From Squalus acanthias (Eukaryota), in contig CM059431.1 in the NCBI GenBank assembly GCA_030390025.1, positions 148,120,001 to 148,184,000 on the forward strand: DNA of 64,000 nucleotides. Direction: 5' to 3'. The notes under the pieces were generated by a model. The model did no database searches. It worked only from the letters and a program-made list of their open reading frames with translations, and had not been told where the DNA came from. Both the position numbers and the translations under genes were made by a program. This document shows, one piece after another, positions 1 through 64,000 of the stretch (position 1 is the first letter of the stretch; the number at the start of each line of letters is the position of its first letter).

Positions 1-191
1 GAAATCTCCCTGGACACTGATTCTGAGATTAGTTAGAAATAGCGGATAAGTAGAATCAATCAAACAAAAACTTCTTTTTAACGCCAGCTCAATTTCAACT
101 ATGTTTCAATGGTGGACCATCCTCTGTTCTGGTAATGTGAACAATGGTTGAGTTCTCGTGTGAACATTCCTTCCATTCCCAGCACACGCAA

Positions 192-1111
192 GGCCCAGAA
201 ATTCATCTCGGGCGTTGGCGCTAAACGGGCGATACCGGATCGTGCCGCCTGATATTCAGTTTCATTGGGGTAAAAATTGAGTCGCGCCCCATTTGGGGCG
301 CTAACCTCGCCGGGGCGCGACTTTTAGCGCCCCGAAAAAATTAGCGGCCCCGCGCCGGAACTTCAGTGGTTGCGCCCCAAGAGGGAAGCGGGGCGCAACT
401 GGAAGCAGCCCGCATCCCTCTTGGGGCGCTGCGAGTGAATATCCTGGCGCTACGTGCCGCAGCGCCACGCGCTGCGGCACGTCGCGCCGCGGTATTGCAG
501 GCCTTCCTCCCCTTCTTAAAGGGGAGGGACCCTGCGCAGCGCGAACCGGGGCCCAGCTGGGCCCCCAGGGATCGGGAGTGCCGGCAAAAGAGCCCGGCAC
601 TCAAGAGAAGTGCCGGGCTCTTGGAGCGCAGCCGGCACTTCACGGTGGGGGGGCTTCACGGGGGCCGGGGGCAGGTGCTGGCAGGCGGCCAGCAACAAAA
701 ATGGCCGCCTGCCACCTCCGCTTTAAATATCGCCGCCCCGGCCGCACGTACGCCTCCCTGAACCCGTCGGACATAGCGTCTGGCGGTAAATCAGGGGGCG
801 CGACTGAAGATCACGGCCGGGGCGCGAGCGGGGTGCTGCGCACGGCGATGACGTCATCGCCGGCGGCGCAGCGCCACAGGGCGCTACCGGCTGCCGCCGC
901 CGCTAACCTCCCACTAAATTTTTCGGGATGCGTGGGCGGCGCTGCGCCCGGGCGTTAGCTGCTTTACGCCCCATTAGCGCCCTCTTAAGGCGCTAACGGG
1001 AGGCGCAAGCAGCTGAATTTTTCCCCCATTGACTTCTAATCGCTTCCTATAACCGGCGAACGATCTGATACCGCCCGTTTTGCGCCACCGCTCGAGACGA
1101 ATTTCTAGGCC
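192..1111. mobile_element. Non-autonomous DNA transposon (MITE), PIF/Harbinger-like, outer element
   Basis: ~50-bp imperfect terminal inverted repeats: GGCCCAGAAATTCATCTCGGGCGTTGGCGCTAAACGGGCG at left, revcomp GGCCTAGAAATTCGTCTCGAGCGGTGGCGCAAAACGGGCG at right. 3-bp flanking duplication CAA (189-191 / 1112-1114). No transposase. Confidence 0.75.
267..1027. mobile_element. Nested GC-rich MITE, PIF/Harbinger-like, inner element
   Basis: TIRs GGGGTAAAAATTGAG / revcomp GGGGGAAAAATTCAG. 3-bp TSD ATT (264-266 / 1028-1030). Internal palindromes. Confidence 0.7.
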
Positions 1112-2024
1112 CAATGGCTGCATTACTTTCCTTTTTCACACTTCTTGTACTGGGTAAACATAATCTATCCCTGCAAATTCAGCACATTTCATGTTTAGGG
1201 ATCAAATTTAACAAGGATGAGGTTCAGTAGTAGAGCCGGCCGAATGGGCAACAGAGCAATCCGCCTTACACTACAGATGCTGGGATTGGGCGCGCCAGTT
1301 TAAAATTATCATTAAAGTTTCAAAACATGATTAAAGTTTAAATTGGTGCCGAAACAATTAAAGGACTTGTGATCGCCTATCTGTCCTGAAAGTTTGGTGT
1401 GAATATTGCAGGCGCGGGTCTCTCTATTGGACATCATTCCTCATTCACAAATATATCGGGGCTCTTGTCATGTGCTAAGTGTTAGAATGAAGGAGCCAGA
1501 ACTTGGCTCATCGATGTGACCTTTCACCTCTTTTGTCCCAGATACTTACTTAAAATCTGGATTGTCCGCTGACTGGTGTCTCCCACTCAGCAAAATGCTG
1601 GAGTCTGCCTTGTTTTGTGCGTTCGATAGAAGAATCATGAATAATAATAATGCTGTTCTGACTCAACCAGTATCCCAAACAAATTAGTGAAGGAATATCA
1701 AAATTAATGTTTTGTCATAAAGTTACTAACTGTTACAATTGTTGCATGTTATCTGTAAATAACACTGCCTGGAATCAAGAAAAAATCGAACTGATATTAA
1801 ATATTCTGTGTTTGGCGGAACATTTGCAGACGGTCAGAAAGAATCTTTGGTATATCATCCTCTCAACTTATTGTATTTGATATGGTTCTTCCTTGAACAC
1901 TTCGCCTGAAATGCATCATAAACCCTCTTTTGTTGTTTCATCATCTTCTCTATCTCCGTCGTCATCCAAGGAGCCCTTGTTTTGGTTCCCTTACCCTTCC
2001 CTCTTGTTGGAATGTACCACGCAA

Positions 2025-2640
2025 CCGTCACTATAACACTGATATACGGGACACCATCTCACTGTAACACTCAGATATAACCGACGCCCTCACAGTAACA
2101 CTATGATATAACCCACACCTCTCACTGTTACACTCTGATGTATTCCACTCCCCTGACTATAACACTCTGTTATAGCACACCCACCCTTCACTTTACCGGA
2201 CCGCTATTCCCGATAGCCCTCACTGTAGCACCCTGATATACCCCTTACAGTAGCATTCTGATATACCCCACACCCCTCACTGAAATACTCTGATACACCC
2301 CAAGCCCCTAAATGTAACACTCTAATATACCCCACACTACACAATGTAGCACTCTGATATACCCCACAACCCTCAATCTAACACTCTGATATTCCCCACA
2401 CCCCTCACTGTAACACTCTGATATACCCCACACCCCTCACTGAAATACTCTGATATAGCCCAAGCCACTCAATGTAACACTCTGATAGACCCCACACTAC
2501 TCAATGTAACACTCTGATATACCCCACACCCCTCACTCTAACACTCTGATACATGCCTCACACTACTGTGACTCCCCCCACCAGTCACTCTAATACTGAT
2601 ATTATCCACATCCCTCACTCTAACCCTCTGATACATGCCA
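2025..2640. repeat. Minisatellite, ~32-bp unit (CTCACTGTAACACTCTGATATACCCCACACCC)
   Basis: Direct tandem repeats visible in the sequence. Confidence 0.9.
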
Positions 2641-3147
2641 CACTCTGGACTGTTACTCCCCTCACCAATAACTGTAATAATGATATACGTCGCACCACTC
2701 ACTGTTGCCACTGCCACATTAATCCCATGGGCTTCAACTTTGGTAATATATGGTACTTTATCAAGCACCTTTTGTAAGGATAGGGAATTAGGCAAAGTGT
2801 GAGTAGTATCAATCATAAAACCATAGAATTGGTGAGACAAGTTGTGTTGACAATTTGTTTGGCGGACGAACACGACCCGCACTGATCACATGTCTTGCCT
2901 GGTTTCAATCAGTCTATTTCAAAATCAGTGATTTTAATCCCATTTTATTATTTATATTTATTTGTTCTCAGGATATGGGTGAAGCTGTCAAGACCGGAAT
3001 TACATTCCCATCCCTAGTTACCCATGAGCAAATGGTGAGCCTTCATCTTGAGCCGCTGCAGTCCGTGTGGTGAACGTGTTACTGTTACGGAAGGAATTGC
3101 AGGCTTTTGTCACAGTGCCGATGAAGGAACGGCGATATATTTGAAGG

Positions 3148-3556
3148 CTGCAGTAGCATAGTGGTTATGTTGCTGAACAAGTAAATAAGATGCCGGGACG
3201 AATAATCCTGAGTTGAAATCCCACCAGCTGGGGAATTTAAATACAATTCATCAATCAAATCTGGAAAAAAGATTGCGTCAGTAATGGTGACCATGAAACG
3301 ACCGGATTGTCGTAACAACACATCTGGTTCACTATTGTCCTTTACGGAAGGACATCTGCCGTCCTTATATATTGTGTCCAAAATGTGACTCCAGACCAAC
3401 AGCAATGTCGTTGTCTCTTCGCTGCCCTCTGAAATGGCCATACAAGCCACTCAGTTGTCTTAGGTGGCTCACCACCACCTTCTCCAGGACAATTATGGAT
3501 GGGCAATAAATGGTGGCCTTGCCAGCGACATCCACATCCCAAGAATGAATTTAAAA
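3148..3556 (+). mobile_element. tRNA-derived SINE sharing its 3' tail with the local 'family B' LINE
   Basis: A-box-like GTAGCATAGTGG and B-box-like GAGTTGAAATCCC. 3' end GGGCAATAAATGGTGGCCTTGCCAGCGAC matches the LINE tail. Related copies at ~40445 and ~57957. Confidence 0.7.
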
Positions 3557-3609
3557 AATGATTAATTAATGTTCATAATGAGTTACAAAGGGTTATAATG
3601 TATTATTTT

Positions 3610-4513
3610 ATTTTATTCGTTTATGGATATGGGTGTCGCTGGCAAGGCCAGCATTTGTTGCCCATCCCTAATTGCCCTTGAGAAGGTGGTGGTGAGTCAC
3701 CTTCTTAAACCGCTGGAGTCCCGTGTGGTGAAGGTACTCTTACAGTGCTGTTAGGTAGGGACTTCCAGGATTTTGACCAAGCGATGATGAAGGATCGGTG
3801 ATATAATTCTAAGTCAGGATGGTGTGTGACTTGGAGGGGTACTTGGTGGTGATGGTGTTACCATGCGCCTGCTGCCCTTGTCCTTCTAGGTGGAAGAGTT
3901 TGCGGGTGGGAGGCGCTGCCGAAGAAACCTTGGTGAGTTGCTACAGTGTATCCTGTAAATGGTACACTCTGCAGCCACGGTTCGCTGGTGAAGGAGGGAG
4001 TGAATGTTTAAGGTGGTAGGTGGGGTGCCAATCAAGCAGGCTGCTTTGTCCTGGATGGTGTTGCAGTATTCAAGTGGCTGGACCAGATACGTCTCTGGTC
4101 AATGGTGACCCGCAGAAAGTTGATGGTGGGGGTCTCGGCGATGGTAATGCCATTAAATGTCAAGGATCGTTGGTTAGAGTCTCGCTTGTTGGAGATAGGC
4201 ATTGCCTGGCAATTGTGCGGTGCAAATGTTAACTTCCACTAATCAGACCAAGCCTAAACGTCGTCCAGGTCCCGTTGCATGCGGGCATGGACTGCTTCAT
4301 TATCTGAGGAGATGTGAATGGCACTGAACAATGTCCTGTGATCAGTGAACATCCTCATTTCTGACCTTCTGTTGGAGGTAAGGTCATTGATGAAGCAGCT
4401 GAAGATGGTTTGGCCTAGGACACTGCACTGATGAACTCCTGCAGCGATGTCCTGGGGATGTGATGATTGACCTTCAACCACCACAACCATCTTGCTTTGT
4501 GCTAGGTATGACT
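3610..4513 (-). mobile_element. 5'-truncated non-LTR retrotransposon fragment (CR1/L2-superclade 'family B' RT plus 3' end)
   Basis: Degenerate RT (GVHQCSVLGQTIFSCFINDL...MFTD) and the family 3' tail. Confidence 0.8.
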
Positions 4514-4654
4514 AAGGATTATGATGTTTTATTAATGGACATAATGATTTATAAATGGTTATGATGTTTTATTAATGGTCATAATGATTTACAAGGTGTT
4601 ATGAAGTTTTGTTAATGGTCATATTGATTTATTATGGGTTATAATGTATTTTTT

Positions 4655-5708
4655 ATATTCGTTTATGGTCTGTGGGTATCGCTGGCAAGGCCAGCATTTG
4701 TTGCCCATCCGTAACTGCCCTTGAGAAGGTGGTGGTGAGCCGCCTTCTTGAACCGCTGAAGACCGTGTGGTGAAGGTATTCCCTCAGTGCTGTTAGGATG
4801 GGAGTTCCAAGATTTTGACCTTGCGACGATGAAGGATCGGTGATATAATTCTAAGTGAGGATGGTGTGTGACTTGGAGGGTAACTTGGAGGTGGTGGTGT
4901 ACCCATGCGCCTGCTGCCCTTGTCCTTCTAGGTGGAAAGGTTTTCAGGACTGGGAGGTGCTGCCGAAGAAGCTTTGGCGAGTTGCTGCAGTAGATGGCAA
5001 ACACTGCAGCCACGGTACGCCGGTGGTGGAGGGAGTGAATGTTTAAGGTTGTAGATGGGGTGCCAATCAAGCGAGCTGCTTTGTCCTGGATGGTGTCGAG
5101 CTTCTTGATTGTTGTTGGAGTTGCACTCATCAAGGCAAGTGGAGAGTATTCCCTTACATTCCTTACTTGTGCCTTATGGTTGGTAGAAAGGCTTTGGGGA
5201 GTCAGGAGGTGAGACACTCGCCGCAGAATATCTAGCTTCTGACATGCTCTTGTTGGCACAGTATTCATATGGCTGGTACAGTTACGTTTCTGATCAATTG
5301 TGAACCCCAGGATGTTGATGGTGGGGGATTCGCCGATGGTAATGCCATTGAATGTCAAGGAGCGGTGGTTAGAGTCTCGCTTGTTGGAGTTAGTCTATGC
5401 CTGACACTTCTGTGGGGCGAATGTTACCTGCCACTAATCAGCTCAAGACTGAACGTCGTCCAGATCTTGTTGCATGCGGGCATGGACTGCTTTATTATAT
5501 GAGGAGTTGTGAAGAGCACTGAACACTTTGCAGTATTCAGCGAGCATCCCCATTTCTGCCCTTTGTTGGAGGGAAGATCATTGATGAAGCAGCTGAAGAT
5601 GATTTAGTCTAGGACACTGCCCTGAGGAACTCCTACAGCGATGTCCTGGGGTTGTGATGATTGACCTTCAACCACCATAACCATCTTCCGTTGTGCTAGG
5701 TATGACTA
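4655..5708 (-). mobile_element. 5'-truncated non-LTR retrotransposon fragment (family B)
   Basis: ORF 4663-5358 encodes an RT C-terminal region (TFNGITIGESPTINILG...KAQVRNVREYSPL). Same 5' breakpoint as 3610-4513. Confidence 0.85.
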
Positions 5709-5715
5709 TGGTGTA

Positions 5716-8700
5716 TAAGAACATAAGAACATAAGAAATTGGAGCAGGAATAGGCCACTTGGCCCCTCGAGCCTGCTCCGACATTGAATAAGATCATGGC
5801 TGATCTCGGGCTCAAAGCCACTTCCCAGCCCGCTCCCCATAATCCTTCACTCCCTTATCTTGCAATGCAAAACTGTGTCTATCTCCACTTTAAATGTATT
5901 TAATGAGCCAGCGTCCAAGGCTCTCTGGGGCAGAGAATTGCACAGATTTACGAGCCTCTGAGAGAAGAAGTTCCTCCTCATCTCAGTTCTAAAAGGGCGA
6001 CCCTTTATTCTGAGACCGTGTCCCCGAATGCTAGATTCTCCCATGAGGGGAAAAATCCTCGCTGCATCTACCCTTTCGAGACAACTCACAATCTCAAATA
6101 TTTCGATAAGGTCACCTCTCATTCTTCTAAATTCCAAAGTGTATAGGCCCAGACCGCTCAATCTTTCCTCATAAGTCAAACCCCTCAGCTCTGGAATTAA
6201 CCTAGTGAATCGTTTCTTGAACTGCCTGCAATGCAACTATACCCCTACTTAAATAAGGAGACCAAAACTGTTCACATTTCTCAATGTGTGGTCTCACCAA
6301 TACCTTGTACAGTTGTAGCAGGACTTCCCTACTTTTATACTCCAACCCCCTTGAAATAAAGGACAACATTCCATTTGCCTTTTTGATTACTTGCTGTACC
6401 TGCATGCTAACTTTTTGTGTTTCATGCACAAGGACACACAGGTCCCGTTGAAATGTAGCATTTTGTAATCTCTCTCCATTTAAATAATAGTTTGCTTTTT
6501 ATTTTTCCTGGCCAAGTTGATAACCTCGCACTTTCCCACATTATACTCCATCTGCCAAATGTTTGCCCACTCACCAAGCCTCTTTATATCCCTTTGCAGA
6601 TTCCTTGAATCCTCTGCACAACTTGCTTTCCCACCCATCTTTGTATCATCTGCAAATTTGGCTACATTACACTCGATCACTTCATCCAAGTCATTAATGT
6701 AGATTGTAAATAGTTGGGGCCGCAGCACCCATCCTTGTGGCACCCCACTAGTTACCGTTTGCAAACCAGAAAATGACCCATTTATCCCCACTCCCTGCTT
6801 TCTGTTAGTTAGCCAATTCTCTATCCATGCTAATATATTACCCCCAACTCCGTGACCTCTCATCTTATGCAGAAAACTTTTATGTGACACCTTATCGAAT
6901 GCCTTCTGGAAATCCAAATACACCACATCCACTTTCTCATCCTTGTCCACCCTGCTTGTTACATCCTCAAAGAACTCCAGCAAATTTGTTAAACTTGATT
7001 TCCTTTTCCTAAAACCATGCTGACTCAGTTTGACTGCAGTATGTTTTTCTAAATGTCCTGCTACTGCTTCCTTAATGAAGGACTCCAGCATTTTCCCAAC
7101 GACAGATGTTAGGCTAACTGGTCTATAGTTTCCTGCTTTCTGTTTCCCTCCTACATTAAATAGGGATGCAGGCCATCTGGTCCAGGGGACTTGTCGTCTT
7201 TTATGCCCATTATTTTACTGAGTGTGATCGTGATTTTCTTCAGTTTCCCACTCCCTGTGGCCCCTTGATTATTCATTATTTGGATGTTGTTAGTGTCTTC
7301 TACAGTGAAGACAGATGCAAAATATTTGTTCAGAGTCTCAGCCATTTCCCCGTTCCCCATTATTAATTCCCCAGTCTCATCCTCTAAGGGACCATCGTTT
7401 ACTTGAGCTACCCTCTTCCTTTTTATATACCTGTGGAAGCTCCTACTATCTGTTTTAATGGTTCTTGCCAGCTTACTCTCATAATTCTTCTTCTCTCTCT
7501 TTCTTTTTTTTTTCGTCAACCTCTGCTGGTTTTTTAAAAATTCCCAATGCTCTGGTCTCCCACCAATCTTGGCAACATTGTATGCCTTCGTTTTCCATTT
7601 GATACCATCATTTACTTCCTTAGTTAGCCACGGATGGTGCTCCCTTCTCTTAAAATCTTTCTTTCTCCTTGGAATATATTTTTCTGGAGAGTTATGAAAT
7701 ATCTCCTTAAATGTCTGCCACTGCATTTCAACTTTCTTACCCTGTAATTTGTTTTTCCAGTCCACTTTAGCCAGTTCTGCCCTCATGCCATTATAATTGC
7801 CTTTGTTTAAGATCAGGACACTGTTTTGGGAGACAACTTTCTCACCCTCCAACTGAATTTGAAATTCAACCATACTATGATCACTCTTTCCTAGATGATC
7901 CTTTACTATGAGATCATTTATAAATTCTGTCTCATTACATAGTACCAGATCCAATATAGCTTGTTCCCTGTTTGGTTCCATTACATACTGTTCTAGGGAA
8001 ACATCCCGGATGCACTCTATGAACTCCTCCTCCAGGCTACCATGGCCAATTTGATGTGTCCAATCAATATGGAGATTAAAATCACCCATGATTATTACCG
8101 TACCACTTTTTTACAGGCCTCCATTATTTGTTGATTTATACTCTGTCCAACAGCATTGCTACTGTTCGGGGGCCTTCAGACTACGCCGCCCCAGAGACTT
8201 TTACCCCTTATTATTTTTTACCTCCACCCAAACCGATTCTACATCTTGATCTTCTGAGCCAATATCACTTCTCACCACTGCACTGATCCCATCTTTTACC
8301 AACAAAACCACCCCACCTCCCTTTCCTTTCATTCTATCCTTCCGAATTATCATATACCCTGGGAATATTCAGTTCCCAGCCCTGGTGGCCTTGCAACCAC
8401 GTCTGTGTAATAGCGATCAGATCATACCGATTTGTATCTATTTGTGCCGTCAACTCATTTATCTTGTTACGAATGCTGCGTGCATTCAGATATAAAGCTT
8501 TTATCTTTGTATTTTTACGATTTTTCCTTGTTTTGGTCTTTTTTTCTGTTACAATCTTATTTTTAATGATTCAGTCCCTTCCTGTCATATTCTGGTTATT
8601 ATTTCACCCGTCTCCAGCCTGCTCTATTGCTTTCTCATTTATCATTGACTTTTAATTTTCCTGCTTATCTGGATCCTCCCCCCCCCCCCCCACTTTTTAC

Positions 8701-9100
8701 TTTAAAGCCCTCTCTACAGCCTTAGTTATTCCATTTGCCAGGACTCTAGCCTCAGCATAATGCAAGTGCAGCCCGTCGAAACGGAATAGTTCCCTCTTAT
8801 CCGAGTACTGGTGCAAGCGCCCCACAAATCGAAACCCATTTCTCCCACACCAGTCTTTGAGCCACCCGTTCATTTATCTGTTCTTATTTACACGATGCAA
8901 ATTCGCTCGTGGCTCAGGTAGTAATCCAGATATATTACATTTGTGGTTATGCTTTTTAATTTAACCCCTCGCGAGACATACTCTCTCAGCAGAACCTCTT
9001 TCTTTGTCCAACCTATGTCATTGGTACCTCCGTGGACCATGATAACTGGATCTTCCCCCTCCCACTCCAAGTTTCTCTCCAGCCCAGAGGAGATGTCATA
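5716..9100 (-). mobile_element. Degenerate CR1 LINE (end of ORF1 esterase, ORF2 APE endonuclease plus RT, 3' microsatellite tail)
   Basis: GGTNDIG esterase motif; MGDFNL and LGKSDH endonuclease motifs; [16 protein letters not shown] and FADD RT motifs; (AAGAACAT)n tail at 5717. Multiple frameshifts. Confidence 0.95.
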
Positions 9101-9105
9101 AACTT

Positions 9106-9335
9106 GGCTATGATGTTTTATGAATGGTCATAATGATTTTTTAAGGGTTATGATGTTTTATTAATGGTCATAATGATTTATAAAGGATTGTAATGAAATA
9201 TTAGTAGTCATTATGAGTTAGAAAGGTTTATAATGTTTTCTTAATGGTCTTAATTATTTACAAAAGCTTATGATTTTTAGTTAATAGCCATAATGATTTA
9301 TAAAGGGTTATGTTGTTTTGTTAATGGTCATTAAT
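9106..9335. repeat. AT-rich ~38-bp tandem repeat (TTTTATTAATGGTCATAATGATTTATAAAGGGTTATGATG)
   Basis: Tandem copies here and at ~3555-3600, 4515-4650, 28975-29170, 58365-58410, 59320-59410 and 63970-64000. Confidence 0.8.
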
Positions 9336-9514
9336 GCTCGCCCTCGCCGCCCGCCCTATTCTCAGGGTAACCAGGCCTCCCGCTGCTGCCGCCCTCTGGA
9401 CTCTGGCCTTCCTCCGTCACTCCGAGGCCTCGCTTCTGGGAAAGGGGGAACCTCAATGGTGGCAATCGACCCAGGAGGAAGCCCCCGATAGAGAGAGAGA
9501 GAGAGAGAGAGAGC

Positions 9515-9695
9515 GACAGACGCCATCTTTGAGCGGGGCGCCATTGCCGCCATCTTTGAACAGGGCCGGTCCCGCGTTTTTGCTCATTGAGCGGCGCCGC
9601 CATCTTTGTCTAGGGCAGGGCTGCCGCCATCTTAGTGCGGGCAGGAGTTGCGCAACGTTAGGAGGCGCGTTTGGTGTCGGCCATCTTTGTCTCGG
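9515..9695. promoter_or_regulatory. GC-rich cluster of YY1-type motifs (GCCGCCATCTT) downstream of GPCR copy 1
   Basis: Five near-copies of (GCC)GCCATCTT(TG), homologous to 29380-29640. Function is inferred only. Confidence 0.4.
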
Positions 9696-9862
9696 GCACT
9701 GCTGCCTTTCCAGAGGGGCCTGACAGATGGACGCGCCACTGACAGGGTGGCCAGTGGAGACAGTGTGTGAGTGAGCGTGTTAATGTCCCCAGATCACTGG
9801 CGGCTCACTCAAAATATCAGGCCCAGGTAACTCTCAGGCTGCAATGTCTCCGCTTCTTCTCA

Positions 9863-10762
9863 TCATTTAATGAATTTTACAATTAGATTAAAGGGTTATT
9901 TCCCCACATTCTTCAACTGCTCTCTGAACTTAGTCTGGGTCACGGCATAAATCCCAGTGTTTGTGCAGCAACTCAGCAGCTGCAGCATCAATGCTATTTC
10001 CTGTACATAAAGAGGTAGAGATACAGAATGATACTCCGAATACCACAACCGGTTCCATAGAAACATCACCATAAACATTGCCCATAACAGGATGAAATTG
10101 CCGGAGATAACAAGCAGTAAAATTATGGATTTCCTGCGGCTCTCCATCTCTGGGTCTCTGGGACTCTCCCCACTGCTGGGACCCCGGAGTCTACTGCGGG
10201 CTCTGCTGGCCACTAAAATGTGTCTGACGGTGACAGCATTGAGCAGCAGAATCACCACAAATGGGACGCCCGGGGTGAGAAGATAATGAACGAGCTCGAT
10301 TGCTCCCCAGACCCGTGAAATCATCACAGTGTATGTTACCTCACAAAACCAGGGGGTAGTTCTGAAGCTGATACCGATCCGTCAACGAAAAATACCAGGC
10401 GATGTTCTTTAAACCGCTCAGCACAGTCACTGTTCCCAGAACCACAGCCGCCGTTTCCTCGGTGCAATATTTAGTTTTCAGCTTCTGGAGACAAATGGCC
10501 ACAAATCGATCAAAGGTGAAAGTGACGGTGAACCAGACAGAACAGTCTGTGGCTGCATAAATCAGGACGGCGTGGATATTACACACGCTTTTGAATCGTA
10601 GGAATTGAAACTGTTCCCTATAAACAATCGGAATCTGCCTCAATATCAGGTCGAGGATAATAACCAGTAGATCCGCCGCTGCCATGGCCACCAGGTAGCG
10701 AGTGACACATTTGGAGAGACCGCACCTTCCCCGAGACAGGATCACAATCGTCACTAAGTTCA
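9863..10762 (-). pseudogene. Exon 2 of GPR139/GPR142-like class A GPCR, copy 1 (frameshifted; probable pseudogene)
   Basis: Acceptor tttccctttctcacAG/TG AAC at 10763-10764. Sequence NLVTIVILSRGRCGLSKCVTRYLVAMAAADLL, TFDRFVAIC, SCCTNTGIY. One extra base in the G5 run at 10352-10356 splits ORFs 10341-10763 and 9896-10327. TAA at 9896-9898 replaces the paralogue's TAT. Ancestral stop at 9863-9865. Confidence 0.85.
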
Positions 10763-12079
10763 CTGTGAGAAAGGGAAATAAACAGGGAAATTAAAAATCA
10801 GGCTGCGAGCAAGAGCAGCAGTTTGATGGAAATCGGGGAGATATATGCGAATCAATAGCGACATTAAATGATATAATCTAATTCTATTAACTGTGGAGCT
10901 GAATACAGGGTTTATTGTAAGAATAATCGGGAATAAATTGTTGAATCAATAAATGAAAAGGTGATACAAGCAACAGGAATGTAGCCAATGTTTTATCAAT
11001 GAGAGATTAAATGGTAGACCTGCCTTGAACCCAGCAGACAGAAGCTCCGCCCGAGGTACCGGGGACTCAAAGGACCAGAACCTCTCAGGAAGCCTTCGGT
11101 TCCCGGGATCAGTCAGCATTTGGAGAGTTGCAATACGCTTCAATGCCCCTTGTGTTAGGGAGGAGGAAATCCCGCTTGGACTCATGCGCCTGGTCAGAAT
11201 ATCCTTTATATTTGAGAACTGAAAATGAAAAGAACAGCAAAATACAGAAACTGCAATCTTGGCGTTCAATAATTACAGGCAATTGTATTTAAAATGTACG
11301 GCTGTAATATGCAAATGCTAAGATAATTAATACAAGTGCACTGCAGTTATAAAGATAACCGGGCTGCAAGAAATCTTTTGAAGATTGAGTTTTCTACATT
11401 TATGCTGAAATACACAAATTCTAGCTCATTGAAAGGAAGATTTTCCAAATAACATAAATAGTGGGAACAGAATTAAAATAAATAGTTATCATGGATCAAG
11501 TAATATCCGACTAAATGCATTTATAAGCATCATAATCAGGCGAATTATCCAACAGGCAATATGATGCCGAATGTATTTGAAAAGTATCTGAACACAAATG
11601 GAATAGATTTATCCTTGTACGTTTTCACCTGTTGGTTTCCAACTTGTGCAGAAAATATTAGTCGAGAAAATATGAAAGGATTTTCTTACCCTCAGTACTT
11701 CAGTTACAATCAGCTGGGATTGTTTATCCTGCAGTACAGCAGGAGGCAATAGAGAATCACTCTGGGTCTCACTGAGAGATCCACTGAACTGTGACAGACG
11801 GGCATGGGATCCAATTGTAAATTCAAAGCAAAGATTGGAAATAAACGCATTCAAATATGTCTGAGTGAACGTTTTTGAGAATTTAAATTATCCTTGTGAT
11901 CCTTTTCTAACCATCAGAAGCAGTGCCACTAATGCAGAGCTGGAGATGGTGGGAAAGAAGACATTGACTGGAACTGAATGAGTCGCGGATATTTAAGACA
12001 TTTAAAGATGTGGGTGTGATCTGCCAGGATTTGTTCCTGTGACTCTGTGTCAGTAACCATAACGAGCATTCAGTGAAAA

Positions 12080-12215
12080 CAAAAGCAAATTACTGCGAAT
12101 GTTGTAAATCTGAAATAAGCACAGAAAATGTTTTCAATACTCAGCAGGTCAGGCAGCATCTGTGGAGAGAGAGAAGGAAATAACTTTTCAGGTCGATGAC
12201 CTTTCGCCATTTGGT
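12080..12215 (-). mobile_element. Penelope-like element terminal fragment
   Basis: Similar to fragments at 31812-31940 and 44465-44665 (CTCAGCAGGTCAGGCAGCATCTGTGGAGAGA...TTCAGGTCGATGACC). Carries a decayed hammerhead core. Confidence 0.55.
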
Positions 12216-12359
12216 GAAAAGTCTCAAAACCAAGACAACATTATTCTGATCTGTTACAAATGTGCAGTGGAGAGAACAGAATGAAATTCGTTAAATAAAG
12301 AGTATCGTCCAATATCGTTTCTTGAGTTGAATATCGAACTATTGAATCTTGGTACTACT

Positions 12360-12820
12360 GTATCACCTTCAGAATCAATAGCCGAGAGCAGCGCGGATGG
12401 GATGGTGAATGACAAGGAGAGAAATACAGTAAAACATGATTTATAGAATGAATAGCTGGATACAGGCTCTTACCAGGGACACCAACAGCAGCGAAGCGCG
12501 GGGGAATCAGTGACAAGAACAGTAATACAGTGAAACATGATTTACAGAATTAATAGTTGGATACAGGGACTTACCAGGGACACCAACAGTAGCGAAGCGC
12601 GGGGGAATCAGTGAAAAGAACAGTAATACAGTGAAACATGATTTACAGAATTAATAGTTGGATATAGAGACTTACCAGGGACACCAAAGTAGTGAGGGAT
12701 GAGGGGCGGGATAATTGACAAGCCCTTTAATACAGTTAAACATGATTTACAGTATTAATAGTTGGATACAGAGACTTACAAGGTGAATCAATAGCAGCGA
12801 GAATGCGACTGACTTTTTAA
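12360..12820 (-). repeat. ~101-107-bp tandem repeat of the exon-1 end plus splice donor (copy 1 intron)
   Basis: Repeated ...GCTGTTGGTGTCCCTG|GTAAG with donor G at 12779, 12675, 12574 and 12473, plus a degenerate one at 12366. Confidence 0.85.
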
Positions 12821-12959
12821 ACAACTCTTGTTTTAACAAAGATGCAACAACTTGAAAGACAGAATACAATTAAGAACTGAATTTGCCACGGTAAACAGCA
12901 ATAATAATATTACAGTGTAACATGGTTTATAGAATTAATAACTGGACATAGATTCTTAC

Positions 12960-13071
12960 TAGGAACACCAACAGCAGCGAGGAGCGGATAGAAAATCTGT
13001 TGTATATCATTAACTATTGCCATCATCCGCTCCAGTTCAAGATAACTTTCGAAAGCGCTGCCGGAACCCAT
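12960..13071 (-). CDS. Exon 1 of GPR139-like GPCR copy 1 (MGSGSAFESYLELERMMAIVNDIQQIFYPLLAAVGVP)
   Basis: ATG at 13071. TM1 start YPLLAAVGVP. Phase-1 donor CCTA|GTAAGA at 12959 matches the phase-1 acceptor of exon 2. Homologous to exon 1 of copy 2. Confidence 0.8.
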
Positions 13072-13139
13072 GCCTTCCCTCTGTAAGAGGCTGGTGGTCT
13101 TTGTGCGGGAGGCAGCGCGCCGATTGTGTGAGGTCACAC

Positions 13140-13250
13140 AGCGAAGGGATCTCCTTATTTACAGCAGAGAAAAATCCCCGAGTGACATAATTAGGCCGAA
13201 CTGTATCTGGCATTAATTACAGTCACTGAACCAACAGACTCATTGAACCA
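13140..13250 (-). promoter_or_regulatory. Putative proximal promoter of GPCR copy 1 (TATA-like TAAATAAG, two TAATTA sites)
   Basis: Conserved with 43170-43335 (TGGCATTAATTACAGTCACTGAAC shared), while sequence further upstream is not shared. Confidence 0.55.
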
Positions 13251-13384
13251 TTGTCACCACAACACCTCACTGCAACACAATCTGAAGTAGCTGAGTTTTC
13301 ATCTTCTCTGGACAGAATTTTATACATTGCCAGAAATAGATTTCATTCCATTCGGGCTCAGTTTGAGGATCCAGTGAATAGCTG

Positions 13385-14105
13385 AGCCACACGGAGCAGG
13401 AAAGGCCCAGGCTCCATCCCCGGCCTGTGCCGAATGATTCAGATCTCACCTGGTGTGGTGCTGATCCCAACAAACACAAAGCATTGAAGGCCCAGGTTAC
13501 AACCTCGACCTATGCTGTGTTAGCCTGATCTCACACACGGTGTGATACTGAGCCCACACACACACACACACAAAGCATGGAAGGTCCAGGCTACAACGTC
13601 GGCCTGTGCTAAGTGAATCTAATCTGACACCCGGTGTGATACTGATCCCCAGACACATAGAGCAAGAAAGGCCCAGGCTCCATCCTCGGGCTGTGCTGAA
13701 TGAGCTGATCTCACACCCGGTGTGGTACTGAGCTCCTCACACACAGAGCAGGAAAGGCCCAGGCTCCATCCCCGGCCTGTGTTCAGTGACTCTAATCCCA
13801 CATCCGGTGTGGTCCTGAGCTCCACATACACAGACAGAGCAGGAAAGGAAAGGCTCCATCCCCGGACTGTGGTAACTGATACTAATCCCACACCCGGTGT
13901 GGTCCTGAGCCCCCCACACACAGACAGAGCAGGAAAGGAAAGGCTCCATCCCCGGTCAATGCTGAGTGAGCTGATCTCACACCCGGTGTGGTAACGAGCC
14001 CCACCCACAGAGCAGGAATTGCCCAGGCTCCATTCCCGGCCTGAGCTGTGTCAGCCTTATGTCATCCAGTGTGGTACTGCGCCCCTCACACACACACAGA
14101 GCAGG
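13385..14105. repeat. Minisatellite, ~80-bp unit (CACAGAGCAGGAAAGGCCCAGGCTCCATCCCCGGCCTGTGCTGAGTGAGCTGATCTCACACCCGGTGTGGTACTGAGC)
   Basis: About 8-9 diverged tandem units. The unit resembles a tRNA-SINE head region. Confidence 0.85.
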
Positions 14106-14869
14106 AAGTTGCAAAGCGAGAGTTGGGCAGCAAAATCGTCTGGCATTTTTATTCTGCTGTTAGAATCTAGGGGTGCCTAAAATATTTATGGTTATGCGAA
14201 TGAAGCTGTGACAGGATAATACTGTGTTTCAATGCTGTATGTTTTTACTGCAGACATGTAAGGGTTTAATGTATAGGTTGTGTCTTACTGGAACTGTGCA
14301 AGTTTTGATTTCCTCACAATCTTGTATTAGAGTTTGAGACAGTGTTTTTAGTTACTCAGATTAGATGATGCATAACATCCCACATAGGACACACAGCATG
14401 AACTTGCCTCCCAGGATTAGCTGTCTGTTGTTTGTAAGTTAGGATTTTGACACCGCAGCCCAATCCCCACTCCACCCCTCCCACTGCACCTCCATTCCAC
14501 TGCTCCCCACCCATACCCCACACTCGGCACACCCTACACCCCACACAATGCAGCCCTACCCCCACCCACTACACCCCTACCCCCAACCCACCGCACCCCA
14601 CCCCACCCTTGACAAGCCCTGATCTTCCGGTGGTGTTCATTTATTTCTTCCTATCTTGCTCCGCATTTTCATCTTTCAGCTTCAGCGGGAGCCTCTTTCA
14701 CGGGAAGTGGTCTTTCTTCATATCTCGTACCTGGGAACGGAAGCAAATCACCCGGTGAGGAGTCAGGTACGCTACAGAGAGATCTCAGTTACACTGTACC
14801 ATAGCAGGGAGTCGAAGGAACCGTTTCCGAGCCCCTAACATAAAGAGAATCCCCTCCCCTTAACACAGG

Positions 14870-15150
14870 CCTCTTTACCTAAGGAGAGACAAACTTGCCT
14901 TTGAGGGAGTGCAGCGAAGGTTCACTAGATTGGTTCCTGGGATGGGGGGATTGTCCTTTGAGGAGAGATTGAGTAGACACGACCTATATTCCCTCGAATT
15001 TTGAAGAATGAGAGGAGATCTCACTGAAAATTTTCAAATTCTTACAGGGCTTGACAGAGTAGATGCTCGGAAGATCTTAGACTCAAAGATTGATAGAGCA
15101 CAGAAGGAGGCCATTCGGCCCATCGAACCTGTGCCGGCTCTTTGAAAGAG
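14870..15150 (+). mobile_element. CR1 LINE 3' fragments
   Basis: GAGGGAGTGCAGCGAAGGTTCACTAGA and GAAGAATGAGAGGAGATCTC match the other CR1 3' ends in the window. Confidence 0.7.
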
Positions 15151-15934
15151 CTCTCAGTTTGCATGTGGTCCTCGATTAATTCAGCTTCCGAAAGTTGTTC
15201 ATGTTTAGTTCATTGAATATGGGAAAAAGTGGTTGACATCATTGGCGAGAAAGAGAGAGAGAGAGAGATACAGACTTCACTTAGCAACAGGCAGTGTTGA
15301 AGATTGCAGTCGGGTCTTGCGATGTTTATAGTATTGCCAGACTGTAAACATCCCACCACACACCATTGCAGTTTTTGCGAGAAGATGTTGAAGTAGAAGC
15401 CGATTGAAGGATGGTACATTGAATGTAAACGTCGAATTCTGATGTAGGAGAAATGTAAACTTGTGTGCATCGGTTGAAGGACGGTGCTTTTGACCGGAGA
15501 TTACCCGATCAGGCAATGCTGCTTCCAGTTTAATAAAGATAATAATGTATCAATAGAAGTTGTTTTCCATGTTCAAGCAGCACGAGAAGGGATGCATGCC
15601 TCCATTAGCGTGCTCTATCTGTGACTATACTCCAGTTTAAATTGCTTTTTATGTGAAGTTAAAGAATAAAATGATATAACCAGAAGACTGAATTCGGTAA
15701 TGCTCAAGTGGACAACAGAAGGTTGTTTAAAACAACACAGGGGAGACAGCACGAGAGACAGAGCGGGAGCGGGAGAAGGACGGGGGGAGAGACTGTTGGA
15801 GACAGACCGGGAGAGATAGAGAGAGAGCGAGACAGATGCTGGGTGTGGTGAAAGAGAGAGAGAGTGACAGACCGGCGGCGGGAAGCGGGGTGCAGGAGGA
15901 GCGGCGGTGAGTCAGACGCTGGATGACATATAGA

Positions 15935-16258
15935 CACCCTCAATGCCTCCTTGAAAAAGTGCAACATTCCCACTGACACCTGGGAATCCCTGGCCCAAAA
16001 CCCCACAAAGTGGCTGAGAAGCATCCGGGATGGAGCCGAACACCTTGAGTCTCTTCACCGGGAGCAAGCAGAAGCCAAGCGCAGGCAATGCAAGGAGTGC
16101 ACGTCAACCAAAGCGCCCCACCCCGCATGCCCTTCAATCACCGTCTGCCCCACCTGTGACAGAGACTGTAGGTCACGCATTGGACACATCAGTCACCTGA
16201 GAACTAATTTTTAACTTGGAAGCAAGTCATCCTCGGTTTTGAGGGACTGCCTAAGAAG
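15935..16258 (+). mobile_element. RTE-clade LINE 3' end
   Basis: LKKCNIPTDTWESLAQ...CPTCDRDCRSRIGHISHLRT, a C2H2-like terminus. Same family as 46570-48012. Confidence 0.85.
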
Positions 16259-16259
16259 A

Positions 16260-18190
16260 AAAGAAGACATATAGAAAGACCGACAGGAGTTGGACAGAGA
16301 GAGATTGACAGACGGAGGGAACAGACGGTGGGGGAGACAGGAGGAGAAAACAAGCGAGTCAGATGGAGAGACAACCGGTGAAGGGAGACAGTGTGAGAGA
16401 GAGAGAGAGAGAGAGAGACAGACGAGGAAACAGACGGGCAGACTGATGCGGAGACAAAGCGAGAGAGACGGATGGTGTTGAGACAGAAGGAATGAGACAC
16501 AGAGAGCGAGATGGACGGTGGTGGGGGACACAGACGGGGCTGAGAAACCGGGGATACAGATGTAGGGAGACACATAGTGAGACAGACGGAGTGGAAAGAG
16601 AGAGATTGAGACAGACGGAAGGGAGAGTGAGAGGAGAGACATTAGGGGAGAAGGAAAGAGATCAGACGGGTTTGATACAGCAAAGATAGACAGGCGGGAA
16701 GAGAGACGGGGGAGACAGACGGGGAGAGAGATGGGGAGACAGACCAACGGGGGAGACTGATGGGGGAGACCGACGCTGGAGAGGTAGAGAGAGTGGGAGA
16801 CAGAACCCGGGGCAGGATAAGGATGGGGAGAGAGATTGATGGACTAAAGGGAGTACACAGAATGGGGGAGACAGAGAGAGACAGCTGGGGGAGAGACAGA
16901 CTGGGATAACAGAGGAAAAGTGGCATAATGTGGAGACAGAGAGAGAGAGAGAGACATACTGTGGAGATAGAGAGAGAGAGAGAGAGAGAGAGGGGGAAAG
17001 TGACAGACTGTGGAGACAGAGAGAGAGAGAGAGAGAGACTGTGGAGACAGAGAGAGAGAGAGAGAGAGTCTGTGGAGACAGGAAAAGTGACAGAATGTGG
17101 AGACATAAAGAGAGAGAGAGAGAATGTGGAGACAGAGAGAGAGAGAGAGACTGTGGAGACAGAGAGAGAGAGAGAGACAGACTGGGGGAGACAGAGAGAG
17201 ACAGCTGGGGAGAGACAGATTGTGAAGACAGAGAGAAAGAGACAGAAAGTGGAGACAGAGAGAGAGAGCGAGAGAGAATGTGGAGACAGAGAGAGTGCGG
17301 CAGACGAGGAAACAAGGAGAGAGAGATAGACGAGGTATACAGATGTGCAGAGACAGAGAGAGAGAGAGCAGGGGTAACTGATGGGGTGGAGACAGACGAG
17401 GAGGACTGGTGAGGGAGTCAGAGAGTAAGAGAGAGACTGGGGGAGAGAGATGGGGAGGAGACAAATTGTGGGTGACACAGAGAGAGACAGATGGGGGAGA
17501 CAGACAGGAGGAGGCAGAAGGGAAGACAGACGGAAGGGAGACAAAGCGTGAGGGAGATGAGGGACAGACGGGAGAAAGAAAGAGATCAGATGGGGTTGAG
17601 ACCGATAGAGATAGACAGACGTGGAAACAGACGGTGGGGGGAGAGAAGGAAAGACAGACCAGCAGGGTAGACTGATGGGGGGAGACAGACGGGGTGAAAC
17701 AGAGAGAGAGAGAAAGATGGGGCAGACAGATGGCGGAGAGACAGATAGAGAACAGACGGGGTGATGACACAAAGGGAGCGGCAGACGTGGTGAGAAAGAC
17801 GCGGGAGAGAAAGAAAGAGCGAGAGACAGACCCGGGGTGGTTGAGAGACGTGGGAGAGACATTGATGAAGATAGATAGGGGTACACAAACGGGGCAGACA
17901 GAGAGCGAGACAGACGGGGAGAAGGGGAGACAGACGGAGAAGACGGAGATAGAGAAAGAGACAAACACGAGAGACAGGTAAAAAGACAGACTGGGTGATT
18001 CAGACGGGGAGACAGATGGGTAGACACAGAGATGAATAGACAGATGGAGCGACAAAGAGAGAGACAGACTGACACGGAGACAGACAGCTCGGCGTCGGAT
18101 GGGGAGAGAGACGGGGATAAAGGTGAGGGAGACAGGCGGGGTAGACAGCGAGAGAGAGAGACAAAAGCAGCAGACACAGAAAGAGACGGA
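16260..18190. repeat. Purine-rich (GA/GACA) low-complexity satellite including TGTGGAGAC(AG)n units
   Basis: Strong polypurine strand bias; repeated TGTGGAGACAGAGAGAG at 16928-17295. Confidence 0.9.
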
Positions 18191-18191
18191 C

Positions 18192-19140
18192 TTGGGAGTC
18201 ACAGTCTCAGAATAAGGCATCGGCCATTTAAGACTGAGATGAGGAGAAATTTCTTCATACAGAAGGTGGTGAATCTTTGGAATTTTCTACCCCAGTGGGC
18301 TGTGGAGGCTCAGTCGTTGAGTATATTCAAGACAGAGATCGATATATTTTTGAATATTAATGCTATCAAGGGTAATGGGGATAATGCAGGAAAGTGGAGA
18401 TGAGGTAGAAGATCAGCCATGATCTTATTTAAGGGCGGAGCAGGCTCGAAGGGCGAGATGACCAACTCCTGCTCCTATTTCTTATGTTCTTATGAACAAG
18501 GTAGACAGGTGTGAAAAATAATTTTAAAAGCGAATGAAATATACTCCTTCACCTCAAGGGGACTGGAATACAAAGGGTTGGCAGTTTCCTTACAGTTCTT
18601 TGCTCTCTGGTTACTCCCCATCTGGAGCATTGCGTTCAATTCTGGACACTTCACCTCAGCAAGAATATATTGGTCTCGGAGCGGGTGCAGCGTAGATTTG
18701 GCAGAATGATACCGGGGCTTAGAGGGTTAAATGATGAGAACAGATTGTACGGACTAGGCTTGTATTACCTCGAATATAGAAGTGGAATAAAGGGTGATCT
18801 AATGGAGGATTTGAAGATAATTAAAGGAGTTGATATGTTAGATAGAGAAACTATCTCCTCTGGTGAGTGAGTCCAGAACAAGGGGACATAGAGTTAAATA
18901 TAGAGCTAGGCAATTCAGGGGTAATGCTGGGCAGCATTTCTTCACACAAAGGGTAGTGGAAATTTGCAACCGTCTCCCCCTAAAATGCTGTTGAAGCTGG
19001 GGCTCAAGTGAAAGTTTCAAAACTTAGATTGATAGATTTATTTTCGGCAGGTTATTAAGGGATATAGAGTTAAGATACAGATCAGCCATGATGTAATTGA
19101 ATTGGGAACTGGCTGGACGGGCTGAATGGCATTCTCCTGT
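18192..19140 (+). mobile_element. Two CR1 3' fragments
   Basis: HSLRIRHRPFKTEMRRNFF...; TTCTTATGTTCTTATG tail at ~18480; a second, more decayed copy follows. Confidence 0.8.
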
Positions 19141-19769
19141 TTCTGTAAATGTAGACAACTACTTAACATCAGAGGAGGAAGGCAAACAATCCCATCACTG
19201 CGCATCACCCACACATCCTCTTCTCTGGGTCGTAGCCATATGGAAACCTCTTGTTGTATTCTAGCACATCAAGGATATGCAACCTCAGTGAAGCCCAGGG
19301 GCTTTGCCAAACACTGTTTCATCAAAGTGAGGCCCCTTTAAGGGAACGGGTCAAACCGTGAGTTCATAGAGCAAGCCTCACCCTCACACTGAGCATCACA
19401 GTGAGATCAGACATCACAATCAGGTTGTAAACTGGGCAGTTTGAGGCAGGAGGCTGCACAACCAGTTTAATTGAAGGGAAGGGAACGGCACTGACTGTGA
19501 CTAACTGGCTGATCTATTTTGGGTGATTGTGGTCAGTTGAATATCGAAACCGGTTTACTTTTTGAAGGGAGTGTTAGCAATGGAAATATCGCTCGCCAGC
19601 TGACACTCAGAAGGTTGTTGCTGTAGCAGGTTTGTTTAGAGCTGAAGTTCCAGCGACATAATTCCCTGTGGAGGATCACAGTGAGTAACATTAAATCCGC
19701 TGTAGTGACCGTGCAGATATAATGGCATAAGACCTGGAAACTTAACTGACGAAGGTCAGAGCATGTGTT

Positions 19770-22700
19770 GGCAGGGTGTGGGAGAGTGGGAGGAGCTGAG
19801 TGTGGGGAAAAAGTGGGTGGGGCTGGCGGGGGAGAGTAGGGGGGCGGGGAGAGTGGGAGGGGCTTGATGGGGATATACTGGGAGGGGCTGGCTGGGGTTT
19901 GAGTGGAAGTTGCTGGGTGGTGTTACGTGGGAGGGTCTGGGTGGGGGAGAGTGGGATAGTTGGGTCGGGAGATTGGGAGGGTTTGGGTAGGGTTAGACTG
20001 CGGGGGGCAGGGTGGGATGAGAGTGGGATAGGCTAGTGGGGGAGAGTGTGATGGGCTGGGAGGGTTAGATTGGGAGGGGCTGTGTGGGGAAGAGTGGGAG
20101 GGTTTGTGTGGGGTGGGAGTGGGAGGGCCTGGTTGGGGAAGATTGGGTGGGACTGTGTGGGGAAGAGTGGGAGCGGCTGGGTGGGGAAGCATGGGAGAGG
20201 ATGGCTGGGGTTGCGTGGAAGGGGTTTTTGGGGCAGAATTGGGAGGGGCTCAGTGGAGTTAGATTGGGATGTTTTGTGTGGGGATGGAGTGGGTGGGGCT
20301 GGGTGGGGGGGAATGGGAGGGGCTGGGTGGGGAAGAGTGGGAGGGGCTGTTTGGGGAAGAGTGGGAGGGGCTGTTTGTGGGGAGAGTGGGAGGGACTGGG
20401 TGGGGAAGAGTGGGAGGGGCTGGGTGTGGTGAGAGTGGGTAGGGCTGGGCGGGGTTGAAGTGCGAGGGGCTGGGTGGCGGAGATTGTGAGGGGTTGCCTA
20501 GTGTTAGAATGGGAGGGCCTATGAGAGGGCAAGAGGGAGGGGCTAGTTGGGGGAGAGTGGTAGGGGCTGGCTGGGGGAACAATGGGAGGGATTGTGTGTG
20601 AGGAGAGTGGGAGGGGCTTGTTGGGGAAAGATTTGGAGGGGCTGGTTGAAAGGAGAGTGGGAGGATTTTTGTGGGGGAGAGTGGGTGGGGCTGGGTATGT
20701 TTAGAATGGGAGGGCCTGGGTGGTGTTAGAGTGGTATAGAATAAGTGGGGGAGAGTGGGAGGTGCTGGGTGGGGGAGAGTGGGATGGGATGGGTGGAGTA
20801 GAATGTGAGGGGCTGTGTGGGGTTGTGTGAGAGGGGCTGGGTGGGGTAGAGTGTGAGGGGCTGGGTGCAGGGAGAGTACGAAGGGCTGGGTGGGGTAGAG
20901 TGTGAGGGGCTGCGTGTGGGGAGAGTACGAGGGGCTGCGTGTGGGGAGGGTACGAGTGGCTGTGTGGGTTTGAGTGGGAGGGGCTGGGTCTGGTTATAGT
21001 AGCAGGGGCTGGGTGGGATTAGAGTGGGAGGGGCAGCGTGTGGTTAGAGAGGGAGGTGCTGGGTGGTCTGAGAGTGGGAGGGCCTGGTTGGCGTTAGAGT
21101 GGGAGGGGCTGCGTGTGTATGGAGTGTTGGGTTCTGTGTGGGTTTGGTGTGAGAGTGGCTTTTTGGTGTTGTAGTGGGTGGGGGTTGGGTGAGGTTGGAG
21201 TTTGAGTGGCTGCGTGGGAAAATTGGGGGCGCTGGGTTGGGTAGAGTGGTAGGGACTGGGTGAGGTAGGAGTGCATGGGGCTGTGTGGGGTTGGAGTGGG
21301 TGAGTATGTGTGGGGTTAGAGTAGAAAGGGCTGGGTGATTTTGGAGTGGGAGAGATAGGTTGAGAAAGAGTGGGAGGGGCTGGGTGGGGTTAGATTGGCA
21401 GGGTCTGTGTGGGGTTGGAGCGGGAGGGGCTGGGTGGGGTTAGGGTGACAGGGGCTGGGTGTTGGAGAGTGGGTAGGACAGGATGTGTGAGGCTGGGAGG
21501 GGTTGGTTGGTGTTGCATTTGGCCGGGCTGGGTATAGTAAAAGTGGCAGGGGCTGGGTGGGGCAGAGTGGGTGCGGCTGGGTGGTGTTAGAGTGGCAGTT
21601 GCTGTGTGGTGGATAGTGGGTGGGTCAGGATGGGGGTTGGAGTGGGAGTGGCTGGTTTGGATTAGACTGGTAGAAGCTGGGTGTGGTAGAGTGGGAGTGA
21701 CTGGGTGGGGGAGAGTGGGAGGTGCTGGGTGGGGTTAGATTGGGAGGGGCTGATGTGTTTTAAAGTGGAAGGGGCTTTGTGGGGGAGAGTGGGAGCGGTT
21801 GGGTGAGGGAGAATTATAGGGGCTCAGTGGGGGAGAGTGGAAGGCGCTGGTTGGGGGAAGAGTAGGAGGAGCTGGGTGTGAGGAGAGTAGGAGGAGCTGG
21901 GTGGTGTTGGAGAAGGAGGGACAGAGTGGAGGAGACTGAAAGGGGCTGAGGGAGAGTGGAAGGGGTTAAATGGGGTTGGAGTGGGAGGGGCTGGGTTGTG
22001 TTAGATTGAATGGGTTTGGTACGGAGGAGTGGGAGGGGAGGTGCGAGTAGAGTGGGTTGGGTGGTGTTGGAATGGGTAGGGCTGGGCGGGGTTGAAGTGC
22101 GAGGGGCTGGGTGGCGGAGATTGTGAGGGGTTGCCTAGTGTTAGAATGGGAGGGCCTATGAGAGGGCAAGAGGGAGGGGCTAGTTGGGGGAGAGTGGTAG
22201 GGGCTGGCTGGGGGAACAATGGGAGGGGTTGTGTTTGAGGAGAGTGGGAGGGGCTTGTTGGGGAAAGATTTGGAGGGGCTGGGTGAAAGGAGAGTGGGAG
22301 GATTTTTGTGGGGGAGAGTGGGAGTGGCTGGGAGGGGCTGTGTGGGATTGGCTGGGTGGGTTTAGAGTGGCAGGGGCTGTATGGGGGAGAGTGGGAGTGA
22401 TTGGATGGGGCAGAGTGGAAGGGCAAGGGTGTGGGAGAGTGGGAGTTGCCAGTGGGGGAGAGTGGGAGGGTCTAGCTGGGCGAAGAGTGGGTGGGCTGGT
22501 TGGACTTATAGTGGAAGGTGCTGGGCGGGGGAGTGTGGGAGAGGCTGGGTGAGGGAGAGTGGCAGGGGTTGCATGGTGTTAAAGTGGGAGTGGCTGTGAG
22601 GGGGATGCGAGGGAGGGGAAGGGCAGGGTTAGAGTGGGAGTGGCTGGGTGGGGAAGAGTGGGAGGGGCTAGCTTGGGGAAGAGCGGGTGTGGGTGGGTGG

Positions 22701-22955
22701 GGTTGGTGTGGGATGGGCTGTTTGGGTTTTTAGTTGGTGGTGCTGGGCGGTGAAGTGTGGAAAATGCTGGGTGAAGGAGAGTGGCAGGGGATGGCTAGGA
22801 GCTGGTGAGTGTGGAGGGCAGGGTGGGGGAGAGTGGGCGGGGCAGGTTGGGAGGAGAGTGCGAGGATTTAGATAGGGAGAGTGGGAGGGGCAGGGTGAGG
22901 GAGAGTGGGAGGGGCAGGGTGAGGGACTGGGATGGGGCTAGAATGGGAGGGGCTG
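19770..22955 (+). repeat. G-rich degenerate satellite (GGGGAGAGTGGGAGGGGCTGGGT-like units)
   Basis: About 3.2 kb of G-tracts on the + strand. Internal duplication ~20440-20700 matches ~22075-22330. Confidence 0.9.
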
Positions 22956-24300
22956 CAGTGGCGACTCATCTGAGTCACAAACAGTATAAATACAGGAGCC
23001 TGTGAGTGCAGCCAAGACTGAGTGCAGCAGCACAGAGTGAGCAACTGCGAATTTGGTATGTGTGGGAGTTTTAAGGGGTAGTCTCTTTTAAAATCTAATG
23101 TTAATTGCTACTAGGTGTAAAGTAAGATAAACTGTCGAAGTTAAACTTTATTTTTTAAGTTTCTTCAGGCTTAAGCAGAGATAAAAAAGCAGGATCTCCT
23201 GCTGGAGAGCTGCTGTAGGTAGTTAATTAATGGGACTAAAAGTTGCTAAATCCCACGGACCGGATAACCTACATCCTAGGATTTTGAAAGAGGAGGCCAT
23301 TGGAATAACGGATGCATTGGTTTTCATCTTCCAGAATTCTATAGATTCTGGAACTGTTCCTGCAGATTGGAGGATAGCAAATGTAACCCTGCTATTTAAG
23401 AAAGGAGGGAGAGAGAAAATGGGGATCTACAGACCTGTTAGCCTCACATCAGTAGTTGCCAAAATGCTGGAATCTATTAGAAAGGATGCAATAACTGGGC
23501 CTAATAGTAAGATTGGGCAGAGTCAACACGGATTTATGAAAGGGAAATCCTGTTTGACAAACCTAAAGGAGTTCTTTCAGGATGTAACCAGTGAAGTAGA
23601 CAAAGGGGAACAGGTAGATGTGGTGTATCTGGATTTTCAGAAGGCCTTCGATAAGGTCCCACAGAAAAGGTTGGTGAACAAAATTAGGGCACATAGAATT
23701 GGGGGTAATATACTTTCATGGATTGAGAATTGGATAACAGACAGAAAACAAAGAGTAGGGTTAAATCGATCTTTTTCAGGATGGCAGGCTGTGACTAGTG
23801 GGGTACCGCAAGGATCGGTGCTTGGGTCCCAGCTATTCACAATCTATATCAATGATTTGGATGAGGGGACTAAATGCTCCTGTTTCTTATGTTCTTATGT
23901 TAATTAGCTAACTGGATTAAACTGTTTCCTGAAACAGTAGCAGAGCAGTGGTGACTCATCTGAGTCACAGACAGTTTAAATGTAGCGGCCTGTGAGTGCA
24001 GCCAGCACTGAGTGCAGCAGCACAGCGTCATCAACTGCGAATTTGGTGAGTGTGGGAGTTTTAAGTGTTCGTCTCTTTTAAAATCTATCGTTGATAGCTA
24101 ATAGCTCTTAAGTAACATCAACTGTCTGAGTTAAAATTTAAACTTTATTTTTTTTAAGTTTCTTCAGGCTTAAGCAGAGACAAACAAGCAAGATCTCCTG
24201 CTGGCGAGCTGCTGTAGTTAGTTATTTAGCTAACCGGATTAAACTGGTTCCTGAAGCAATAGCAAAGCAGTGGTGACTCATCTGAGTCACAAACGGTATA
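22955..24300 (+). repeat. ~322-bp tandem monomers carrying an AP-1 palindrome, TATA box and splice donor; first monomer interrupted by a CR1 fragment
   Basis: G(T/C)GACTCATCTGAGTCAC at 22961, 23951 and 24273; TATAAATA at 22985; GGTGAGT at ~24045. Confidence 0.7.
23228..23900 (+). mobile_element. Internally deleted CR1 RT fragment joined to its 3' tail
   Basis: ORF 23230-23907 ([34 protein letters not shown]) runs directly into TTCTTATGTTCTTATG. Confidence 0.9.
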
Positions 24301-24388
24301 TGATGCGGAGATGCCGGTGTTGGACTGGGGTGGACAAAAGTGAGAAGTCGCACAACACCAGGTTATATTCCAACAGTTTTATTTGAAA

Positions 24389-24426
24389 TCACAAGCTTTC
24401 GGAGCTGCTGCTCCTTCGTCAGGTGA
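24389..24426 (-). ncRNA. Minimal type I hammerhead ribozyme (Penelope-associated)
   Basis: UCAC-CUGACGA-A-GGAGC-AGCA-GCUCC-GAAA-GC-UU-GUGA: complete core, stem I UCAC/GUGA, stem II GGAGC/GCUCC, palindromic minimal stem III. Confidence 0.75.
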
Positions 24427-27050
24427 AGTGAAGGAATACGAATCGGCAAAGCATATATAGACAGAGAACAATGCCTGTGCAGCGTACAATGTCAGACGAC
24501 TACAGTTAATCTTTCTGACTGCCTTTTATCACACCTCGGCAGAGACAATCGGGTCAGTCAGGAAGACATTTTATCAAAGACATAGCAAAATACAACTAAG
24601 ACAATGAGATGGGGTCACAGGGGGTCTAATGTGTCAAATGCTGCAGTCTGTATGGAAAACCACAAACTTTAAACTTTTTACTTTTTTTACTATAAATCAC
24701 ATCTGTGAACAAGCCAACGACGACTCGAGTGTGGATGACTCTACATCAGATGGGGTTACATGTAGCGTGACATGAACCCAAGTGCCCGGTTGAGACCGTC
24801 CTAATGGGTGCAGAACTTGGCTATCAGTTTCTGCTCGATGATTTTGCATTGTCGTGTGTCTCGAAGGCCGCCTTGGAGAACGCTTACCTGCAGATCCGAG
24901 GCTGAATGTCCTTGACTGCTGAAGTGTTCCCCGACTGGGAGGTAACAATCCTGCCTGGCGATTGTTGAGCGGTGTCCGTTCATACGTTGTCGCAGTGTCT
25001 GCATGGTCTCGCCGATGTACCATGCTCTGGGGCATCCTTTTCTGAAACGTGTGAGGTAGACAACATTGGCCGAGTCACATGAGTATGTACCATGTACCTG
25101 GTGGGTAGTGTCCTCACGTGTGATGATGGTATCTGTGTTGATGATCTGGCATGTTTTGCAGAGTTTGCCGTGGCAGAGTTGTGTGGTGTCGTGGTCGCTG
25201 TTATCCTGAAAGCTGGGTTAATTTGCTGCGAACGATGGTACTTTTGAGGTTAGGCGGCTGTTTGTAGGCGAGTAGTGGAGGCGTGGGGATGGCCTTAGTG
25301 AAGTGTCCGTCGTCATCGATGACATGTTGAAGGCTGCGAATAACATGGCGTAGTTTCTCCGCTCCGGGGAAGTACTGGACGATGTAAGGTACTCTGTTGG
25401 TTGTGTCCCGTGTTCGCATTCTGAGGAGGTCTATGCGATTTTTCGCTGTGGCCCGTCGGAACTGTCGATCGACGAGTCGAGCGTCATATCCCATTCTTAT
25501 GAGGGCGTCTTTCAGCGTCCTTAGGTGTCCATCGCATTCCTCCTCGTCTGAGCAGATCCTGTGTATTCGCAGGGCTTGTCCATAGGGAATGGCTTCTTTA
25601 ACGTGGTTAGGGTGGAAGCTGGAGAAGTGGAGCATCGTGAGGTTGTCCATGGGCTTGCGGTAGAGTGAAGTGCTGAGGTGTCTGTCTTTGATGGAGATTC
25701 GTGTGTCCAGGAATGAAACCGATTCTGAGGAGTAGTCCATGGTGAGTTTGATGGTGGGATGCAACCTGTTGATGTTATCGTGTAGTCCTTTCAGTGATCC
25801 TTCGCCTTGGGTCCAAAGGAAGAAGATGTCGTCGATGTATCTGGTGTACAGCGTTGGTTGGAGGTCCTATGCAGCGAAGAAGTCTTGCTCGAACTGGTGC
25901 ATGAAGATGTTGGTATATTGGGGTGCGAATTTGGTCCCCATGGCTGTTCCGTGTGTTTGGGTAAAAAACTGGTAGTCGAAGGTGAAGACATTGTGGTCAA
26001 GGATGAAGCGGATGAGTTGTAGGATGGCGTCTGGAGATTGGCTGTTGTTGGTGTTGAGCACTGAGGCTGTCGCAGCGATGCCGTCATCGTGGGGGATATT
26101 GGTGCAGAGTGCCGATACGTCCATCGTGGCGAGGAGTGTTCCTGGTTCAACTTGTCCATGGGTGCTGAGTTGCTGCAAGAAGTTTGTAGTGTCGCGACAG
26201 AAGCTGGGGGTTCCCTGTACGATGGGTTTCAGGATGCCCTCGACGTACCCAGAGAGGTTCTCACACTGGGTTCCATTGCCTGATACGATAGGACATTCGG
26301 GTGTGTTGGCTTTGTGTTGGCTCAAAAGTACCATCGTTCGCAGCAAATTACCCAGCTGTCAGGAGAACAGCGACCACGACACCACACAACCCTGCCACGG
26401 CAACCTCTGCAAGACATGCCAGATCATCAACACAGATACCATCATCACACGTGAGGACACTACCCGCCAGGTAAATGGTACATACTCATGTGACTCGGCC
26501 AACGTTATCTACCTCATACGTTGCAGGAAAGAATGCCCGGCGGCATGGTACATCGGCGAGACCATGCAGACACTGAGACAACGTATGACCGGATACTGCG
26601 CAACAATCGCCAGGCAGGATTGTTACCTCCCAGTCGGGGAACACTTCAGCAGTCAGGAACATTCAGCCTCGGATCTGCGTGTTAGCGTTCTCCAAGGCGG
26701 CCTTCGAGACACAAGACAACGCAAAATCATCGAGCAGAAACTGATAGCAAAGTTCGCACCCATGAGGACGGCCTCAAAAGGGATCTCGGGTTCATGTCAC
26801 GCTACAGAATGTGAATCGACATCGTTGTCTGTCTTTCCAGTTTTTAAATAAAAACACAAAACAACAAAAAAGTTAAAAGCTTAACTGCAGACGGCAGCAT
26901 TTGACACGTTGGACCCCCTGTGACCCACCTCATTGTCTTAGCTGTACTCTGATGTGTCTTTGATGTAATGCCTCGCTAACAGATTGTATCTCTGCAGGCA
27001 AATTGTTCTCTGTGCATATATACTGTGTAATAGATTCCCTCAGTGTACCT

Positions 27051-27087
27051 TTACCTGAAGAAGGAGCGGAGCTCCGAAAGCTCGTAA
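27051..27087 (+). ncRNA. Minimal type I hammerhead ribozyme (Penelope-associated)
   Basis: UUAC-CUGAAGA-A-GGAGC-GGA-GCUCC-GAAA-GC-UC-GUAA. Stem I UUAC/GUAA is a compensatory variant of the 24389 copy. Confidence 0.75.
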
Positions 27088-27176
27088 TTTTAAATAAAAC
27101 TGTTGGACTATAACCTGGTGTTGTGCGACTTCTCATTTTTGTCCACCCTAGTCCAACACCGGCATCTCCGCATCAT

Positions 27177-27760
27177 GACCATTGGTGAGACCACACCTTG
27201 AGTACTGTGTGCAATTTTGGTCGCCTTATCTGAGGAAGGATGTTCTTGCCATGGAAGGAGTTCAGCGAAGATTCACAAGGCTGATACCTGGGATGGCAGG
27301 ATTGACGTATGAAGAGAGATTGGGTCGATTGGGCTTATACTCGCTGGAGTTTAGAAGAATGAGAGGGGATCTCATTGAAACTTATAAAAGTCTGACAGGA
27401 CAGGAACACTAGATGCAGGAAGGATGTTCCCGATGGTCCTGAAGTCCAGAACCAGGGGTCACAGTCTAAGGATAAGGGGTAAGCCATTTAGGACAGAAAT
27501 TAGGAGGAATTTCTTCACCCAGAGAGTGGTGAACCTTTGGAATTCTCTGCCTCACAAGGCAGTAGAGGCCAATTCATTAAATAGATTCAAGAAGGAGTTG
27601 GATATATTTCTTAAGGCTAAAGGGATCAAGGGATATGGGGAGAAAGCAGGGGCAAGGTACTGAATTTGGATGATCAGCCATGGTCGCATTGAATGGCGGA
27701 GCAGGCTAGAGGGGCCGAATGGCCTACTCCTTCTCCTATCTTCTGTGATTCTATGATTCC
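27177..27760 (+). mobile_element. CR1 LINE 3' end
   Basis: [15 protein letters not shown]...[12 protein letters not shown]; (GATTCTAT)n tail. Confidence 0.9.
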
Positions 27761-28975
27761 TCAGGGCCCTGTCCTAGGCCCAACTGTCTTCAGCTGCTTC
27801 ATCAATGACCTTTACTCCAACATAAGTTGAGAAATGGGGAAATTCGCTGGTGACTGCACAGTGTTCAGTACCATTCACAACTCCTCAGATAATGAAGCAG
27901 TCCGTGCCCGTGTGCAACAAGACCTGGACGACATTCAGGCTTGGACTGATAAGTGGCAGGTAACATTCGCACTGCAGAAGTGCCAGGCAATGACTATCTC
28001 CAAAAAGCGAGAGTGTAACCACCGCCCCTTGACATTCAATGGCATTGCCATCGACGAATCCCCCACCATCAACATCAAGGTGTCACCATTGACCAGAAAT
28101 TTAACTGGACCAGCCACATAAATATTGTGGCAACAAGAGCGGGTCAGAGGCTCGGTATTCTGCGGCGATTGTCTCACCTCCTGACCACCCAACGCCTTTC
28201 CACCATCTACAAGCCACAAGTAAGGAGTGTGATGGAATACTCTCCACAAAAACATAGGTACATAGAAAAATAGGAGCATGTGTAGGCCATTCGGCCCTTC
28301 GAGCCTGCTCTGTCATTCAATATGAACATGGCTGATCTCAATACCATATTCCCGCTCTCTCCCCATACCCATTGATGTCTTTTGTGTCTTGAAATCTATC
28401 TATCTCCTTCTTAAGTATATTCAGTGACTTGGCCTCCACAGCCTTCTGTGGTAGAGAATTCCACAGGTTCACCACCCTCTGAGTGAAGAAATTTCTCCTC
28501 ATCTCAGTCCTAAATGTCCTACCCCGTATCCTCACACAATTGCCTGGATGGGTGCAGCTCCAACAAGACTCAAGAAGCTCGACACCGTCCAGGACAAAGC
28601 AGCCCGCTTGTTTGGTACCCCATCGAACACATTAAACATTCACTCCCTCCAACACTGTGGTACTTTGGCTGCAGTGTGTACCATCTACAAGATGCACTGT
28701 AGCGGACAAGGGCAGCAGGTGCATGGGAACTCCACCACCTCCAAGTTCTCCTCCAAATCACACACCATCCTGACTTGGAAGTATATCGCCGTTCCTTCAT
28801 CGTCGCTGGGTCGAAAACCTGGAACTCCCTCCCTAACAGCACTGTGGGCGTACCTTCACCACGCGGACTGCAGCGGTTCAAGAGGTCGACTCACCACCAC
28901 CTTCTCAAGGGCAATTAGGAATGGACAATAAATGCTGGCCTTGCCAGCGCCGCTCAGATCGCAAGAATGAATTAA
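27761..28975 (+). mobile_element. Family B LINE 3' fragment interrupted by a minus-strand CR1 tail (~28247-28530)
   Basis: RT-like KFAGDCTVFS...QAWTDKWQVTF and the family B tail. The insert carries a CR1 tail motif. Confidence 0.8.
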
Positions 28976-29379
28976 AATGATTTATTAATGGTCAGAATGA
29001 TTTATAAAGTGTTATAAAGATTTATTAATGATGATAATGATTTTTAAAGGGTTATAATGCTTTATTAATGGTGATAATGATTTATAACGATTTATAATGT
29101 TTTATTATTAGTCAGAATGATTTATAAAGGGTTGAAAAAAATTGTAAAGTTTTATAATGTTTTATAAAGTTCTGGTGCCGGGCCTCCTCCTCCCCGGGCC
29201 GGGCTGCACCCTCTCGCCGCCCGCTCGCTCCCAGGGTAACTGGATCGCCCGCTACTGCCGCCCTCCGGACGCTCGCCTCCCGCCGCCACTGCCACGGCAT
29301 CGGTTCTGTGAAAGAGGAAACCACAATGAAGGCAACCCGCATGCGGGGAAAGTCCTGGAGTGAGAGAAAGAGAGAGAGA

Positions 29380-29640
29380 GAGAGCCGCCATCTTTGTGCG
29401 GGAGGCCGTAGCCGTCATTTCTGTGCGGGGCGCCGTAGCCGCCATATTTGTGTGGGGCGGCAGGGCCGCCATCTTTGTGCGGGGCGCGGGTGTCACCATC
29501 TTTGTGCTGGGGCAGGAGAGCGTGGCGGGTGCCAGTGCTTCGCTCATTGAGAGGTGCCGCCATCTTTGACTAGGTCATGGCGCGGGCGGGGGTTGCGCTG
29601 CTTCAGGCGGCGCGTTAGGGGCGGCCATCTTTGTCTAGGG
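29380..29640. promoter_or_regulatory. GC-rich array of YY1-type motifs (~27-bp spacing) downstream of GPCR copy 2
   Basis: GCCGCCATCTTTG variants at ~29385, 29410, 29438, 29465, 29492, 29556 and 29622. Confidence 0.45.
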
Positions 29641-29803
29641 CACTGGTGCCTTTCCAGAGGGGCCTGACAGATGGCCGCGCCACTCACAGGGAGCCCAGTG
29701 GAGACAGTGTGTGAGTGAGCGTGTTAATGTCCCCAGATCACTGGCGGCTCACTCAAAATATCAGGCCCAGGGAACTCTCAGGCTGCAAAGTCTCCGCTTC
29801 TTC

Positions 29804-30702
29804 TCATCCTTTAATGAATTTTACAATCAGAGTAAATGGATATTTCCCCATATTCTTCAACTGCTCTCTGAACTTAGTCTGGGTCAGGGCATAAATCCCA
29901 GTGTTTGTGCAGCAACTCAGCAGCTGCAGCATCATTCCCATTTCCTGTACATAAAGAGGTATTTCTAGCTTAGACCCGAAAGACAACATCCGGTTCGTTA
30001 TATAACACACCATAAACACAGCCCATAACAGGATGAAATTGCCGGAGATAACAAGCAGTAAAATGATGGATTTCCTGCGGCTCTCCATCTCTGGGTCTCT
30101 GGGACTCTCCCCACTGCTGGGACCCCGGAGTCTCCTGCGGGCTCTGCTGGCCACTAAAATGTGTCTGACGGTGACAGCATTGAGCAGCAGAATCACAACA
30201 AATGGGAGCCCCGGCGTGAGAATATAATGAAGGAACTCGATTGCTCCCCAGAACTGTGACAACCAAACTTGCATTGTTACATCACAAAACCAAGGTTGGT
30301 TCCGAAGCTTATACCGATCTGTGAACATAAAATACCAGAAGATGTTCTTTGAACCGCTCAGCACAGTCACTGTGCCCAGAACCACAGCCGCCGTTTTCTC
30401 GGTGCAATATTTAGTTTTCAGCTTCTGGCAACAAATGGCCACAAATCGATCAAAGGTGAAAGTGACGGTGAACCAGACAGAACAGTCTGTGGCTGCATAA
30501 AGCAGGACTGCGTGGATATTACACACGGGGATGGATTTGACGAAATAAAACGGTCTCCAATAAACAATCGGAATCTGCCTCAATATCAGGTCGAGGATAA
30601 CGACCAGTAGATCCGCCGCTGCCATGGCCACCAGGTAGCGAGTGACACATTTGGAGAGACCGCACTTTACCCGAGACAGGATCACAAGCGTCACTAAGTT
30701 CA
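29804..30702 (-). CDS. Exon 2 of intact GPR139/GPR142-like class A GPCR, copy 2
   Basis: Acceptor tttcccttgctcacAG at 30703-30704. Open frame to TGA at 29804. TM1-TM7 with LVAMAAADLL, TFDRFVAIC, ECL2 Cys (PWFC) and SCCTNTGIY. Confidence 0.92.
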
Positions 30703-31676
30703 CTGTGAGCAAGGGAAATAAACAGGGAAATTATACATCAGGCTGGGATGGGAGCAAGAACAGCAGTTTGATGGAAAACGAGGTGAAATCTTAGAATCAA
30801 TAGCGAGATTCATTGATATAATCTAATTATATTACCTGTGGAGCTGAATAGAGGGTTTATTGTAAGAATAATCGGGAATACATGGTTGAATCAATAAATG
30901 AAACGGGGATAAATACATCATGAAATTAACAGATGTTTGATCAATGAGATATTAAATGATAGATCTGCCGATAGCCCAGCAGACAAAAGCTCCGCCCGAG
31001 GTACCAGGGACACGAAGGACCAGAACCTCTCAGGAAGCCTTCGTGTCCTGGGATCAGTCAGCATTTGGAGCGGAGCAATTCGCTTCTATGCCCCTTATGT
31101 GAGGGAAGCGAAATCCCGCTTGGATTCCTGCTGCTGGTGAGAATATCCATTATATTTAGGACTGAAAATGAATGCAACTGCATAATACAGATACTGCAAT
31201 CTTGGCGTGCAATAATTACAGGCAATTGTATTAAAAATGTACGGATGTAATATGCAAATGCTAAGATAATAAATACAAGTGCACTGCAGTTATAAAGATA
31301 ACGGGGCTGTAAGAAGTGTTTTGAAGATTGTGCTTTCTACAGTATTGTTGAAATATACAAATTCTAGCTCATTGAAAGGAAGATTTTCCAAATAACATTG
31401 CAAAGAATGGACACTAATTAAATTAAATAGTTATCATTGGCCAGATCATATCCTACTAATTACATTTATTAGCATCATACTAACGCGACTTATCCAACAG
31501 GCAAAGAGCTGCCGAATGTTTTTGTAAAGTATCTGAACAAAAATGGAAGAGATTTATCCTGGTACTTATTAACCTGTTGGTTTCCAACTTGTGCAGATAA
31601 TATTAGCAGAGAAAATATGAAAGGATTTTCTTAAGCTCAGTACTTCAGTTACAATCAGCTAGGATTGTTTATCCAG

Positions 31677-32030
31677 GAACTCCCAGGGCCACCAATATTA
31701 CACTGCTCCCGCCTCAGTCCAGGAATCTAATTCTCTGGGCCACCAATATTACACTGCTCCCGCCTCAGTCCAGGAATGTCATTCTCTGGGCAACCTAGAT
31801 TACACTGCTGCGATAGCAAAATACTGCGGATGCTGGAAATCCGAAATAACAACAGAAAACGCTGGAAAAACTCAGCAGGCCAGGCAACATCCGTGGAGAG
31901 AGAAAGAGAGTTAACGTTTCAGGTCGAAACCCTTCGTCGGATTACACTGCTCCCGCCTCAGTCCAGGAATGTCATTCTCTGGGCCACCTAGATTACACTG
32001 CTCCCGCCTTAGTCCAGCAAGTTGATTCCC
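31677..32030. repeat. ~43-46-bp tandem repeat (TTACACTGCTCCCGCCTCAGTCCAGGAAT...) interrupted by a Penelope terminal fragment (31812-31940)
   Basis: Direct repeats; the insert matches 44465-44560. Confidence 0.75.
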
Positions 32031-32249
32031 AGGGCGTTGTGATTGCCTGAATTCGAAAAAATCATCAAATTAATTCTAATGATTGACATCAAAAAAGCCA
32101 ATCTTGTAATGGTTCTTTACAGAGGTGGAGAAAATAATAAAACGAGCAAAGGTTTGACACCAATGAATCAAAGGAACATGCTTAAATTGTTAACCAATGA
32201 GGTAAATACCCTGTAACCGTCTCCATACTCCATGAAACGCTCTGGAAAC

Positions 32250-32900
32250 ATTGAATTCTCGCACAGTCATATTCACAGAACCATACCTATCAGTCAACAT
32301 TCCCGACTCCTCCTTTACCTTCCCAAGGTATATCCTGTTCCACCGGCAGGGCAGACTCACCAGAGGCGGTGGCACAGGGGTATGCAATCGGCTGGGAGAG
32401 ATCCTGCGAGTCCTCAACATTGCCCAAGGACATAATGAAGTCTCACGGCTTCCAGTCAGACATGGGCAAGGTCACTTCCTGATGATTACCGCCTACCGCC
32501 CTCATTCAGCTGATGAATCAGCACATCTTCATGCTGAACACCAGTTGATGGGAGCACCGAGAGCAGAAAGGGCACAACATATAACGCTCTGGGTGGGGAG
32601 GGGGAGACTTCAATGTCCATCACCAAGAGTGACTCAGGATGCACCATCATTAACTGAGCCCTGAAGAACAGAGCTGCCAGTCTGGGATTGCGGCAGGTGG
32701 TGGGAGAACCAACACGGAAAAATATCCTGCATGACCTCGTCTTCACCAATCTACCTATCGCATATATATCTGTCCATGACGATATTAGTAGGACTGACCA
32801 CCGCAAAATATTTGTTCAGAATAAGTCTCGCCTTCACACTGAGGACACCATCCATCGTATCATGTGCCACTACCATCGTGCTCAGTGGGATGAAATTAGA
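32250..32900 (+). mobile_element. LINE APE-endonuclease fragment (probably family B)
   Basis: IFTEPYLS...RGGGTGV, VGEPTRKNILHDLVFTNL, SRTDH. Confidence 0.75.
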
Positions 32901-33054
32901 CAGATTCAAGCGATCCCACAACCATCAGATCAGATTATTTCAATGCTGTCATTTCCTTTCGTGAAGGTAGTGAACAATTAAGCCGTTTCCCCATAGTCTT
33001 TAAAATGTCTCCTTTTCAAGTATTTATCGAATTACCTTTTGAAAGTTTCTATTA

Positions 33055-33450
33055 AGAAAGAAAGACTTGCATTTATAGAGCGCCTTTCACCACCTTGGGA
33101 TGTCCCAAAGCACTTTACAGCCAAATAAATACTTTTGAAGTGCTGTCCGTGTTATACTTTAGGAAACACGGCAGCCAGTTTGTGCCCAGCAAGTTCCCAC
33201 AAACAACATTGCAATAACGACCAGTTGATCTATTTCAGTAATAATAATTGAGATAAATATTGGCCGGAACACTGGGGAAAACTCCGCTGCTCTTCTTCGA
33301 ATGGTGCCATGGGATCTTTTACATCCACCTGAGAGAGAGCAGACTCGGCCTCGGTTTAACGTCGCATCCGAAAGACAGCCCCTCCAACAATACAGTGCTC
33401 CCTCAATACTGTCCCTCCGACAGTGCAGTGCTCCCTCAGCACTGGCAGAT
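33055..33450 (-). mobile_element. DeuSINE-like SINE
   Basis: Tail AAGAAAGAAAGACTTGCATTTATAGAGCGCC and central CCTCGGTTTAACGTCGCATCCGAAAGAC...CAGTGCAGTGCTCCCTCAG. Family assignment is from recalled consensus. Confidence 0.6.
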
Positions 33451-33454
33451 GGCT

Positions 33455-34935
33455 CGCATCCCAGGTTGCTATGGGAATTTGGGGAGGAGATTGCGGAAGG
33501 GCTTGCCACAATTTTCCAATCTTCCCTAGATGCGGGGAGCTTCCTCAGGATTTGAAAGTGGCAAATTTGACAGCATGTTCAAGAAAGGGTGTAAGGACAA
33601 TCCTAGTAACTACAGGCCGGTCAGTTTAACATCAGTGGTGGGTAAACTTTTAGTAACAATAATCAGGGAAAAAAGTAACGGGCACATGGAGAGGTTTAAG
33701 CTAATTAAGGAGAGCCAACACGGATTTGTAAAAGGCAGATCGTGTTTGACTGATCTAATTTAATTTTTTGATGAAGTAACAGAGAGGATTGATGAAGGGA
33801 ATGCAATGGATATTGTTTACATGGATTTTCGGAAGGCGTTTGACAAAGTACAACATAGAAGGCTGGTTAACAAAATTGAGGCTCATGCAATAGGTGTGTC
33901 AGTGGCAGCTTGGATAAGGAATTGGCTTAAGGACAGGAAACAGTGAGTTGCGGTAAATGGCTGTTTTCAGACTGGAGGATGGTAGACAGTGGTGTTCCCC
34001 AAGGGTCAGTGCTGGGGCCAAGCTTTTTAGATATATATATATAAATAAATGAGCTGGATATTGGAATACGGAGAAGAATTTCTAAATTTGCCGATGACGC
34101 CAAACTTGGGGGTGTGGCAAACAGTGAAGATGATACCAATCGACTGCAACAGGACATAGAAAGGCTAGCAGAATGGGCAGATAAGTGGCAGATGGAATTT
34201 AATACAGAGAAGTGTGAGGTGATGCATTTTGACAGAAGAGACAGGGAGAGGCAATATACACTTAATGAAACAGTTTTAAAGAGTGGGCAGGGACAGAGGG
34301 ACCTGGGAGTTAATGTGCATAGGTCCCTGAAGGTGGCAGGACATATTGAGAGAGTGGTTAGCAAAGCATTTGGGATCTTGGGCTTCATAAATAGAGGTAT
34401 TGAGAACAAAAGTAGAGAAGTTATGCTGAACCTTTATAAAGTGCTGGTTAGGCCACAACTGGAGTATTGTGTCCAGTTCTGGTCACCTCACCTTACGCAG
34501 GATGTGAAGACCCTTGAGAGGGTGCGGAGGAGCTGTGCAAGAATGGTTCCGGGGATGGGGTATCTTAGCTACAAGGACAGGTTGGAGAAGCTGGATTTGT
34601 TTTCATTGGAGCAAAGGATGTTGAGGGGTGATTTGATAGAGGTGTACAAGATTATGACGGGTTTGGATAGGCGAGACGGGGAAAGGCTGTTGTTCCCACT
34701 AGTTGATTGTACAAGGACTAGAGGACACAGATTTAAGGTTTTGCGCAAGAGATATGGAGGATGGGAGGAAAAACGTTTTTATGCAGCGAGTGGTGAGGAC
34801 CTGGAACTCGCTGCGGACAGAAGTGGTGGAAGCGGAGACACTCAATGTTTTCAAGGGGAGACTGGATAGGCACTTGAGGGAAATAAACTTGCAAGGGCTA
34901 CGGAGATAGATTGGGGCTACAGGAGAGCGAGCCTG
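33455..34935 (+). mobile_element. CR1 LINE RT and 3' region (second subfamily); its tail resumes at ~38460-38548
   Basis: [41 protein letters not shown]. Confidence 0.88.
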
Positions 34936-34939
34936 GCAC

Positions 34940-37900
34940 AGCGAAAACCGATCTGGGAGGGTAAGAAATAGAAAGATTCAAAGCGTGACCTCATAGGAAA
35001 GCAGGGAAGCGATTGGCTGGTCAGTTTTTCTCTATTTTTCTTGGACATTGGTTTAAATTAAGAGCCGGGATTAAAAGCTAAACGTTCAAAATTTACGCAT
35101 TTAATTAATTAAATACATTAGAGATGGCAGGGCAGGCGATGTGTTACTGCTGCAACATATAGGAGCTGGTGGACACCATTGAGGTGCACGGCGACCACAT
35201 TTGCAGTAAGTGTTGGTTGCTCGAGGAACTTCGGCTCCGTGTTGATGAGCTGGAGTCCGAGCTTCAGATACTGCGAAACATCAGGGAGGGGGAGAGTTAC
35301 CTGGATGCTGTGTTCTAGGAGGCAGTCACACCCCTTAGATTAATTAATTCAAGTTTGTTCCGTGGTCAAGGACAGGTGGGTGTGACTGCGAGCGAGGCAG
35401 GTATGGGGAAACAGGGGGTAGTGCTGGAGGAGCCTCAGCCCTTGCTCTTGGCCAACAATTACGTGGTTCTTACTCTCTGTGTGTGGGTGAGAGCAGGAAC
35501 TGCAGTGAGGATGAGCAAACTGAACACAGCACCGTGGTACAGGTAACCATTCAAGTGGGGGGAACAAAAAGACATGTGTTAGTGGTAGGGGACAGTATAG
35601 TTAGAGGGATAGACACTGTTCTCTGCAGCCAAGAGCGTGAGTCCTGAAGGTTGTGTTGCCTGTCCGGTGCCAGGGTAAAGGACATCTCCTCTGGGTTGGG
35701 GAGGAACTTAAAGTGGGAGGGGAAAGATCCTGTTGTCGTGGTCCATGTCTGTACCGAAGACATAGGTAGGACAAAGGAAGAGGTTCTGCTTAGGGAGTAT
35801 GAGCAGCTAAGGACTAATTTAAAAGCAGAACCACAAAGGGAATAATCTCTGGATTACTACCTGAGCCACGTGCAAATTGGCATAGGGTGAATAAGATCAG
35901 AGAGATGAACGAGTGGCTCATCGATTGGTGTGGGAGAAATGAGTTTCGATTCTTGGGGCACTGGCAGCAGTACTGGGGTAAGAGGGAGCTGTTCCGTCAG
36001 GACGAAAACCATTTCTCCCACACCAATCTTCCAGCCACTCGAAGAGTTCTTAGAATGTATGCGGGCTGGTTTCTTGGAACAATACGCTGTGGAACCAACA
36101 AGTCCGCAGACTATTTTAGATCTGGTTATGTGCAACGAGGCTGGATTAATTAATGATCTCGAAGTGAAAGATCCTCTCGGGAAGAGTGATGATAGCATGG
36201 TAAAATTTCAAATTCAGTTTGAGGGTGAGAAAGCTAGGTCTCAAACTAGTGCCCTGAAATTAAATAAAGGTAATTACAAAGGTATGAAGGCAGACTTGGT
36301 TAATGTGGACAGGGACAATATATGATAAGACTGTAGAAAAGCAGTGGCAAAGGAGATATTTCATAACTCTGAGCAAAGATATATTCCAGTGAGAAGGAAA
36401 GCCTCTAAGAGAAGGATGAAACATCCGTGGCTAACTAAGGAAGTAAAGGATGGTATCAAATTGAAAACAAAGGCTTACAATGTTGTGAAGAATCGTGGTA
36501 GGCCAGAGGATTGGGAAATTTTAAAAACCAGCAAAGACAACTAAAACAATGATAGAGAGCGAGAAGGTAGCTTATGAGAGTAAGATGCAAGAAATATAAA
36601 AACAGACAGTAAGAGCTTCTACAGGTATATAAAAAGGAATAGAGTAGCTAAAGTAATCGCTGGTCCCCTAGAGGATTCGACTGGCGAATTAATAATTGGA
36701 AACAATGAAATGGCGGAGACATTTTAACAAATATTTTGTTTCGGTCTTCAAGGTAGAAGACACTAAAAGATTCCCAATAATGGATAATCAAGGGGCTATT
36801 CGGGGGTGGGGGGGGGGGGGACGTAAAATAATCACTATCACTAGCGAAAAAGTACTAGGCAAACTAATGGGATTAAAGGTGGACAAGTCCCCTGGACCCG
36901 ATGGCCTGCATCCTAGGGTCTTTAAAGAGGTGGCTGCAGAGACAGTGGATCCATTGGTTGTAATCTACCAAAATTCCCTGGATTCTGGAGAGGTCCCAGC
37001 GGACTGGAAAACCTCAAATCTAACACCCCTATATAAGAAAGGAGGGAGACAGAAAGTAAACATCTATAGACCAGTTAGCCTAATATCTATCATTGGGAAA
37101 ATGCTGGAGTCCATCATTAAGGAAGTGCTAGCAGGACATTTAGAAAATCACAATATAATCAAGCAGAGTCAGCATGGTTTTATGAAAGGGAAATCATGTT
37201 TGACAAATTTGCTGGAGTTCTTTGAGGATGTAACGAGCAGGGTGGATAAAGGGGAACCAGCAGATGTCGTGTATTTGGATTTCCAAAAGGCATTCGATAA
37301 GTTGCCACGTAAAAGGTTACTGCACAAGAAAAGAGCTCACGGGGTTGGGGGTAATATATTAGATTGGATAGAGAATTGGCTAACTAACAGAAACCAGAGA
37401 GTCGGGATAAATGGGTCAGTTTCAGTTTGGCAAACTGTAACTAGTGGGGTGCCGACGGGATCAGTGCAGGGGCTTCAACTATTTGCAATCTATATTAATG
37501 ACTTGTAACCAAATTTGCTGATGATACAAAGATAGGTGGGAAAGCAAATTGTGTGGAGGACACAAAGAATCTCCAAAGGGATATAAATAGGCTAAGTGAG
37601 TGAGCAAAAATTTGGCATATGGAGTATAATGTGGGAAAATGCGAGGTTATCCACTTTGGTAGGAAAAATAAAAAAGCAAATTATTATTTAAATGGGGAGA
37701 GATTACAAAATGCTGAGGTACAGAGGGATCTGGGGGTCCTTGTACATGAATCACAAAAAGTTAGCATGCAGGTACAGCAAATATTTAGGAAGGCAAATGG
37801 AGTGTTGGCCTTTATTGCAAAGGGAATGGAATATACAAGTAGGGAATTCCCGTTACAACTCTACAGGGCATTGGTGAGACCACACCTGGGGTGCTCCGTG

Positions 37901-38456
37901 CACTTTTGGTCTCCTTATTTAAGGAAGGATATAGTTGCATTGTAGGCTGTCCAGAGAAGGTTCATGAGGTTGATTCCGGAGATGAAGGGGTTGTCTTATG
38001 TAGAAAGGTTGAGCAGGTTGGGTCTATACTCATTGGAGTTTAGAAGAATGAGAGGGGATCTTATTGAAACATACAAGATTCTGAAGGGGCTTGACAGGGT
38101 AGATGCAAAGAGGATGTTTCCCCTCGTGGGGGAATCTAGAACTAGGGGGCATAATTTCAGAATAAGGGGTCGCCCATTTAAAACGGTAATGAGGAAGAAT
38201 TTCTTCTCTCAGATGTTCGTGAATTTTTTGGAATTCTCTTCCCCAGAGAGCTGTGGAGGCTGAGTCATTCAATATATTTAAGGTGGAGATAGACAGATTT
38301 TTGAACAATAAGGGAGTCAAGGGTTATGGGGAGCGGGCAGTGAAGTGGTGTTGAGGCCAAGATCAGATCAGCCATGATCGTATTGAATGGCGGAGCAGGC
38401 TCGAGGGGCCAAATGAACTACTCCTGCTCCTACATCTTACGTCTTATGTTCTTATG
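34940..38456 (+). mobile_element. Near full-length degenerate CR1 LINE (5' UTR, ORF1 zinc finger/coiled coil/esterase, ORF2, tail)
   Basis: ORF1 from ATG ~35124 (C..C..H/C, LEELRLRVDELESEL, VVGDSIVRG). ORF2 EN/RT fragments with a deletion near 36010. TCTTATGTTCTTATG tail. Confidence 0.92.
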
Positions 38457-38554
38457 AGCGGGACGGACTGGATTTCTCTACAGAGAGCTGGCAAGTACTC
38501 GATGGGACGAATGGACGCCTTTCTGTGCTGTATGACTCCATGAATCTATACCCC

Positions 38555-39925
38555 TCGAACAGTGCAGCGCTCCCTCAGTACTGCCCCTCTGACAATAAAG
38601 AGCTCCCTCAGAACTGCCCCTCCGACAGTGCAGCGCTCCCTCAGTACTGCCCCTCCGAAAGAGAAGCGCTCTCTCAGTACTGCCCTTCCGACAGTGCAGC
38701 GCTCCCTCAGTACTGAACCTCCGACAGTGCAGCGCTCCCTCAGTACTGAACCTCCGACAGTGCAGCACTCCCTCAGTACTGCCCCTCTGACAGTGCAGTG
38801 CTCCCTCAGTACTGCCCCTCCGACAGTGCAGTGCTCCATCACTACTGACTCTCCGACAGTGCTGCACTCCGTCAGTACTGCCCCTTTGACAGTGCAGTGC
38901 TCCCTCTGTACTGCCCCTCCGACAGTGCAGTGCTCCCTAACTACTGACTCTCCGACAGTGCAGTGCTCCCTTAGAACTGCCACTCAGAAAGTGCAGTGCT
39001 CCCTCACTACTGACTCTCCGACAGTGCAGTGCTCCCTCAGAACTGCCACTCAGACAGTGCAGCGCTCCCTCAGTACTGCCCCTCCGACAGTGCAGCGCTA
39101 CCTCAGTACTGAACCTCCGACAGTGCAGCGCTCCCTCAGTACTTCCCCTCCGACAGTGCAGCGCTACCTCAGTACTGAACCTCCGACAGTGCAGCGCTCT
39201 CTCAGTACTGAACCTCCGACAGTGCAGCGCTCCCTCAGTACTGCCCCTCTGACAGTGCAGTGCTCCCTCAGTACTGCCCCTCCGACAGTGCAGTGCTCCC
39301 TCACTACTGACTCTCCGACAGTGCTGCACTCCGTCAGTACTGCCCCTTTGACAGTGCAGTGCTCCCTCTGTACTGCCCCTCCGACAGTGCAGTGCTCCCT
39401 CACTACTGACTCTCCGACAGTGCAGTGCTCCCTTAGAACTGCCACTCAGAAAGTGCAGTGCTCCCTCACTACTGACTCTCCGACAGTGCAGTGCTCCCTC
39501 AGAACTGCCACTCAGACAGTGCAGCGCTCCCTCAGTACTGTCCCCTCCGACAGTGCAGCGCTACCTCAGTACTGAACCTCCGACAGTGCAGCGCTCCCTC
39601 AGTACTTCCCCTCCGACAGTGCAGCGCTACCTCAGTACTGAACCTCCGACAGTGCAGCGCTCTCTCAGTACTGACCCTCCGACAGTGCAGCGCTCCCTCA
39701 GCACTGCCCCTCCGACAGTGCAGCGCTCCCTCAGCACTGCCCCTCCGACAGTGCAGCGCTCCCTCAGTACTGCCCCTCCGACAGTGCAGCGCTCCCTCAG
39801 CACTGCCCCTCCGACAGTGCAGCGCTCCCTCAGTACTACACTTGAGTCTGAGCCTAGATTTTTGTACTCACGTCGCTGGAGTAGGAGTTGAACCCAGAAC
39901 CTTCTGACTCAGAGGCAAGTGTGCC
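38555..39925 (-). repeat. 33-bp minisatellite (CCGACAGTGCAGCGCTCCCTCAGTACTGCCCCT) expanded inside a DeuSINE-like SINE
   Basis: About 39 units; unit matches 33390-33445. tRNA-like head with B-box (GGTTCAACTCC on minus) at ~39840-39925. Confidence 0.85.
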
Positions 39926-40444
39926 GATTGAATCTGCTTCCACTAGCCTTTCAGAGAGTTCTTTCCAGATCATCTCCCTGCGTGATCAAAGTTCGTCCTT
40001 TTGGTAATGACAAGTCAGCCAGTGGAATCAGTTTCTCCTTAGTTACTGTATCAAATCCCTCAACATTTTGAACACTTCTACTCAATCTCCACCTAACCTT
40101 CTCTGCTCTAAAGAGAACAATCCCAACTTCTCCAGACTCTCCACATAACTGAAATCCCTTACCCCTGGTGTCATTCTGGTAAATTCTCTCCACACAAGCG
40201 GCAGACGAGGACCACCTCCAACAAGAGATAGTCTAATCTCGACAGTCATTGGCATTTCAATCACCGAATCCTCCACCATCAAAATCCTAGGTGTCGCCTA
40301 TTGATCAGAAAATCAACTGGACCTGCCACATCAATGACATGGCTACTACAGCATGTAACTCACCTCCTGACTCCCCAAAGCAGCACCAACACCTACAAGG
40401 CACAAGTCAAGAGTGTTATGGATTACTACCTGTAGATACCGAGT

Positions 40445-40740
40445 ACATTAGCATAGCGGTTATGTTACTGGACAAGTAATCCAAGAAGCCTGGACCATTA
40501 ATCCGTTAGACCCGAGTTCATGTACCCACCTCGACAGCTGGAGAATTAAAATTCAGTTACTTAAATACATTTGGAATTAAAAAGCTAGTGTCAGTAATGG
40601 TGACCCTGAAACTACCGGATTGTTGGAAAAACCCAACTGGTTCACTAATGTCCTTGAAGGAAGGAAACCTGCCATCCTTACCTGGGCTGCCCATATGTGG
40701 TTGACTCTTAACTGCCCTCTGAAATGGCCGAGCATTTGTA
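40445..40740 (+). mobile_element. tRNA-derived SINE (same family as 3148-3556)
   Basis: TAGCATAGCGGTTATGTTACTGGACAAGTAATCC...GAGTTCA...CAGTAATGGTGACC. Confidence 0.65.
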
Positions 40741-40887
40741 TCAAAAGTATGAATCTGAGAACGAACATTAATGGTCTAATAATCTGTAAGGACAGATATG
40801 GGCGCTAAGAATTTCCGATCACAAACTGTCTGTTTTGTGTCGTCGCCCGACAGGAATTTCTTGGCATTTTTACTTTCACCGTGTTTT

Positions 40888-41450
40888 CTCTATAAAAAGC
40901 CTGTGTGACTGGTCCTGTCTCTATAAAAAGCCTGTGTGACCGGTCCTGTCTCTTTAAAAAGCCTGTGTGACTGGTCCTGTCTCTTTAAAAAGCCTGTGTG
41001 ACTGGTCCTGTCTCTTTAAAAAGCCTGTGTGACTGGTTCTGTCCCTTTAAACAGCCTGTGCGACTGGTTCTGTCTCTTTCAGAAGCCTGTGACACTGGTC
41101 ATGTCTCTTTAAAAAGCCTGTGTGACAGGACCTGTCTCTTTAAAAAGCCTTTGTAACTGGTCCTATCTCTTAAAAATCCTGTTTGACTGGTCCTGACTCA
41201 TTAAAATGTAATTGTGACTTTTCTTATCTCTTTAAAAAGCCTGTGTGACCGGTCCTGTCTCTTTAGAAAGCCTGTGCGTCTGGTCCTGTCTCATTAAAAA
41301 GCCTGTGTGACTGGTCCTGTCTCTTTAGAAAGCCTGTGTGACTGGTCCTGTCTCTTTAGAAAGCCTGTGTGACTGGTCCTGTCTCTTTACAAAGTCTGTG
41401 TGACTGGTCCTGTCTCTTTAAAAAGCCTGTGTGGCTGGTGTCGTCTCTTT
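40888..41450. repeat. 31-bp minisatellite (TCTCTTTAAAAAGCCTGTGTGACTGGTCCTG)
   Basis: About 18 tandem units. Confidence 0.92.
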
Positions 41451-41699
41451 AATAGGGCTTTGGCTAAAGAGTAGGACTAATTATATAGCTCTTTCAAAGA
41501 GACGGCACAGACACGTTGGGTCGAATGGCCTCCTTCTGTGCTGTACCATTCGATGATTCTATGAGCAAGAAACAGAGAGAGAGAGAGAGATAAAGGAAAA
41601 TAAAGACACAAAGACTGGGAGAGGTACAGAGGGAAAGAAATTAACTTTAAAAGGGGAATTGGATAAATACTTGAAGGGTAACAATTTGCAGGACTATGG

Positions 41700-42545
41700 G
41701 GCTAATTGGAGGGGTGAGGCCATGGTGGGATTTGAACACAAGAAGGAGAATATTAAAATCGTGGTGTAGCCGGAACAGGAGCCAATGTAGGCCAGTGATC
41801 ACAGGGGTGATGGATGAATGGGACTTGGCGAGTGTTAGAATATGGACAGAAGAGTATTGGAGGCTTGTAACTGGGAGGTCGACCAGGAGAGCATTGGAAT
41901 AGTTGAATTTAACAAAGGCACAGATGAGGGTTTATAGAAACATAGAAACATAGAAGATAGGAGAAGGAGTAGGACATTCAGCCCCTCGAGCCTGCTCCGC
42001 CATTCAATGAGATCATGGCTGATCATCCAAATTCAGTACCCTGTCCCTGCTTTCTCCCCATATCCCTTGATCCCTTTAGCCTTAAGAAATATATCTAACT
42101 CCTTCTTGAATATATTTAATGAATTGGCTTCTACTGCCTTCTGTGGTAGAGAATTCCACAGGTTCACCACTCTCTAGGTGAAGAAATACTTCCTCATCTC
42201 ATTCCTAAATGGCTTACCCCTTATCCTTAGACTGTGACCCCTGGTTCTGGACTCCCTGGCCATCAGGAACATCCTTCCTGCATCTAGTCTGTCTAGTTCT
42301 GTGCAGTGCAGTGGAAGGGCTGAGGCGGGGCGGAGACGGGCAATATTATGGAGGTGGTGGTAGGCAGGACTGGTGATTCGGAGGATCTGAGGTCGGAACT
42401 CAGCTCAGGGTCAAAGAGAACGCCGTGGTTGCGAACAGTCTGGTTCAGCCTCAGACATTGGCCAGGTAGGGGGACGGAGTCAGTAGAGAGAGAACGGAGT
42501 CTATGACAGGGATCGAACACAATGGATTTGGTTTTCCCAGATTGA
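41700..42545 (-). mobile_element. L2-like LINE fragments with an inserted CR1 3' end (41933-42293)
   Basis: LRLNQTVRNHGVLFDPELS is L2-type RT C-terminus; (TAGAAACA)n CR1 tail at 41935. Confidence 0.65.
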
Positions 42546-42559
42546 AATGGCAAAAACAG

Positions 42560-42794
42560 TAATACAGCTCCAATTGCTGGATATCGAGACTTACCAGGGA
42601 CACCAACAGCAGCAAAGAGGAGAGAGTAACTTACGAGAATAGTAATACAGTAAAACACGGTTTGCAGAGTTAATAGTTGGACACAGAGACTTACCAGGAA
42701 GAACAACCGCAGCAAGGAGGGGAGAGCAAAAGACATGAACAGTAATACAGTAAAAAATGATTTACAGAATTAACAGCTGGTTAGAGAGACTTAC
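42560..42794 (-). repeat. 100-bp tandem repeat of the exon-1 end plus splice donor (copy 2 intron)
   Basis: GTAAGTCTC donors at 42794 (true), 42694 and 42594, each preceded by exon-like LLAA(I/V)GVP-derived sequence. Confidence 0.85.
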
Positions 42795-43059
42795 AAGGAA
42801 CACCAATAGCAGCAAGGAGGGGATAGTAAAAGTATTCAGTAATCACAAGTGCGTAATATATTCGAAATCTTAATGGTAGTCTATCATAATTTGCAGAAAG
42901 ATAGTCAAACACCCAAATGAAACTCCGGCCCATTGTTTTAACATTCCAATCTAATGATCTCAGATTCTGATCCATTGTTGTAATATTCCAATCTACTGTG
43001 CTCAGATTCTGATCCATTGTTGTAACATTCCAATCTACTGTGCTCAGATTCTGATCCAT
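42795..43059 (-). CDS. Exon 1 of GPR139-like GPCR copy 2 (N-terminal 14-aa repeats plus start of TM1)
   Basis: First ATG at 43059: MDQNLSTVDWNVTT repeats...YFYYPLLAAIGVP. Phase-1 donor CCTT|GTAAGT joins the exon 2 acceptor, giving about 387 aa. Confidence 0.8.
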
Positions 43060-43169
43060 TGTTGTAACATTCCAATCTACTGTTCTCAGATTCCGACTCC
43101 CTCTCTGTAGAGCAGCGTACTGATCCCTGTTACGGCCGGAGGTGATGCTCTCACTAACACTATGAGATA

Positions 43170-43335
43170 ACACATTGAAAGGATTCCCTTATTAATAGAA
43201 GAGGGAAACCCTGCACTGATACAATAAGGGCCCATGGAGACTGGTATTAATTACAGTCACTGAACAAACAGCTTCAGCTAACCCGTGGAGACTGGCATTA
43301 ATTACAGTCACTGAACAAACAGCCTCAGTTAACCC
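43170..43335 (-). promoter_or_regulatory. Putative proximal promoter of GPCR copy 2 with a 51-bp duplicated TAATTA module
   Basis: TATTAATAAG (minus, 43188-43197). CCC(A/G)TGGAGACTGG(T/C)ATTAATTACAGTCACTGAACAAACAG occurs twice. Homologous to 13140-13250. Confidence 0.55.
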
Positions 43336-43364
43336 TTTCAATCCAGCACTCTTTGTACCACAAT

Positions 43365-44133
43365 AAAGTAGAACATTTTTTAAATGGTGATAGATTGGGA
43401 AATGTTGTTATTCAGACGGACCTGGGTGTCCTTGTACACGAATCACTGAAAGTTAACATGGAGGTACAGCAATCAATTAAGAAAGCAAATGGTATGTTGG
43501 CCTTTATTACAAGAGGATTTGAGTATAAGAGTAAAGACGTCTTACTGAAATTATATAGGGCCCTGGTGAGACCACACCTGAAGCATCATGTACAGTTTTG
43601 GTCTCCTTACCTAAGGAAGGATATGCTTGCCATAGAGTAAGTGTAATGAAGGTTCACCAGACTGATTTCTGGATGGGGGATTGTCCTAAGAGGAGAGCTT
43701 GAGTAGACTAGGCGTTTATTCTCATGGAGTTTGGAAGAACGAGAGCTGATCTCATTGAAACATACAAAATGCTTACAGGGCTTGACAGCGAGGATGCAGG
43801 GAGGGTGTTTCCCCTGGCTGGGGAGTCTAGAAACTGGGGTCACAGTCTCAGAATAAGGGGTCGGCCATTTAGGACTGAGATGAGGAGAAATTTCTTCACT
43901 CAGAGGTTGGTGAATCTTTGGAATTCTCTATCCCAGAGGGCTGTGGAGGCTCAGTCTTTGAGTATATTCAAAACAGAGATCGATAGACTTTTGGATATTA
44001 AGGGAATCAAGGGATATGGGGATCAGGCAGGAAGGTGGAGATGAGGTCGAAGATCGGCCATGATATTCTTGAATGGCGGAGCAGGCTCGAGGGGCCGAAT
44101 GGCCTAATCCTGCTCATATTTCTTAGGTTCTTA
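43365..44133 (+). mobile_element. CR1 LINE 3' end
   Basis: DLGVLVHESLKV...LYRALVRPHL...EMRRNFFTQR, followed by the tail. Confidence 0.9.
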
Positions 44134-44361
44134 TAACATCATTCCAGTCCGGATTGGATGTATGTGGGAATGAATAATGTAAATAGCTCAGGCCAGAATC
44201 TTTGAAGCCTCCTTGGATATGGGAGTGGTGTCAGAGGACTGGAGGATTGCAAATGTTACACCCTGTTTAAACAAGGCGAGAGGGATAAAGAGTGTAACTA
44301 CAGGCCAGTCAGCTTAACGTCGGTGGTGGGGAAACTTCTAGAGGCCATATTCCGGGAAACA

Positions 44362-45112
44362 TAGCAACATAGAAACATAGAAGATAGGAGCAGGAGCAGG
44401 CCATTCAGCCCCTCGAGCCTGCTCTGCCATTCAATGAGATCACGGCTGATCATCGAAATTCAGTAATAACAACAGAAAACGCTGGAAAAACTCAGCAGGC
44501 CAGGCAACATCCGTGGAGAGAGAAAGAGAGTTAACGTTTCAGGTCGAAACCCTTCGTCGGAAAGTTAACTCTCTTTCTCTCTCCACGTATGTTGCCTGGT
44601 CTGCTGAGTTTTTCCAGCGTTTTCTGTTGTTATTTCGGATTTCCAGCATCCGCAGTATTTTGCTATCCAAATTCAGTACCCTGTCCCTGCCTTCTCTCCA
44701 TATCCCTTGATCCCTTTAGGTTTAAGAAATATATCCAACTCCTTCTTGAATTTTTTAATGAATTGGCCTCTACTACCTTCTGTGGTAGAGAATTCCACAG
44801 GTTCAACACTCTCTGGGTGAAGAAATTCCTCCTCATCTCAATCCTAAATGTCTTACCCCTTATCCTTAGACTGTGACCCCTGGTTCTGGACTCCCACACC
44901 ATCGGGAACATCCTTCCTGCATCCAGTCTGTCTAGTCCTGTTAGAATTTTATAAGTTGCAATGAAATCCCCTCTCATTCTTCTAAACTCCAGCGAGTATA
45001 AGCCCAATCGACCCAATCTCTCCTCATACGTCATTCCTGCCATCCCAGGTATCAGCCTGGTGAATCTTCGCTGCACTCCCTCCATAGTAAATACATCCTT
45101 CCTCAGATAAGG
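44362..45112 (-). mobile_element. CR1 3' end with an inserted Penelope terminal hairpin (44465-44665)
   Basis: ORF 44663-45130 is the CR1 C-terminus. The insert forms a ~70-bp inverted repeat flanked by duplicated AAATTCAGTA. Confidence 0.8.
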
Positions 45113-45651
45113 GACAAAATTACCTGTCACTTGAAAAAAAATGGATTAATATATGTAAACCATCAGGGTGCGGAGGAGCTGTACTAGAATGGTTCCGGGA
45201 ATGGGGAATCTTAGCTACAAGGACAGGTTGGAGAAGCTGGATTTGTTTTCATTAGAGCAAAGGATGTTGAGGGGTGATTTGATAGAGGTGTACATTATTA
45301 TGACGGGTTTGGATAGGCTAGACGGGGAAAGGCTGTTCCCACTAGTTGATTGTACAAGGACTAGGGGACACAGATTTAAGGTTTTGCGCAAACTTGATTG
45401 ATTTATTTGATGAAGTAATGGAGAGGGCTGATGATGGTAGTGCGGTTGATGTGGTGTATATGGACTTTCAAAAGGCGTTTGATGACGTGCCACTTAATAG
45501 ACTTGATAGGGAAACTGAAGCCCACGGGATTAAAGGGGCAGTGGCTGCGTCGATAGGACATTGGCTGAGGGACTTAAAGCAGAGAGAGGCGCTGAACGGT
45601 TGTTTTTCAGATACAAGGGAAGTATACAGTGATGTCCCCCAAGGATCAGTG

Positions 45652-46555
45652 TAAGGACAGTTAGAAAGATTAACTGTAATCATCTGGCAGTGTTCTCTGA
45701 CTATATATGCTCTGCCTATATGCATCTCTTCACTACACCTGACGAAGGAGCAGCGCTCCGAAAGCTTGCAATTTCAAACAAAGCTGTTTACTATAACCTG
45801 TTGTTGTACGACTTCTCACAGTATAAGGAACACTGTTTTTGATAGACATTCATCGCTTGGACTTAAGTAGAAAGCGCATAATTCCAAAGTTTGGAGATGA
45901 CACGAAATTGAGAAATGCAGAAAACAATGAGGAGAGCAGCAGACTTCAGGAGCACATAGACAGACTGGTGAAATGGGCAGAAACAAGGCAGTTAAAATTT
46001 AACAGAGAAATGTGAAGTGATACATTTTGGGAGGAAAAATGAGGAGAGGCAATACAAACCAAATGGTACAAATTTTAAATAGAGTGCCGGTACCGAGAGA
46101 CCTGGAAGTTTATGTGCACAAATCTCTGAAGGCGGCGGGAGAAGTTTGTTAAAAATGCATACGGTATCCTTGTCTTTATTAATAGACATGATGTGGAGAT
46201 GCCGGTGCTGGACTGGGGTGGACAAATGTGAGAAGTCTTACAACACCAGGTTATAGTCCAACAGCTTTATTTGAAATCACACGCTTTTGGAGCGCTGCTC
46301 CTTCGTCAGTGAAGTGAAGAGATGCATATAGGCACAGTATATATAGTCAGAGAACACTGCCAGGTGACTACAGTTAATCTTTCTAACTGCCCTATATCAC
46401 ACCTAGGCAGAGAGATAATCACGGCAATCACAGGTGTGGATGGTGTCCAAACAGGTCAGTCAGGAAAACATTACATCAAAGACAATGAGGTGGGGTCACA
46501 AGGGGTCAAATGTGGCAGATGCTGGGGTCTGGATGTAAAACAAAAAACTTTTTTT
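45652..46555. mobile_element. Penelope terminal fragments (plus 45652-45820; minus 46188-46555) with decayed hammerheads, interspersed with CR1 pieces
   Basis: Match 24300-24660. CTGACGAAGGAGCAGCGCTCCGAAAG at 45739. Confidence 0.75.
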
Positions 46556-46569
46556 GCTGGAAATCACAC

Positions 46570-48012
46570 TAAGGGGCACAATGGACATGATCTTCACCGC
46601 GCGTCAACTACAAGTGAAACGCAGGGAACAGCAACAACCGCTGTATATGGCCTTCTTTGACCTCACAAAGGCCTTTGAAGCTGTCAACCATGAGGGATTA
46701 CGGAGTGTCCTCCTCAAATTCAGCTGCCATCAAAAGTTTGTCACCATCCTCTGCCTGCTTCACAATGACATGCAGGACATGATACTGACCAACGGATCCA
46801 CCACAGACCCAATTCACATACGGATCAGGGTCCAGCAAGGCTGTGTCATCGCACCAACGCTCTTCTCGATCTTCCTTGCTGCAATGCTCCATCTCACCCT
46901 CAGTAAGCTCCCCGCTGGAGTGGTGCTAATCTACAGAACAAACGAGAAACGGTACAACCTCCATCACCCTCCAGTCCAGATCCAAGGTCGTCCCATCCCC
47001 TGTCGTCCAATTACAGTATGCAGACGACGCTTGCGTCTGCGCACACTCTGAGGTCGAACTGCTAACCATCGTCAACACCTTCAACAAAGCGTACGAGAGC
47101 ATGGGCCTTACACTAAACATCCGTAAGACAAAGGTCCTCTACCAGCCTGCCCCCACCACACAGTACTGCCCAGCAATTATCAAAATCCATGACGAGCCTT
47201 TGGACAACATGGACCACTTTCCATACCTCGGGAGCCTACTGTCAACAAGGGCAGACGTCGATGACGTTGTCCCTCACCACCTTCAGTGTGCAAGTGCAGC
47301 CTTTGGTCGCCTGAGGAAGAGAGTGTTTGAAGACCAGGACCTCACAGCCGGCACTAAGCTCATGGTCTACAGAGCAGTAGTGATACCCTCCCTCCTGTAT
47401 GCTTCAGATACATGGACCATGTACAGCAGGCACCTCAAATCACTGGAGAGGTACCACCAATGCTGCCTCCGCAAGATACTGCAAATCCATTGGCAGGATA
47501 GGCGCACCAACGTCAGTGTTCTCACTCAGGCCAACATCCCCAGCATCGAAGCTTTGACCACGCTCGATCAGCTCCGATGGACGGGTCACATCGTCTTCAA
47601 GCCCGATACAAGACTCCCAAAACAAGCGCTCTACTCGATGCTCCGACACGGCAAGAGAGCCCCAGGTGGGCAGAGGAAACGCTTCAAGGACACCCTCAAA
47701 GCCTCCTTGAAAAAGTGCAACATCCCCACCTACACCTGGGAATCCCTGGCCCAAGACCACAGAAAGTGGAGGAGAAGCATCCGGGAGGGCGCCAAACACC
47801 TTGAGTCATTTCGCTGGGAGCTAGCGCAAGCCAAGCGCAAACAGCGGAAGGAGCGCACATCAACCCAAGAACCCCACCCACCCGCCCCTTCAACCACCGT
47901 CTGCCCCACCTGTGACAGAGACTGTAGGACCCGGATTGGACTCATCAGTCACCTGAGAACTCATTTTTAATGTGGAAGCAAGTCATCCTCGGTTCTGAGG
48001 GACTGCCTAAGG
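46570..48012 (+). mobile_element. RTE-clade LINE, RT and C-terminus
   Basis: DMIFTARQLQ, FFDLTKAF, QGCVIAPTLF, YADD, MGLTLNIRKTK, CPTCDRDCRTRIGLISHLRTH. Confidence 0.92.
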
Positions 48013-48566
48013 GAGAGAGTAAGATGAAGAGGGGTGGGAGGAGGCTCGTGTGGAACATAAACACCGGCATGGAGCAGTTGGGCTGAATGGCCTGTTTCTG
48101 TGCTGTACATTCTATGTAATTTTTTTCGCGGAGCGTTAGGCCCCGTTTTGATCACAGGCCTTGCCTGATTTCAATCAGTGAATTAAAAATCATTGATTAT
48201 ATTCTTATTACATTATTCATATCTATTTATTCTCAGGATATCGCATCTAGAGGTAACCAAGACATGGATACGGGTTTCAGCAGAAGATGAGCTCAGGCAT
48301 GGGTGGGGACGGCCAAAGTTATGGAAGCAGAAATCACGATGGAGACTGACCGTGATGCCTCCCACAGTTCAATAGCAACACTCAGCACTGACCCCTAAGG
48401 AACTGCCAGAGGAATCCGGACCCCAGCGAGAGACAGAACCTTACAGGGTAAACAGAAGGAGTATCCCAGTAACAGGACTGACCAACACAAAAACTGTCTC
48501 AGCTTAATGCTCAGGAATATGAGGCGTGAGGAATGAGAACCATCATAGTTTAAACTGCTACCCTGG

Positions 48567-49082
48567 GAGGTACAGCAGGGGTTAGATACAGAGTAAAGCT
48601 CCCTCTACACTGTCCCATCAAACACTTCCAGGGCAGGTACAGCACGGGTTAGATACAGAGTAAATCTCCCTCTACACTGTCCCATCAATCACTCCCAGGG
48701 CAGGTGCAGCACTGGTTAGACACAGAGTAAATCTCCCTCTGCACTGTCCCATCAAACACTCCCAGGGCAGGTACAGCACAGATTAGATACAGAGTAAAGC
48801 TCCGTCTACACTGTCCCATCAAACACAACCAGGGCAGGTACAGCATGTGTTAGATACAGAGTAAAGCTCCCTCTACTCTGTCCCATCAAACACTCCCGGG
48901 GCAGGTACAGCACGGGTTAGATACAGAGTAAAGCTCCCTCGACACTATCCATCAAACACTCCCAGGGCAGGTACAGCACGGGTTAGATACAGAGTAAAGT
49001 TCCCACTACACTGTCCCATCAAACACTCCCGGGGCAGGTACAGCACGGGTTAGATACAGAGTAAAGCTCCCTCTACACTGAT
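48567..49082. repeat. 67-bp minisatellite (CAGGTACAGCACGGGTTAGATACAGAGTAAAGCTCCCTCTACACTGTCCCATCAAACACTCCCAGGG)
   Basis: About 7.5 tandem units. Confidence 0.92.
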
Positions 49083-49430
49083 CCCATTCCTTTAATTCAC
49101 TCGGATCTGATCCCATTATTTAATTCACTCGGATCTGATCCCAGTCCTTGAATTCACTCGGATCTGATCCCATTGCATTAATTCATTGCGATTTCATCAC
49201 AAATCTTTAATTCAGAAGGATCTGAACCCATTCCTTTAATCAACTGGGATATTATCCCAATGCTGTATTTCATGGGATCCGATCCCATTCCTTTAATTCA
49301 CCGGGATCCGAACCCATTCCTTTAATTCACTAGAATCGACCTCATTCCTTTAATTAACTGGGATCCGACCACATTCCTAAAATTTACAGGGATTGAGTCC
49401 CAATCCTTTGATTAACTGGGTTCGGACACC
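49081..49430. repeat. 29-bp minisatellite (ATCCCATTCCTTTAATTCACTCGGATCTG)
   Basis: About 12 diverging tandem units. Confidence 0.85.
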
Positions 49431-49439
49431 ATCCCACTG

Positions 49440-52400
49440 TCCCCCCACTCAGCCTCGCCTACTCACACTCACCCTGTCCCTCCCAGACTCCCCCACCCTG
49501 CCCCTCACCCTTTCCCCCACACAAACCCTCCGACTCTCCTTACACAGCCTCTCCCACTCTATCCCACCCAACTCCTCCCACTAAAACCCCATCCAGCCCC
49601 TCCCACTCTCGCTCACCCAGCCCATGCCACTCTAACCCCACCCAGACACTCCCACTCTCCCCCACCCAGCCCCTCCCACTCTTCCCCACACAGACACTCC
49701 CACTCTCCCCTACCCAACACCACCCATCCAACCCAAAAGAGCCCCTCCCTCTCTCCCCCTCACTGCCGCTCCCACTCTACCACCACGCAGCAGCTCCCAA
49801 TCTCCTCCATCCAGCCCTTCCAACTCGAATACCAACCAGCCCTCCCACTCCAAGCCCACCCAGCCCTACACACTCCAAACCCAACCAGCAACTTCCCACT
49901 TTCCCCCACCCAGCCCCTCCCACTCTTCCCCACCCAGCCCCTCCCACTCTTCCCCACCCAACCCCTTCCACTCTAACACCACACAGCCAATCTCACTCCA
50001 ACTCCTCCCACTCTCCTCCTCCCAGCTCCTCCCACTCTCCCCCACCCAGCTCCTCCCACTCTCCCCCACCCAGACCCTCCCACTCTCCCCCACACAGGCC
50101 CTCCTACTCCAACCCCACGTAGCCCCTCCCACTCGCCCCAGCCCAAACCCTCCCACTCTCCGCACACCCAGCCTCTCCAACTCTCCCCCACCCATTCCTA
50201 CCACTATAACCCCACGAAACCCCTCCCACTCCAACACCACACAATCCCTACAACTCTCTCCCACCCAGCACCTCCCACTCTCCCCCACCCAGCACCTCCT
50301 ACTATAATCAAACATAGTTGCCCCCACTCTCCCAACACAGAGACACTGCTACACTAAACCCCACCTTGCCCCTCCTACTTTCACCCAACCCAGTCTCTCT
50401 CAATCTCCCAACACATAGAAACTCGTGCACTAACACCACCCAGCCCCTCCCATTCTCACCCACCAGTCCCTTCCGTTCTAACCACACCCAGCCCCTCCTA
50501 ATATAACCAAACCAGACCCTCCCACTAACCACCCACCCAGCCACTCCCACTCTCCCCCCACACAGACCCTCCAACTCTAACACCACACAGTACCTCCCAC
50601 ACTCCCCCCCACCCAGCTCCTCCCACTCTACCCCAACCAGCCACTCCCACTCTCCCCCCACACAGACCCTCCCACTCTAACACCACACAGTACCTCCCAC
50701 ACTTCCCCCAGCCAGCTCCTCCCACTCTACCCCAACCAGACACTCTCACTCTCCCCCGACACAGTCCCTCCACTCTCCCCCCACCCATCCCATACAATTC
50801 TCCCGCACACAGCCCCTCCCCACTCTAACCCCACACAGCACCTTCAATTGTACCCCCATCCAGCTCCTCCCACTCTCCCACCACCCATCCCATACCACTC
50901 TAAACCAAGCTAGCCACTCTCACTCTCCCCACACCCAGCCCCTTCAACTCTCCCGCCAACCAGCCCCTCCCACTCCAACCCCACTCGGACCCTCCCACTC
51001 TTCCCAACCCAGCCCCTCCTACTCACCCGCCAATCAGCCCCTCCCACTCTCGCCCCAACAGCCCCTCCCACTGCAACGTCACCCTGCCTCACCCACTCGT
51101 CCCCACCCAGCCCCTCCCACTCTCCCCCACCCAGCCCAACCCACTCTTCCTCATCCAGCCCCTCCCACTCCAACACCACCTAGCCCCACCCTCTTCAACC
51201 ACACATAGCCCCTCCAACACCAACCCCATACAGACCCTCCCACTCTAACCCCACGCAGCCCCTCCCACTTCAACCCCACCCAGCCCCTCCTAATCCAAAC
51301 CCACCCAAACCCTCCCACTTTCCCGACCCAGCCCCTCCCACTCTCCCCTACACAGCCCCTCCCAACCTTCCCACCCAGTCGCCCGCACTCTCCCACAACC
51401 AATCCCCCCAATATCCTCCACCCAGCCCATTCCACTCTCCACTACCCAGCCACTCCCACTCTCCCCCACCCAGCCCCTCCCACTCTTCCTACTCAGCCCC
51501 TCCCACTCTCCCCTCATTCCCTGCCACTCTTTCCCACCCAGCACCTCCCACACTTCCCACACAAAACCGCCTCCACTCCAACCCCACCCGGCCCCTCCCA
51601 CTCCCCCCACACCCAGCCCCTTGCTCCACAACCCCACACAAACCCTCACACTCTAACCCCACGCAGCCCCTCCCAATTCAGCCCAACACAGCTCCTTCCA
51701 CTCTACACCACCCAGGCTCTTAAAATCTTCCCCACCAAGTCCCTCCTGCTCTCCCCCACCCAGCTCCACCTACGCTTTACCACCCAGCCCCTCCCACATT
51801 CACCCACCCAGCCCATCCCACTCTTTGCCACCCAGCCGCTTGCAATCTAACGCCACACTGCCCCTTCCACTCCAACATCACCTAGCCTCCCCACTTCAAG
51901 CACACCCAGCCTCTCCCACCCCAAACCCACATAGACCCACACACTCTACCCCCACGCAGCCCCACCCACTCCAACCCCACCCACTCCAACCCCAAGCTGC
52001 CCCTCTTAAATCCACCCCCACCCAAACCCTCCCACTCTCCACACCCAGCCCCTCCCAACTTCCCTACCCAGCCCCTCCCACTCTCCCCATCCAGTCTCCC
52101 CAATCTCCCCCACGTATCCCCTCCCATTCTCCCTAACCCAGCCCCTCCCACTCTCCCCCACCCAGCCTCACCCACTCTCCCCACATGCAGACCCTCCCAC
52201 TCTTCCTCACCCAGCCCATCCCACTCTCCCACCAACCATCCCCTCCCACTCCAACCCCACACAAGGCCTCCAACTCTAACCCCACGCAACCCCTCCCAAT
52301 TCTGCCCCTTACAGCCACTTCCACTGTACCCCACCCATCCATTACATCTCTTCCCCACCAAGCCCCTTCCACTCTCCCACACCCAGCCCTTCCCACGCTT

Positions 52401-53525
52401 TCCCACCCAGCCCCTCCCAGTTTCCCCCAGCCAGCCCCTCCCACTCTCCCCACAGCTAGTGCCTCCCACTCCAACCCAACAAAATATCTCCCACTCTAAC
52501 CACATGCAGCCCCTCCCAATTCTGCCCCACACAGCCCCTTCCACTATTCCCCACCCAGCCTCAACAACACTTCCACAACGAGCCCGTCCCACTCTCCCCA
52601 ACCCAGCTCATCCCACTCTCCCCAACCCAGCTCATCCCACGCATCCCCACGCAGCTCCTCCCACTTTCCCCCACCCAGCCCCTCCCACTCTTCGCCACCC
52701 AGTCCTTGCAATCTAACACCACCCTGCACTGTCCACTAGCCACCACACTTCAAACACACCCAGCCTCTCCCACTCCTACCATACACAGACCCTCCCACCC
52801 CAACCCCACAGAGACCCATCCAGTTTAACCCCACCCAGCCCCACCCACTCCAAACCCACGCAGCCACTTCCACTCCAACCAAACACAAACCCTCCCAATC
52901 TGCCCCACCCAGCCCAACCCACCCTCCCCGACCCAGCCCCTCCCTTACACACCCCACCCAAACCCTCCCACTCTCCCCCACCCTGTCTCACCCACTCTTC
53001 CCCATTCAGCCGCTGGCACTCCAACTCCACCCAGCCCCAACCACTTAAACCCCACCCAGCCCCACCCACTCTCCACTAATCTAGCCCCTCCAACTCTCCT
53101 CAACCCATCCGCTTCCACTCACCCCACCCAGCCCCTTCGACTCTAAACTCACCCATCACCTACCACTCTCCCCACCCAACCCCTCACACTCTCTCCCCAC
53201 CCAGCCCATCCCACTCTCCCCCCACCCAGCCCATCCCAGTCTAACCCTACACAAACCCTTCCAATCTCCCCCACCCTGTACCTTCCACTCTCCCCCACCC
53301 AGCACCATCCACTCTAACAAAACCCAGCCCCTCCCACTCAACCCCCACCCTGCCCCTTCCAATCTAACCACACCTAGCCCCACCCAATCAGCCCCCACCC
53401 AGCCACTCCCACTATAACCCCATCCAGTCCCTTCCAACCTCCCCCCTTCCCACGTTCTCCCAATCAGCCCCTCCCATTTTTACCCCATACTCAGCTCCTC
53501 CCACTCTCCCACACCCTGCCCACAC
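49440..53525 (-). repeat. C-rich satellite, the inverted counterpart of 19770-22955
   Basis: ACCCAGCCCCTCCCACTCTCCCC units; the unique flank 53490-53664 is the reverse complement of 19625-19800. Confidence 0.9.
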
Positions 53526-53664
53526 ATGCTCTGACCGACGTCTGTTAAGTTTCCAGTTCTTGAGCCATTATATCTGCACGGTCACTACAGCGGATTTAAA
53601 TTTACTCACTCTGTTCCTCCACGGAATGATGTCGGTGGAACTACAGATCTAAACAAACCTGCAG

Positions 53665-56600
53665 AAATAATAGGGTAATAATAGCAGTGGATTTCAAATT
53701 CCCCAATATTAACTGGGATAGTCAGAGTGTGGAAGGCTTAGAGGGTGCGGAATTCTTAAAGTGCATCCAGGAGAGCTTTTTGAGCCAGCGTGTAGAAAGT
53801 CCTACAACAGAGGGGGCGGTACTGGACCTAATTCTAGGGAATGTAGCCGGGCAAGTGGTAGAAGTGTTAGTAGGAGAGCATTTTGGTGACAGTGACCATA
53901 ATTCGGTGAGATTTAAGGTACTCATGGAAAAAGACAACGATGGACCGGAAATAAAGTTTCTAAATTGGGGGAAGGTCGATTTTAATATGCTAAGGCAGGA
54001 TCTGGCCAAAAAGGACTGGGTTTAGCTACTTGTAGGAAAATCCACATCAGAGCAGTGGTAGTCTTTCAGAAAGGAAATAGAGAGAGTACAATGCCAACAT
54101 GTTCCCATAAAGGTCAAGGGTGGGACCAACAAGCCCAGAGAACCCTGGATGTCAAGGGATATACGAGAATGGATTAGGAAAAAAAGGGAGGCTTTGGCAG
54201 ATACAAAGGACTAAAAACAGTGGAAACCCTAGAGGAGTATAGAAAGTGCAGGGGGTACTTAAAAAAGAAATTAGGAGAGCGAAGAGGGAGCATTGAAATA
54301 ACACTGGCGAGCAAAATAAAGGAAAATACCAAGGTTTTTTATAAGTATATTAAGGGCAAGAGGGTAACCAGGGAAAGAGTAGGGCACATTAGGGACCAAA
54401 GTGGCAATCTGCGTGTACAGCCAGAAGATGTAGGTGGGGTTTTAAAAGAATATTTTGCATCTGTGTTCACTATGGAGAAGGACGATGTAGGCATAGAAAT
54501 CAGGCAGGGGGATTGTGATATACTTGAACAAATTAGTTTGAGAGGGAGGAGGTACTAGCGGTTTTAGCGGGCTTAAAAGTGGATAAATCCCCAGGCCAAG
54601 ACGAGATGTATCCCAGGCTGCTGCGTGAGGAAAGGGAGGAGACTGCAGGCGCTCTGACACAAATTTTCAGAACCTCTCTGGCCACAGGAGAGGTGCCAGA
54701 GGACTGGAGAACAGCTAACGTAGTACCATTGTTAAAGAAGGGTAGTAGGGATAAACCAGGGAATTACAGGCCACTTAGCCTAACATCAGTGGTAGGGAAA
54801 TTATTGGAGAAAATTCTGAGGGGCAGAATTAGTCTCCACTTGGACAGGCAAGGATTAATCAAGGATAGTCAGCATGGCTTTGTGTAGGCTTCGCAAAATC
54901 CCCCAGAAACTCGAACAGAGCCCTAAAGGGAGTGATTTTTGGACCTTTCATACAAACTTGGGATGATGGGACCTAAGTGAAGTGATTTGATGTAAAAACC
55001 TCAGTTTTGGAAAGATCAGGGAAGAAAATCCCGAGGAAACTGACTTTTGAATCTTACTGTTCGGAGAGACACCTTTCAAAGACACAAGACAAGCTGCGGA
55101 GAGGCGTGGCCAGGCAGTGAACAGATTTGGGTATTGGGGCCCAATCAAGCTGTCTGGGAATTGTTTACACTGCAAATCCTACCAAGGTGGAAGAGACAAA
55201 GCAAAAACTCACACACACATCGAAATATGAATAAACCATGAACCCTATTGAAATCCCCAGGTCCAAACAGGAGATTGGAAATCTAAAACGATTCCTGACA
55301 ATAAAACTTCCAGCACACAGTTTCATAGCCCATTAACCCATCAAAATGCCATCAACCAGTTATCCATAGAACTGATTTAAAAACCCACCAAAAGACCTAG
55401 GACAATAGCGTGGAGATTTGGCCCGTAGATAAGGCTGTGTTTAAATCGGGAAACGATCAAGTCATATTTAACACTGAGCTGAAGCCATCGGAACTGGCAA
55501 GCCCGCCAACACTAGCAAGGTTCATTTGTAACCAAAAGGAATCCGTTTTAGTAAGGGTTTTTTTGGGCGCGAGAAAGAAGCAGTATAATTGAAAGCCTGT
55601 CCCATAACTTCTCTCTCTTTCGGACTCGCTGACTACACGGACACAGCTGTCTCCCTGCTCCAGCAAAAACCACCACAAGCCACGAGGAGGAAGGCCAGAA
55701 AACAGACCAGCATGCAAGAAGAAACCAGAGCGACTGCCTCAGTGACCATCGGACACCTCGCAGCAACAAGGGCCTTACGGAGTCTTTTAAACAAAAGACT
55801 CTAAAATCTTGTCAAGGATTCGTTTGTGAGCATTATCCCCGATATCCTGCGACCAAAAACCTAGCTAGATAGTGGGATCTTCGGGAGGGATAAGGTTTTG
55901 TTTGATATATTGTCATTGTCCCTCGCTTGTACCGCGTGCTCCCCAATCTGTGCTTAAGTAATAAGTGTGTTTCAAGTTTGTTACATTTTACTTTTAATAA
56001 AGTAAAATTCTTTCATCAGATCCTGTCGTCTACTGCAATTTTGTACACAACCCCTAAATAAGTACAAATTCTAGGAACCAGAGGGGTGTGGGAGCGATTC
56101 GAACCGCTCACTGAGTCAGAAAGCGAAGGCTGACCCCATTACCACCCCCCTTACATTTGTCAGGGGGAGATCATGTCTGACCAATTTGATTGAATTTTTC
56201 GAGGGGGTGACTAGGTGTGCGGATGAGGGTAGTGCAGTTGATGTGGTCTACATGGACTTCAGTAAGGCTTTTGACAAAGTCCTGCATGGGAGACTGGTCA
56301 AGAAGGTAAAAGCCCATGGCATCCAGGGCAACTTGGCACATTGGATCCAAAATTGGCTTAGTGGCAGGAGGCAGAGGGTGATGGTCGAAGGTTGTTTTTG
56401 TGACTAGAAGCCTGTGTCCAGTGGTGTACCGCAGAGATCGGTGCTGGGTCCTTTTGCTGTTTGTAGTGTACATTAATGATTTAGATATGAATGTAGGAGG
56501 TGTGATCAGTAAGTTTGCAGATGACACGAAAATTGGTGGGGTGGTAAATAGCGAGGAGGGAAGCCTTAGCCTACAGGACGATATAGAGGTGTTGGTCAGA

Positions 56601-57436
56601 TGGGCAGAACAGTGGCAAATGGAATTTAACACTGAAAACTGTGAGGTGATGCATTTTGGGAAGACTAACAAAGCAAGGGAATATACAATGAATGGTAGGA
56701 CCCTATGAAGGACAGAGGATCAGAGGGACCTTGGTGTGCATGTACATATGTCCCTGAAGGCAGCAGGACAGGTAGATACGATGGTTAAAAAGGCATATGT
56801 TACACATGCCTTCATTAGCCGAGGCATAGAATAAAGAGGAGGGAGGTTATGATGGAGCTGTACAAAACGCTAGCTAGGCCACAGCTGGAATACTGTGTGC
56901 AGTTCTGGTCGCCACACTATAGGAAGGATGTGATTACATTGGAGAGGGTGCAGAGGAGATTCACCAGGATGTTACCTGGGCTGGTGCCCTTCAGCTATGA
57001 AGAGAGACTGGACAGGCTGGGTTGTTTTCCTTAGAGCAGAGAAGGCTGATGGGGGGCCTGATTGAGGTGTACAAAATTATGAGAGGCATAGATAGGGTAG
57101 ATAGAAAGGAACTTTTCCCCTTAATAGAGGGGTCAATAACCAGGGTGCATAGTTTCAAGGTAAGGGGCAGGAGGTTCAGAGGGGATTTGAGGAAAAACTT
57201 TTTCACCCAGAAGGTGGTTGTAATCTGGAACTCACTGCCTGAAAGGGTGGTAGAGGCAGGAACCCTCACAACATTCAAGAAGCATTTAGATGAGCACTTG
57301 AAACGCCAAAGCACACAAGGCTACGGTCAAGTACTGGAAAATGGGATTAGAATAGACAGAGCTTTATGGCCGGTGCAGACACGATGGGCCGAAGGGCCTC
57401 TTTCTGTGCTGCATAACACTATGACTCTATGACTCT
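53665..57436 (+). mobile_element. CR1 ORF2 (EN to RT to tail), split by a solo LTR
   Basis: DFKFPNINW, FGDSDHN, QHGFV|RGRSCLTNL, FADDTK; (CTATGACT)n tail. Confidence 0.9.
54883..56155 (+). mobile_element. Solo LTR, 1273 bp (Gypsy- or ERV-type)
   Basis: Begins TGTA and ends TACA; 4-bp TSD TTTG on both sides, interrupting the CR1 QHGFV codons; AATAAA at ~55996. Confidence 0.85.
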
Positions 57437-57439
57437 GAT

Positions 57440-60400
57440 CCAAGCCACATGCTGGACTGTTACTACCCTCACCACTCACTGTAATACTGATATACCTCGC
57501 ACCACTCACTGTTGCCACTGCCACTTTAATCCCATGGGCTTCAACTTTGGTAATATATGGTACTTTATCAAGCAACTTTTGAAAGGATAAGGAAATTGGG
57601 TAAGCGTGAGTAGTATCAATCATAAAACCATAGAATTGGTGAGACAAGTTGTGTTGACAAATTGTTTGGCGGACGATGACGACCCGCTCTGATCACAGGT
57701 CTCGCCTGGTTTCAATCAGTGAATTTCAAAATCAGTGATTTTAATCCCATTTTATTATTTATATTTCTTTGTTCTCAGGATATGGGTGACGCTGTCAAGA
57801 CCGGAATTACTTGCCCATCCCTAGTTACCCATGAGCAATTGCTGGGCCTTCATCTTGAGCCGCTGCAGTCCGTGTGGTGAAGGTGTTACTGTTACCGAAG
57901 GAATTGCAGGCTTTTGACACAGTCCCGATGAAGGAACGGCGATATATTTGAAGGCTACAGTAGCATAGTGGTTATGTTGCTGGACAAGTAAATAAGATGC
58001 CTGGACGAATAATCCTGAGTTCAAATCCCACCAGCTGGGGAATTTAAATACAATTCATCAAACAAATCTGGAAAAAAGATTGAGTCAGTAGTGGTGACCA
58101 TGAAACTACCGGATTGTCGTAAAAACACATCTGGTTCATTATTGTCCTTTACGGAAGGACATCTGCCGTCCTTATATATTGTGTCCGAAATGTGACTCCA
58201 GACCCACAGCAATGTCGTTGACTCTTCGCTGCCCTCTGAAATTGCCAAGCAAGCCACTCAGTTGTATAAGGTGGCTCACCACCACCTTCTCCAGGACAAT
58301 TATGGATGGACAATAAATGGTGGCCTTGCCAGCGACATCCACATCCGAAGAATGAATAAAAAATGATTTATTAGTGGTCATAATGATTTACAAAGGGTTA
58401 TAATGTAATATTTTATTTTATTCGTTTATGGAATATGGGCGTCGCTGGCAAGGCCAGCGTTTGTTGCCCATCCCTAATTGCCCTTGACAAGGTGGTGGTG
58501 AGCCTTCTTCTTGATTCGCGTTCGTCCCTTGTGGTGAAGGTAATCCCAAAGTGCTGTTAGGGAGGGAGTTCCAGGATTTTGACAAAGCGATGATGAAGGA
58601 TCGGTGATATAATTCTAAGATAGGATGGTGTGTGACTTGGAGGGGAACTTGGAGGTGGTGGTGTTCCCATGCGCCTGCTGCACTTGTCCTTCTAGGTGGA
58701 AGAGGTTGCGGGTGGGAGGCGCTGCCGAAGAAGCCTTGGCGAGTTGCTGCAGTGCATCTTGTAGATGGTACACTCTGCAGCCACGGTACACCGGTGGTGG
58801 AGGGAGTGAATGTTTAAGGTGATAGTTGGGATGCCAATCATGTGGGCTGCGTTGTAGTGGATGGTGTCACAGTATTCAAGTGGCTGGACCAGTTACGTTC
58901 CTGGTTTCTGGTGACCCCAGGAAGTTGATAGTGTGGGATTCGGCGATGGTAATGCCATTGACTGTCAAGGGTCGGTGGTTAGATTCTCGCTTGTTGGAGA
59001 TAGTCATTGCCTGGCAATTGTGCGGCGCTAATGTTAACTACCACTTATCAGCCCAAGCCTGAACGTCCTCCAGATCTTGCTGCATGCGGGCATGGACTAC
59101 TTCATTATCTGAGGAGTCGTGAATGGCACTGAACACTGTGCAGTCTTCAGCGAACATCCCCATTTCTGACCTTATGTTGGAGGGAAGGTCATTGATGAAG
59201 CAGCTGAAGATAGTTGGGCCTAGGACGCTGCCCTGAGGAACTCCTACAGTGATGTCCTGGGGCTGTGATGATTGACCTTCAACCACCACAACCATCTTGC
59301 TTTTTGCTAGGTATGACTAAGGGTTATGAAGTTTTATTAATGTTCATCATGATTTATAAAGTGTGATGAAGTTTTGTTAATGATCACAGTGATTTATAAA
59401 GGGTTATATGTATATTTTTATTCGATTATGGGATGTGGGTGTCGCTTACAAGGCCAGCATTTGTTGCCCATACCGAACTGCCCTTGAGAAGGTGGTGGTG
59501 AGATACCTTCTTGAACCGATGCAGTCCTGTGTGGTGAAGGTACTCCCACAGTGCTGTTAGAATGGGAGTGCCAAGATTTTGACCCAGCGATGATGAAGGA
59601 TCGGTGATATAATTATAAGTCAGGATGGTGTGTGACTTGGAGGGGAACTTGGAGGTGGTGGTATTTCCAACCGCCTGCTTCCCTTGTTCTTCTAGGTGGA
59701 AAAGTTTGCAGGACTGGGAGGTGCTGCCGAAGAAGCTTTGCCGAGTTGCTCCAGTAGATGGTACACACAGCAGCCACGATACGCTGGTGGTTGAGGGAGT
59801 GTATGTTTAAGATGGTGGATGGGGTGCCAATCGAACGAGCTGCTTTGTCCTGGTTGGTGTCGACCTTCTTAAATGTTGTTGGAGTTGCACTCATCCAGGC
59901 AAGTGGAGAATATACCCTCACACTCCTTACTTGTGCCTTATGGATGGTAGAAAGCTTTGGGGATTCAGGAAGTGAGATACTCGCCGCAGAATATCTAGCT
60001 TCTGACCTGCTCTTGTTGCCACAGTATTCATGTGGCTCGTCCAGTTAAGTTTCTGGTCAATGGTGAGCCCCAGGCTGTTGATTGTGGGGGTATCGCCGAT
60101 GGTAATGCCATTGAATGTCAAGGAGCGGTGCTTAGACTCTCGCTTGTTGAAGTTAGGCTATGCCTGACACTTCTGTGGTGCGAATGTCACCTGCCACTTT
60201 TCAGCTCAAGACTGAACGTCGTCCAGATCTTATTGCATGCGGGCATGGACTGCTTTATTATCTGAGGAGTTGTGAAGAGCACTGAACACTTTGCAGTATT
60301 CAGCGAGCATCCGCATTTCTGACCTTATGTTGGAGGGAAGATCATTGATGAAGCAGCGGAAGATGGTTGTGCCTAGGACACTGCCCCGAGGAACTCCTAC

Positions 60401-63400
60401 AGCGATGACCTGGGGTTCTGATGATTGACCTTCAACCACGACAACCATCTTCCTTTGTGCTAGGTATGACGAAGGGTTATAAGAACATAAGAAAATAAGA
60501 AATAGGAGCAGGAATAGGCCACTTGGCCTCTCGAGTCTGTTCCGACATTCAATAAGATCATGGCTGATCGAGGGCTCAAAGCTACTTCCCAGCCCGCTCC
60601 CCACAACCCTTCACTTCCTTATCTTGCAAAAATGTGTCTATCTCCACTTTAAATGTGTTTAATGACCCAGCCTCCACAGCTCTCTGGGGCAGAGAATTCC
60701 ACAGATTTACGACCCTCTGAGAGAAGAAGTTTCTCCTCATCTCAGTTATAAAAGGGTGGCCCTTTATTCTGAGACTGTGCACCCGAATTCTAGACTTTCC
60801 CATGAGGGGAAACATTCTCTCTGCATCTAGCCAATCGAGCACCCTCAGAATCTCAAATGTTTCGATAAGATCACCTCTCATTCTTCTAAATTCCGATGAG
60901 TATTTGCCCAGCCTGCTCGTAAGTCAAACCACTCATCTCTGGAATTAACCTAGTGAAACGTCCCTGAACTGCCTCCAATGCAACTATATCCCTCCTTAAA
61001 AAAGGAGACCAAAACTGTACGCAGTTCTCAATGTGTGGTCTCACCAATACCATGTACAGTTGTAGCAGGACTTCATTGCTTTTATACTCCAACCCCCTTG
61101 AAATAAAGGCCAAAATTCAAATTGCCTTTTTGATTACTTGCTTTACCTGCATACTAACTTTTTGTGTTTCATGCACAAGATCCCCCAAGTCCTTCTGAAC
61201 TGTAGCATTTTATAATCTCTCTGCTTTTAAATAATAGTTAGCCTTTTTATTTTTCCTTCCAAAGTGGATAACCTCGCACTTTCCCACCTTAAACTCCATC
61301 TGCCAAATGTTTGCCCACTCACCTAGCCTGTCTATATATCTTTGCAGATTCTATGAGTCCTCTGCACAACTTGCTTTCCCACCCATCTTTGTATCATCTG
61401 CAAATTTGGCTGCATTACACTCGATCCCTTCATCCAAGTCATTAATGTAGATTGTAAATAGTTGGGACCCCAGCACCGATCCTTGTGGCACCCCACTAGT
61501 TACCGTTTGCCAACCAGAAAATTACCCATTTATCCCCACTCTCTGCTTTCTGTTTGTTAGCCAATTCTCTATCCATGCTAATATATTACCCCCAACTCCG
61601 TGACATCTTATCTTATGCAGTAATCTTTTATGTGACAACTTATCGAATGCCTTCTGGAAATCCAAATGCACCACATCCACTGGCTCATCCTTGTCCACCC
61701 TGCTTGTTACATCCTCAAAGAACTCCAGCAAATTTGTTAAACTTGATTTACTTTTCCTAAAACCATGCTGACTCTGTTTGACTGCAGTATGTTTTTCTAA
61801 TGCCCTGCTACTGCTTCCTTCATGAAGGACTCCAGCATTTTCCCAACGACAGATGTTAGGCTAACTGATCTATAGTTTCCTGCTTTCTGTCTCCCTCCTT
61901 TCTTAAATAGGGGTGTTACGTTAGCGGTTTTCCAATCCGCTGGGACCTCTCCAGAGTCCAAGGACTTTTGGTATATTCCAACCAATGCAGCCAGTATCTC
62001 TGCAGCCACTTGTTGTAAGACCCTGGTGCAGGCCATCTGGTCCAGGGGACTTGTCGTCTTTTAGTCCCATTATTTTACTGAGTGTGATAGTGATGTTCTT
62101 CAGTTTCCCACTCCCTGTGGCCCCTTGATTATCCATTATTGGGATGTTGTTGGTGTATTCTACAGTGAAGGCAGATGCAATATATTTGTTCAGAGTCTCT
62201 GCCATTTCACCGTTCCCCATTATTAATTCCCCAGTCTCATCCTCTAAGGGACCAACGTTTATTTTAGCTACCCTCTTCCTTTTTATATACCTGTAGAAGC
62301 TCTTACTAACCGGTTAAATGATTCTTGCCTGCTTACTCTCATAATTCATCTTCTCTCTCTTTATTATTTTTTAAGTCATCCTTTGCTGGTTTTTAAAAAT
62401 GTCCCAATCCTCTGGTCTCCTACCAATCTTGGCAACATTGTATGCCTTCATTTTGAATTTGATACCATCCTTTACTTCCTTAGTTAGCTACGGATGGTGC
62501 TCCCTTCTGTTAAAATCTTTCTTTCTCCCTGGAATATATTTTTCTTTAGAGTTATGAAATATCACCTTAAATGTCCGCCACTGCATTTCAACTTTCTTAC
62601 CCTGTAATTTGTTTTTCCAGTCCACTTTAGCCAGTTCTGCCCTCATGCCATTATAATTGACTTTGTTTAAGATCAGGACATTTGTTTGGGATACAACTTT
62701 CTCACCCTGCAACTGAATTTGAAATTCATCCATGCTGTGATCACTCTTTCCTAGATGATCCTTTACTATGAGATCATTTATAAATTCTCTCGCATTACAT
62801 AGTACCAGATCCAAGATAGCCTGCTCCCTGGTTGGTTCCATTACATACTGTTCTAGGAAAACATCCCGGATGCACTCTAATAACTCCTCCTCCAGGCTAC
62901 CATGGCCAATTTGATGTGTCCAATCAATATGGAGATTAAAATCACCCATGATTATTACCGTACCACTTTTTTACAGGCCTCCATTATTTGTTGATTTATA
63001 CTCTGTCCAACAGCATTGCTACTGTTCGGGGGCCTTCAGACTACGCCCACCCCAGAGACTTTTTCCCCTTGTTATGTTTTACATCCACCCAAACCGATTC
63101 TACATCTTGGTCTTCTGAGCCAATATCACTTCTCACCAATTCACTGATCCCATCTTTTACCAACAATACCACCCCACCTCCCTTTCCTTTCTTTCTATCC
63201 TTCCGAATTATCATATACCCTGGAATATTCAGTTCCAAGCCCTGGTGGTCCTGCAACCATGTCTGTGTAATGGCAATCAGATCATACCCATGTGTATCTA
63301 TTTGTGCCGTCAACTCATTTATCTTGTTACGAATGCTGCGTGCATTCAGATATAGAGCTTTTATCTTTGTCTTTTTACCATTTTTCCTTGTTTTGGCCTT

Positions 63401-64000
63401 TTTTTCTGTTACACTCTTATTCTTAATCATTCAGTCCCTTCCTGTCATATTCTGGTTATTATTTCACCCGTCTCCAGCCTGCTCTATTGCTTTCTCATTT
63501 CTCATTGACATTTAATTTTCCTGCTCAAATGTATCCTCCCCAGTCCGGCCCCCACTATGTATTTTAAAGTCCTCTCTACAGCCTTAGTTTTTCGATTTGC
63601 CAGGACACTAGCCCCAGCATAATGCCAGTGAAGCCCGTCCAAACGGAATAGCTCCCTCTTATCCCAGTACTGGTGCCAGCGCCCCACAAATCGAAACCCA
63701 TTTCTCCCACACCAGTCTTTGAGCCACTCGTTCATTTATCTGATCTTATTTACCCGATGCAAATTCGCTCGAGGCTCAGGTAGTAATCCAGAGATTATTA
63801 CCTTTGTGGTTCTTCTTTTTAATTTAACCCCTCGCTGCTCATACTATCTCAGCAGAACCTCTTTCTTTGTCCTACCTATGTCATTGGTACCTCCGTGGAC
63901 CATGACAACTGGATCTTCCCCCTCCCACTCCAAGTTTCTCTCCAGCCCAGAGGAGATGTCATAACCTTGCTTATGATGTTTTATGAATGGTCATAATGAT
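57440..64000 (+). other. Segmental duplicate of 2630-9140 (unique spacer, SINE, two family B LINE fragments, CR1, AT-rich repeat)
   Basis: Co-linear order with shared TE junctions and shared unique sequence. Confidence 0.92.
60481..63965 (-). mobile_element. Degenerate CR1 LINE (duplicate of 5716-9100)
   Basis: Same EN, RT and esterase motifs (LYLNARSIRNK, MGDFNL, FADD) and the same breakpoints. Confidence 0.92.

Follow-up and report, generated by a model that had tools for sequence, protein, structure and literature searches.

A large, clustered family of class A receptors with a positively selected extracellular side in Squalus acanthias

Receptor genes and promoters in the window

The window, i.e., the whole stretch of 64,000 nucleotides that was analysed, carries on its minus strand two class A GPCR genes of two exons each, of which copy 2 is intact and copy 1 is broken (Table 1). 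The first exon of copy 2 encodes 14-aa repeats (42-bp unit, 42930-43093) and four N-glycosylation sequons, followed by the first half of TM1. The same type of N-terminal repeat is present in gene models from Heptranchias (P0009) and Heterodontus (P0025), and the exon order of copy 2 is repeated on contig C1736. LINE-like fragments and minisatellites fill the intron. Exon 2 carries a DRF motif and the TM3 and ECL2 cysteines and matches Pfam 7tm_1 (E 4e-18); the AlphaFold model (pLDDT 91) has seven helices and an ECL2 hairpin. With this fold and 7tm_1 above the cut-off, the family belongs to the class A (rhodopsin-like) GPCRs.

Table 1. Features of the window (positions are those of the whole stretch)
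Feature	Position	Strand	Remarks
Copy 2 core promoter (predicted)	43190..43335	-	forkhead-like TGTTTGTT at 43270, homeodomain-like TAATTAAT, TATA-like box ~43198
Copy 2 exon 1, coding part	42795..43059	-	88 codons + 1 base; GT donor 42794; predicted splicing
Copy 2 intron	30703..42794	-	12.1 kb, phase 1, within TM1
Copy 2 exon 2, intact	29804..30702	-	298 codons, mid-TM1 to stop
Copy 1 core promoter (predicted)	13157..13236	-	one change in forkhead-like site, one in TATA box
Copy 1 exon 1, coding part	12960..13071	-	37 codons + 1 base; GT donor 12959
Copy 1 exon 2, pseudogene	9863..10762	-	extra base ~10358 in ECL2; TAA 9898-9896
C-terminus of another, divergent member of the family	1..40	+	47% identical to copy 2; begins 859 bases left of window
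Duplicate of copy 1 3' flank (2617-9737)	57424..64000		runs on to window-relative 64568; no receptor exon

An earlier note on this DNA had reported one broken copy, and this is copy 1. Its TAA lies 11 codons ahead of the usual stop and its extra base, as judged against five intact paralogues, extends no homopolymer. As the extra base thus prolongs no run and is accompanied by the TAA and by changes in the promoter, an assembly error is unlikely to account for the frameshift. All loop sequences that the note had quoted were found on the minus strand; the letters of the copy 1 ECL2 quotation are present, but they read across the frameshift. The note had also described the N-termini as unrelated. 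They do differ (37 aa without sequons in copy 1, 88 aa with the repeats and sequons in copy 2), yet the two copies are homologous at the beginning of TM1 and in the promoter. A third copy had also been predicted. The duplicated flank (7167-9737, repeated at 62027-64568) ends ca. 130 bp before the coding sequence, and there is thus no third copy immediately beyond the right edge of the window. The closest other family members are an intact one in inverted orientation at window-relative positions 86983-87879 and the 47%-identical one that ends at position 40.

The upstream element of the copy 2 promoter is doubled in tandem (51 bp; second site at 43321), while the change in the forkhead-like site of copy 1 is seen in only one of nine copy-1-type promoters. 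We surveyed 21 upstream stretches, in 10 of which exon 1 was not found. A layout of ~80 bp with forkhead-like, homeodomain-like and TATA elements was present at 10 of the 11 other loci with a located exon 1, in subfamilies 47-74% identical to copy 2, among them some of only 47-56% identity; on the opposite strand, the pattern had no match in 211 kb. Many promoters of the copy-1/copy-2 subfamily also contain, immediately ahead of the TATA box, a GGG..TTTCC run that we take to be κB-like. This run is degenerate, and several divergent subfamilies lack it; the forkhead-like and homeodomain-like sites, by contrast, are retained.

Size, turnover and selection of the family

Motif searches of the genome retrieved 1,078 and 2,536 matches, the latter with a degenerate TM3 motif in 3.7 Gb, and none in controls; 38 of 39 sampled matches were family members. 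The family thus comprises about 2,500 loci in Squalus acanthias, rather than the few copies that the earlier note had named as refuting its reading. Exon 2 was open at 57 of 118 sampled loci (31/80 and 26/38) and broken at 61, including locus L099, which passed the intactness script but aligns over only 214 residues. Together with the 2,536 matches, this implies roughly 1,000-1,700 open frames genome-wide, haplotigs not yet collapsed. Tandem duplication was observed on at least 10 chromosome-scale contigs. C7 differs structurally from C1736, its probable alternate haplotype, and the counterpart of copy 2 there differs at 10 residues, 7 of them in the outer half. Members are kept in chimaera, skates, rays and sharks. 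The family is a birth-and-death repertoire, large, clustered and turning over.

The similar core and divergent ligand side noticed in the two copies are borne out by codon counts: of the 111 codons of the extracellular half, 44 encode a different amino acid and 4 show silent differences, against 12 and 9 of the 185 codons of the inner half. Selection was analysed with our own codon-model code in 33 paralogues (out of 41 core sequences, 8 were removed as >98.5% identical). The comparison of M2a with M1a gave 2ΔlnL of 489, with ω of 6.3 at 7.8% of sites, and all 18 selected sites fell in the outer 115 codons, none in the inner 186. Average ω was 1.95 in the loops and 0.33 in the inner half, both different from 1. 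The signal held with segment-wise trees (67, 248 and 95) and with a multi-hit model (319). A second set of 38 other, more divergent members (9 of 47 were set aside, 7 of which were analysed in a C1 array set) gave 52.7, with 10 of 11 selected sites in the outer half; in deeply diverged members the loop average of ω was below 1 (0.66). We therefore conclude that ECL1-3 and the tops of TM3-TM7 are under diversifying selection and that the G-protein-facing half is under purifying selection. D2.50, the D and R of the DRF motif, N7.49 and Y7.53 are invariant in all 92 intact members.

Gene conversion contributes to this pattern, since silent divergence of the loops exceeds that of the inner half (rate 1.13 vs. 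0.71, pS 0.197 vs. 0.092) and mosaic, cassette-like shuffling is visible in one young array, on C1, whose eight genes gave an M2a result that recombination makes unreliable. Silent divergence of the core is also below that of the adjacent intron (0.092 vs. 0.154). A recombination test on the 33-sequence set gave no signal (p 0.55), and between loops and core dN differs ca. ninefold and dS only 1.6-fold. The loop dN/dS above 1 is thus beyond what gene conversion explains, and the variable loops of the earlier note stand.

What the repertoire may detect

The reading we prefer, at what we consider an even chance, is that the family is a chemosensory repertoire detecting external peptides or amino-acid-like molecules, with copy 2 as an intact member and copy 1 as a dead one. 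As short class A genes of two exons, arranged in clusters and subject to turnover, its members are reminiscent of the OR, V1R and TAAR families. With its compact promoter in common, the whole family would be switched on in a single type of cell, and an individual cell would likely produce one receptor or a few, as is the case for other sensory repertoires. Ligands would be bound in the extracellular vestibule, the site of the selected residues, while coupling through the conserved inner half would be to a G protein shared by all members. Counting against the chemosensory reading, the same selection and turnover are also typical of immune receptor families, and ω of ca. 6 is above what is usual for odorant receptors. 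Four read sets (X1, X5, X10 and X11), none of them on record as RNA, contained no exon 1-exon 2 joint over positions 9750-13300; X1 and X5 cover the copy 1 intron throughout and look like DNA, while X10 and X11 cover exon 2 and not the unique intron, with pieces that extend 16 bases into the intron. These reads speak neither for nor against expression. A catshark olfactory top-50 list, in the available part of PMC11979771, contains no GPCR; this is weak counter-evidence, since V2Rs are missing from it too.

An alternative that we regard as rather unlikely, though deserving weight, is an innate-immune or barrier repertoire in leukocytes, mast-like cells or gill and skin epithelium, which would sense microbial or parasite peptides in the manner of formyl-peptide receptors or MRGPRs on a far larger scale. 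The very strong site-wise selection and fast turnover would suit it, as would the structural difference between C7 and C1736, the cassette-like shuffling in the C1 array and the presumed κB-like run. However, that run is degenerate and, unlike the forkhead-like and homeodomain-like sites, is lacking in several divergent subfamilies, the known GPCR immune families elsewhere number tens, not thousands, and a fold search revealed no particular resemblance to chemokine or formyl-peptide receptors. If the repertoire were immune, it would go far beyond the innate GPCR repertoires known in vertebrates.

Improbable in our judgement is a role in reproductive or social recognition, in which receptors of sperm, oviducal gland or clasper epithelium would detect gamete or pheromone peptides and be diversified by sexual selection or conflict: positive selection at ligand-facing sites and lineage-specific arrays are compatible with it, but nothing specific indicates gonad and no repertoire of this size is known for gamete recognition. 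According to the accessible part of PMC12208981, the wider GPR139 clade does include sex-peptide/MIP and FMRFamide receptors. Very improbable, and largely refuted, is a mostly non-adaptive amplification, with the gene carried in repeat-rich segmental duplications, its core homogenised by conversion and its loops drifting; the broken half of the copies, the low silent rate of the core and the recombination in one array point that way, but the opposed ω values of core and loops, the excess of dN over dS, the clean recombination test, the persistence across cartilaginous fishes and the conserved promoter argue against it.

The earlier reading of the cluster as part of an expanded chemosensory-like GPCR family is thus partly supported. 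In its wider form, to which we give slightly less than an even chance, the chemosensory reading holds that cartilaginous fishes independently recruited a further chemoreceptor family from a GPR139/GPR210-related orphan, and that this is the main repertoire of the group, with >1,000 intact genes in this shark, ca. twentyfold the known OR, TAAR, V1R and V2R genes, under one shared 80-bp promoter. Several "GPR139" copies may reportedly be counted in the paper on the white-shark genome (Marra et al. 2019). Searches of the open literature, several of them loosely aimed, returned no paper tying GPR139-like genes to a shark expansion, and such an expansion is unmentioned in the available part of PMC11979771, in PMC8455134 (main text and 24 supplements) and in the main text of bioRxiv 10.1101/2025.06.08.657570. 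Sharks have large olfactory organs and only ~65 known chemoreceptor genes (about 65 in catshark), as stated in the accessible parts of PMC6368271 and PMC10116579, and they have been described as relatively poor in GPCRs (PMC8455134). The family is likely a large repertoire of chemical sensors, hitherto undescribed, in a group credited with a few dozen. Whatever its function, a hidden family of >1,000 intact, positively selected receptors overturns the shark GPCR count, and its bearing on how sharks smell is directly testable with a single probe to the invariant TM3 stretch.

Comparison with known receptors

Activation motifs are largely kept in the 92 intact members (D2.50, a DRY-like motif, N7.49 and Y7.53 in 92, W6.48 in 85), while P7.50 is mostly T and P6.50 is absent. 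In Pfam, only 7tm_1 matched at E ≤ 0.1, and no OR, V1R, TAAR, T2R or V2R profile did. GPR139 came second after muscarinic M4 in a PDB sequence search, weakly (E 3.9e-6), with TAAR1 marginal (E 3e-4); the fold search did not single GPR139 out (rank 20), all of its matches being generic class A.

GPR139 and GPR142 are class A orphan receptors that L-Trp and L-Phe activate. GPR139, the nearest characterised relative, responds to Trp and Phe, and its pocket comprises F3x33, H5x43, W6x48 and N7x38 (both from the available part of PMC5430874); at these positions the family has Y/F in 71, H in 57, W in 85 and N in 4 of 92 members. It shares the phase-1 TM1 intron with the family and is the origin of the family's RefSeq label, such RefSeq names being automatic. 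In contrast to GPR139, the family has a TM3-ECL2 cysteine pair, lacks N7x38 and P6.50 and mostly R6.51, and occupies thousands of loci rather than one motif match. Since N7x38 of GPR139 and the basic 6.51 residue of outgroups are mostly lost, the GPR139 ligand class cannot be transferred. The genome's own GPR139 (C18, 26.73 Mb) is 26-27% identical to the family and appears on a separate branch of a quick tree, which carries a long-branch warning and no formal clade test; by this tree the family is distinct from GPR139. In the Squalus acanthias genome, no locus of GPR142 itself was identified. The shared intron and the closest vertebrate relatives place the family in the broad GPR139/142/210 clade, so that "GPR139-like", the term of the earlier note, suits it as a loose label but not as membership of GPR139 proper.

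GPR210A/B are orphan receptors of coelacanth, gar and teleosts that stand next to GPR139/142 (Rinne et al. 2019, available part of PMC6504862). The next branch out from the family, at 25-36% identity, consists of a coelacanth/teleost/frog-type clade (P0245, P0255 and P0269) and two genes of the same shark (L177 on C17, L178 on C9), all of which we infer to be GPR210. These genes are conserved and low-copy, those of the shark use the same TM1 intron position as copy 2, and the expanded family is a lineage separate from them. In the quick tree, an amphibian/sturgeon receptor (RefSeq "probable GPR139", e.g. Pleurodeles XP_069092602.1, P0249) forms the sister branch of the shark family (SH-aLRT 91); it has the same TM3 and TM6 motifs and is probably the orthologue of the family. 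It shows no sign of expansion, with a single cluster for each species listed (66-74% identity across 19 other amphibian rows, plus one sturgeon row).

The OR, V1R/ORA, TAAR, T2R and FPR families likewise consist of compact class A genes that lie in clusters, undergo birth-and-death evolution and include pseudogenes, with a variable extracellular half and short shared promoters, and MRGPR is an immune/sensory analogue. The shark family differs from all of these in its coding intron, its TATA box and its ancestry, and belongs to none of them by sequence.

Two receptor genes, their promoter and their neighbours

Self-comparison of the window revealed a duplicated 2.2-kb block whose two copies are 87% identical, each containing, on the minus strand, the large exon 2 of a class A GPCR. 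The product of copy 2 exon 2 matched only 7tm_1 in Pfam, and its predicted fold is a confident seven-helix receptor with an ECL2 hairpin (pLDDT 91). Since the order of the exons, a like arrangement on C1736 (another contig) and RefSeq models in which other sharks show this N-terminal repeat all agree, we infer that the exon at 43 kb belongs to copy 2, across 12.1 kb.

Features of the two receptor genes and associated repeats (window positions)
Feature	Positions	Strand	Remarks
Copy 1 exon 1	13071-12960	-	short; phase-1 GT donor inside TM1
Copy 1 exon 2	10762-9863	-	broken: one extra base in ECL2; TAA close to helix 8 end
Copy 2 exon 1	43059-42795	-	short; phase-1 GT donor inside TM1
Copy 2 exon 2	30702-29804	-	298 codons open
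Duplicated block	9521-11729 and 29467-31674
Tandem repeat, ~100 bp	12410-12783 and 42586-42832		opens both introns; bears exon 1 end copies and GT donor, hence 2-3 spare donor-like sites per gene
25-bp G-rich satellite arrays, long	19846-22926 and 49428-53521		opposite orientations; 6-7 kb upstream of copy 1 and copy 2 promoters

Directly upstream of both exons 1 there is a block composed of a site that we take to be forkhead-like (TGTTTGTT), one that we likewise presume to be homeodomain-like (TAATTAAT) and a TATA box ~70-75 bases past the former. Exon 1 was located in 11 of 21 upstream stretches from diverse subfamilies, and the block was present in 10 of these 11, 208-387 bases before the donor region, even in members just 47-56% identical to copy 2. 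The rule describing the block, fitted after the sequences were seen, fired neither on the opposite strand (211 kb) nor in shuffled sequence. A 19-base piece of the promoter has 398 genomic matches (control 0), and those listed for large contigs mostly coincide with receptor clusters. Among nine copy-1-type promoters, the forkhead-like site is altered in one, that of pseudogene copy 1. These observations suggest that the members share their regulation in a single cell type, without indicating which one. At L159, the stretch upstream of the intact receptor L054 (C3:86.30 Mb), LINE-like sequence replaces the conserved promoter right before exon 1.

The earlier note quoted the loop sequences of both copies correctly; the third copy that it predicted is absent from the place to which the duplicated flank pointed, and the actual neighbours were located elsewhere. 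To the right, the nearest is an intact inverted copy 23 kb beyond the window's end, and to the left a divergent family member overlaps positions 1-40. C1736, a probable alternate haplotype of C7:148.1-148.3 Mb (C7 being the contig of the window), is rearranged relative to it and differs in copy number, with blocks 91-99% identical; it carries two copy-2-type genes, one broken, and the counterpart of copy 2 differs by 10 residues.

Family size

A protein search of the shark's own genome (3.71 Gb) returned 4,638 candidates, of which the 132 scored share 81-100% identity with copy 2. For TM3, an exact motif of 23 bases has 1,078 matches in the genome and a degenerate one of 29 bases has 2,536; the reversed-pattern control of each has none. 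Since the degenerate motif recovers 69 of 80 loci found by the exact one, a total of ~2,900 family loci is plausible. Sampled motif matches proved to be family members in 38 of 39 cases, and exon 2 was open in 31/80 and 26/38 sampled loci, which were taken not at random but from the places listed first for chromosome-scale contigs. From these fractions we estimate about 1,000-1,700 open frames, a figure that leans high because haplotigs are present (a locus on C1736 and one on C7 share 99.7% identity), 2 of the 31 open loci in the 80-locus sample lack a canonical acceptor and exon 1 was examined at few loci. In public protein data, 3,824 candidates included 2,538 that pass E 1e-3, and every one of the 120 matches listed is a shark model named "probable G-protein coupled receptor 139"; remoter members occur in chimaera, skate, stingray, electric ray, catsharks and bamboo sharks.

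Selection, conversion and putative role

Codon models (MG94-type, own code, branch lengths fixed from the nucleotide tree, naive empirical Bayes) were applied to a non-redundant set of 33 intact members whose identity to copy 2 is 79% or higher, with regions set from predicted helices rather than from variability. M2a was preferred over M1a (2dlnL = 489) and placed 7.8% of sites at omega 6.3. Of the sites scoring above 0.95, all 18 fall within the outer 115 codons, 11 of them in loops and 7 in helix tops; the inner 186 codons have none. For ECL1-3, omega was 1.95 (2dlnL 24.6 vs 1); for outer TM it was 1.04, for inner TM 0.30 and for the intracellular parts 0.36. By tree-free Nei-Gojobori counts, pN exceeded pS in 79% of 528 pairs for the loops and in 3% for the inner half. 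The signal was still significant with own trees for three segments (67, 248 and 95), and 319 remained under a multi-base-change model; a PHI-like test of these sequences gave no sign of recombination (p 0.55). A further set, made up of 38 divergent members, gave 52.7 and omega 2.1; of its 11 sites, 10 lie in the outer half, TM3 3.29 and 3.32 among them (numbering inferred from motif anchors).

Some results speak against selection as the whole story: silent rates in the loops are ~1.6 times those of the core, the loops of the divergent set average 0.66, and a young C1 array combines TM3 and ECL2 variants in mixed fashion. Gene conversion therefore acts as well, in part by shuffling variable cassettes. 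The ninefold contrast in dN cannot be explained by conversion. The C1 array (L184-L193, G000:C1:98.9-99.7 Mb; ~20 same-strand copies) has its ECL2 cysteine replaced and fails the four-gamete test in 23/113 near and 186/416 far pairs, which suggests cassette shuffling and disulphide loss.

None of the 92 intact members departs from the core signalling motifs, and among them ECL2 has 84 distinct sequences. Three of the four Trp/Phe-pocket residues of GPR139, as given in the accessible part of PMC5430874, are often matched; unlike GPR139, most members lack N7x38, and the basic 6.51 residue is mostly lost too. Together, invariant motifs, partial pocket match and ECL2 variety make a functional repertoire for many differing ligands very likely. 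Chemosensation is our best guess for its putative role, at about even chances, because of the architecture and the mismatch between shark noses and only ~65 known chemoreceptor genes (PMC6368271 and PMC10116579, accessible parts). The strength of selection would fit an immune recognition repertoire equally well, a role that we consider rather unlikely.

Ancestry and known systems

A GPR139-derived alignment motif had one match in the genome, on C18, in a gene only 26-27% identical to copy 2. A coelacanth relative, used as query, retrieved one gene on C17 with 62% identity and a remoter one on C9, probably the counterparts of the GPR210 orphans of Rinne et al. (PMC6504862, accessible part). These conserved GPR210-like receptors (L177, C17:37.41 Mb; L178, C9:120.53 Mb) extend that clade to cartilaginous fishes. 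In a quick maximum-likelihood tree of 59 rows, the chondrichthyan family (SH-aLRT 82) has a salamander receptor as its sister (91), both next join the GPR210-like genes (98), and GPR139, which carries a long-branch warning, falls outside. In other amphibians the salamander-type gene forms a single listed cluster per species, and sturgeon has one too; an intron position in TM1 is common to GPR139, both GPR210-like genes and the family. That the family represents extra GPR139 copies was rejected on the identity and the tree. From the motif and identity results, the tree, the low copy number of the salamander gene and the common intron, we read the family as a chondrichthyan explosion of a fourth, unnamed lineage within the GPR139 clade. 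A small cluster of family members (L180 and L181, G000:C12:90.8 Mb) retains the ancestral Arg at 6.51, has a short ECL2 and is a candidate for the least-derived function.

RefSeq contains the genes with a label assigned automatically. Literature searches turned up no account of the expansion, and neither did term searches in the accessible parts of shark genome papers (PMC11979771; PMC8455134 with its supplement; bioRxiv 10.1101/2025.06.08.657570), and PMC8455134, in its accessible part, reports a paucity of GPCRs in cartilaginous fishes. Arising from an ancestor not previously known in vertebrates to yield a large diversifying GPCR repertoire, the family is the same kind of system as the known repertoires of this type.

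What the first reader, a model, noticed from the sequence alone, without database searches (positions are those of the whole stretch)
12360..12960. Array of duplicated exon-1 ends and splice donors in the intron of GPCR copy 1
Seen: after the true donor (12959) come 4-5 units of ~101-107 bp. Each has ~65 nt of intron-start sequence plus ~35 nt of the exon end (..AAVGVP) and, in four of them, an intact GTAAG donor (12779, 12675, 12574, 12473). Reading through from exon 1 hits TAA at 12910, so any distal donor gives a prematurely terminated mRNA. Inference: competing decoy donors could act as a splice-based rheostat or stochastic on/off choice for receptor expression. The same architecture occurs in copy 2, so it predates the duplication or recurs.
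Basis: partly seen in the sequence, partly recalled or inferred. Interest (0 to 1): 0.75.

Follow-up and report, generated by a model that had tools for sequence, protein, structure and literature searches.

The report
Repeated splice donor in shark receptors
The end of the first exon and its splice signal are copied head-to-tail five times into the intron of a shark receptor gene that looks broken, and twice in an intact neighbour; this is a known kind of repeat, likely inherited across the gene family and likely ignored by splicing, and no role as an expression switch is shown.

Summary
On the minus strand, the donor at 12959 of a two-exon shark 'probable GPR139' gene is followed by four intact GTAAG copies (12779, 12675, 12574, 12473) and a decayed fifth (GT at 12366). 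Copy 2 has two (42694, 42594). Every distal donor lies behind an in-frame stop.

This is an exon-intron-boundary minisatellite, as in human F7 intron 7 and the amphioxus 'mirages'. There the first donor is used alone or mainly. The scan found this kind before on other DNA.

The array is old and shared. Unit-type junctions occur in contigs of two differently labelled organisms, and one Heptranchias gene model starts inside a unit. The units are no better conserved between copies (61-85%) than ordinary intron (87%), and their exon parts show no coding pattern. Copy 1 carries a frameshift and a premature stop.

Two hints keep a function open. GTAAG is the best-kept 5-mer in the copies (naive P 0.01-0.03). 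Five of six intact extra donors pair better with U1 than the authentic ones. The one RNA test was inconclusive, so the rheostat idea is neither supported nor excluded.

The parts
12960..13071 (-). Copy 1 exon 1 coding part (37 codons plus 1 base, ends YPLLAAVGVP, phase 1)
   Evidence: matches the N-terminal end of homologue models
12955..12959 (-). Authentic donor of copy 1 (CTA|GTAAGA), inferred from protein homology; weakest predicted U1 pairing of the eight intact donors (-4.5 kcal/mol)
12780..12959 (-). First, long unit (180 nt): intron start, about 100 nt non-repeat spacer, exon-end copy
12910..12912 (-). In-frame TAA reached on read-through of the authentic donor
12676..12779 (-). Unit 2 (104 nt), starts with extra donor 12779 (CTT|GTAAGT)
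12575..12675 (-). Unit 3 (101 nt), starts with extra donor 12675 (CTG|GTAAGT)
12474..12574 (-). Unit 4 (101 nt), starts with extra donor 12574 (CTG|GTAAGT)
12367..12473 (-). Unit 5 (107 nt), starts with extra donor 12473 (CTG|GTAAGA); ends in a decayed exon-end copy
12362..12366 (-). Decayed fifth extra donor (AAG|GTGAT): GT kept, GTAAG lost
9863..10762 (-). Copy 1 exon 2 (acceptor AG ends at 10763); one extra base in the C run at 10352-10356 and a premature TAA at 9898-9896
42795..43059 (-). Copy 2 exon 1 coding part (88 codons plus 1 base, with 42-nt N-terminal coding repeats)
42560..42794 (-). Copy 2 array: authentic donor 42794 (CTT|GTAAGT), extra donors 42694 and 42594 (CTG|GTAAGT), exact 100-nt spacing; last intron part truncated
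29804..30702 (-). Copy 2 exon 2, open frame, 7tm_1 (PF00001, E 4.5e-18)

Best explanation
A stretch of about 100 bases spanning the exon 1/intron 1 boundary is tandemly repeated, likely from a duplication in an ancestor of this shark receptor subfamily, and the extra donors are likely tolerated passengers that splicing mostly skips. Shown: the units, their donors, the stops before them, and unit-type junctions in other contigs. Inferred: (1) a local duplication copied about 40 nt of exon end plus 60-140 nt of intron start; (2) whole-gene duplication spread it through the family together with the rest of the intron; (3) unit number then changed by slippage or unequal exchange (5 extra units in copy 1, 2 in copy 2; inner copy-1 units 93-95% alike in the intron part); (4) the spliceosome takes the most upstream donor, and any leak to a distal donor gives a stop-containing RNA that is lost without being a regulated switch.
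For: Exon-like parts differ from their own true exon at 13 first, 6 second and 7 third codon positions, so there is no third-position excess and no sign of coding constraint. Unit identity between copies is 61-85% over 82 columns, against 87.3% over 964 nt of ordinary 3' intron and 90.3% for exon 2, so the array is not specially conserved. Inner units are homogenised (intron parts of 12779, 12675, 12574 are 93-95% alike) while the authentic boundary is 74-81% to them, the turnover pattern described for amphioxus mirages (PMC3087553 section 16). Unit number differs between copies and the last units are decayed or truncated. Shared ancestry: 8 of the 12 rows shown in table 5c (2 in run X1, 6 in run X8; 67 rows not shown) join an intron-start or spacer piece to an exon-end piece; an X1 contig covers 12342-12589 with 45 differences and no gaps; the rest of the intron is also covered by divergent contigs in both runs. 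Gene model P0040 (Heptranchias perlo, XP_067833419.1) begins with 9 of 9 residues identical to the translation of a unit's intron part, followed by an exon-end-like stretch. Copy 1 has a frameshift and a stop where 99 of 99 matched homologues (of 196 scanned) have a sense codon. In human F7 only the first of 5-9 identical donors is used, even when later ones are strengthened to a consensus value of 91 (PMC1557585, sections 9 and 12).
Against: GTAAG is unchanged in 6 of 6 intact extra units and GT in 7 of 7; expected differences 4.4-7.2 against 0-2 seen, naive P 0.01-0.03 (GT alone P 0.06-0.17) (column test p^5 0.004-0.06). Five of the six intact extra donors have G at -1 and pair better with U1 (-8.0 to -9.1 kcal/mol) than the authentic donors (-4.5, -5.4), whereas 129 of 149 homologue models have Val at the junction, which implies G at -1. 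The F7 paper found that perfect-consensus downstream sites took 70-90% of splicing, and its introduction says IFI6 (6-16) and CBS use the next two pseudo-sites, so leak here is plausible. F7 has 37-nt spacing after an internal exon; here spacing is 100-180 nt after what may be the first exon. Persistence across shark lineages is longer than that of a typical human VNTR (own knowledge).
Confidence: 0.8

Rival explanations
1. The extra donors are kept by selection as competing decoys: a share of transcripts would splice at a distal donor, take in a stop and be degraded, tuning or switching receptor output.
For: All distal donors lie 86-543 nt after an in-frame stop, beyond the 50-55 nt NMD rule (own knowledge). 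Five of six intact extra donors are predicted stronger than the authentic ones, and both authentic donors lack G at -1. GTAAG is the best-kept 5-mer. The architecture recurs in other contigs and in a named species.
Against: Copy 1 is broken downstream. The copy-1 stop comes after only 53 codons, and start-proximal stops often escape NMD (own knowledge). The conservation P values treat related units as independent and ignore that each unit was copied from a selected donor and can be refreshed by conversion among many paralogues. Published analogues use the first donor alone or mainly (PMC1557585, PMC3087553). A splice ratio acts on each transcript and offers no memory for an on/off choice per cell (inference).
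Confidence: 0.09
2. The extra donors are kept as U1 snRNP landing sites or spare donors and are not spliced: they would protect the long first intron from premature cleavage, or rescue splicing if the first donor mutates.
For: GTAAG retention and strong predicted U1 pairing. Copy 2's intron is about 12 kb. U1 protection of nascent RNA is established knowledge (recalled).
Against: Rescue cannot work here, because every distal donor follows a stop. Only two AATAAA/ATTAAA hexamers lie in the copy-1 intron. No direct test was possible.
Confidence: 0.06
3. Units of 3n+1 length supply an alternative short N-terminus: an ATG inside the array, in frame with a unit's exon end, would give a receptor with a different first segment after reinitiation or an internal start.
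For: P0040 is modelled this way. In copy 2 an ATG at 42736 is open in frame to donor 42594, giving 47 hydrophobic codons.
Against: Only 1 of 188 fetched proteins starts in a unit and it is an automatic model. None of the 4 intact copy-1 donors has an in-frame ATG, nor has donor 42694. There is no codon-position bias in the exon parts. No model has a doubled exon end (0 of 188). T-rich DNA gives open hydrophobic frames easily (inference).
Confidence: 0.05

Closest known systems
Human F7 intron 7 (IVS7) 37-bp VNTR, and the LMNB2 (100-bp), PDGF (81-bp), CBS intron 13 and IFI6 (6-16) boundary minisatellites (PMC1557585: abstract, synopsis, introduction, section 9 and discussion read; the four other genes known only from its introduction)
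   Same: The first repeat unit spans the exon-intron boundary, so the donor is reiterated downstream. Unit size matches LMNB2. Distal use would mostly give aberrant RNA.
   Different: Units here are old and diverged (70-94% within copy 1), not near-identical. They carry about 40 nt of exon rather than 4. Most extra donors are predicted stronger than the authentic one. The array is shared among paralogues and shark species, not confined to one locus. Donor use is untested here.
Amphioxus 'mirages' (Adh3, globins BflGb6 and BflGb9; PMC3087553: matching passages and section 16 read)
   Same: Minisatellite-like tandem duplication of an exon-intron boundary. Units of similar size (150-160 bp in the globins, 81-100% alike). 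Variable unit number, inner units homogenised, edges diverged, many but not all units keeping the splice signal.
   Different: Here in a vertebrate, and carried through a large gene-family expansion. Allelic or somatic length change was not testable.
Shark 'probable G-protein coupled receptor 139' expansion (automatic names in Heptranchias perlo, Pristiophorus japonicus, Heterodontus francisci and others)
   Same: Copy 2 exon 2 is 70-80% identical to most of the 120 models listed (range 56-80%); 2538 proteins at E<=0.001; same short first segment ending near GVP.
   Different: The name is automatic. Human GPR139 matches only weakly (E 3.9e-6, 29.5 bits, below muscarinic M4 at 31.1 bits), so ligand and role are unknown. 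Searches found no paper on this family in sharks.

Membership tests
Exon-intron boundary minisatellite / mirage | Head-to-tail tandem units | tested here: met
   period 101, 3.7 copies, 87% matches; period 100, 2.5 copies in copy 2
Exon-intron boundary minisatellite / mirage | Unit spans a real exon-intron boundary of the host gene | tested here: met
   units align to the exon-1 end and intron start; boundary placed by homology with protein models, not by RNA
Exon-intron boundary minisatellite / mirage | Many units keep the splice signal | tested here: met
   GTAAG in 6 of 7 extra units, GT in 7 of 7
Exon-intron boundary minisatellite / mirage | Repeat turnover: variable unit number, inner homogenisation | tested here: met
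   5 versus 2 extra units between paralogues; inner intron parts 93-95% alike; the unit tree was unresolved, 0 of 5 inner branches starred
Exon-intron boundary minisatellite / mirage | Length polymorphism between alleles or cells | not testable with these tools
   only one haplotype held; paralogues and alleles cannot be told apart
Exon-intron boundary minisatellite / mirage | Normal splicing mainly at the authentic site | tested here: inconclusive
   no spliced joint among the 15 joints shown (245 not shown); contigs only
Regulated unproductive splicing (alternative donor coupled to NMD) | Alternative junction leaves a stop more than 50-55 nt upstream | tested here: met
   86-543 nt
Regulated unproductive splicing (alternative donor coupled to NMD) | Alternative junction seen in RNA and regulated | tested here: inconclusive
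Regulated unproductive splicing (alternative donor coupled to NMD) | Region conserved above neighbouring intron | tested here: not met
   units 61-85% between copies versus 87.3% for the 3' intron; only the donor 5-mer shows a weak excess
Rhodopsin-class GPCR, shark 'GPR139-like' expansion (host gene) | 7tm_1 domain and high identity to the shark models | tested here: met
True GPR139 orthologue (host gene) | Clear best match to human GPR139 | tested here: inconclusive
   weak match, not the top score; no tree built

The most novel reading that the evidence does not exclude
A very large, undescribed shark receptor family carries an ancient array of strong spare splice donors behind a weakened first donor, kept by selection so that unit number and donor strength set how much working mRNA each paralogue makes: a family-wide, evolvable volume control built from a duplicated exon edge.
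Probability: 0.1. Interest if true: 0.7.

Novelty: new member of a known kind. Interest (0 to 1): 0.22.

Why it matters
As a neutral repeat it is one more example of a described structure. Its one unusual trait is age and spread: it seems to have been carried through a large receptor expansion in more than one shark species. That makes it a good natural experiment. With many paralogues, intact and broken, one genome-wide alignment could test whether reiterated donors are under selection, which single-locus cases such as F7 cannot do. If the decoy reading were true, it would be a new way to set expression levels within a receptor repertoire.

Tried and rejected
Genome survey of paralogues: no whole genome is held for this window.

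RNA test: no RNA holder listed (best share of words 0.33, five runs only guessed to be RNA). I laid 4 of the 21 runs (X1, X17, X19, X8; likeness 80). No spliced joint to the acceptor is among the 15 joints shown (245 not shown). X17 has no cover over 12491-12958, and X19 covers 12608-12724 and much of the 3' intron. These are contigs and may hold DNA, so this says nothing on donor use. The copy-1 C-run is not among the 12 indel rows shown (192 not shown), so an assembly error there is not excluded.

Searches for more DNA: a unit pattern in metagenome contigs gave 0 matches; exon 2 gave 40 pattern hits, none confirmed.

In-frame extension idea (exon read-through into a unit): a protein search with the read-through frame found 1 candidate and none at E<=10 (weak evidence); 0 of 188 proteins have a doubled exon end.

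Idea that the intron-start half of the unit is itself an older copy of exon codons -24 to -9: same register in 5 of 8 units by protein profile (p 0.004-0.24) and 6 of 7 by back-translated DNA profile (p 0.02-0.26; majority sequence p 0.24; 29 control 48-mers reached p 0.01); direct DNA comparison p 0.08-0.79. Not established.

Decayed unit near the 3' end of the intron: p 0.13-0.80 in 8 comparisons, rejected. A sixth intron part after 12366: 1 of 4 comparisons p 0.012, the others 0.23-0.67, not established.

Unit tree: unresolved.

Literature: PMC12294341 and PMC10078293 passages were read and not relevant. One search (decoy, splice donor, tandem repeat, nonsense-mediated decay, receptor choice) listed 4 papers, none on this by title and abstract start. 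No supplements were opened.

Full report
What is there. The window holds two minus-strand, two-exon genes of a rhodopsin-class receptor family (7tm_1, E 4.5e-18 for copy 2). A protein search with copy 2's exon 2 gave 2538 hits; the 120 listed are shark models automatically named 'probable G-protein coupled receptor 139'. The name is loose: human GPR139 matches at only 29.5 bits. Copy 1 has a coding exon 1 at 13071-12960, an intron from 12959 to 10763 and exon 2 from 10762. Copy 2 has exon 1 at 43059-42795 and exon 2 at 30702-29804. Exon limits come from homology with protein models, not from RNA.

Observation. The donor coordinates given are exact: GTAAG at 12959, 12779, 12675, 12574 and 12473. 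The repeat is real (period 101, 3.7 copies, 87% matches, score 511). A fifth, decayed unit ends 107 nt further on at AAG|GTGAT, GT at 12366 (exon-like part p 0.002-0.014 against shuffles). Copy 2 has extra donors at 42694 and 42594. Read-through of the authentic donor stops at 12912-12910 in copy 1 and 42783-42781 in copy 2, 86-543 nt before the distal donors.

Copy 1 looks broken. It has one extra base in a C run at 10352-10356, which changes the frame, and a TAA at 9898-9896 where 99 of 99 matched homologues (of 196 scanned) have a sense codon. The first could be an assembly error and the second removes only about 11 residues, but together they make a pseudogene the likelier reading. A device that tunes receptor output has little to act on in this copy; copy 2 is intact.

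Age and spread. Gene model P0040 from Heptranchias perlo (XP_067833419.1) starts with nine residues identical to the translation of a unit's intron part, followed by an exon-end-like stretch. I infer that this species has the unit too; its DNA was not seen. It is 1 of 188 fetched proteins. Laying public contigs at 80% likeness (4 of 21 listed runs) showed the whole intron, array included, covered by divergent contigs in runs X1 and X8, which bear different organism labels. Of the 12 rows shown in table 5c (67 not shown), 2 in X1 and 6 in X8 join an intron-start or spacer piece to an exon-end piece, which is the junction that a tandem unit makes. Two of the X8 rows include the long first spacer. 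One X1 contig covers 12342-12589 with 45 differences and no gaps. The tool warns that joints at low likeness often come from repeats; here I read them as paralogues. So the array is a shared trait of at least part of the family.

Signs of neutral turnover. Between the two copies the units are 61-85% identical over 82 columns (74-85% without the truncated unit at 42594), against 87.3% for 964 nt of ordinary 3' intron and 90.3% for exon 2. Differences of the exon-like parts from their own true exon fall on codon positions 1, 2 and 3 as 13, 6 and 7, so no reading frame is protected (units are not independent). Inner copy-1 units are 93-95% alike in the intron part and 74-81% alike to the authentic boundary. 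Unit number differs between copies and the last units are decayed or truncated. The unit tree was unresolved.

Results against the neutral reading. GTAAG is unchanged in all 6 intact extra units and GT in 7 of 7. Against flanking rates, 4.4-7.2 differences were expected and 0-2 seen (naive P 0.01-0.03); GT alone gives P 0.06-0.17. These values overstate the case, because each unit was copied from a donor under selection, units are related, and conversion among many paralogues could refresh the junction (inference, not tested). Second, both authentic donors lack G at -1, while five of six intact extra donors have it and pair better with U1 by prediction (-8.0 to -9.1 against -4.5 and -5.4 kcal/mol). 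Among homologue models 129 of 149 matched (of 188) have Val at the junction, which implies G at -1. Two genes are too few to call this a pattern.

Known analogues. Human F7 intron 7 carries a 37-bp minisatellite whose first unit spans the exon boundary. Only the most upstream donor is used, also when later sites are strengthened to a consensus value of 91; perfect sites took 70-90% (PMC1557585; abstract, synopsis, introduction, section 9 and discussion read). Its introduction lists LMNB2 (100-bp unit) and PDGF (81-bp) with only the authentic donor used, and IFI6 and CBS with two further sites used. Amphioxus 'mirages' are tandem duplications of exon-intron boundaries with variable unit number and inner homogenisation, reported not to disturb splicing (PMC3087553; passages and section 16 read). 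I found both papers by one search. The scan's own notes (unchecked) list the same kind in annelids, sea urchins, a camelid and the elephant shark. Searches found no paper on this receptor family in sharks, and search 44 none on decoy-donor arrays in receptor choice; the library lacks most subscription journals.

Mechanism. Most likely (0.8) a local duplication across the exon 1 donor arose in an ancestral gene, spread with whole-gene duplication, and has since gained and lost units; the first donor would be used and any leak would be lost as stop-containing RNA. The anatomy and spread are shown; origin, turnover and donor choice are inferred. Rivals: selected decoys coupled to NMD (0.09), unspliced U1 landing sites (0.06), alternative N-termini from an ATG inside the array (0.05; in copy 2 an ATG at 42736 is open to donor 42594, but none of the four intact copy-1 donors has one).

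Verdict. Real feature, new member of a known kind. The rheostat reading is unsupported but not excluded, because donor use in RNA could not be measured and no genome was available for a paralogue survey. Interest 0.22.

Noticed in passing
window 9863-10762 (-): Copy 1 exon 2 has an extra base in the C run at 10352-10356 and a TAA at 9898-9896; likely a pseudogene, or partly an assembly error.
   Followed up: partly
window 12959 and 42794 (-): Both authentic donors lack G at -1 (giving Met or Leu at the junction), while 129 of 149 homologue models have Val; most extra donors are predicted stronger.
   Followed up: partly
window 42595-42736 (-): An ATG inside the copy-2 array is open in frame to the last extra donor, giving 47 hydrophobic codons; may be chance in T-rich DNA.
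   Followed up: partly
first 48 nt after each donor, e.g. window 12912-12959 and 42647-42694 (-): Translation weakly resembles exon-1 codons -24 to -9 in the same register in most units; could mark an older duplication, not established.
   Followed up: yes
window 42930-43093 (-): Copy 2 exon 1 holds a 42-nt coding repeat (3.9 copies) giving repeated 14-residue segments with an N-x-T motif; copy number varies widely among homologues.
   Followed up: no
window 13388-14094: A 90-bp tandem repeat (8 copies) lies just upstream of copy 1's TATA-like site at 13324; not seen upstream of copy 2.
   Followed up: no
   Followed up: no
window 2617-9137 and 57424-64000: Direct segmental duplication at 90-93% identity; the second copy runs off the window end where, by analogy, a third receptor gene could follow.
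   Followed up: no
The host family is a very large shark expansion named GPR139 only by automatic annotation; my three searches found no paper on it.
   Followed up: partly
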